From: a virus
Taxonomy: Duplodnaviria; Caudoviricetes
Length of the DNA stretch: 34,136 bases
IMG/VR virus record: IMGVR_UViG_3300033067_001496
Span: 1 to 34,136 of that record
Reading direction: 5' to 3' (one strand)
Position 1 is the stretch's first letter, and the number at the start of each line of letters is the position of its first letter. Shown piece by piece: positions 1-34,136 of the stretch. The notes below the pieces were generated by a model. The model saw nothing but the letters and a program-made list of their open reading frames with translations, made no database searches and was not told the DNA's origin. The translations under genes and the position numbers were made by a program.

Positions 1-16
1 GCTGTCCCTTTGAGGT

Positions 17-77
17 AAGAGCTGTTTTTTCCTCTCGATGGGCAACGCCTATCGGGTGGAAAGGATAGCTCTTTTTT
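17..77 (+). terminator. Long G.U-rich hairpin with U-tract
   Basis: AAGAGCTGTTTTTTCC-T-CTCGATGGGC-AAC-GCCTATCGGG-T-GGAAAGGATAGCTCTT then TTTT; several G.U pairs only work on the + strand. Confidence 0.7.
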
Positions 78-104
78 ATTGCAAAAAAATAATCTCATTT
101 TTAT

Positions 105-194
105 GCTCCCGTAGCTTAACTGGATAGAGCAGAGCTCTTGAAAAGCTTAGCGTGTCGTAGCGCCTAGATGAAGGTCCAAATCCTTCCGGGAGCA
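105..194 (+). tRNA. Atypical tRNA, anticodon TGA (Ser), long variable arm
   Basis: Acceptor GCTCCCG/CGGGAGC, D stem GCTT/GAGC, anticodon stem GAGCT/AGCTT with loop CTTGAAA, 21-nt variable region, T arm GAAGG-TCCAAAT-CCTTC; no encoded CCA. Confidence 0.75.
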
Positions 195-272
195 CAATGA
201 TGAGACTATTTCAATAAATTCTATATTTAGTATAGACAGGACTTTGCATTGTACGTCAAGATATCAAAATCT

Positions 273-491
273 TCAAGACTCATACGGGTCTGGAATTGGA
301 CTGCTCAGACGATCCAACTCATCACTCACTCTATCTTCAGCTGCTATGGCTTCCTGTTCTGCTACTCTTGTATGAGACATTTTGGCCCGTCTTCTCATTA
401 ACTCTACATTCTCCCAGAGTTCAGTGACATGTCTATCTTCTACCTTGATAACAAAATCATTTGCTAGTTGTAGTACTTCTTTCATAGACAA
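273..491 (-). CDS. Hypothetical protein
   Basis: 72 aa ORF at the end of the lysis operon. Confidence 0.6.
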   Translation of the reverse strand: MSMKEVLQLANDFVIKVEDRHVTELWENVELMRRRAKMSHTRVAEQEAIAAEDRVSDELDRLSSPIPDPYES

Positions 492-684
492 TATTTAACG
501 TATCCTGCATGTACTGTTTAGCACGCTCAGGATCGTCTTCCATAAATTCAGCGGCACGATATGAAAAGCAGTCGGTAAGATATACCCTCATTTCCTGATC
601 CATATTCTTTGTAAGCATTGCATTGAATAATGAATCCCTAAAGGTACGTAACTGATCCCAGTTATCACGCCACTGCTCTTTCAT
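457..684 (-). CDS. Hypothetical protein
   Basis: 75 aa ORF tightly coupled to the upstream holin. Confidence 0.6.
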   Translation of the reverse strand: MKEQWRDNWDQLRTFRDSLFNAMLTKNMDQEMRVYLTDCFSYRAAEFMEDDPERAKQYMQDTLNIVYERSTTTSK

Positions 685-685
685 A

Positions 686-898
686 TTACTGCCCGATGAT
701 ACCGTTATAGTCGATACTTTTTGTTTTCTTTAAGAACTCATTTAGAGCGTTCAAAAAGGCTATCACTCCCGCTACTCCTACACCCTTCCAGTCAATTGAG
801 TTGGAACTTAACCCAACAATTAAAAGAGGAATCATAGCTAAGAGAGCTACTTTAACGAACTCTTTTAGTGCGATTAATAATGATTGCTGCCATTTCAT
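686..898 (-). CDS. Holin-like protein, 2 TM segments
   Basis: SD AAGGAGGTG before ATG at 898; two hydrophobic segments separated by IDWK; basic C-terminal region. Confidence 0.7.
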   Translation of the reverse strand: MKWQQSLLIALKEFVKVALLAMIPLLIVGLSSNSIDWKGVGVAGVIAFLNALNEFLKKTKSIDYNGIIGQ

Positions 899-911
899 AT
901 AATTCACCTCC

Positions 912-1043
912 TTATTTATCTAACCAAAGTAATACAATCCCGATTCCTGCCAATACTGCGGCAACTACTGCACCTGCTGGTACTGAAAGAATAGGGGCTA
1001 TTAAAAAGACTGCTACTGCTGTCCAAAGTAATTTACTACCCAT
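912..1043 (-). CDS. Small membrane protein, 43 aa (below ORF-track cutoff)
   Basis: MGSKLLWTAVAVFLIAPILSVPAGAVVAAVLAGIGIVLLWLDK; SD-like AAGGAAGTG. Confidence 0.7.
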   Translation of the reverse strand: MGSKLLWTAVAVFLIAPILSVPAGAVVAAVLAGIGIVLLWLDK

Positions 1044-1080
1044 ATATATTCACTTCCTTTCTTTACGATTAACTTGTCAA

Positions 1081-1194
1081 TTATCTTGACCAATACAACA
1101 TATATGCTGTTGCTACTGCTATCCCTACAACAAATCCTGTTGAAATGATGGCATAACTCCATTTGTTTGATAGTTCTTCATCTTTTCTTGTCAT
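1081..1194 (-). CDS. Small membrane protein, 37 aa
   Basis: MTRKDEELSNKWSYAIISTGFVVGIAVATAYMLYWSR; ATGA overlap with the endolysin stop. Confidence 0.65.
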   Translation of the reverse strand: MTRKDEELSNKWSYAIISTGFVVGIAVATAYMLYWSR

Positions 1195-1709
1195 AACTGA
1201 CCTGCAAGGAACTTGACTTGTGACACTTTAGAATCAATAGACGTTCCACCGTTAATCGTGGCTACTATTTGATTGAGAATGTCCTGACGATGATCCCCTT
1301 GTTTCACTCGTAACCATCCGAGAATGCCTTTATATGAGTGGTTCTGAGTATGGGGTTTAGACCCTGTAGGGAAGTTCTGGTCAAAGCTCTGTATACTCAT
1401 GACATCCCCTGAGAGGTAGATTGCTACATGACCTGCTGGCCCTAGTCCAGTTCCCCAAAAGAGAATATCACCCTTCTTAGGTACACCCGTTGGAGTGTTA
1501 GGTATGAGATCAAACTGTTCATGACCATATACAGCGTTAAAGTTTAAAAACACATCTTTAGCTGTTGGTGCTGCAAGGACTCGTTTATCACTTATTCCCA
1601 GTACATCAATGCAATACTGGTGCATTAAGTCCATACACTGGAACCCGTAAGCTCCATCTGTATCCACCCCTATCCCTGTATATTTTTTTACAAAGTCATC
1701 TATTGTCAC
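1191..1709 (-). CDS. Endolysin, CHAP-domain amidase/peptidase
   Basis: DGAYGFQCMDL (catalytic Cys), PKKGDILFW, GHVAI (catalytic His), DQN; GTG start. Confidence 0.9.
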   Translation of the reverse strand: MTIDDFVKKYTGIGVDTDGAYGFQCMDLMHQYCIDVLGISDKRVLAAPTAKDVFLNFNAVYGHEQFDLIPNTPTGVPKKGDILFWGTGLGPAGHVAIYLSGDVMSIQSFDQNFPTGSKPHTQNHSYKGILGWLRVKQGDHRQDILNQIVATINGGTSIDSKVSQVKFLAGQL

Positions 1710-1837
1710 TTTCCCGCCTTTCTTAACAGGCTGGAATAAATAGACCGGAGAGCTGAACGGAGCCTGTCACCCGTTAGCCCTAATAATTTCGCTTGTTTTC
1801 TTGATGTAGCTCGTAGTTGTCTGGTTGTTGGTTTCAT
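1706..1837 (-). CDS. Small basic protein, 43 aa
   Basis: Start MKPTTRQ at 1837 gives an ATGA overlap with the upstream stop; its stop overlaps the endolysin GTG. Confidence 0.55.
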   Translation of the reverse strand: MKPTTRQLRATSRKQAKLLGLTGDRLRSALRSIYSSLLRKAGK

Positions 1838-2115
1838 GCTTTGAAATTCTGAATATAAAATACGACTAAATATGTTGCTACAGCGGTGAAAACGGAGGTA
1901 AGGACTGGAGTGAGATATTTCCACATGTTTCTGTTGTTTTCTACGGATACAAGACGTGTTTCTAACGACTTTTGAAGGTCATCAAATTGTAGTTTAGTTA
2001 TATATACCCCAGAGAGCTCTTTTATAGATGCGTTAATAGAAGCAATATCCTTTTGTATGTAAGCGATATCTTTTCCTATTAATTCTATTTTTGTTTGGTC
2101 AGTCTGCTGTAGCAT
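1834..2115 (-). CDS. Coiled-coil protein with C-terminal TM helix (holin/XhlA-like)
   Basis: Heptad N-terminus, one C-terminal hydrophobic helix, upstream of the endolysin. Confidence 0.65.
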   Translation of the reverse strand: MLQQTDQTKIELIGKDIAYIQKDIASINASIKELSGVYITKLQFDDLQKSLETRLVSVENNRNMWKYLTPVLTSVFTAVATYLVVFYIQNFKA

Positions 2116-2157
2116 ATGCTAGAAATTTTTTAATAATTTGGATATAATGCTATTATT

Positions 2158-2652
2158 ATGTTTGTTGATATCCCTGAATTCGAAGGCCTGTATGCTATAA
2201 GTAAGCTGGGTGAGATTTGGAGCCATAAAACTAATGCAAAATTGAAACCTATTAAGCTCAAAATTGGCTATACAGTTGTAAACCTCCACAAAAATAGAAA
2301 ACGCCACGTTCTTTATATTCATCGTCTTGTGATGAGGACTTTTGTCGGTCCATGCCCCAAAGGTATGAACGTTAATCATAAAAATGGGATAAAAGCTGAT
2401 AACAGATTGCAAAATCTTGAGTATCTTACATATAGTGACAATGAAAAGCATGCTTATAAATTTCTTAAAAAGATTTATCCCGCCAAAAAAGGAATAGACC
2501 AGTGGAGACATAAATTTACAGAACAAGACATTCTTAAAATTAGACAACTTTATAAAGAAGGAATTCGACAACCAATGATCGCAAAAATATATAACTGCAC
2601 TCAGCCTGCTATATCTGCAATTACCACTAGAAAGAACTGGAAACATATCTAG
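2158..2652 (+). CDS. NUMOD4-HNH-HTH homing endonuclease (I-HmuI-like)
   Basis: DIPEFEGLYAISKLGEIWS (NUMOD4), IHRLVMRTF..VNHKNGIKADNRLQNLEY (HNH), C-terminal HTH; TATAAT 9 nt upstream of ATG. Confidence 0.9.
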   Translation: MFVDIPEFEGLYAISKLGEIWSHKTNAKLKPIKLKIGYTVVNLHKNRKRHVLYIHRLVMRTFVGPCPKGMNVNHKNGIKADNRLQNLEYLTYSDNEKHAYKFLKKIYPAKKGIDQWRHKFTEQDILKIRQLYKEGIRQPMIAKIYNCTQPAISAITTRKNWKHI

Positions 2653-2697
2653 TATATTGTTGTTTATTAAGGCGATTTTGGTTTCGTCAGTCGGCAT
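2653..2697 (-). pseudogene. Relic N-terminus of the 1834..2115 gene
   Basis: MPTDETKIALINNNI vs QQTDQTKIELIGKDI (8/15 identical); abuts the HNH stop codon. Confidence 0.7.
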
Positions 2698-2713
2698 GAT
2701 TTTCCCCATAAAG

Positions 2714-3187
2714 TTATGAACTCATAAATATATAACCACCTATAAAATCGTCAGGTGCATAAATGTTCATTTCATCAATTTCTAGGAATGATCCATCTCC
2801 GTTATTTGCGGAAATGTTGAGGCGATATTTTTGGTATTTAGTGGTGTTTGTGAATCCTGTAAATATTTTTGGTGTACCCGTAACCCACGTTGTGATCCCA
2901 GACTGAGTATCTAATGTTACCCAACTAGATCCATTCCACCCCTGATATGTCCAGTCCTTAGGTGCACGCGTTGTAGATTGAGGCTCTATACGATATTCAT
3001 CTGAAGCCCACAAAACTGAACCGAAGTCATATTCAAGTGTCCCGCTCGTAGCATTTGCGATCCATTGACTGTCTGCTTTATCAAATGCGTGCCATGCTGC
3101 CCCTGAAGCTTCATTAGAAGCAGTCACCACGTTTGGCGAAGGTGCTGAATTTGAAGACATCGTAGCTGTACGATCTATTCCACTCAT
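2714..3187 (-). CDS. Discoidin/F5-8 type C-like virion protein
   Basis: AWHAFD, LEYDFG, APKDWTYQG..W..LDT, YQKYRLNISANNG. Confidence 0.75.
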   Translation of the reverse strand: MSGIDRTATMSSNSAPSPNVVTASNEASGAAWHAFDKADSQWIANATSGTLEYDFGSVLWASDEYRIEPQSTTRAPKDWTYQGWNGSSWVTLDTQSGITTWVTGTPKIFTGFTNTTKYQKYRLNISANNGDGSFLEIDEMNIYAPDDFIGGYIFMSS

Positions 3188-3195
3188 AAAAACTC

Positions 3196-4146
3196 CTATA
3201 AATCGTTATATTGAGCTACTCCAAAACGAATAATTACTCCCATTAATCGAGCATCAGAGGTGTTTGTATCATTTGCAGGATCTCTCGCAACTCTAAACTG
3301 AACCCAGTCCCCTGCAGTTGGTGTTCCAGCTATAGTTATTGCTGAAGTAATTGCACTGATATGAACTTGACCAGTAGAAAGAAGTGTGTCTGTAACCTCT
3401 TGTAGAGTTCCATATGCCGTGTCTAGCGCATCGCCATCTGAAAATGATCCACCGGACAATTCCCAGTTAACCGTTCCAGATCCTGCTGTTGCATACCACA
3501 CAAATTGAGCTGTCACAGTAGAAGCATCCCAGTACTTAGGAGAAGGGATACCAAACTCTGCATATTCTTTAGATGTTCCCGCTCCATCAAAATCAAGCAC
3601 CTTTATATTCACTTTGTTTGTAGAAGTCTCTACCTGAGTCAAAGCGGCACAACCTGCAGTTGTTGAAGGATACATAGCAGAAGCTGGGACATAAATTCCA
3701 CGTTTAGGATCTGCACTATTTACCTGAATATTAGATGTTGAAGCAGGAAGATTAGCATCGTTAGATGATACTGCTACCACTTTGGTTCCATCTACAGCTC
3801 CAGTCGATTGAGTAAGTATATTTTTTAAAGAATCAATTAAATCATTCCACATGAGCGCACTGAATATACCTCGCACAGATGTGGTGGCCGCATGAGCTTG
3901 AGGTGATCCACCTTCCAACCCTCTGTTTGCCAAAGGAGTAGTAAGATCACTACCTGCAAGTCCTGTAGCATAAGCTATTTCCTCTGTGGCTGTTCCCTCG
4001 TCTAAAAGTATAAGTCCTTCACCGCTTTTAGCCTGAAAATTAGTTGTAGATGTAAGCGGAGTGGTCGTTTGAATATTTGTCATCGATGATGGCGTAGTTG
4101 TAGAGGCTGAATTTCCTATTGCGTATTTTAGTTTTGGTGCTGCCAT
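3196..4146 (-). CDS. Tail fibre/spike-like structural protein
   Basis: Thr/Ser/Ala-rich; N-terminal EEIAYA..RGLEG..AH module common in phage tail proteins; beta-rich C domain. Confidence 0.6.
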   Translation of the reverse strand: MAAPKLKYAIGNSASTTTPSSMTNIQTTTPLTSTTNFQAKSGEGLILLDEGTATEEIAYATGLAGSDLTTPLANRGLEGGSPQAHAATTSVRGIFSALMWNDLIDSLKNILTQSTGAVDGTKVVAVSSNDANLPASTSNIQVNSADPKRGIYVPASAMYPSTTAGCAALTQVETSTNKVNIKVLDFDGAGTSKEYAEFGIPSPKYWDASTVTAQFVWYATAGSGTVNWELSGGSFSDGDALDTAYGTLQEVTDTLLSTGQVHISAITSAITIAGTPTAGDWVQFRVARDPANDTNTSDARLMGVIIRFGVAQYNDL

Positions 4147-4158
4147 AATTTATCCATT

Positions 4159-4243
4159 AAAAAAGGACAGACGGATGGTCTGTCCTGCCCCTATAAGGGA
4201 ACGGTCAATATATTTCTTGTAACAGAAAGATGGTTATAGTCAA
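4159..4243 (-). promoter_or_regulatory. Promoter plus attenuator leader, copy D
   Basis: TTGACTATAAC..TGACC-GTT-CCCTTATAGGGG-CA-GGACAGAC-CATCC-GTCTGTCC-T6. Confidence 0.85.
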
Positions 4244-4248
4244 CTTAT

Positions 4249-7200
4249 TTAAAGTTTTAACTTTTTAACTTTAACTTTTTTTATTTTCTTAGACTTTGAT
4301 ATTTTTATTTTTTTAGATTTTCCACCGCCTAATCTAAACTTTTTATATTTAATGGTCTTCAATTTGCTCCCTAATTGATCAGCTGTAATTTTATTAGCTT
4401 GAAAATCTTTGAGCGCTTGATTTGACTCAGATGTTAGTGATCCTGTTTCTTTGTTTTTTTTCAATTGCTCATATGATCTTACCTGCGAAGTTTGAGAGCC
4501 TGATCTAACTTGGGCTTTAAAACGTTGAAGTTCTAAATCTCTTGTCATTTTTCGAGCTTGATCATCAGTGATTTTCCCAGAAGTATTAAGATTTATAATG
4601 TCTGATATTTGACTATTTAATTGTGTTGAGTAGTCTTTTAGTAAAACAGAATCTACATCTGGTTGACCTGTTAATTTAGGAACTGGAACAGGTGTTAGAT
4701 CAGCTGTTTTTAACTTTCCATCAGAACCAATATAATATTGAGCATTAGGGTTATTTTCTAGTTTTTGTATCTGTTTAATACCTATTTCTTGTGGAATGTC
4801 TCCTCGATTTACTCCACCTTTAATATCATTAACCTGAAATTTAACTGCCTCCTGTTTTTTCTCATCAATTGCCTGTTGTTCTTCTGGAGTTCTTTTTTGT
4901 CCACCTATGAACCGTCTTAATATTGGAGCTTTATTGATAATTTCACCCTGATTATTTTGATCGCTCTTATATTGATCTGGTACTAATGGATTAACTACAG
5001 TAGAACCTATCTTTGCCCATCCTGTAGCGTAACCCTCTATCATGTTTTGAATTTTAGCGGGCGACACACCAATTTTGTCTCCAATCATTTTGTATATCGG
5101 TGACGTGTATGAAGTAGATTGATATCCTGCTGGATAATTCTTTTTATAGTCAGGCACAATTTGCTGACCGCTAAAGAAACTATAATTGGCTGCGTTTTCT
5201 GCCAAAGGTCGAAGTGTTGTTGGTATAAGGTCTCCAGAATTATCTATTGGAGAAAACGCCTTTAATGAAGCAATAAGCGACTTTTGTACATCTCCGCCTT
5301 TCCCTTCTGCAAACGACATAAAATTTTCTATTGGATTTGCCAGTTTTCCTATTTCACCTTTGGGAATTTTTACGTATTGAGCTCCTCCCAGTTGAGGGAT
5401 AGGAGTATCACTTAGCATGATGATAAAGTTGCTATCTTTGTCGCTTTGAGATACAACTCTTGGATCATTGTATGACTGAAATCCTCGGTTATGAGCGTAG
5501 AGAGCCATGGCTGGAGCTGCGGTTATCATTCCTATTCTTAATGAAGCTCCTGCAGGGTCATTTTTAACAGTTCTTAAAAGTCTATCAATGCCTTGAACGC
5601 GAGCATTTAAAAACGCATATATAGCATTTATAGATTGTGTTTTAGATCCTCTTCGTGCAAAATTAACTGTTCCTTCCTGAGCTGCATTAGCTGCTCGAAT
5701 AGCTGCTTCCTGTGGATTCAAACCTTGTTTAATACCTTTCTTTAATGCGTCTTCAAACATTGAAATTCGAGTAGGTTGCTCAGAATATTCACCTAGCGCT
5801 TGAAGAACGTGCACAATTGAACTTGGTTTAGGCAAAGATAATCCTTTGTTTCCTGTTATGTCCTCTACTGTGTTACGTAAAAAGGGTCGATCTAGAGCAA
5901 CTCGTGAGGTCATACCGCCAGATTTTAAGAAGTCCTGATAAACAGAATCCTGTTTAATCATGTGAGCCAAGCCACTAACCCACTTTAAAGGGTTAAGTCC
6001 AGTATTAACAAACGCACTTTGTAAGTCTCTAGCTACGTTCGGAGCCATAAATTCAGGATTTAACCCCGTAGCTGAGGCTCTAAATATTTTAGTTGGAAAC
6101 GCAAGAATTTTTACAATTGTATTTAATGCTTCTTCGGATAATCCTTTTGCTGCATCTGCAACTTCTTGTGGAACTGCATAGTGTTCAACTTTCCCATTTT
6201 CGAACAATGCAATATTTGATTGATTACCTACAGGGCCATTTATTTTTTTAATAGTTCCTTCTGGAAGTTTTGGAGCTAGACTAACCAAGGTCTTAGCTAC
6301 TTCTTGTCGTTTCGCAAGTCCAACCATTTTATAGGTAGCTTCTACAATACTTTCTATAGGATCTTGAATTGCTTTATCACTTCCCTTAATTCCCTTTACA
6401 ACATCCTGACTAGATATTGATCCGGCACCCTTAGCTGGTGTCATGCCTAAAAATGTATCGACTTGATCCATTACACGTTTAAAGGGAACATAAAACTGAT
6501 TTTTTTTCTTCATTGCGTTATATGATTCCTTACTCATAATGCCAGTATCAACAAGATAAGTTTTTGTCATAGTATCTTGATACTGATAAAGTTTAGTTAA
6601 TGTCTGGCCCAATGCTTTAGTCTTTTCTGGACCTAATTTTTCCTGTAATTTTCTTAATACACTTAACGCATTTACAGATTGAGAATCGAGTTTTTTATCT
6701 CCAGCCAATGACTGAATATCTTCTACAATATTACTTCCTCTGATGCCTCGCTTTGCCAGTTCTAAATCCCGCATGGCAATAGCTGCTGATCGTAAATCTC
6801 CTATGTCATGCTCTTTTAAAATAGGAGCAAGTTCAAAATCTACATGATACTGTCCTATCGATCCCGTTCCATAATATCCCGTCATAGCATTCCTCATGGC
6901 CTGATCTTCTCCTGCTTTGTGTGCAACTTGTGATAACGGATTAAACCTGTCAATAGCCTCAGTGTAAAACTTGTTTACTTTTGATTTTATTCCGTCCAGA
7001 AAAGTATTGGAGTTGTTTTGTGGTATACTTCCAGGCAATGAAAGAGGTTTTTCTGGTGGCATCCCTGATCCTCCCTGTGACGTTTGTAGCTCTTGGCCTA
7101 CTCGCAACAGTTCTTGTCCCTGTTTCGCTGCTTCGGATGTGGTGGAAGCGTTCCCAACGTCCGGTAGTGCTAAAGCTGTTCCTGCTGTTTCTGGGACTGG

Positions 7201-8298
7201 TATGTCTGTATTACTGGCTGCAGGCAGCATGGGGTTCTTCTTTTTCCCAGCCATGGGGTTACTAACCTCTGCGCCAAAGTTTATAAATCCACCTTCGTTA
7301 CCACCTAGGTATTGTTTCCACAATGGGAGTACAATCCTTTTTCCAGTTTTAGGATCTACATCGGTTGTTGCTATTGGAGTATTAAGATGTTTTATCCATC
7401 CTTGAACGTATGAAGAAGACTGTCCTAGGTGTTGAGCTATATTATTTACTATGGCCCCTCCCACATCTCCACTGGTTTGAGATAAGGCACCTACAACTAG
7501 TCCAAAAGCCGCCTGATCTGTAGCATTTTTAATTCTATCTTGCGTACCTGGCTGTAAAAGTCCCGTAAATCCAGACTCAAGACCATTTTTAACAGAACTC
7601 ATTGCCCCTCGTTTAAGGACTTCTCCTCCAAATGATCGTCCTATACCCGTCAGAGGAGAATTAGATAATTCTTTAGCAAATAAAGGATTAACCTGACCTA
7701 ACGCATTATATTGGGCATTTTGTTCATATCCTTTTGAAAAGTTTTTTGCATAATCTTGAAATAAAGGACGATTATTTAGCGCATTATCTACCGCTCCAAA
7801 TCCTATATTAGTAAGTCCACCAAACGCATTCGCTAAAGGATTTGCTTCACCTGCAAATCTTAATCCACTGTATAAATCATTAGCCTGACTATTCTGATTT
7901 TGAGACTGCCATTTAGTTATCTGATCAGTAATTGGTTTTGAATAGTCAATTTGAGTAAGAGGAGCGAGATATATACCTAGTTGTACTGGGGGTGAAGTGC
8001 GTACAGCTGCTGCAGCCTCTCCTGGTAGACGCTGGATAGTATCTTGAGCTGTTTGTCCAATGATGTTTCGAAAGGGATCTGTGATTTGTTGTGCTAGATT
8101 TCTATCCTGTGGAACGGGAGAGACAGTAGGACGAATAGAATCACCTACAAATTGAGAGAAATCATTGACGGTGTTTTGAATCTGTGGGCCTATTTTAGAG
8201 GCTATATACGGTATAGGTGCAGTATGAAGCGTGTCAGAAAGTTTCTGACCTATTGGAGCTAATTTCTTTTTGTATTCTTCAATAAGATTGATAGACAC
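4249..8298 (-). CDS. Large internal virion/ejection protein with LPD38-like C-terminal region
   Basis: 1349 aa, GTG start with GGAG SD; EGTVNFARRG, YVKIPKG, LRPLAENAANYSFFSGQQIVP resemble LPD38-containing large polyvalent proteins; Lys-rich tail. Confidence 0.7.
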   Translation of the reverse strand: MSINLIEEYKKKLAPIGQKLSDTLHTAPIPYIASKIGPQIQNTVNDFSQFVGDSIRPTVSPVPQDRNLAQQITDPFRNIIGQTAQDTIQRLPGEAAAAVRTSPPVQLGIYLAPLTQIDYSKPITDQITKWQSQNQNSQANDLYSGLRFAGEANPLANAFGGLTNIGFGAVDNALNNRPLFQDYAKNFSKGYEQNAQYNALGQVNPLFAKELSNSPLTGIGRSFGGEVLKRGAMSSVKNGLESGFTGLLQPGTQDRIKNATDQAAFGLVVGALSQTSGDVGGAIVNNIAQHLGQSSSYVQGWIKHLNTPIATTDVDPKTGKRIVLPLWKQYLGGNEGGFINFGAEVSNPMAGKKKNPMLPAASNTDIPVPETAGTALALPDVGNASTTSEAAKQGQELLRVGQELQTSQGGSGMPPEKPLSLPGSIPQNNSNTFLDGIKSKVNKFYTEAIDRFNPLSQVAHKAGEDQAMRNAMTGYYGTGSIGQYHVDFELAPILKEHDIGDLRSAAIAMRDLELAKRGIRGSNIVEDIQSLAGDKKLDSQSVNALSVLRKLQEKLGPEKTKALGQTLTKLYQYQDTMTKTYLVDTGIMSKESYNAMKKKNQFYVPFKRVMDQVDTFLGMTPAKGAGSISSQDVVKGIKGSDKAIQDPIESIVEATYKMVGLAKRQEVAKTLVSLAPKLPEGTIKKINGPVGNQSNIALFENGKVEHYAVPQEVADAAKGLSEEALNTIVKILAFPTKIFRASATGLNPEFMAPNVARDLQSAFVNTGLNPLKWVSGLAHMIKQDSVYQDFLKSGGMTSRVALDRPFLRNTVEDITGNKGLSLPKPSSIVHVLQALGEYSEQPTRISMFEDALKKGIKQGLNPQEAAIRAANAAQEGTVNFARRGSKTQSINAIYAFLNARVQGIDRLLRTVKNDPAGASLRIGMITAAPAMALYAHNRGFQSYNDPRVVSQSDKDSNFIIMLSDTPIPQLGGAQYVKIPKGEIGKLANPIENFMSFAEGKGGDVQKSLIASLKAFSPIDNSGDLIPTTLRPLAENAANYSFFSGQQIVPDYKKNYPAGYQSTSYTSPIYKMIGDKIGVSPAKIQNMIEGYATGWAKIGSTVVNPLVPDQYKSDQNNQGEIINKAPILRRFIGGQKRTPEEQQAIDEKKQEAVKFQVNDIKGGVNRGDIPQEIGIKQIQKLENNPNAQYYIGSDGKLKTADLTPVPVPKLTGQPDVDSVLLKDYSTQLNSQISDIINLNTSGKITDDQARKMTRDLELQRFKAQVRSGSQTSQVRSYEQLKKNKETGSLTSESNQALKDFQANKITADQLGSKLKTIKYKKFRLGGGKSKKIKISKSKKIKKVKVKKLKL

Positions 8299-8307
8299 AT
8301 ATACTCC

Positions 8308-9345
8308 TTAGAAGCTAAGTCCACCAGATAGTAACGCTGATTGAGCATCTAGCCCCTGTTTTTTCCGTGGATCTTCCGTTAACCCCACTTGTCGAGGGTT
8401 AAGTCCCTGAGATGTGGGTATTAACACATTATTAGTAAAATCCATGTAGTTAAAATCAGGGTTTTTATAAGCTTCTAATTGGCCAGCTTCCTGCAAAAGT
8501 TGGAGTTTTTGAGCATCAACCTTAGCTTTAATTGTTCCTTGAGCCTGTCTGATTTCAGCAATCCTTTGGGACAAAGCGGCATTTGCTGCGTTAATGGCAT
8601 CCGTGCGTTGTCGATCACTAAACCGCATATCATTTTGAATATTACCTTTTAGAGTTTCGTATTGATTTTTTAATGTATTTAAAAGATTTGTATGTTCACT
8701 GGTCTTTTGATTCAAAAAGTCATCAAGCTGATTTGTTCTATCTTGATACGCTTGTACGTAATCCGCACGAATCTTCCCAAACTCATTGATAGGTTTGCTA
8801 AGTAATTCCCCTGCAGCACTGGAATTTAATATTCCTAATGCTCGAAGTGTATTTCTATTAGATCTCTGCGCTGACTGCGCTGCAGCTCCAGCTTGTTCTA
8901 TATTTTTGTCTCGTGCCTGTTCTGCTCCGACTTTCTGTTGACCCACCTGACTCTGGATACCTTGAAAATCCGTATTTGCCTGATCGATTCCTGTATTATA
9001 GTCACCTGTAAGTGAATTTAATTGGTTATTTCCCTGAGCTTGAAGGTAATCGAATTGATTATTTAATGCTGATAGTTCAGAAGCGTTATTCGGAATGGGT
9101 GTACTTGTTGTAGGGTTTGATGTCCTTGCAACAGGAGCCTGTATTTGAGCAGACAAAACATCCCCCCCTGTAGTTAGAGAGGCTGGTCTCGTTCCTGTTA
9201 ATCCACCACTATTGTACGCTTGATTTACGTTCAAAGGAGATGCATTTCCGAATGAATACTGACTTAGTTGACCTGATTGTGCAGAAGAGGGATTATATAA
9301 TGATAAACCTCCTGAGCTTAATAGTTTGCTGTAGTCTAATGCCAT
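8308..9345 (-). CDS. Coiled-coil internal virion (ejection) protein
   Basis: Q/N/A-rich helical 345 aa with RALGILNSS motif; precedes the large internal protein. Confidence 0.6.
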   Translation of the reverse strand: MALDYSKLLSSGGLSLYNPSSAQSGQLSQYSFGNASPLNVNQAYNSGGLTGTRPASLTTGGDVLSAQIQAPVARTSNPTTSTPIPNNASELSALNNQFDYLQAQGNNQLNSLTGDYNTGIDQANTDFQGIQSQVGQQKVGAEQARDKNIEQAGAAAQSAQRSNRNTLRALGILNSSAAGELLSKPINEFGKIRADYVQAYQDRTNQLDDFLNQKTSEHTNLLNTLKNQYETLKGNIQNDMRFSDRQRTDAINAANAALSQRIAEIRQAQGTIKAKVDAQKLQLLQEAGQLEAYKNPDFNYMDFTNNVLIPTSQGLNPRQVGLTEDPRKKQGLDAQSALLSGGLSF

Positions 9346-9346
9346 A

Positions 9347-9355
9347 TGCTATAAT
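9347..9355 (+). promoter_or_regulatory. Extended -10 promoter for the CAP gene
   Basis: TGCTATAAT 9 nt upstream of ATG 9365; near-leaderless arrangement. Confidence 0.6.
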
Positions 9356-9364
9356 CCTATAGTA

Positions 9365-9835
9365 ATGAAATACTTTATTATATTTTTTCTTATTTTTGCT
9401 TGTATTGGAACATATATATACTTTTCACAGAAAATCGCTGCTGTGAACAAAAGTATTAAATATGTGGAATCAATTCCGACTCCTACTCCCGTATTTCTAA
9501 ACGCTGAAAAACTTATGAAACAGGTCAATGACTGGCGTGTTACACAAGGTCTTCATCAATATTTGATTAGTGACCAGCTATGTGAAATTGCAAATAAAAG
9601 AATCCCAGAAATCAGACAGGCTTATGGTCATGATAAGTTTGCCATCGACTATAAACACTTTCCTTACAAGATTTCTGAAAACCTTATGCAAGGGGGAATA
9701 GATGAAAAACAAACGCTAGACGCTTGGTTAGGATCTAAACCGCATAAAGAGACGCTTATGAAAGACTATAAGTTTACCTGCATTGCTACAGATGGAACGA
9801 ATGTCGTTCAAATATTTTCTTCTCTTGGTCAATAA
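9365..9835 (+). CDS. Membrane-anchored CAP/SCP-domain protein
   Basis: N-terminal TM, PTPTP linker, VNDWR..GL, SENL, W.GS.PH..L motifs. Confidence 0.85.
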   Translation: MKYFIIFFLIFACIGTYIYFSQKIAAVNKSIKYVESIPTPTPVFLNAEKLMKQVNDWRVTQGLHQYLISDQLCEIANKRIPEIRQAYGHDKFAIDYKHFPYKISENLMQGGIDEKQTLDAWLGSKPHKETLMKDYKFTCIATDGTNVVQIFSSLGQ

Positions 9836-9848
9836 TTTAATGTGCATT

Positions 9849-9929
9849 AAAAAACCACCATCTCTGGTGGCTTGCGTATTTAGTACGATCAGCTTTACTT
9901 GATTAAATCATTCTATTGCTTATAGTCAA
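9849..9929 (-). promoter_or_regulatory. Promoter plus attenuator leader, copy E
   Basis: TTGACTATAAG..AGCT-GAT-CGTACTAAATACG-CA-AGCCACCA-GAGA-TGGTGG-T6. Confidence 0.8.
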
Positions 9930-9944
9930 GCATTAATGAATACA

Positions 9945-11411
9945 CTAAATAACTGTACGAGATTTAAGGGGAACAATAGTAGAATATGCGGCCCCCGTTA
10001 TGGTTCCGGTATTCCCTAGACCTGATGAATCTGTTGCGGTGGTTCCTGATCCCTCATCTAGTTTATGATATGTAACTAGTCCTGATGTTGGAACGATTCC
10101 TTTATAGTAAAGATCTGAGACCTCTGTAGAACTTAATGCTCTAGACCATGAAATACATTCGTCCAAACTTCCAGTATGCGATCCTGCTGTGGTGTTCCGT
10201 TTTAAACATCCCCATGTCGTCAAATTGAATGTATATGGCGTTGCCTGTAGAGCGAATGTCTGAGTTGTATCTACACCATTGCAATATACTTTGACTGCCC
10301 CTGCGTTAGATGTGATAGTTATATGTTGCCATACACCAGCTTTTAAAAAATCAACTGTACCTGCCTGATCTCCTCCTGTATTTGCATCATTTTTATTAAA
10401 ACAATTCATCTTCCCTGCAGTTCCAATGTGAAATGCAATTATTTGAATAGCATTTGTACTGTTTGCCTCACTAAAGAAATACGTTCCTACGCTGAAATCT
10501 CTTATGTATGACCAGAAGCTTAACGTGAAAGTAGTCGATGCAGTAACGGGAAGTCCAGATGTCTGGGCAACGTCTATTCTATCTGTAGTATTACTCGCAA
10601 ATTTTAAACAAGTACCCATGTCTCGAACTAAAAATTTATTTGTGACTGCATTTCTTGGTTTAAATGCAACAAGAGATGAATATGTGGCTCCGGTAATTGT
10701 ACCTGTAAATCCGTTGCCAGAAGCGTCTGTTGTAGAAGAACCAGAGCCTTCATCAAATTCGTAGCTCAGAAAGATATTTGACGTGGGTGGAGCAGTCAGA
10801 TATGCGTTTAATACTTCTAATGACGATAGCCCTGTTGTATACAGTCTGAATTTATCTAAATATCCATTAAAAAATGTACCATTTGTGCCTTTGAAATTGA
10901 CAGCTCCTATAGCAAATGGAAATTCAAAATTAGAGAATGTAGACGGGGATTCAGATAAACTTGCAGTGATTGAAACTGATGCACCATCAAAATACAATAA
11001 TGCTGTATTAGTAGAGGGTGTAATAACTATAGCCACAAAATGCCATTTGTTATCATTAATATTTAAAGAGGATGTTGAAGCGAATTTGTAATTTTTAGCA
11101 TCCTGAGATCGAACGAATACACCTAAATATCCCTGAGTAAGTGTGTGTGAAGAGTCTGAATTTAGACGTACCCAGAACGCCGTTGGATTAGCCCCTCCGG
11201 TATTGTTCGCTTCTCCGCAGATTATGTCCTGTGTCGTTGATCCTGTCTTTATCCAAAAAGAAATAGTAAACGTAGACGCTAAATAAGTACTACCAAAAGA
11301 AGATAATGTGGTGGCTGCCACTACGTCTGAAGTTCCATTAAACTTAAGACAGGTTCCAAAATCCCGTATCAGAAGTCTTTGTGTATTTGTTGATGATCGG
11401 ATATCTATCAT
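9945..11411 (-). CDS. Tandem LamG/ConA-like virion protein
   Basis: Two repeats, each starting RD(F/M)GTCLKF, with FT(I/L)SFW and W.(F/H) motifs, ending DEGSG..TD.SG.G.TGTITGA.YS. Confidence 0.85.
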   Translation of the reverse strand: MIDIRSSTNTQRLLIRDFGTCLKFNGTSDVVAATTLSSFGSTYLASTFTISFWIKTGSTTQDIICGEANNTGGANPTAFWVRLNSDSSHTLTQGYLGVFVRSQDAKNYKFASTSSLNINDNKWHFVAIVITPSTNTALLYFDGASVSITASLSESPSTFSNFEFPFAIGAVNFKGTNGTFFNGYLDKFRLYTTGLSSLEVLNAYLTAPPTSNIFLSYEFDEGSGSSTTDASGNGFTGTITGATYSSLVAFKPRNAVTNKFLVRDMGTCLKFASNTTDRIDVAQTSGLPVTASTTFTLSFWSYIRDFSVGTYFFSEANSTNAIQIIAFHIGTAGKMNCFNKNDANTGGDQAGTVDFLKAGVWQHITITSNAGAVKVYCNGVDTTQTFALQATPYTFNLTTWGCLKRNTTAGSHTGSLDECISWSRALSSTEVSDLYYKGIVPTSGLVTYHKLDEGSGTTATDSSGLGNTGTITGAAYSTIVPLKSRTVI

Positions 11412-11413
11412 AG

Positions 11414-12646
11414 TTATGGATAACTTTTAAATGCAAAATCTACCGGTGCTGTATAAGATGTATATAAGTTACCCGTTGTTGTGGGTGTACCAAAGCTCCA
11501 TATTAATTTCATAGAAGAATGACCGTTCACGACTAACGTAGATTTGACATTTACTTTTGTAGATGTACCATCTGTAGTGATTGTTTCTGCAAGGCTCCAT
11601 GTCTGACCTGTATCGATAGATCGATATCTCACAATATTCCCACCCTGCCAAGTTGATGGGTTTGTCCCTATTTGTGCGTAAATATCAATAACTGAATCGC
11701 TAATAACATCCATCTTTAATTCATCAAATTGGTATCTTGTAGCTGAAGAAACAGTCACCGGAGAAGTCCAAGCAGAACCGTTATAGCGAAGAAATTGTAT
11801 ATTTTTATTTGAGTTTAAATTCCATGCTAAATAAGGACGGTTATTAGAATCTAGTTTCATGTCGCCTGGAAAAGCTCCTGTAGCTTCAAGGGTTTCTAAA
11901 TTTGTTTCATCAACAGGTAGGCTGTATGTAGTCCCGTCGGCTTTTTTCCATGTAGTACCACCATCAAGACTCTTCATATAGCAGGAATTTCCAAAAGGAT
12001 CAGTTGGTTGAGCTAATGATGGTCGATAATTAACTATTATATGTATAGAAGGAGGTGTTTCGGTACCAATTCCAACCCCATACACATAAGGGGTATTTCC
12101 AGCTGCAGAAGCATTTAATCTCGTATTACTTGTCCATGTAGCGCCACTATCAGTACTTTTGACTATATATGTTCCTAAAGGTGATGTACTTCTATAGATT
12201 ACATATATAGTGTTATCGGGCATCACAAATGGCATAGGGTACGTAGCTGAAGTTGCCCCAGTCACGTTAGTTTTACTTCCCCAAGAAGTTACGTCGTAAG
12301 CACGTGTAGATTTTCTAAAAAATAATTGGTTGGTATGACACCCATAAAATACATATAGATATCCGTTGTTATCTATACACATGTATGGCCCGTTATGGTC
12401 GATGTCTGCAGGACTACTATAGTCTGATTTAGACCCTACTTGATAAGCTATTCCTGCAGAAGATCCTCCAGCGCTGTTAATATCAGCTATCATTACATTC
12501 CCCCCAGCATCAGTCCAAGGGAAATATGTATGTCCATTTTTATATACTGCTGCTGGATATGAACCTGTAGCACAGGCACGAATATCTGGATTTGAGTAGA
12601 CTAATCCGTTGGTATATCGGGTTGATCCGATTAATTGCCGCGCCAT
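11414..12646 (-). CDS. BNR/Asp-box beta-propeller protein (sialidase-like fold)
   Basis: Asp boxes STDSGATW, SLDGGTTW, SIDTGQTW; DHNGP..ID..GYLYVFYGCH and ATYP motifs (BNR_4-like). Confidence 0.8.
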   Translation of the reverse strand: MARQLIGSTRYTNGLVYSNPDIRACATGSYPAAVYKNGHTYFPWTDAGGNVMIADINSAGGSSAGIAYQVGSKSDYSSPADIDHNGPYMCIDNNGYLYVFYGCHTNQLFFRKSTRAYDVTSWGSKTNVTGATSATYPMPFVMPDNTIYVIYRSTSPLGTYIVKSTDSGATWTSNTRLNASAAGNTPYVYGVGIGTETPPSIHIIVNYRPSLAQPTDPFGNSCYMKSLDGGTTWKKADGTTYSLPVDETNLETLEATGAFPGDMKLDSNNRPYLAWNLNSNKNIQFLRYNGSAWTSPVTVSSATRYQFDELKMDVISDSVIDIYAQIGTNPSTWQGGNIVRYRSIDTGQTWSLAETITTDGTSTKVNVKSTLVVNGHSSMKLIWSFGTPTTTGNLYTSYTAPVDFAFKSYP

Positions 12647-12647
12647 G

Positions 12648-12905
12648 TTAAACCTCCTCTTTTACTTTGGGGGAAATGGTAAATTTTTTATTGAGGCTAA
12701 TGCTTTTTACATCTGGAGATTCTTTTTCTACTTTACGAAGTGGTTCATAATCTTTTAACCAGTTAGTTACATCACTAATTATTGATTCCTGATCAGTACC
12801 TGAAACCATCATTCTTTTATCGTAAACCTCGCCATCGTCAAAAGTTACTGTGATGGCAATCCAGTTTTGTTCTTTATTTACTTCTTTTACTTTAAAACTT
12901 GTCAT
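12648..12905 (-). CDS. Hypothetical protein in the tail module
   Basis: 85 aa, SD AAGGAG. Confidence 0.65.
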   Translation of the reverse strand: MTSFKVKEVNKEQNWIAITVTFDDGEVYDKRMMVSGTDQESIISDVTNWLKDYEPLRKVEKESPDVKSISLNKKFTISPKVKEEV

Positions 12906-12914
12906 AGTTTCTCC

Positions 12915-13460
12915 TTATCTATATGAACAACTAACGTTTACATCTGCTGTAGTTGTGAATCCAATGTAAATTCCCGTTGCCATGACATAATCTAAAACAA
13001 CAGAAAAAGGCATAAATGGGGTTGTAGTAAAAGTGTGATTGAAAACCTGCGTTCCTGACTCGGCGGTGTTGTCATAAATTATTATTGAACCTGCTGTAGG
13101 AGCGGCATCATTACATGAAATAGTCACGGTATGAAGAAATCCCGCAGAAGATTTCACTTGAGCGTCTGCTGTTATTACTGACTTATATGAGTACTGAGCT
13201 TCTACTTTAGCTACGCCATTTGTATTGTCTTCATATAATGGCTGGTATGTTTCTCGTACTTTTGTATTTCCATTAACATCAAACTGTACGGAAGTAGTCC
13301 CGCCATCTGCTAAAGTCGGCGGTGTTGCGTTGTATTTTCCTCCTCCACCTACTGACGTCCCATCCGGATTTACGACAACTAATCCCGCCTGCCCTGTGGT
13401 AGTAGTACTCTCTTTGACTAATAACGCTTCTCTTTCAGCTGAATTTAGTGGTAATGACAT
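12915..13460 (-). CDS. Putative virion structural protein
   Basis: Thr-rich, beta-rich C domain (VKSSAGFLHTVTI..IYDNT..TGIY); follows leader C. Confidence 0.6.
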   Translation of the reverse strand: MSLPLNSAEREALLVKESTTTTGQAGLVVVNPDGTSVGGGGKYNATPPTLADGGTTSVQFDVNGNTKVRETYQPLYEDNTNGVAKVEAQYSYKSVITADAQVKSSAGFLHTVTISCNDAAPTAGSIIIYDNTAESGTQVFNHTFTTTPFMPFSVVLDYVMATGIYIGFTTTADVNVSCSYR

Positions 13461-13462
13461 AT

Positions 13463-13550
13463 AAAAAAAGACAGCCTGTATGGCTGCCCTGCGTTTTAAA
13501 ACGAACGGACTATATTAAGGGTAGAGTAGTATAAAGAGAGTTAAAGTCAA
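13463..13550 (-). promoter_or_regulatory. Promoter plus attenuator leader, copy C
   Basis: TTGACTTTAAC, 16-bp spacer to TACTCT; GTCC-GTT-CGTTTTAAAACG-CA-GGGCAGCC-ATACA-GGCTGTC-T7-AT-ATG. Confidence 0.9.
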
Positions 13551-13553
13551 ATA

Positions 13554-13907
13554 TTAAAATGTGAACCAATTCGATCCATTTGAGTATATTGAGACTGACG
13601 CATATGCAGTACTTAATAACACCTCGGTAGCTCCATCAATTTTCTCTGATCCAGCGGGACGAATATATATACTTTTACCTAACAAATTAGAATATTCCAC
13701 CTTAAATATATAGACCTTTCCAACTGCTATGGTTGCAATAGGAGGGAGAGTAAAAAATAGATCGTCAGTATTTTCTGTTACCGCGACTAGTGTATCCGTT
13801 TCTAAGACATCATAGTCCTGATCATGAACAGAGGTACGATTCAGATTGAAATCTGCAGAGGTATCCTTCGTTCGCAATTTGCCTAATATAGGATCGTATT
13901 TAATCAT
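13554..13907 (-). CDS. Small tail-fibre-like domain protein
   Basis: FTLPP..GKVYIFK..EKIDG..S.YSNGSNW module typical of fibre/decoration proteins. Confidence 0.6.
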   Translation of the reverse strand: MIKYDPILGKLRTKDTSADFNLNRTSVHDQDYDVLETDTLVAVTENTDDLFFTLPPIATIAVGKVYIFKVEYSNLLGKSIYIRPAGSEKIDGATEVLLSTAYASVSIYSNGSNWFTF

Positions 13908-13908
13908 A

Positions 13909-14247
13909 TTAGCTATATGTCAATGCTGTTAGGTCTGAGGCTACATTGTCAAAATTAGAGTTACCATCACACCACGTGATTACTGTTCCGGTTGTTTCAT
14001 CTATTTTTTTGCATTGCCATTTATTATCAGATTGAGAAGTGCCAGGTGCAGCTATCGCGACATAGGTCACACTCCCTACAACAGTCATTTTCAAAGCTAC
14101 AGTATCGGATACGCTACGGGTAGCGTTTACACCATCGTATCCCACTACCTGAACTACTAGTGTCTGAAGATCATCGTCAAAACTTTGATTAAGAATGTGC
14201 TCTTTAGAAAATTTTTTCACTTCCCCTGTTTTTGTGTTTACTGCCAT
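13909..14247 (-). CDS. Hypothetical structural protein
   Basis: 112 aa, YVAIAAPG..WQCKKI; coupled within the tail operon. Confidence 0.55.
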   Translation of the reverse strand: MAVNTKTGEVKKFSKEHILNQSFDDDLQTLVVQVVGYDGVNATRSVSDTVALKMTVVGSVTYVAIAAPGTSQSDNKWQCKKIDETTGTVITWCDGNSNFDNVASDLTALTYS

Positions 14248-14756
14248 ACAGATCGCCTCTCCATTTCTTCAAATACCATTCGATTCATTTCAAGACTCGA
14301 CTTTGCTTTTCCTAGTTTCATAAACATTCTTCTTTTTTCTTCAGGGTTTCGGATAAATGATAGCTGTTTCCATGCCTGTATAACGCCACCTATTCTATCT
14401 AAAACAACATGCGGATCTGCCTCCTGATCCAGACCCATATCAAATTTAATATCATCAAGTACTCTTTTAAATGAGGACGTGGTAGGAGACAATCCTTTTT
14501 GTTTAATGATGTCCTTTAAATAGAATTTAACCTCCTGATGTTTTTCTTTATCTTCAGATGGCATGTTTTCTACCTCATCATCAATACCCATGCTTGAAAG
14601 TAAAATATCTTTACCACTGTCTTCAAATACCTCTATGGGTTCTGTTCCTAAGAATCCCTCTGCTGGAGCAACATCGTTTTTCTGGGAGTCTGATCCATCA
14701 GCCATTGGCAACGGTATTGATGGCTCTGGGACTGATCTGAATATGGTATCTGTCAT
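14238..14756 (-). CDS. Hypothetical protein
   Basis: 172 aa, SD GGAGG, ATGA overlap with the nozzle stop. Confidence 0.7.
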   Translation of the reverse strand: MTDTIFRSVPEPSIPLPMADGSDSQKNDVAPAEGFLGTEPIEVFEDSGKDILLSSMGIDDEVENMPSEDKEKHQEVKFYLKDIIKQKGLSPTTSSFKRVLDDIKFDMGLDQEADPHVVLDRIGGVIQAWKQLSFIRNPEEKRRMFMKLGKAKSSLEMNRMVFEEMERRSVWQ

Positions 14757-16666
14757 ACTACCTCCTCTGATTCATAATAGTGTCTACTCTTCGGCTTGGC
14801 CTCAAGCACTACTCCTAGCAAAGTGAATGATGCACTTGTGCCGTTGTTATCAAACTCCATGAGAAAGCTCCGACCTAATAAATTCACATTTTTTAAACGT
14901 CTTACAATGTTATTGTCTTGTTCAGATACACCAGTTCCATAGGATTCACCTAATAAAAAATCTTTAAAAGTATAATGTTTAAAGTTTATAGATGGAGAAA
15001 TTGTTCCAATGTTAGACGTGTATTCTGTAGTTACTCCATCCTTAATAATGCGGGCTATAATTGTCCCTGTAGGGCGACGAAGCATAACATGAATATTTTT
15101 AAGTGTTTTATAGCGCTCTAATTCTCCAAATGATTCAGCTTTTATCCTAAAATATCCACGTATAGCTGTACCAAAATCATCTGTACCAGATAAAATCTGT
15201 TTTACATACCCACTGGAATCATCCCCATAAAGGTAGTTATTATTTCCTGACGTGTCTTTGTATGTAGCCCAGCAGTTCGCTTGTATGTTCGACCACTTAT
15301 ACCATCCCAAACGCTCTCTATCGTATACAAGAGCTTTACTATTGGTCGTAGCTCCACTGGGAGTATATGCGAATATGACAAGATTTTTGTCTTGATCAGA
15401 GACATATGTTGCAGAAATATTCATTAAATACGCTCTATCAATTGTTTCGTATACAGATCTTACTCTGGAAGAAAGTTCGTTAGTTCTTAAAACGTCAAAG
15501 GCAAATCCTGCCTCATTCCCAACAGTGAATATTCCTCTATCTGATGCAAAAAAAATGTCATTTTCAACTGCAACAACTGATCTATGAGATATACATCCAA
15601 TAGATGGAGATACTTGTTCAATAGATGGAATACCAGCTGTGGTAAAACTGAATTGGTAAAAACTGCGCTCTTTAAATACTAATAAACTGTTTTTGAATAC
15701 TTTTAATGCAGTACCTATCTGACCATCATTTTTACTAACATCGATAAATCCTCCCCCATTGCTTACGGTAAAATCATTAATTTTGTCACCACCTCCGGAA
15801 TAATACATACGGGATGGATTGTCGGGATCGCCTAAAATAAATAATGAGTCTTTGTAAACTTCTAAATATTTTCCTCTCGGTCCATCTGTTTGATTTGCTT
15901 CTGCGGGTGGGAATGTTTCATCTGGGGTGACTGTTCCTTTATCTACGTAGGTAACAGACCCATTTCCATCAACATATGTGATAAAAAACCAGGAGCCGTC
16001 TCTTCTTCCAAATACGTTATATCCAATAGCATTCGTTACAGCAGTCCATGAAACAGTCATGTAGCTGGTATTATCGAGAGTTGATTGATTGAGGGTAGTA
16101 GAACCTGCGGGTGATGGCGCTGATCTTCCTACAGCTGTTACGGCCTCTATTTTGTATGAAAATGTATAAGTTCCTGCTGTTCCTGTTCTTGTTACTGTGG
16201 GAACGAGTGGATCAGAAATAGCAATAAATGACTGGATTGCTGATCCATCATAATATGTTAGTGGATCAGTTCCATTGCCAAGGTACATTCGGTCGTACGC
16301 CATGACTCCATTAGCATTTAATCCAGTTGTGTATGTGTATCCGGATACGTTATCAAAATCTCCTGTAGAAGAGTTATATACCTGAAGTGCTGTACCGCAC
16401 ATTCTTAGTAGTTTTCTTGTTCCGTCAGAGTTGTAGTAAGGAAATAGTCCAGTTACTTGAGATCCATTCGAGTTTCCAAAATACGTTTGTCCATCTCTAG
16501 GGCATTGGACTTTACCGTCTTCTACAAGTTGAATATCCTGAGCCTCTGATAGCTCATCAGGTCTGATTTGTGTACTTGATACAGTAGTATTAAGCCCTCG
16601 AATGAACTTCTCCATTCTAGCTGTAACAGTAGTATCTTTAAATCTGGGGCGTGGATATTGACGCAT
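14753..16666 (-). CDS. Tail nozzle (tail tubular B / P22 gp10-like)
   Basis: GLNT N-terminal motif, propeller-like repeats (RMYYS, LLVFKE, IGCIS..SVV..NDIFF), Fn3-like insert, follows the adaptor. Confidence 0.75.
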   Translation of the reverse strand: MRQYPRPRFKDTTVTARMEKFIRGLNTTVSSTQIRPDELSEAQDIQLVEDGKVQCPRDGQTYFGNSNGSQVTGLFPYYNSDGTRKLLRMCGTALQVYNSSTGDFDNVSGYTYTTGLNANGVMAYDRMYLGNGTDPLTYYDGSAIQSFIAISDPLVPTVTRTGTAGTYTFSYKIEAVTAVGRSAPSPAGSTTLNQSTLDNTSYMTVSWTAVTNAIGYNVFGRRDGSWFFITYVDGNGSVTYVDKGTVTPDETFPPAEANQTDGPRGKYLEVYKDSLFILGDPDNPSRMYYSGGGDKINDFTVSNGGGFIDVSKNDGQIGTALKVFKNSLLVFKERSFYQFSFTTAGIPSIEQVSPSIGCISHRSVVAVENDIFFASDRGIFTVGNEAGFAFDVLRTNELSSRVRSVYETIDRAYLMNISATYVSDQDKNLVIFAYTPSGATTNSKALVYDRERLGWYKWSNIQANCWATYKDTSGNNNYLYGDDSSGYVKQILSGTDDFGTAIRGYFRIKAESFGELERYKTLKNIHVMLRRPTGTIIARIIKDGVTTEYTSNIGTISPSINFKHYTFKDFLLGESYGTGVSEQDNNIVRRLKNVNLLGRSFLMEFDNNGTSASFTLLGVVLEAKPKSRHYYESEEVV

Positions 16667-16667
16667 A

Positions 16668-17357
16668 CTAATATGAACCTATACCTCGTGATCTAATGGA
16701 GTTTTCCTGTGTGCCCATGGTAATTATTTGACCTACGGCCGGAGCTTCCTCAATTCCTTCCTGTGTTCCTATAAGAGCTTCAGCTTTACCCAGCACATCG
16801 AGAACTTTTTCATCTTCTTCTTCGGACTCGTACATTTCTGCTAAAGCAAGATAAGCGACAATATTGATGTCTGGAGTTATGATTGGGTCGGTTGTAGCTG
16901 TTCGAGTAGGTGGCACCCAAAAGTAAGAATACGTAATAACCTCAGAATCAGCGGGGACAGGATTTATTTTAATTTTCCATGCGTCATTTGCAGCGTCATA
17001 CCACTGCGTTGCTATTCTGCTCCAAGTGTTTCTGTTATATTCATTTTTAAATGCGGTATACCCGATAATTCTTGTTCGTTTATCTTCTGTTGTTCCACCC
17101 ACAAATATCTCAGAAAGGCCTTTTTCTCTCATAGGATAGGAAGTACTGCCAACTGAAAATGATGAAGAGCTTCCATCACCAGTAGTTGTTTGATCTATGA
17201 GAAGGAATAAATTCCAGAATTTACGTAAGGCAAAGTCCTGTTCAGCTTTAGAAACCGCACGAATTCTAGAGGCATCAGAATTGACGGAAGATTCCCCTCG
17301 TTTGTCGGCGATAACCTGTAATACATCCTGAACAGTTTTTTTGTAGTTTGTAGCCAT
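16668..17357 (-). CDS. Head-tail adaptor (tail tubular A-like)
   Basis: Helical N-terminus, I.PVP..ITYSY beta region, IVAYLALA helix; synteny. Confidence 0.7.
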   Translation of the reverse strand: MATNYKKTVQDVLQVIADKRGESSVNSDASRIRAVSKAEQDFALRKFWNLFLLIDQTTTGDGSSSSFSVGSTSYPMREKGLSEIFVGGTTEDKRTRIIGYTAFKNEYNRNTWSRIATQWYDAANDAWKIKINPVPADSEVITYSYFWVPPTRTATTDPIITPDINIVAYLALAEMYESEEEDEKVLDVLGKAEALIGTQEGIEEAPAVGQIITMGTQENSIRSRGIGSY

Positions 17358-17444
17358 AAAAAAAGACGGCTTCTTTCGAAGTCGCCTGCGTATATATACG
17401 AACGGTGATTATATTGACCGTACCAAATAGTTAGTTAAAGTCAA
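17358..17444 (-). promoter_or_regulatory. Promoter plus attenuator leader, copy B
   Basis: TTGACTTTAAC, 16-bp spacer, TGG-TACGGT; TCACC-GTT-CGTATATATACG-CA-GGCGACTTC-GAAA-GAAGCCGTC-T7-ATG. Confidence 0.9.
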
Positions 17445-18433
17445 TTCATGAGCGATAAATATGCTTTTTCCCATTCTACAATATGTTTTTCCAAACTGTA
17501 CCATCCCGTAACATTTCCATGAGCTTTAAAAGATATGTCTTCCCGTAATTCCTTACTGATGATCATATTTTTAATACATCGATACCAGTGATCTACGTCT
17601 AATGCCACGAGCCCAAAATTTCCATCAAAATGTTTATCATCATAGACCGTAGGTGAATACACACCCGGTATTCCAGCAAGTGCATATTCATAATATTTGA
17701 TTCTAGATTTACACTTATTAAAGTCGTTATGAACTAATGGCGCCAATGCTATATCCAGTCTTAGACCAGAAAGTTTTGTCGGCCACACGTCCCATGGAAC
17801 TCCAAACATACACTCTACAGGTAATCCAGATAGCAATTCTTTTACTCTGGTCTCTCCTACAAATATGAATTCTATTTGAGGGAATTCTGTATATATTTTA
17901 CGGAGCGCAGGAGCTATCATTTCCAAATCTTTCATATGTGTGATAGAACCAGCCCAGCCTATACGTAACGTTTTACCTTCGTTTTTATATTTAACTGGAG
18001 TATCCCAACGTTCTAAATCAGGATAATTAGGAAGAATAACGACATTATTATTGAACTTTTTTAGTTGTTTTGCCAGATATTCATTAGTAGTCGTGACCAT
18101 ATCAGCAATTTCTAATGTTTTTTGTATAATTTCAGGAGCATCCGAAATCTGGTGTTCCTTCAAAAAGGGATTATGTTCTTCTACTTTGAGTCTATCATCC
18201 ATATCAACAACAATCTTTTTCCCTTTTTCTTGTTGGTACGCATATAATTCAGCTATTCCTTTTTTATCAACACACCCGTGTAAAACGAATACATCATTAT
18301 TTTTAATTACATCATCAGTTATTCCCCCATCAACTACGTGAGCATCCCATCCCTTTTTCTGAAGGTATTTGAATGGGTCATAAAGTCTCCACATAGAGGA
18401 ACCTGATGGTGATGGAAAAGAGCGTATTTTCAT
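17441..18433 (-). CDS. Glycosyltransferase, GT-B fold (GT4-like)
   Basis: VVDMDD, ADMVTTTN.YL, IGWAGSITH..DL, DIALAPL..FN.CKS.IK.YEY; start moved to 18433 (ATGA overlap). Confidence 0.85.
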   Translation of the reverse strand: MKIRSFPSPSGSSMWRLYDPFKYLQKKGWDAHVVDGGITDDVIKNNDVFVLHGCVDKKGIAELYAYQQEKGKKIVVDMDDRLKVEEHNPFLKEHQISDAPEIIQKTLEIADMVTTTNEYLAKQLKKFNNNVVILPNYPDLERWDTPVKYKNEGKTLRIGWAGSITHMKDLEMIAPALRKIYTEFPQIEFIFVGETRVKELLSGLPVECMFGVPWDVWPTKLSGLRLDIALAPLVHNDFNKCKSRIKYYEYALAGIPGVYSPTVYDDKHFDGNFGLVALDVDHWYRCIKNMIISKELREDISFKAHGNVTGWYSLEKHIVEWEKAYLSLMN

Positions 18434-19056
18434 GATCTTTCCTCCAAAAAATCCGTAACATAGTGCCATTCAACATCTGAGGGAAGTTTAAGTATATTTA
18501 CCAGACAATCGTTCAGGTTATTCGCTGAGGGTAAATCCATATGACCATGGAGCTTTAGGACGTCGTCGGGTGAATTCCAAAACTCTTCGTCAATAGAATA
18601 GTTATATTTATAGAATTTTTTTGGACATATCATGTCTTTCTGATTTCTATCTATAGCACCCCACCATCCGTATTCATTTAATACAGTGACTACTTCCTGA
18701 TTCCAAAGCCAAAACGGGGCACAAAATCCCTTTTCGAACGGAATTCCATCTTTATCAAATATTTCGTGCATATTATCGATGATCATTTTCATAGAATGCC
18801 TGTCACAATTCTCAAATTCTCTAGGCATATGGGTTACACCATGTGGAATAATCTGAATCCAATCTAAGTTTTCTTTTATTCTTTTGAGTTCCATATCTCT
18901 ATATATTCTTTGAACAGATTTTTCGAAGGTATAATCAAAAGGAATGGTAAACATGGATACTTTGAACGTGGGATAGCGATCTTTAATTTCCAGAAGTAGA
19001 TCAAGCTTATTATTTAGTACACTAAAATCATGAATATCTAAGCTTACGTGTTTCAT
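18430..19056 (-). CDS. Polysaccharide deacetylase-like protein (NodB/DUF2334-like)
   Basis: DIHD, SMFTIP, HGVTH, GFCAPFW, LHGH. Confidence 0.7.
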   Translation of the reverse strand: MKHVSLDIHDFSVLNNKLDLLLEIKDRYPTFKVSMFTIPFDYTFEKSVQRIYRDMELKRIKENLDWIQIIPHGVTHMPREFENCDRHSMKMIIDNMHEIFDKDGIPFEKGFCAPFWLWNQEVVTVLNEYGWWGAIDRNQKDMICPKKFYKYNYSIDEEFWNSPDDVLKLHGHMDLPSANNLNDCLVNILKLPSDVEWHYVTDFLEERS

Positions 19057-19655
19057 ATTTTTTTACCTACCGCCATTATCACCAACAGATGCTCCTGATT
19101 GGGTAGATATATAAACTGGTGTCTCCCAAAACCATTTTCTTTATAGAGTTTTTCTATATCTTCGTGCTCAAATTCATACATGTGTTCAGGGGACTGTATA
19201 TGTGAACCACTTGGAGTGGTTATAACGAATTTACCACCCGTTTTTAACACTCTATGAGCGTCTCTAAAGAGGTCAGAAGGCTCATCTAAGTGTTCCAGCA
19301 CTTCACCACTGAATACAAGGTCAAAATAGTCATTGGGTAACTCTGTTTGATTTCCAACTATCTGTTGAAAGTACTTTATACTCGAATTCTCTCGTTTATT
19401 TTGATCTATAACTTCTCCTGATATGTCAGTTCCCCACACTTCACAATTAGGGAACATTCCTTTTACCAACGTAGTAAATTGTCCTATCCCACACCCTATA
19501 TCTAAGACTCTGTCTCCATCTTTTATTTCATCCATTGTGCGTAAGAAGCGTGATGTACCTGTTTCTTTTTCGTAGGCAATACGATTTTCAGTACCTGTAT
19601 ACCGATTATTCCAATAGAAATTAGTATTAGGGTTGATATCTTGTAGTTTTTTCAT
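19053..19655 (-). CDS. Class I SAM-dependent methyltransferase
   Basis: VLDIGCGIG, GTDIS, FDLV..EVLEHL, LKTGG; probable start MKKLQ at 19655. Confidence 0.9.
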   Translation of the reverse strand: MKKLQDINPNTNFYWNNRYTGTENRIAYEKETGTSRFLRTMDEIKDGDRVLDIGCGIGQFTTLVKGMFPNCEVWGTDISGEVIDQNKRENSSIKYFQQIVGNQTELPNDYFDLVFSGEVLEHLDEPSDLFRDAHRVLKTGGKFVITTPSGSHIQSPEHMYEFEHEDIEKLYKENGFGRHQFIYLPNQEHLLVIMAVGKKI

Positions 19656-21027
19656 GTTTTCTTTTCTCAAAATACTCAGGAAATCGAGCATGTTGACCCT
19701 CTGTTCCTTCATAATGTTGAGCGAAGTAATTTTCTAAGTACGCCATTTGATATCCTTTAGAGAGAAGATATTGAGAGAATTCTAAGTCCTGCATCCCGTG
19801 AAGAAAGTCATTCTCATTCCACCTAAAATCCTTATAAGCTGAGGCATCTACGAAGTGACAAATTCCTCCTATGTGTCTGGTCAACCCAAGAAATTCACCT
19901 TTAATTTTTCCAAAATCAATTCTTTGAGCTCCGCCAGGGTTATCTTTTAATCCCTCAATATAGCAAGATAGGGCCATGCGACGATTAGATTTCCATATCT
20001 CCACCATTTTCTCCAGCCACCCGTTAGATTTGAAATAACAGTCATTGTCTATTTTTATAATGATATCGTATGTTCCTGTTTTATATATTTCTTCTATTGC
20101 GATATTGGAAGCTTTTGATATACCTTTATTTACTCCGTTCGAAATTAACGCTTTTGAATGCCAAGAATCATTAAGCCATTCATAAGTTCCGTCTGTAGAG
20201 CCGTTATCTACTATAAAATGATCATATGGGTATCCGGCTGTTCTCTCTAAACTTTCGAAACATGTTTTTGTATATTCGAGCCTGTTATATGTGATCGAAT
20301 AGATTGCTACTTTTGGTTCTTTCACTTCACCCAGATACGGTAGCTGAATCTCAACATCAAATGCGTCCCATGCAGGTTCACTAAATCCCTTCTCATCTAG
20401 TTTCTTTTGACTCTTCATATCCTTATGAAGGTGGTAATCAGTAAGAAGCAGAGGTACACGCTTAAATATATACCCACACTTAGCCATTCTTACCCAAAGA
20501 TTCCAGTCAACATACTTTTTATACCGCTCATCAAACCCCCCAACATATTTAAGTGCTTGTTTTCGGATTAAAGCGTCAGAAGTATCTATATAATTTCTTC
20601 TCATTAAAGAAAAAGGATTAAAGTCTGAAGCGTACCCAATTTGATCTACAATTTCTTTTGTTTCATCTATTATCCATCTGTCTCCATAAGCTACCGATAC
20701 ATCAGGATAATTCTGTAAACACTTGTATAACGCGTTTAAATGGTCAGGACGGTACTCACAGTCATCATCGAGGAATGCTATAAACTCACCTTTAGCAAGT
20801 TTTATCCCTGCGTTCTTTGGTTTTGTATCTGTTCCGGAATTTCTCGTGAGTCGTGTATAAATAATTTTTGGATCGTTTAAGCTTGCAATGTATGCTTGAG
20901 TACCATCAGTTGAATGATCGTCTGCAATAATGAGTTCCCAATCAGTGAAGGTTTGATTTTTAACAGACTGTATAGCCTTTTTAAGACGGTCTAATCGATC
21001 AAATGTGCTGATAATTACACTAATCAT
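19627..21027 (-). CDS. Double-domain GT2 glycosyltransferase
   Basis: SVII..DDHSTDGT..AFLDDD and a second domain YNR..VDNGSTDGT..KIDND. Confidence 0.9.
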   Translation of the reverse strand: MISVIISTFDRLDRLKKAIQSVKNQTFTDWELIIADDHSTDGTQAYIASLNDPKIIYTRLTRNSGTDTKPKNAGIKLAKGEFIAFLDDDCEYRPDHLNALYKCLQNYPDVSVAYGDRWIIDETKEIVDQIGYASDFNPFSLMRRNYIDTSDALIRKQALKYVGGFDERYKKYVDWNLWVRMAKCGYIFKRVPLLLTDYHLHKDMKSQKKLDEKGFSEPAWDAFDVEIQLPYLGEVKEPKVAIYSITYNRLEYTKTCFESLERTAGYPYDHFIVDNGSTDGTYEWLNDSWHSKALISNGVNKGISKASNIAIEEIYKTGTYDIIIKIDNDCYFKSNGWLEKMVEIWKSNRRMALSCYIEGLKDNPGGAQRIDFGKIKGEFLGLTRHIGGICHFVDASAYKDFRWNENDFLHGMQDLEFSQYLLSKGYQMAYLENYFAQHYEGTEGQHARFPEYFEKRKHEKTTRYQP

Positions 21028-21028
21028 A

Positions 21029-21352
21029 TTATCTGAACCCTAATGGGTCTTTTTTCATTTGTTCTTTACGCCATGCTGGTTTATCTTTTGCCCAGCTTTT
21101 TTTCCGATCCTCTTCCCATCGTCTGAGTTTAAGACTAGTTTTAGTCCATTCTTTCCGTTCTGAATCGAATATATCTGCGGCTTGTCGTTCTTTTTCTGGG
21201 TCACCGATGGTGATGTACTTTTCTGTAGAAGCCCAAGGAATTGAAGTTTTAATGTATGGGATACCTTTTTTGTTTTTAAGTATAACTGCTGGCCTATCGT
21301 CTGAGTCTTCAACATATTTATGATACCCTTCGCGGATTTTTACCCATTTCAT
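21029..21352 (-). CDS. Hypothetical basic protein
   Basis: Start moved to MKWVK at 21352, 6 nt after the leader F U-tract. Confidence 0.65.
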   Translation of the reverse strand: MKWVKIREGYHKYVEDSDDRPAVILKNKKGIPYIKTSIPWASTEKYITIGDPEKERQAADIFDSERKEWTKTSLKLRRWEEDRKKSWAKDKPAWRKEQMKKDPLGFR

Positions 21353-21358
21353 ACCAAT

Positions 21359-21452
21359 AAAAAAGACACCTTCCCTTTCGGGTTGGTGCCTTGCCTGCAA
21401 TGCAGGAACAGACTACTTAGTATTGTATAGCACATCTGTTGACTTTGTTCAA
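21359..21452 (-). promoter_or_regulatory. Promoter plus attenuator leader, copy F
   Basis: TTGAAC, 17-bp spacer, TGC-TATACA; GTCT-GTT-CCTGCATTGCAGG-CA-AGGCACC-AA-CCC-GAAA-GGG-AA-GGTGTC-T6. Confidence 0.85.
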
Positions 21453-21472
21453 GTTTTAGGCTAATTGCAAAC

Positions 21473-21508
21473 AAAAAAGCCTCTAGAGGTATGTCCCCTA
21501 GAGACTTT
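21473..21508 (-). terminator. Intrinsic terminator after the major capsid gene
   Basis: AAAGTCTCTAGGGG-ACATA-CCTCTAGAGGC-TTTTTT. Confidence 0.85.
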
Positions 21509-21532
21509 ATTTGTCGTAGAGATCTACCAGTT

Positions 21533-22507
21533 TTACGCGGTAGAACTTACTGTGTGATGAGCGTTCACAAAGAAAGCTGTGTTAAGCGGTGCAGCACCGA
21601 AAGTTGTTTTCCAACCTGCGGTAGCAATTTTCTCTGTTGGATCGCCCGTACCACCTGAACTAAAGCCTTTAACAAATGTTTGAAGGTTCTGTAATTCAGT
21701 TACACCGAAAGCATCCTGTCCAAAAAATGATGTAACGTAGATGGAAGATGAAGATGTTACTCCAGTATTTCTAACGTATCCGTTAGAAGAAACTAAGAAT
21801 CGTGTACCCATCAATTTTCCAGCTTCGCTTGTCATTAATTTGTTCGAGTTTGGATCTGTGTATTTGTTTGCGTCAATCCATCCACCAGTCGTTGTATCGG
21901 CTTGTAAGTCGTACAAAGAATCAGGATGAATAACAGCAGCCCATGATCCGTCCGGCAACTGCATTGCGTCGTTTCTCTGAAGTGTTCGGTTTGCACGTCG
22001 TACTTCAGTGATAGTCATCGTTCCAGTTACAGGAATAGATGTCCATGCAGCTCCAGCTACACCAGTTGCAGCTTGGAGTGTACCAGCGGTAGACACAATG
22101 TTACGGATAATAGTATCAATAGAAAGACCTGCATTGTATGCAAGACGTTCTACAGCTGATTTCATAACATCTCCAAAACTCGTATATGCGAGTAAGTCAG
22201 AGATAGAAACTGCAGCGTCGTATTGTGCTGTTGATCCGGTTACGTTCGTAGCCGTCATTGAAATTGCTGTTGTTGGGACTCCTTCTCCTTGCCCTGCGGT
22301 AACGATAGGAAGATTACTCCAGCGAGTCCAATACACAACACCTGTACCATAACCCCCAGCTCCTTTTTCAATTTTTCGATTTGTCTGTCCCAGTTGTTTG
22401 AAAACTAGTTTAGACTCAGCAACTCTTAAAAAAAGCTGATCATAGTATCTACTTTTGATAGCCTGTGAAACGGTTGTCGTTGTTGATTTAGCGGTATCTA
22501 ATGCCAT
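21533..22507 (-). CDS. Major capsid protein (N4-gp56-like, HK97 fold)
   Basis: YYD..FL, EGV.T, QY...VSISD, AVIHPD..YDL, EAGKLMG.RF, GQDAFG, DP..K..TAGWK; strong SD GGAGGTG. Confidence 0.9.
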   Translation of the reverse strand: MALDTAKSTTTTVSQAIKSRYYDQLFLRVAESKLVFKQLGQTNRKIEKGAGGYGTGVVYWTRWSNLPIVTAGQGEGVPTTAISMTATNVTGSTAQYDAAVSISDLLAYTSFGDVMKSAVERLAYNAGLSIDTIIRNIVSTAGTLQAATGVAGAAWTSIPVTGTMTITEVRRANRTLQRNDAMQLPDGSWAAVIHPDSLYDLQADTTTGGWIDANKYTDPNSNKLMTSEAGKLMGTRFLVSSNGYVRNTGVTSSSSIYVTSFFGQDAFGVTELQNLQTFVKGFSSGGTGDPTEKIATAGWKTTFGAAPLNTAFFVNAHHTVSSTA

Positions 22508-22536
22508 AATTTAATTCACCTCCCCCAGTAGTAGGA

Positions 22537-23280
22537 TCACCACTGACCGGTGGCTTTTAGATGTGCTTCCATTTGTTCCAAAGTCATATTGTTTGGATCT
22601 ACATTTGTCTTCACTCTACTGACCACACGATTCGTAATGCCCTGGTCAGATTGTTGGGATTTCACAATCCGTGCCTCTTGATTTGCTTCCGTAACTCTGG
22701 CTCCTAAAGATTTAGCGGTAGCAACTGCGCGTCTTGCTGCCTCTGTTCGCGTGATTCCAGGGTTAGCAGCTAAAATAGTTGCTCCTAATGAATCAAGCTC
22801 TTGAGAATATTCAGAGCTATTGGGATCAAACTGCGGCAATGTTGTCTTCAAGAGTTCAATCTCAAGCAAGTCAGTCTTATCAACTGGTTTAACTTTTGAT
22901 TGGGTCTTAGGTTCTAGGAACTGTTGACCCTGAGCAATCTTCGATTTGATTGATTCAAGCTCCTGCAAGGCTTGGGTTGCCTTACGCTCACTTTCTTTCA
23001 TCTTCCCGTAGACTTTGCTGAATCTCTTTTCAGGAACATACCTTTGTCCTGCTTCATCTTCTGCAACTTCTTCATCAGTTTTTGTTTCTTCAGTAGCCTT
23101 GGGTAGCTCTGAGTCCTCAACAACTGGTGCTTCTGTTTCAGGTTCTGTAACAGTCGTTTGTTCTTCGGGTGCTGTCGTCTCGATCGCTGTATCTGTTTCA
23201 GCGTTTGGTTCGCCATTCTCATCAGTCACAAAGTGACCATTGAGGGCTGCAGCTAACTGGCTCATAGTGTCATCTGACAT
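22537..23280 (-). CDS. Capsid scaffolding protein
   Basis: Acidic N-terminus, VP..RF..V coiled coil, C-terminal MTLEQME helix; directly upstream of MCP. Confidence 0.8.
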   Translation of the reverse strand: MSDDTMSQLAAALNGHFVTDENGEPNAETDTAIETTAPEEQTTVTEPETEAPVVEDSELPKATEETKTDEEVAEDEAGQRYVPEKRFSKVYGKMKESERKATQALQELESIKSKIAQGQQFLEPKTQSKVKPVDKTDLLEIELLKTTLPQFDPNSSEYSQELDSLGATILAANPGITRTEAARRAVATAKSLGARVTEANQEARIVKSQQSDQGITNRVVSRVKTNVDPNNMTLEQMEAHLKATGQW

Positions 23281-23388
23281 ATGGCCTCCTTTCTTTTGCG
23301 AGGTTGTAAGTCAACCAGGAACCTCCCATAAACATGATCATGGTTACGTACCAAGAACGAGTGTCTTGTGAACACTGAACAAAAACCG

Positions 23389-23652
23389 TCAGTTTCTATT
23401 CAACGTTCGCAAGTCGATCACTATTCCATCCTTTACTCGGTAATATCCAGCTATCATCGATCCCCATGGACAAAAATCGCATGAAATTGTGCCGTCAGGA
23501 TTGGCTGTATATCCTTTATGTTCCATCCAGTTATCTTTGGTATGTGTTGAACAGATATCAATTTTTACTGGACTATGTGTTTCTTTTTGAGCTCCATCCC
23601 AAAACTCGTCATTACTCTTGGGCAGAGCCGCTGGCCTTTTGTCGTTGTTCAT
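23389..23652 (-). CDS. Hypothetical protein, possibly Zn-binding
   Basis: CSTH..H..CDFC. Confidence 0.6.
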   Translation of the reverse strand: MNNDKRPAALPKSNDEFWDGAQKETHSPVKIDICSTHTKDNWMEHKGYTANPDGTISCDFCPWGSMIAGYYRVKDGIVIDLRTLNRN

Positions 23653-23914
23653 TTAATTTTTCTAAGGCTTCGTCTATCTCTCCAACTAATTGTCTGAGAG
23701 CATTAACTTGACCTCTCGCAAGATTAAATTCTTCTAATGATTTGTAACCGGTAATAATCGCTTCATTGGCAAAGGCTTGAATCTTGTTTTGTATGTACGC
23801 CTTCATATATGACCATCCTTGTGTTGTCGTCATTTGTTCTAAAGCTCCAGCACGTGCCAAGATTTCATTCTCGGCTTCCTGGTATTTCTCTTTTTGTTCA
23901 TCAGGAACCTGCAT
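23612..23914 (-). CDS. Small helical post-portal protein
   Basis: T.GW and ARGQV.AL motifs; SD GGAGG; typical position after podovirus portals. Confidence 0.65.
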   Translation of the reverse strand: MQVPDEQKEKYQEAENEILARAGALEQMTTTQGWSYMKAYIQNKIQAFANEAIITGYKSLEEFNLARGQVNALRQLVGEIDEALEKLNEQRQKASGSAQE

Positions 23915-25877
23915 ATGATTGACCTCCTGTCTGATTTGTTGACATATCTGGTAATGGATTTTCTAATGGTTGTCCTATCATTTGATCAATTGCGGCTTGA
24001 TCCATTGGCTGACCTTGGGATGGTTGTCCTTCGGGAGGTGGTGGTTGGACTTGTGGAATATCTACAACAACACTCTTAGATTCTAAAGCCAAATGTAGTT
24101 TTTCAAATCCTTCTTCTGTAAGCGTCGTGTAGTCAAGCATTTTCTTTTGTCCTGCCAATCCTTGTGCCCATGCCGGTGTTGAGAATCGTTCGATAGCAGT
24201 AAAGAAATTTTCTTGAAGAGCAATAGGATCGTTTAACTGATCGCTTGAAACGGCTGAAACGAAGTCATAATCACCGACTATTGCTGGTTGTATATCATCT
24301 GGTAACAAATTGAGAAATGCAAAGGATTCGTCCTGTCCTATTTCTAGCTTAGCTTTCTTTTCGAGGTCTCCTGGTATGATGGGATTTCCCTCCATGTCTG
24401 TTTGAGACAACTTAGTATTCTCTTTCAGGTACCTTACGGCATCTTGTCCCATAATACGTAACATCTGTTTTTCTGTGGTGTACTGAACTCGTAAATCTTT
24501 CCACTGATTGGCTATGCGTTGAATAACCATGTGATTAAACAGTTGAATCTTTAGCTTGAATTGAGCGTTTGCTTCCTGTTGAATGAGGCGTGTGCCGGTT
24601 GCCGTCTTATTTGCTACAGAATCGTTGTTAATTCCTACGGTGTAGTCAGTTATTCCAGACCCGTTCTGCATCGCACTCGTGAGGTAGTTCATTGTTTGAA
24701 CGAATGTCGCTCCAGTTACGTCTGGGACGTTGAGCATTTCAACTGCATTCATGTCATCGGTTGTAACTACATTCCCAGGAGCTGAAAATAGTGTGTGCAT
24801 GTCCACACCTGATTTCTTTTTCACTTTCCACATAGAGCGAAGTACAAGTTGAACGTTGTCTAATCGTTGATTTAGAACTGCGTTAATAGCTCTCTGGATA
24901 CGATCTACGGGCTCTATTTCTCCCATGCCGTATAATTCACCTGGATATGGATAGTCTGTACCGTACACAAGCGGTAATTCACCGTGAAAATAAGGGTTAT
25001 CTACTTCACGTATGACAACGTCATATTCAGAAGCAATTTCGCACCATCCATCTGGAGTGAGTTTATGAAGTACAACTATTTCAGGATTACTTTCATCTTT
25101 TCCGATGAATTCCTGTGTAGATAGCATTATTCTTCTGTGACTTCTAAAATATAAATCTTGAGGATTACTTGTTTTATTTGCTGTTTTTGCTTTGATTTTT
25201 TGTTCTAATACGTCTAGATTCTTATAGTATTCAGATCCTCTTGCGTCGTTGATTGCCCGTAGTTCGTCGACTGTTTTAAACGTCCGATATACAAACCAAC
25301 GCATATTATCGAGTCCGGTAGCGTTTGGATCAGGGAAGCAATCGTATATGTTAAATAGCTCGTAGTTAGGCCCATCAAACTGAGTGACTTTGACCATCTC
25401 TTTATTTGTTGGTGTCCATACAACACGTCCATTTACTTTCTTTGGCTTCATCCGTGGTTTTTCTTTTTCTCGATAGTCCCAGTAATTTCTACCGAAGAAC
25501 GTACCAAAGATAAGCATTGATTTAACTGAATTGACGAGTTTTGGAAACATCTCAGCTCTGCGCCAGTCATATTTAACTAAAGAATTGAGGATGTGGGCGG
25601 TGGCACTATCTCCACCTTCTTGAGGATAAAACGATCCAGTAGGCTCATTAGCTACCATACGTGGAGTAATAGTTTCGATTACTCGAAATATACGAGGATC
25701 AAAAACCATTGCATTGTGGGGGTAGTTATTAGGGTCAAGATAAGAACGATACAATTCTTCCTGTTTATTCATCCGTTCATGAATAGGGTCAAGATATTGT
25801 TTAGACAATTGATATTGACATTTAGATTCTTCAATAACATCGTCTTCACTTTTATTTCTGGTGTTATAATTTGCCAT
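23901..25877 (-). CDS. Portal protein (P22-like)
   Basis: 658 aa; MLIFGT..YWD, FPDP.A, YG.G..E....Q..IN, TAT, Pro/Gln-rich tail; follows terminase. Confidence 0.9.
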   Translation of the reverse strand: MANYNTRNKSEDDVIEESKCQYQLSKQYLDPIHERMNKQEELYRSYLDPNNYPHNAMVFDPRIFRVIETITPRMVANEPTGSFYPQEGGDSATAHILNSLVKYDWRRAEMFPKLVNSVKSMLIFGTFFGRNYWDYREKEKPRMKPKKVNGRVVWTPTNKEMVKVTQFDGPNYELFNIYDCFPDPNATGLDNMRWFVYRTFKTVDELRAINDARGSEYYKNLDVLEQKIKAKTANKTSNPQDLYFRSHRRIMLSTQEFIGKDESNPEIVVLHKLTPDGWCEIASEYDVVIREVDNPYFHGELPLVYGTDYPYPGELYGMGEIEPVDRIQRAINAVLNQRLDNVQLVLRSMWKVKKKSGVDMHTLFSAPGNVVTTDDMNAVEMLNVPDVTGATFVQTMNYLTSAMQNGSGITDYTVGINNDSVANKTATGTRLIQQEANAQFKLKIQLFNHMVIQRIANQWKDLRVQYTTEKQMLRIMGQDAVRYLKENTKLSQTDMEGNPIIPGDLEKKAKLEIGQDESFAFLNLLPDDIQPAIVGDYDFVSAVSSDQLNDPIALQENFFTAIERFSTPAWAQGLAGQKKMLDYTTLTEEGFEKLHLALESKSVVVDIPQVQPPPPEGQPSQGQPMDQAAIDQMIGQPLENPLPDMSTNQTGGQSYAGS

Positions 25878-25964
25878 AAAAAAAGGACACAGATTATTTC
25901 TGTGCCCTGCGGTTTGTATCCGAACGGACTATCTAAGAAGTAACAGAAGATAAGTTAAAGTCAA
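25878..25964 (-). promoter_or_regulatory. Promoter plus attenuator leader, copy A
   Basis: TTGACTTTAAC..GTCC-GTT-CGGATACAAACCG-CA-GGGCACAGA-AATAA-TCTGTGTCC-T7-ATG. Confidence 0.9.
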
Positions 25965-26152
25965 GTTTTAGGTCGAAACCACACTCTCGAATCAATAAAG
26001 GTTATTTTGTTTACAACTCCCTGACGTACATCCACTCTAATGTCTAACTGCCCATCTGATACACGCTCGACTTCTTCTTCTATCCGTACAAGATGAGGTT
26101 TATTCTTTTCTATAAGTTGAGCGTACTGCTCTGGTGTCATTTGTTCTGGCAT
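25961..26152 (-). CDS. Small protein, possibly YezD/DUF2292-like
   Basis: 63 aa, SD GGAGG; helix then GQLDIRVDVRQGVVNKI hairpin; family call by eye only. Confidence 0.5.
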   Translation of the reverse strand: MPEQMTPEQYAQLIEKNKPHLVRIEEEVERVSDGQLDIRVDVRQGVVNKITFIDSRVWFRPKT

Positions 26153-26161
26153 GGTCCCTCC

Positions 26162-26809
26162 TTAAATTCCTATGACGTTATCCCTTGGTTGATATTGTGG
26201 CCTATATATTTCTTCTTGTTCATAAGCTACCGGTCGTTCTGTCTGATACATCTGCCACCCTATTGCAGGAGCAAAAACCCCATCATCGTGTGTTCCTTTA
26301 GCCGCTTCGGGTCTCCCCATAGAACCTTTTACAAATGTTTTATGATGATCTAAAAGCCTTTTATCATAGATAGTTACTACGTGACTATCAAACGCTTCTT
26401 TCCAATCTCCTAACAAGTATGGCCTTGTACTTGAGTCTGTACTCCAACCTAGCATTGTTGATTCTTCTTCACCATCGGTTTTTCCCCGCTTTTTCATTAC
26501 GTATAATCTGTATTTATTCAATCTGTTTAAAACCCTAAAACGTTCCATTTCACTTGCCCCACCGTTGTTCCTTTCAAGACCGATTATTGGAAGTATTCCA
26601 GTCAAATCACATAGATATTCTAACGCTGGATGTATATCGGCAGTCATCGTTGCAGCTACATTTTCATTCCAGTAAACAATCGGGAAGTCAAGTTTTTCAT
26701 AACTCATAAAGGGAATACAGTTGAAATCTCCTCCACCTTGAGCACAATCACCAGGTACAAGAATAAACTCACCTCGTTCTATTTTTCTATAGACTCTGAA
26801 CTCGCCCAT
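26162..26809 (-). CDS. Terminase large subunit, nuclease domain
   Basis: GDCAQGGGD, LERNNGG, GW.T...RP, HDD.V.A; AAAGGA 5 nt before ATG 26809 (alternative ATG 26815). Confidence 0.85.
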   Translation of the reverse strand: MGEFRVYRKIERGEFILVPGDCAQGGGDFNCIPFMSYEKLDFPIVYWNENVAATMTADIHPALEYLCDLTGILPIIGLERNNGGASEMERFRVLNRLNKYRLYVMKKRGKTDGEEESTMLGWSTDSSTRPYLLGDWKEAFDSHVVTIYDKRLLDHHKTFVKGSMGRPEAAKGTHDDGVFAPAIGWQMYQTERPVAYEQEEIYRPQYQPRDNVIGI

Positions 26810-27797
26810 AAACATCCTTTAATATTGAACCTACTTTTAGTGGTTCTATTATTTTACCTGTGTAATACATAATTGCTTCTTTTGTAAAATATGGATCTCC
26901 ACCGAGTAAGAACGCCTCAACATCGTATGTTGGATATTCTCTTAACTCTTCGAGATCTAGTAGTTCTCTGGTTTTTTTAAAATGCCAATAGCATTGATCC
27001 ACTTTTACATTATTTTCGTTTCTAATCTGATCGTAATATATTGGTGGTTCCCATCCTTCTGGAGCCGGAGAACTATATTCATCGTGAAGATACCATGCAA
27101 AAAATCTACTTTTATATTCTGCTCCTGGCTTTTTACCTATCTCATACTCAGTATGAAAATAATCTCCCGATAGGTTTCCGGTTGACTCTCTAATTATCTT
27201 CCCAAAACCGTCTTTAACTTGTTTTGATGCCCCAACAACAAGCTTTTTAGCATTAATCACCTCTGTATTAGGATAAAATGCTATCTCAGTGAATAAAAGG
27301 TTTTGTTTCGTACCTCCTCTTCCTGATACCTTGGCGCTTGCTGTCTGTGTGGCGAATATTGATTCTTTTAGTCCAACTATTTGAGATCCCTGTTCATCAG
27401 CTTTAAGTAAGGATTTGCGTATTTTTAATATGTCTTGTTCATTATCAGTCTGATATGCACGTTTTATCCAAGAATTAAAATAATAGCTCATTCTACTGAA
27501 GTGAACTAAAGTCTCATCATCCTTATGAGAGTATACGTCTGAAAATGTAATAGGTATTTCACCCATCTCTGAAAGTATAAAATCTACCGTAAACATTGCT
27601 ACCGTCATAGAAGATCCACCCCACTGTCGAAACTTAGTCCAGTTTTCTCTAATGCCTTTAAAATCTGGATAATCTTTCTCTAACAATCCGTATACGTAAT
27701 TTTGTGTATCATTAAATACAAACGGAATAGGTTCACCTTCTTTGCTAATTAAATCAAAGTTATCTTCTATAAATTCTTTATAGTCTATATATTTCAT
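26787..27797 (-). CDS. Terminase large subunit, ATPase domain
   Basis: FN.TQ, KFRQWGGS (Walker A variant), GRGGT, LLFTEIAF (Walker B), EST, F.AWY, EYP...EAF. Confidence 0.85.
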   Translation of the reverse strand: MKYIDYKEFIEDNFDLISKEGEPIPFVFNDTQNYVYGLLEKDYPDFKGIRENWTKFRQWGGSSMTVAMFTVDFILSEMGEIPITFSDVYSHKDDETLVHFSRMSYYFNSWIKRAYQTDNEQDILKIRKSLLKADEQGSQIVGLKESIFATQTASAKVSGRGGTKQNLLFTEIAFYPNTEVINAKKLVVGASKQVKDGFGKIIRESTGNLSGDYFHTEYEIGKKPGAEYKSRFFAWYLHDEYSSPAPEGWEPPIYYDQIRNENNVKVDQCYWHFKKTRELLDLEELREYPTYDVEAFLLGGDPYFTKEAIMYYTGKIIEPLKVGSILKDVYGRVQSL

Positions 27798-28183
27798 TTT
27801 TCTTTAATGTATTTATTTGAGTTAAACTGAATTGCTATAGATGGGCCTTGTTTATCCTGAAGATTTCCTACTCGTTGTTGCATACTCTTCCAATAATTAA
27901 AATCTCTTTTTCCGTTCTTCATTCCTATCACGTCTAATCGCCACGCATGACCTTTGAGTTTTCTATCCCACTCTGCATTAAACCACTCAATAAATCCTTT
28001 TAGATCAAGCCATTTGTACCAGTTTGTTCTATCTATTCCACTTTTCTCTGAGATATCTGTTGGGGAATCTGTTTCTAATTGCATTGCTGTGTCAAGCCAA
28101 ACGATCATGTGGGGTGTCGGGGTGAAGACGTCGCTTTTTGTTGACTCAATCGACTCTACGGGTAGTGTAGGGGTATCACTCAT
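27794..28183 (-). CDS. Terminase small subunit (HTH)
   Basis: DISEKSGIDRTNWYKW..F HTH; ATGA overlap with the large subunit. Confidence 0.7.
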   Translation of the reverse strand: MSDTPTLPVESIESTKSDVFTPTPHMIVWLDTAMQLETDSPTDISEKSGIDRTNWYKWLDLKGFIEWFNAEWDRKLKGHAWRLDVIGMKNGKRDFNYWKSMQQRVGNLQDKQGPSIAIQFNSNKYIKEK

Positions 28184-28359
28184 ATTCGCTCTTCCTCTCT
28201 GATTATAACAGACACAGTCAACTCAGTTCTAACAGGCAAAGCCATGAGTTTTGCAACATTTAGTTGTTCGTATTCTCCGGTATAAAACGTGATGGAGTAT
28301 CCATCATCTGCATTAGGACCAGATACTTTTAATTTGTCTGATTTAAATTCTAGCTTCAT
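28180..28359 (-). CDS. Hypothetical protein, 59 aa (below cutoff)
   Basis: MKLEFKSDKLKVSGPNADDGYSITFYTGEYEQ...; ATGA overlaps at both ends. Confidence 0.7.
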   Translation of the reverse strand: MKLEFKSDKLKVSGPNADDGYSITFYTGEYEQLNVAKLMALPVRTELTVSVIIREEERI

Positions 28360-28538
28360 ATCTTTTCTAGGACTTCAAAAGCCTTCTCCATTTCTTTAAA
28401 TGAGTTGTTCATATGCTCTGAAACCCTATTCATCTCTTTCTTTTCTTTCTCATTAGCTACCCGTCCATTGTATGTGTACGTTTTTGTTACTCTTGGAGCA
28501 AACATTTTATTTAATAAATCTATTATCTGTTGTTTCAT
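28356..28538 (-). CDS. Hypothetical protein
   Basis: 60 aa, SD AAGGA, coupled. Confidence 0.6.
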   Translation of the reverse strand: MKQQIIDLLNKMFAPRVTKTYTYNGRVANEKEKKEMNRVSEHMNNSFKEMEKAFEVLEKI

Positions 28539-28541
28539 ATT

Positions 28542-28640
28542 TTATTCCTTACCTGACCAAAGCATAAGAATAACTGCAAACGGAAATATTGCTCCTATTC
28601 CAAAAGCTGATATATAATCTAGTAAAGTTAATTCAAACAT
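28542..28640 (-). CDS. Small membrane peptide, 32 aa
   Basis: MFELTLLDYISAFGIGAIFPFAVILMLWSGKE fills the gap between neighbours. Confidence 0.45.
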   Translation of the reverse strand: MFELTLLDYISAFGIGAIFPFAVILMLWSGKE

Positions 28641-28647
28641 ATTCTCT

Positions 28648-29037
28648 TTAGGGATTAGACCTGACCTCATATTTAAGCCTAAAATACTCTCTAATATCTA
28701 CATTAAACGGTTCTATGAGATTGAACTTATCCTCAGCTTGTAATTGATAAAACACTTGGACGTTTTCTGAGTCTTCAAACTTTATTGACTTTAAATGCTC
28801 CAAAAACTCCTCAATATCCAATCCATTAAAAGCACCTATGTATACGTTCGTTTCTAGCATCTTTTGACCTCCATACCAATGATTAGGTATAGATTTATCA
28901 TCAGCGGACACTAATCCTTTAGAAGTAGGAAAACTACTAGTATCTTCTTTACTAAAGTAGCTATTTATCTCTTTAATCCTATCTTCCTCGTCTTCTGATA
29001 CTGATAATATTAAAATTACGTTTGTTACTGTACTCAT
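28648..29037 (-). CDS. Hypothetical protein
   Basis: 129 aa, SD GAAGG, ATGA overlap. Confidence 0.7.
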   Translation of the reverse strand: MSTVTNVILILSVSEDEEDRIKEINSYFSKEDTSSFPTSKGLVSADDKSIPNHWYGGQKMLETNVYIGAFNGLDIEEFLEHLKSIKFEDSENVQVFYQLQAEDKFNLIEPFNVDIREYFRLKYEVRSNP

Positions 29038-29615
29038 ATTCCTTCCTTCTTAGATGGAGGGGGAGAGCTAAAAACTTTTAATACATAGAGCACTCCAAAC
29101 AACTCCTTACACCAAACTTCAGCACTTCCCTGAATAGAAATATCGCTTGAAATAATCCAAGGACGAAAGAATAATAAAAGCTTTTTCCATAACGGTATAG
29201 AGCTAACTGCTGTATCAATACTCTCAAATACTGTTCCGGTTGTTTTCAGTTTCTTTTCCATACGCTTCTCCCTGTGTGGGGGATTATATTTTCTATGTAT
29301 TAATCCATGATGAGCACTACATAGCCAAATAACATCAAATGGTTTGTCATAATCAAAATGATGTCCCTGTGATTCAGCGTTCCCACAAATCTCGCAACAT
29401 TCTTTACGAACCTTACCCGATATAACAGCATTTTGAAGACTTTTTCTAACCAGATACTTTTTCCTTTTTTCGTAATTTTTAACATAATTCTTTATATATT
29501 CTTTATTACATTCTCTACATCGGCTAGACATTCCACACGACCTTGAAGAATCTTTTATAAATTCACTTTTAAGTTTGTATTTATTGCAATAATAACAATG
29601 ATACTTTTTTCCCAT
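29034..29615 (-). CDS. Zn-finger/HNH-like protein fused to an unrelated C-terminal region
   Basis: CxxC..CxxC, CEICG..GHH.DY.KP.DV.WLC..HH. Confidence 0.7.
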   Translation of the reverse strand: MGKKYHCYYCNKYKLKSEFIKDSSRSCGMSSRCRECNKEYIKNYVKNYEKRKKYLVRKSLQNAVISGKVRKECCEICGNAESQGHHFDYDKPFDVIWLCSAHHGLIHRKYNPPHREKRMEKKLKTTGTVFESIDTAVSSIPLWKKLLLFFRPWIISSDISIQGSAEVWCKELFGVLYVLKVFSSPPPSKKEGI

Positions 29616-29713
29616 AATTTTCCTTTCCTCATATGTTGGATAAGAGTTAAACTAACATAAAAAGTTATTATTTTTATTTCTTTCTATATTTTCATGATTC
29701 TACCACGTACTTC

Positions 29714-29866
29714 TCAATGGTTAGACTCCATCTTTATCATTACGAACCAATACCCACTATTTTCAAATAAAACCTTAAATTCTTCAATTTTACCTGAGTT
29801 TAGATATTCCATGAGATTACCGGGATAATGCTTTTTGTCAAAACTCATCCAATGCCATCTACTCAT
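29714..29866 (-). CDS. Hypothetical protein, 50 aa
   Basis: MSRWHWMSFDKKHYPG...; SD AAGGAG, ATGA overlap. Confidence 0.5.
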   Translation of the reverse strand: MSRWHWMSFDKKHYPGNLMEYLNSGKIEEFKVLFENSGYWFVMIKMESNH

Positions 29867-30108
29867 ACGTTCTCCTTCTCTAGCCCCTCAATCAAATTAG
29901 CTTCATATACTGATACTGCCATTATCCATAAATCTGGTTCTGGTTTAATACATGATGGTTTATTTGTTTCTATATACTCTTTAAATACTTGAACAGCTAT
30001 ATCTAAATACTTTTTAGACCGGCCATCTATTATGTCCGTATAATTCCAGTATCCTTTCTCAATCATTTTTTCAGTTATCCTCTCTCGTATATCTTTAGAT
30101 GTATCCAT
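29863..30108 (-). CDS. Hypothetical protein
   Basis: 81 aa, SD GGAGG. Confidence 0.65.
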   Translation of the reverse strand: MDTSKDIRERITEKMIEKGYWNYTDIIDGRSKKYLDIAVQVFKEYIETNKPSCIKPEPDLWIMAVSVYEANLIEGLEKENV

Positions 30109-30110
30109 AG

Positions 30111-30305
30111 TTAGACCTCCAAATCATTACAATTAGTTGCATAATCTTTCATGTCTTTTACTTCAACAACATACGTCATCCAGCAATTTCCTGTAGCCTG
30201 ATAAAACCATACATATTCTTTTCCGTCTTCTGCCACATATACAGGTGTTATATTTCCCTGTTTATCTTTCCTCAAATACATTTCTTTAATTTTTATTTTA
30301 TCCAT
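30111..30305 (-). CDS. Hypothetical protein
   Basis: 64 aa, SD-like GAAGGG. Confidence 0.6.
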   Translation of the reverse strand: MDKIKIKEMYLRKDKQGNITPVYVAEDGKEYVWFYQATGNCWMTYVVEVKDMKDYATNCNDLEV

Positions 30306-30334
30306 AGTTACCCTTCTTCTAGAGTGAAACTAGA

Positions 30335-30463
30335 CTAATCCCATTTAGTTGTTTGAACCATCCCGCATTTTAAACACGTTCTTTTAACCCAAATAGTCCA
30401 TATTGCACGATTAAATTCTTTCCATTCTGTCCATTTATGACCAAATATCCAAAAACATCTCAT
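30335..30463 (-). CDS. DUF1660-like small Cys/His protein, 42 aa
   Basis: MRCFWIFGHKW...RTCLKCG. Confidence 0.55.
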   Translation of the reverse strand: MRCFWIFGHKWTEWKEFNRAIWTIWVKRTCLKCGMVQTTKWD

Positions 30464-30481
30464 AACTTTGTATACTATGAA

Positions 30482-30859
30482 CTAGACCTTGTAATATTCT
30501 GGCTTAGGAAATCTACTATTAAACTCTGGGCCGTCACATTCTGTATATTCGACTTCATAAGCATCGTCCCAATACTTTTTTAGTTTTTCTTTATCTGGAA
30601 GATAAGCAACTATTACGGCATAGCTCCCATCTCCAGCATAACCAGTACACCACCAAGGATATTTATAATTAAAAACCAGAGGCCTACAATCATCTACTGA
30701 CTTTGTGTAAAATCTATATCTTTTCCAATTTGGTTTATTCCTAATGTCTCCCTTTTTCATATCTTTATGTTTTACTCGATCGCATACTGTAACAATAATC
30801 TTCTTTCCTCGTATTTCTGATTTACATCCACAATTAAAATGTGTAGTTATAGGTAACAT
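30482..30859 (-). CDS. Hypothetical protein
   Basis: 125 aa, aromatic-rich (YPWWCTGY; F.SRFPKP). Confidence 0.65.
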   Translation of the reverse strand: MLPITTHFNCGCKSEIRGKKIIVTVCDRVKHKDMKKGDIRNKPNWKRYRFYTKSVDDCRPLVFNYKYPWWCTGYAGDGSYAVIVAYLPDKEKLKKYWDDAYEVEYTECDGPEFNSRFPKPEYYKV

Positions 30860-30883
30860 AGTAGTTCTAATGAGAGTACAGGG

Positions 30884-31024
30884 TGAGAGAGACAGGATTT
30901 GAACCTGTAGCGTTCCGGCTATCTTATATTTTCAGGTAATTACTCCTTATTTTTTAAGAAACACCTTCTGTGTTTACCTACCGTCAAGTGTGCACCCCGA
31001 CGGATTATTTTTCACCACTCTCTC
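30884..31024 (-). ncRNA. tRNA-like element with insertions (possibly Leu-TAA derived)
   Basis: Acceptor GAGAGAG/CTCTCTC-A, T arm ACAGG-TTCAAAT-CCTGT, D stem GTG/CAC; 141 nt; anticodon arm non-canonical. Confidence 0.6.
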
Positions 31025-31058
31025 ACTCCATACTCTATATAAAAGAATCTACTTCAAA

Positions 31059-31262
31059 CTAAAACTGATGTACTAAAAAACCTTCAATAAGTTTATATTC
31101 TAACTGATACCAAATTTTTCTTTTCTTTCCACATTCACACTTTTCAAAAACAGCCGTTCCTTCTACCGTATCTATTTGACCTGCAAACCATGTTGTACCC
31201 ACTTCTGGTACTGTTTTGTACTTAATCCACTTATGTCTATGAAACAATTTTTTAATATACAT
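31059..31262 (-). CDS. Small Cys/His protein
   Basis: FHRHKW...KCECG. Confidence 0.6.
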   Translation of the reverse strand: MYIKKLFHRHKWIKYKTVPEVGTTWFAGQIDTVEGTAVFEKCECGKKRKIWYQLEYKLIEGFLVHQF

Positions 31263-31266
31263 AAAA

Positions 31267-31557
31267 CTACTTCAATTTTTTATATTCTTCTTCAAATTTA
31301 ACTTCTGCATCTGCATCATCCATGCCCCATTCTGCCCAATCAATCCTATCAACGAATATATACTTACACTTCTCTTTTTCCTCTTCTCTTGCTTTCGTTA
31401 TCTCTGATTGAATGAACTCCTGTAATTCTAAAAAAAACTTATCTTTTGAAGTAATCTCTACGTGACTACTATGTAAATCTCCCGCACAACATGTTTCTGT
31501 CTTTATATTTTTTAAAATATTTATTAATTTTTCTAATCGTTCAATTACATCACTCAT
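31267..31557 (-). CDS. Hypothetical protein
   Basis: 96 aa, SD AAGGAG, ATGA overlap. Confidence 0.65.
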   Translation of the reverse strand: MSDVIERLEKLINILKNIKTETCCAGDLHSSHVEITSKDKFFLELQEFIQSEITKAREEEKEKCKYIFVDRIDWAEWGMDDADAEVKFEEEYKKLK

Positions 31558-31964
31558 ATATTCTCCTTAAGAATTGAAACTATTTTTTCTGAATGATACT
31601 GTTGAGCTGGTAATCCCATATTGTTTAGATATATGGTTATCAAATGCTCTATCTTTTCCCAATCAATATACGGACTAAGTTTTACCTCACCTGTTACATT
31701 CTCTGTCCCTCGAATAGTATTAGTCTCATATCTACTACCTGGAATAGGCTTGAACTTAAGAGCTTTCTCAAATCGTCCGTCCTTTCCTCTTCTTACCTTC
31801 TTCGCTGTAGAGGCTGCAGCTTTTCTTCCTATAAGACTGAGATTGATACAGCCATTTTTTTCACATATTTCTTGGGTTTCGTCTTCATTCCAGAATTTAA
31901 CTTGTGGCTCATTAGTCCTAAAACTGTGTTTTACCTTGTCTCCTATTCTCCATTCTTCTTTCAT
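31554..31964 (-). CDS. Hypothetical protein
   Basis: 136 aa, ATGA overlaps, RGKDGRF motif. Confidence 0.6.
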   Translation of the reverse strand: MKEEWRIGDKVKHSFRTNEPQVKFWNEDETQEICEKNGCINLSLIGRKAAASTAKKVRRGKDGRFEKALKFKPIPGSRYETNTIRGTENVTGEVKLSPYIDWEKIEHLITIYLNNMGLPAQQYHSEKIVSILKENI

Positions 31965-32356
31965 ACTTCCTCCAATCTTTTAATTAACGCATTGTAATCG
32001 GTCTGAGCGATCTCATTTACATGTACGTGTATATATAGCCATTTCCTAGGAAAGTGCCGTTCTATGAACATTGCAAACTCTGTAGGGTGATGGGTATAGT
32101 ACATGTGGTGGCCACTACAGCCGCATAGTACGTTCTCATCATCCCAGCGTAGTCTTCTGTTAGCTCGTCCGACTATGTGCATGGTTTGTAAGTTACCAGC
32201 ACAGGTTACGTTATCTTTCCCTGCAAGCTCACATACTCCCCGCGAACGGGTTTTTAAAGAGAAAAGAGTGTCAGCCTTTCTTAGGAGAGCTGTCTTAGAC
32301 TGTTTCTTTAATCGTTTTGGTTTAGAGAATTTTAAATTCATAGTTAGTTCAGCCAT
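31961..32356 (-). CDS. NinG/Rap-like HNH nuclease
   Basis: KAD.LFS...R, LQTMHIVGR....RWD..N....C..HH. Confidence 0.75.
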   Translation of the reverse strand: MAELTMNLKFSKPKRLKKQSKTALLRKADTLFSLKTRSRGVCELAGKDNVTCAGNLQTMHIVGRANRRLRWDDENVLCGCSGHHMYYTHHPTEFAMFIERHFPRKWLYIHVHVNEIAQTDYNALIKRLEEV

Positions 32357-32459
32357 TTTTTACAATAATCACAAGACCGCCTAAGTGCTGTAAAAGGTAA
32401 TAAGTGCCATAAGTGTTTTAGTTTTTTCATATGTTTCATAGACGAGACCTTAAAGAGAG

Positions 32460-32753
32460 TTAGGCCATACTTTTATATCTTTCAAAAAATACATCATGTA
32501 ATCTTTTGTTTTTAGCTTTTCTTGTAAATTCACACATACCATCTTCTTCTAAAACGGTTGCGCCATGACTTTGACCACATGACGCACAGATAGCTTCTAC
32601 CCATTCTGGTTTACCTATAGCCTCTGACAGATGAGACATTTTATAAACCTTCCCATCGATACTGTGACCATAGGTAGCGTACTCATCAGCACTTACCCAA
32701 GTTTCTCTCATTGGTCCTAAAGAATTAGTCAAATATCCTCCAAGTGCGGCCAT
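32460..32753 (-). CDS. Hypothetical protein
   Basis: 97 aa, CxxC..H..C. Confidence 0.55.
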   Translation of the reverse strand: MAALGGYLTNSLGPMRETWVSADEYATYGHSIDGKVYKMSHLSEAIGKPEWVEAICASCGQSHGATVLEEDGMCEFTRKAKNKRLHDVFFERYKSMA

Positions 32754-32755
32754 AA

Positions 32756-33136
32756 TTATTTCCCTTTAATAGTTCCTGTTAAGTTAACCGTAGGTAGTTT
32801 ATCTATAAGGTTTTTCACTAAGTTCTTAACATCAATAACGTCTGCATTAAGATCAACTATTCGATCAAGCATTTTCTTTTCTGCCTCAAGTACTGCAACA
32901 TGTTTATTAGCCTCGTTAAGTTGTTTCTGCACAGTCTGTACCTCTTCATCTTTAAAGTGAGTGAGATCAAACTCTTTTTGCTTAATTTCTAATCTATGAT
33001 TAGCCTCAATCTCTTTTACCTTCAAAGCGTTTTCTCTCTTAATTTCCTCTATTTGATTCTCATATTTTTTCTTTATTTCTAAGGAGTTATCAGTCTTTAC
33101 TGTTTCCTCCTTCTTTGATTTATTAAAATTGAACAT
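32756..33136 (-). CDS. Coiled-coil hypothetical protein
   Basis: E/K-rich heptads; SD AAGGA. Confidence 0.7.
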   Translation of the reverse strand: MFNFNKSKKEETVKTDNSLEIKKKYENQIEEIKRENALKVKEIEANHRLEIKQKEFDLTHFKDEEVQTVQKQLNEANKHVAVLEAEKKMLDRIVDLNADVIDVKNLVKNLIDKLPTVNLTGTIKGK

Positions 33137-33159
33137 AATATTCCTTTCTCCTGGGTCTA

Positions 33160-33401
33160 TCCCAGGTAACTAGACCTCATCTTTTTTTAAGTACGTACTT
33201 TTCCATCCTTTTTTCCAAAATTGCCATGGTTTAATCCAATCTACACTCATAAATCCATTTCCATATAACATTGCGTCCCTGTTCATCTTTCGCATAAAGT
33301 AATTCATTGAGTGTCTATAGCGACGTTTCCACCGTATTTCAAACCTTATATTTAATTTTCCAAACCATTTATTTATTCTCATATCCCCTCCCAGGTAACT
33401 A
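33160..33401. repeat. 13-bp direct repeat TCCCAGGTAACTA
   Basis: Copies at 33160-33172 and 33389-33401 flank ORF 33170..33382. Confidence 0.6.
33170..33382 (-). CDS. Small basic hypothetical protein
   Basis: 70 aa, SD GGAGG. Confidence 0.6.
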   Translation of the reverse strand: MRINKWFGKLNIRFEIRWKRRYRHSMNYFMRKMNRDAMLYGNGFMSVDWIKPWQFWKKGWKSTYLKKDEV

Positions 33402-33407
33402 AAGTGA

Positions 33408-33608
33408 CTAGATATTAGAATCTGTACTTGTTAAATTCTTTTCATGACCATCATATAAACTTCTCAATATTTTTAAGTCTTCCCATCCTTTTGTATCACT
33501 AGCAGCTTCTAAAACTTCAATCATAAATTTCCAATCCGACAAAGTCATTGTTATATTCATGGTTACTTCGGTTCTATATGGCTCTTTTGTTTGTATTGTT
33601 GCTTTCAT
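33408..33608 (-). CDS. Hypothetical protein
   Basis: 66 aa, SD GGGAG. Confidence 0.6.
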   Translation of the reverse strand: MKATIQTKEPYRTEVTMNITMTLSDWKFMIEVLEAASDTKGWEDLKILRSLYDGHEKNLTSTDSNI

Positions 33609-33642
33609 ATACTTCTCCCGTCTCCTTCAAGGAAGGAATAAA

Positions 33643-33819
33643 TTACTTAACCTGTTTTATTTTTAATACTGCTTTGTATTTTTTACCGCTTTCAAAGTGC
33701 GTTACCATAGTTTCTTCTTTACTATCAGTTGCGTTTGTTTCGTTCATAAGGGCACAAAACAATTTAGCCGTAGTTACAAAGTGATTTATTATTTCTGGCG
33801 TGCTATCTTTTATACTCAT
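33643..33819 (-). CDS. Hypothetical protein, 58 aa
   Basis: MSIKDSTPEIINHF...; SD AAGGA. Confidence 0.55.
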   Translation of the reverse strand: MSIKDSTPEIINHFVTTAKLFCALMNETNATDSKEETMVTHFESGKKYKAVLKIKQVK

Positions 33820-33878
33820 ATTTTCCTTTCTAACCCCCTCTATAACGCTCTCCTTGGGAGAAGAGCATTAAGAAGAGA

Positions 33879-34061
33879 TTAACGTAAATAATCTAAAACC
33901 TTTCTTATGACTTCTACTGCACTTAATGATTTGAAATTTAGTTCTTCTAAGATTTCCGGATCTTTCTTTTCTTCTCGGTACGGATAAAAAGACGGATCTA
34001 ACTTGATTCCTTTCCTCGTTATTTTTAGTTCAAATTCATAAGTATCTACGTACATTGACAT
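33879..34061 (-). CDS. Hypothetical protein
   Basis: 60 aa, SD AAGGAG. Confidence 0.6.
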   Translation of the reverse strand: MSMYVDTYEFELKITRKGIKLDPSFYPYREEKKDPEILEELNFKSLSAVEVIRKVLDYLR

Positions 34062-34136
34062 ATTGTCTCCTTTACTTTTTTAATATTTTTTTAATCTTCT
34101 TCTCTTCTTCTTTTGTGACATACATAGGAACTACTT

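Follow-up and report, generated by a model that had tools for sequence, protein, structure and literature searches.

The window, that is, the whole 34,136-nt stretch of phage DNA analysed here, represents about 80% of the genome of an uncultured phage, the remaining 20% or so being missing. Six intergenic minus-strand elements, described by a first-pass annotation as one repeated leader, were all located where that annotation had placed them and are lettered A to F by ascending coordinate; they and the genes of most concern are as follows.

4159..4243, minus strand: leader A (hairpin 4204-4184, terminator stem 4186-4164, T6)
9365..9835, plus strand: 156-aa antisense ORF, between leader B and a 345-aa gene
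9849..9929, minus strand: leader B (hairpin 9893-9870, terminator stem 9873-9852, T6)
13463..13550, minus strand: leader C (hairpin 13510-13486, terminator stem 13490-13468, T7)
17358..17444, minus strand: leader D (hairpin 17405-17385, terminator stem 17387-17364, T7)
21359..21452, minus strand: leader E (-35-like TTGAAC, hairpin about 21413-21388, terminator stem 21392-21363, T6)
21533..22507, minus strand: major capsid protein, the query used for finding relatives
23901..25877, minus strand: portal protein (SU10/P22-like), the first gene behind leader F
25878..25964, minus strand: leader F (-35-like box 25964-25959, hairpin 25929-25904, terminator stem 25908-25884, T7)
25961..26152, minus strand: c16, a 63-aa ORF and possible distant DUF2292/YezD relative, just upstream of the portal leader F

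Each leader comprises a -35-like box, a hairpin of 21-26 nt with a 3x2 loop and a constant C-G/CA core, and a predicted terminator overlapping the hairpin by 3-5 nt; T-runs of 6-7 nt close all six copies, as the U6-7 of the annotation had it. Other details are revised here: the lower stem begins 37-42 nt from the -35 start, not 39-44 nt, and all six boxes are -35-like, that of E being TTGAAC and not TTGACT. The lower stem does vary between CT/AG and CC/GG, but CT/AG belongs to B (9849) and E (21359) rather than to E and F, and CC/GG to A, C, D and F. A cmscan of the window returned only tRNA at E <= 1, in keeping with a motif outside the known Rfam families; no host link was obtained from the window tRNA. 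The leader sequences covered by two DNA assemblies of one study, one of them possibly the source of the window, contain no variants.

All six leaders precede blocks of particle genes, largely as the annotation proposed. Leader A lies upstream of a 316-aa gene, a tail protein and a CHAP endolysin, leader C upstream of 181-aa, 85-aa, BNR-repeat and laminin-G genes, and leader D upstream of a 229-aa ORF and a 637-aa virion protein, genes for which adaptor/nozzle names are putative. Leader E follows the capsid-gene terminator (21508-21476), and the glycosyltransferase/methyltransferase genes that gave its block the name of a glycosylation block are present, but a conserved 107-aa ORF comes first. 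The portal ATG stands directly after the T7 of leader F. Leader B is the exception, being separated by the antisense ORF, which has homologues in 5/17 records and matches no Pfam family, from the 345-aa and 1349-aa (LPD38) genes that may serve in ejection.

A scan with the leader grammar gave exactly six minus-strand matches, which are the six leaders, and two plus-strand hairpins, both without a terminator. An unfiltered covariance model found no seventh copy in the window; the six leaders scored E <= 2e-5, being part of its own training set, and the next-best site 0.46. By itself the hairpin is no rarity (8 copies in the window versus a mean of 3.2 and a maximum of 8 in 100 dinucleotide shuffles), whereas hairpin plus T6 occurs 6 times versus a shuffle mean of 0.05 and a maximum of 1. 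Since the grammar was derived from the six leaders, the real test is its replication in relatives.

The capsid protein is only about 30% identical to its best matches in annotated GenBank phages. In the related phages the leader layout recurs at 81 of 260 terminator-like sites. For a loop test independent of letters, the lowest-energy two-stem hairpin was scored at the 260 terminators, of which 102 carry a TTG(A/C)(C/T) box and 158 do not: a 3x2 loop is present at 54/102 box-preceded terminators versus 26/158 without a box, and a 3' loop strand of CA at 53/102 versus 22/158. The first upper pair is C-G in 76/81 copies. Nothing but this pair and the 3' CA is invariant across relatives; the triplet on the 5' side of the loop is mostly a purine, then any base, then U or A, and the GUU of the originally proposed GUU/CA loop is this phage's own version. 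Covariation in homologues, on which the annotation had staked its proposal, is strong. The third lower pair, which played no part in selecting the copies, pairs in 71/76 homologous copies versus a shuffled mean of 38.8 (maximum 52 in 5000). In a MAFFT alignment of 54 of these 76 copies, picked for the structure itself, 95% of cells are paired, two-sided changes number 120 versus 42.6 and covariation is 0.89 versus 0.27; RNAalifold returns the same consensus fold. A TA...T box at a spacer of 16-18 occurs in 26/57, versus a mean of 7.2 and a maximum of 17.

The proposal of two competing folds is likewise upheld, at least 3 shared bases being paired in both folds in 73 of the 76 homologous copies. 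In nascent fragments the hairpin is predicted to dominate (lower-stem pair probability 0.73-1.0), and in the full leader it is lost (<= 0.05); the terminator is computed to be more stable than the hairpin in 75/76 copies, with means of -12.4 and -5.3 kcal/mol, respectively.

The c16 stop codon falls within the -35-like box that opens leader F. The protein, in which R43, K49 and W58 are conserved, is not basic overall (10 K+R, 11 D+E) and is predicted to fold as helix-helix-strand-strand, with no helix-turn-helix. Its relationship to DUF2292/YezD (PF10055) is a weak one, suggested by sequence profiles and models: the window protein does not match PF10055 (Pfam cut-off 22 bits), and among 96 c16 homologues 15 match at E <= 0.1 and only 1 exceeds the cut-off; hhalign gives a weak match of 38% probability and E 3.3e-4 over 30 columns only; and the Atlas model of c16 reaches a TM of 0.59 against DUF2292 clusters, under the naming bar. 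The two share size and the position of a helix-then-two-strands core, c16 having an extra N-terminal helix. A fold search found no match in PDB or BFVD at E <= 0.001 and no solved homologue, and neither c16 nor the one DUF2292-passing homologue matched annotated GenBank phages. YezD itself is described in PMC3479203 as small and uncharacterized, with Spx and CymR as its repressors.

The presence of c16 coincides with that of the leaders. Of the 36 terminase-portal junctions where c16 is present, 34 show a terminator (31) or hairpin (23) ahead of the portal gene, 13 of the 36 sites missing the strict hairpin rule, versus 0/4 junctions without c16 (Fisher p 1.6e-4; hairpin alone p 0.026). On the portal tree the four losses require 4 changes, of which no fewer than 3 are forced, and they fall in separate lineages, although these are the only 4 negative lineages and two are partial (G014, 59% complete; L101, 21 of 29 kb). 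Model R1, trained largely on the positive (c16) records, finds 2-7 copies (E <= 0.01) in 13/13 c16 records and none, at E <= 1, in G006, G011, G014 or L101; in the first three of these the same genes are still preceded by promoter-like boxes, but bare ones. Relatives that lost both c16 and the leaders serve as natural knock-outs. The c16 phages L028/G001 and L041 have no leader at the portal. Two further records were dropped as clean negatives: the distant L068, with a divergent DUF2292-like ORF, no portal leader and no R1 match, and G012, with a 118-aa ORF of two repeats that look similar by eye only and match no profile.

In small-genome (CPR-like) bacteria, 3/4 DUF2292 genes are followed by a related hairpin-terminator, with a 2x1 loop and an extra C-G pair in the hairpin. 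The phage-type leader was rejected as a general host element: R1, with 37 candidates scored per genome, matched 5/151 small genomes, two of the matches being the G016 phage contig and the other four lacking leader context. Scanning viral contigs for the exact pattern yielded 26 loci, apparently chance matches: none has a terminator and most are GC-rich.

Sequence and comparison thus establish how the leaders are laid out, that their stems vary in a compensatory manner, that the two pairings exclude each other, and that c16 and the leaders are present together and lost together. On this basis c16 is the likely partner of the hairpin and a candidate RNA-binding antiterminator. We propose that host RNA polymerase would start at the boxes and by default stop at the U-runs; as the leader of about 45-55 nt emerges, the hairpin is computed to fold first and the terminator then to win. 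Once expressed, as the last product of the terminase gene cluster, c16 would hold the lower stem shut, so that the terminator base beside the U-run could not form. Binding of c16 to the 3x2 hairpin loop would in this way probably cause readthrough into all six blocks, and a single small protein would set the timing of the late programme at six gates in parallel.

The switch might be real and its ligand another, either a protein of the host or one that the phage encodes in its variable or missing early region, with c16 linked to the leaders or acting indirectly. Gene c16 adjoins leader F only, its binding to the hairpin is a prediction, another factor could be encoded in the missing part of the genome, and L068 has its DUF2292-like gene without a leader. 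We consider this unlikely, because where c16 is lost, leaders far from it along the record have disappeared too and not F alone, no other small same-strand gene outside the structural block is as widespread in the 17 records (BLAST E 1e-4), and host DUF2292 genes adjoin a related hairpin. In a different view c16 acts on RNA polymerase or promoter DNA, loading or activating it in the manner of Q, and the hairpin serves for pausing or loading instead of being an RNA site that is bound. The window -10 boxes are weak, the consensus scan scoring only the site of E and a shifted site at C, and the promoters are therefore treated as putative; the 6 bases after TTGAC are record-specific (0.56 versus 0.34, p 0.0005). 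The extended -35 is, however, also conserved in G006, which lacks c16, and is therefore independent of it, covariation of the stems about an invariant loop speaks for RNA recognition, and the predicted fold of c16 has neither a helix-turn-helix nor a structural match, making such action distinctly improbable.

There might also be no ligand, a fixed leak setting gene stoichiometry or the short terminated RNAs being the product (e.g., c16 decoys). The weakness of the hairpin, with which most transcripts would stop, fits such a leak, but a leak would require no conservation of the C-G/CA loop and no loss in step with c16, and the portal and capsid genes need high output; we give this idea little credence. 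A translational switch, in which the downstream hairpin masks the ribosome site until a protein exposes it, is very improbable: the start codon does follow the U-run by 0-4 nt in 40/68 leaders, and a Shine-Dalgarno is absent from the four window genes tested though present in 24/37 others, but a site hidden in the terminator arm is not supported, the arms of those 40 leaders being no more Shine-Dalgarno-like than control terminators (p 0.66), 13/28 distant-start leaders possess a Shine-Dalgarno of their own downstream of the U-run, an arrangement more compatible with termination than with masking, two host leaders lie about 45-90 nt from the start codon, and the U-runs are conserved.

If c16 is the antiterminator we propose, late-gene timing would here need no phage polymerase, sigma factor or Q protein, only one 63-aa protein and six short RNA gates. 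We found no description of the motif in the literature searched, although the supplements of PMC10690425 and PMC5737381 may contain it; DUF2292 terms had no match in 6 supplementary files of PMC10690425. A broader suggestion, which we make tentatively and as something short of probable, is that the DUF2292/YezD-like proteins form a family, so far unrecognised, of minimal antiterminators that bind RNA, with one of which this phage clade opens up to seven late leaders in parallel, through a loop (fixed CA, record-specific triplet) unlike that of the DUF2292 switch of its probable CPR hosts. This would give an uncharacterised small-protein family its first molecular function, and the switches of phage and host would be orthogonal versions of a single kind. 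Variation in the loop also suggests RNA-protein switches orthogonal to one another, and the parts are small enough for study in a laboratory strain or in vitro despite the uncultured host.

Phage timing by terminator readthrough is familiar from lambda Q and N and from HK022 put, in which the polymerase is modified processively from one site; Q-type late antitermination uses a Q-family protein and a single late promoter. Here, by contrast, every one of the six blocks is headed by a separate promoter-like box and by an RNA fold that is local and mutually exclusive, and no Q-family protein was found among the 53 window ORFs of this incomplete genome. ANTAR and HutP are also proteins that relieve a leader intrinsic terminator, but their targets are listed in PMC12591593 as dual hairpins, whereas the phage leaders have a single one; neither domain was found in the window Pfam scan.

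The first-pass annotation had likened the leaders to BglG/LicT RAT sites, and the resemblance holds for a hairpin overlapping the intrinsic terminator of a leader. BglG/SacY/LicT targets also combine a weak hairpin, an asymmetric internal loop, a free apical loop and overlap with the 5' arm of the terminator (PMC5393181, PMC3105407, PMC12591593), and the partner is likewise a small protein, of about 55-65 residues. The features that define a RAT are absent: it has 29-33 nt, two conserved internal loops and a 6-10 nt terminator overlap (PMC5393181), whereas the phage hairpin has 21-26 nt, one 3x2 loop and a 3-5 nt overlap. Unlike BglG and SacY, c16 has no CAT or PRD domain, and Pfam found neither among the 53 ORFs of the window (about 80% of the genome). 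RATs serve sugar operons, and here six phage late leaders are arranged in parallel. By analogy, the phage leader would function like a BglG/RAT pair while falling outside RAT and CAT membership. Leader copy E may resemble the upper half of a RAT.

The six minus-strand leaders A to F, which start at window positions 4159, 9849, 13463, 17358, 21359 and 25878, are real and conserved and form a predicted RNA switch, in which a -35-like box is followed by a hairpin with a 3x2 loop and CA and then by an overlapping predicted terminator with a T-run. All six lie where the first-pass annotation had placed them, and neither a pattern scan nor a covariance model of the leader returned a seventh copy in the window. 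The window has 6 occurrences of the hairpin joined to T6, whereas 100 shuffles gave 0.05 on average and 1 at most; the hairpin by itself is at chance level (8 in the window; shuffle mean 3.2, maximum 8). Some details of that annotation have to be amended: a -35 box does precede the lower stem in all six (TTGAAC in E), at a spacing of 37-42 nt and not 39-44 nt; the CT/AG lower stem, assigned there to E and F, belongs to B and E; and leader B has an antisense ORF next to it downstream. The leaders have weak -10 boxes. At leaders F (25959-25964) and D (17439-17444) the preceding gene has its TGA stop within the -35-like box, so that the leader terminators would stop upstream-derived transcripts too.

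Other features of the window and of the related phage record G012
Window 105-195, plus strand: tRNA-Ser(TGA) at the record end, opposite in direction to the phage genes
Window 9365-9835, plus strand: antisense ORF of 156 aa between leader B and a 345-aa gene
Window 17441-21027: glycosyltransferase and methyltransferase cluster within the structural region, present in 17/17 records
Window 25961-26152, minus strand: c16, gene between terminase and portal
Window 26162-27797: terminase large subunit, represented by overlapping ORFs of 336 and 217 aa
L205:6769-7122, minus strand: 118-aa ORF of G012 before the portal gene, by eye resembling two DUF2292-type repeats in one chain

The two competing folds that had been claimed are borne out by computed folding: lower-stem probability is 0.73-1.0 in fragments of the six leaders ending just past the hairpin and <=0.05 in full-length leaders, which fold as the terminator. 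The terminator is also the more stable computed fold in 75 of 76 homologous copies, and the computed order suggests that the hairpin would form first and the terminator win after.

These copies come from relatives gathered by capsid alignment (60 viral, 80 metagenome and 2 genome loci, duplicates included), of which 16 longer records were examined whole or almost whole. The best upstream two-stem hairpin was taken, without letter constraint, at 260 distinct terminator-like sites. A 3x2 loop was found at 54/102 sites with a TTG(A/C)(C/T) box versus 26/158 without it, and a 3' strand CA at 53/102 versus 22/158. The 3x2 CA hairpin is present at 81 of the 260 sites; its first upper pair is C-G in 76, and the 5 copies lacking this pair were left out of later counts. 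In the loop triplet, a purine (A or G) takes position 1 in 69/76 copies, position 2 is variable and position 3 is U or A in all 76. The third lower pair, which lies outside the selection rule, is paired in 71/76 copies (shuffled mean 38.8), and at least three shared bases are paired in both folds in 73/76. In a MAFFT alignment of 54 of the 76 copies, chosen for similar length, 95% of cells are paired and two-sided changes number 120 versus 42.6 in shuffles, in agreement with the pairing under sequence change first reported from the six. All such pairing and covariation counts are biased towards the structure, on which the copies had been selected. RNAalifold gave the same structure. Upstream of 57/76 copies, at 34-52 nt, there is a TTGA(C/T) box, and 26 of these 57 have a TA...T box at spacer 16-18 (against a mean of 7.2). 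Copies of one record resemble each other more in the loop triplet (0.65) than copies of different records do (0.45; p 0.0005); the lower stem has no within-record excess (p 0.27), and the terminator stem has a modest one (0.39 versus 0.32), so that within-genome copying accounts for part of the likeness of the triplet.

The candidate partner is c16, a small ORF (62-85 aa) which ORF clustering of 17 records placed between terminase and portal in 13. Across 41 distinct terminase-portal junctions c16 is present at 36, lying further upstream in L047; ahead of the portal, these 36 carry a strict terminator in 31, a strict hairpin in 23 and either one in 34, the exceptions being L028 and L041, with neither. 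The five junctions without c16 are L068, G006, G011, G014 and L050/L101. L068, which has no portal leader, was removed from the negatives because a divergent DUF2292-like ORF is present there; the remaining four lineages have no portal leader either. The association of c16 with the leader has a Fisher p of 1.6e-4 (0.026 for the strict hairpin alone), kinship being ignored in both. The four negatives are scattered over the portal tree, requiring 4 changes, at least 3 of them forced (bootstrap rough), and L050 is the sister of c16-bearing L063. With R1, a model of the leader trained largely on c16-positive records, 13/13 c16 records show 2-7 copies at E <= 0.01 (counted by hand, overlaps removed) and G012 a single one at E 0.17, while the four negatives give no hit at E <= 1. 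Whole-record searches found neither c16 nor DUF2292 in G006 (100% complete), G011 (94%) or G014 (59%). These three keep promoter-like boxes immediately before the ATG of the same late genes, and with the ATG a few bases past the box their late mRNAs are predicted to be leaderless or near-leaderless. The 6 bases 3' of TTGAC are record-specific (0.56 versus 0.34), in c16-less G006 as well, where the same 11-mer precedes four late genes in one stretch (L178); this -35 extension could act as another late signal, one at the level of DNA. In G012, a profile search with the 118-aa ORF gave no hit, and the leader following it has the 3x2 CA hairpin with U-A as first pair.

Sequence comparison shows the layout, the covariation and the exclusive pairing, and that c16 and leader are present together and lost together. 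We propose that transcription would stop by default at the leader U-runs and that c16 would bind the hairpin loop to allow readthrough. Some leaders carry an ATG directly after the U-run; a translational version of the switch is disfavoured. Passages of PMC5393181 describe hairpin/terminator overlaps of such kind as governing termination in BglG/LicT systems. The proposed mode of action is that of the RAT sites, to which the leaders had been likened, but the leaders lack RAT length, overlap and two internal loops, and no CAT/PRD feature is seen in the partner. The tRNA is the sole Rfam match in the window. Literature searches for the motif, for DUF2292/YezD and for antitermination in phages yielded no account of it, motif catalogues being covered in part. 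The leaders would be a new form of protein-dependent antitermination, with putative binding and termination and a likely new partner family. The window contributes six copies in parallel, together with 76 homologous ones and four natural joint losses of gene and leaders.

Word-indexed and representative searches gave 105 and 106 c16 homologues, and conservation across 111 rows reaches 90% or more at K18, P19, L21, E25, G34, R43, G45, V47 and W58. The AlphaFold2 model is helix-helix-strand-strand (pLDDT 87.5), and neither PDB nor BFVD yielded a match to it. The relation to DUF2292 (PF10055) is weak but repeated: its profile hits 2/13 c16 proteins and 15/96 homologues (among 106 listed) at E <= 0.1, one over cut-off, profile-profile probability is 38%, and the fold likeness in the Atlas reaches TM 0.59. 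YezD is called uncharacterized in a passage of PMC3479203.

DUF2292 is over cut-off in 4/201 small genomes. Three of these genes are chromosomal (L210, L211, L213), and after each comes a near-identical 20-nt hairpin overlapping a terminator with T-run (the terminator of L210 identified by eye); the genes downstream have signal-peptide-like starts. The fourth lies behind a terminase-like gene. The host hairpin has a lower stem of the same kind, but its loop is 2x1 and one C-G pair is added, and its poor R1 scores (best E 0.018) indicate a related but distinct motif.

The window is a linear virus record of 34,136 nt, ~80% complete, with nearly all genes on the minus strand. Its gene set (SU10/P22-like portal, capsid protein, glycosyltransferases, methyltransferase, LPD38 protein, lectin-like proteins, CHAP endolysin) suggests a short-tailed phage. 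A related contig was found in bin G016, labelled Gammaproteobacteria; since the genomes listed for the phylum sample of G016 are 0.5-2 Mb in size, a CPR-like host is inferred, and the contig could be misbinned. The terminal tRNA is possibly a phage tRNA or an attachment site, and a search for a host link through it found none; related record G001 likewise has an end-located tRNA (tRNA-Met). The glycosyltransferase and methyltransferase cluster may modify the virion or host surface. A second terminase ORF of the window's kind occurs in 8/17 records, the others having a single ORF of ~400-450 aa. The 156-aa antisense ORF has homologues in 5/17 records, located upstream of the terminase in G002, and looks like a mobile accessory gene.
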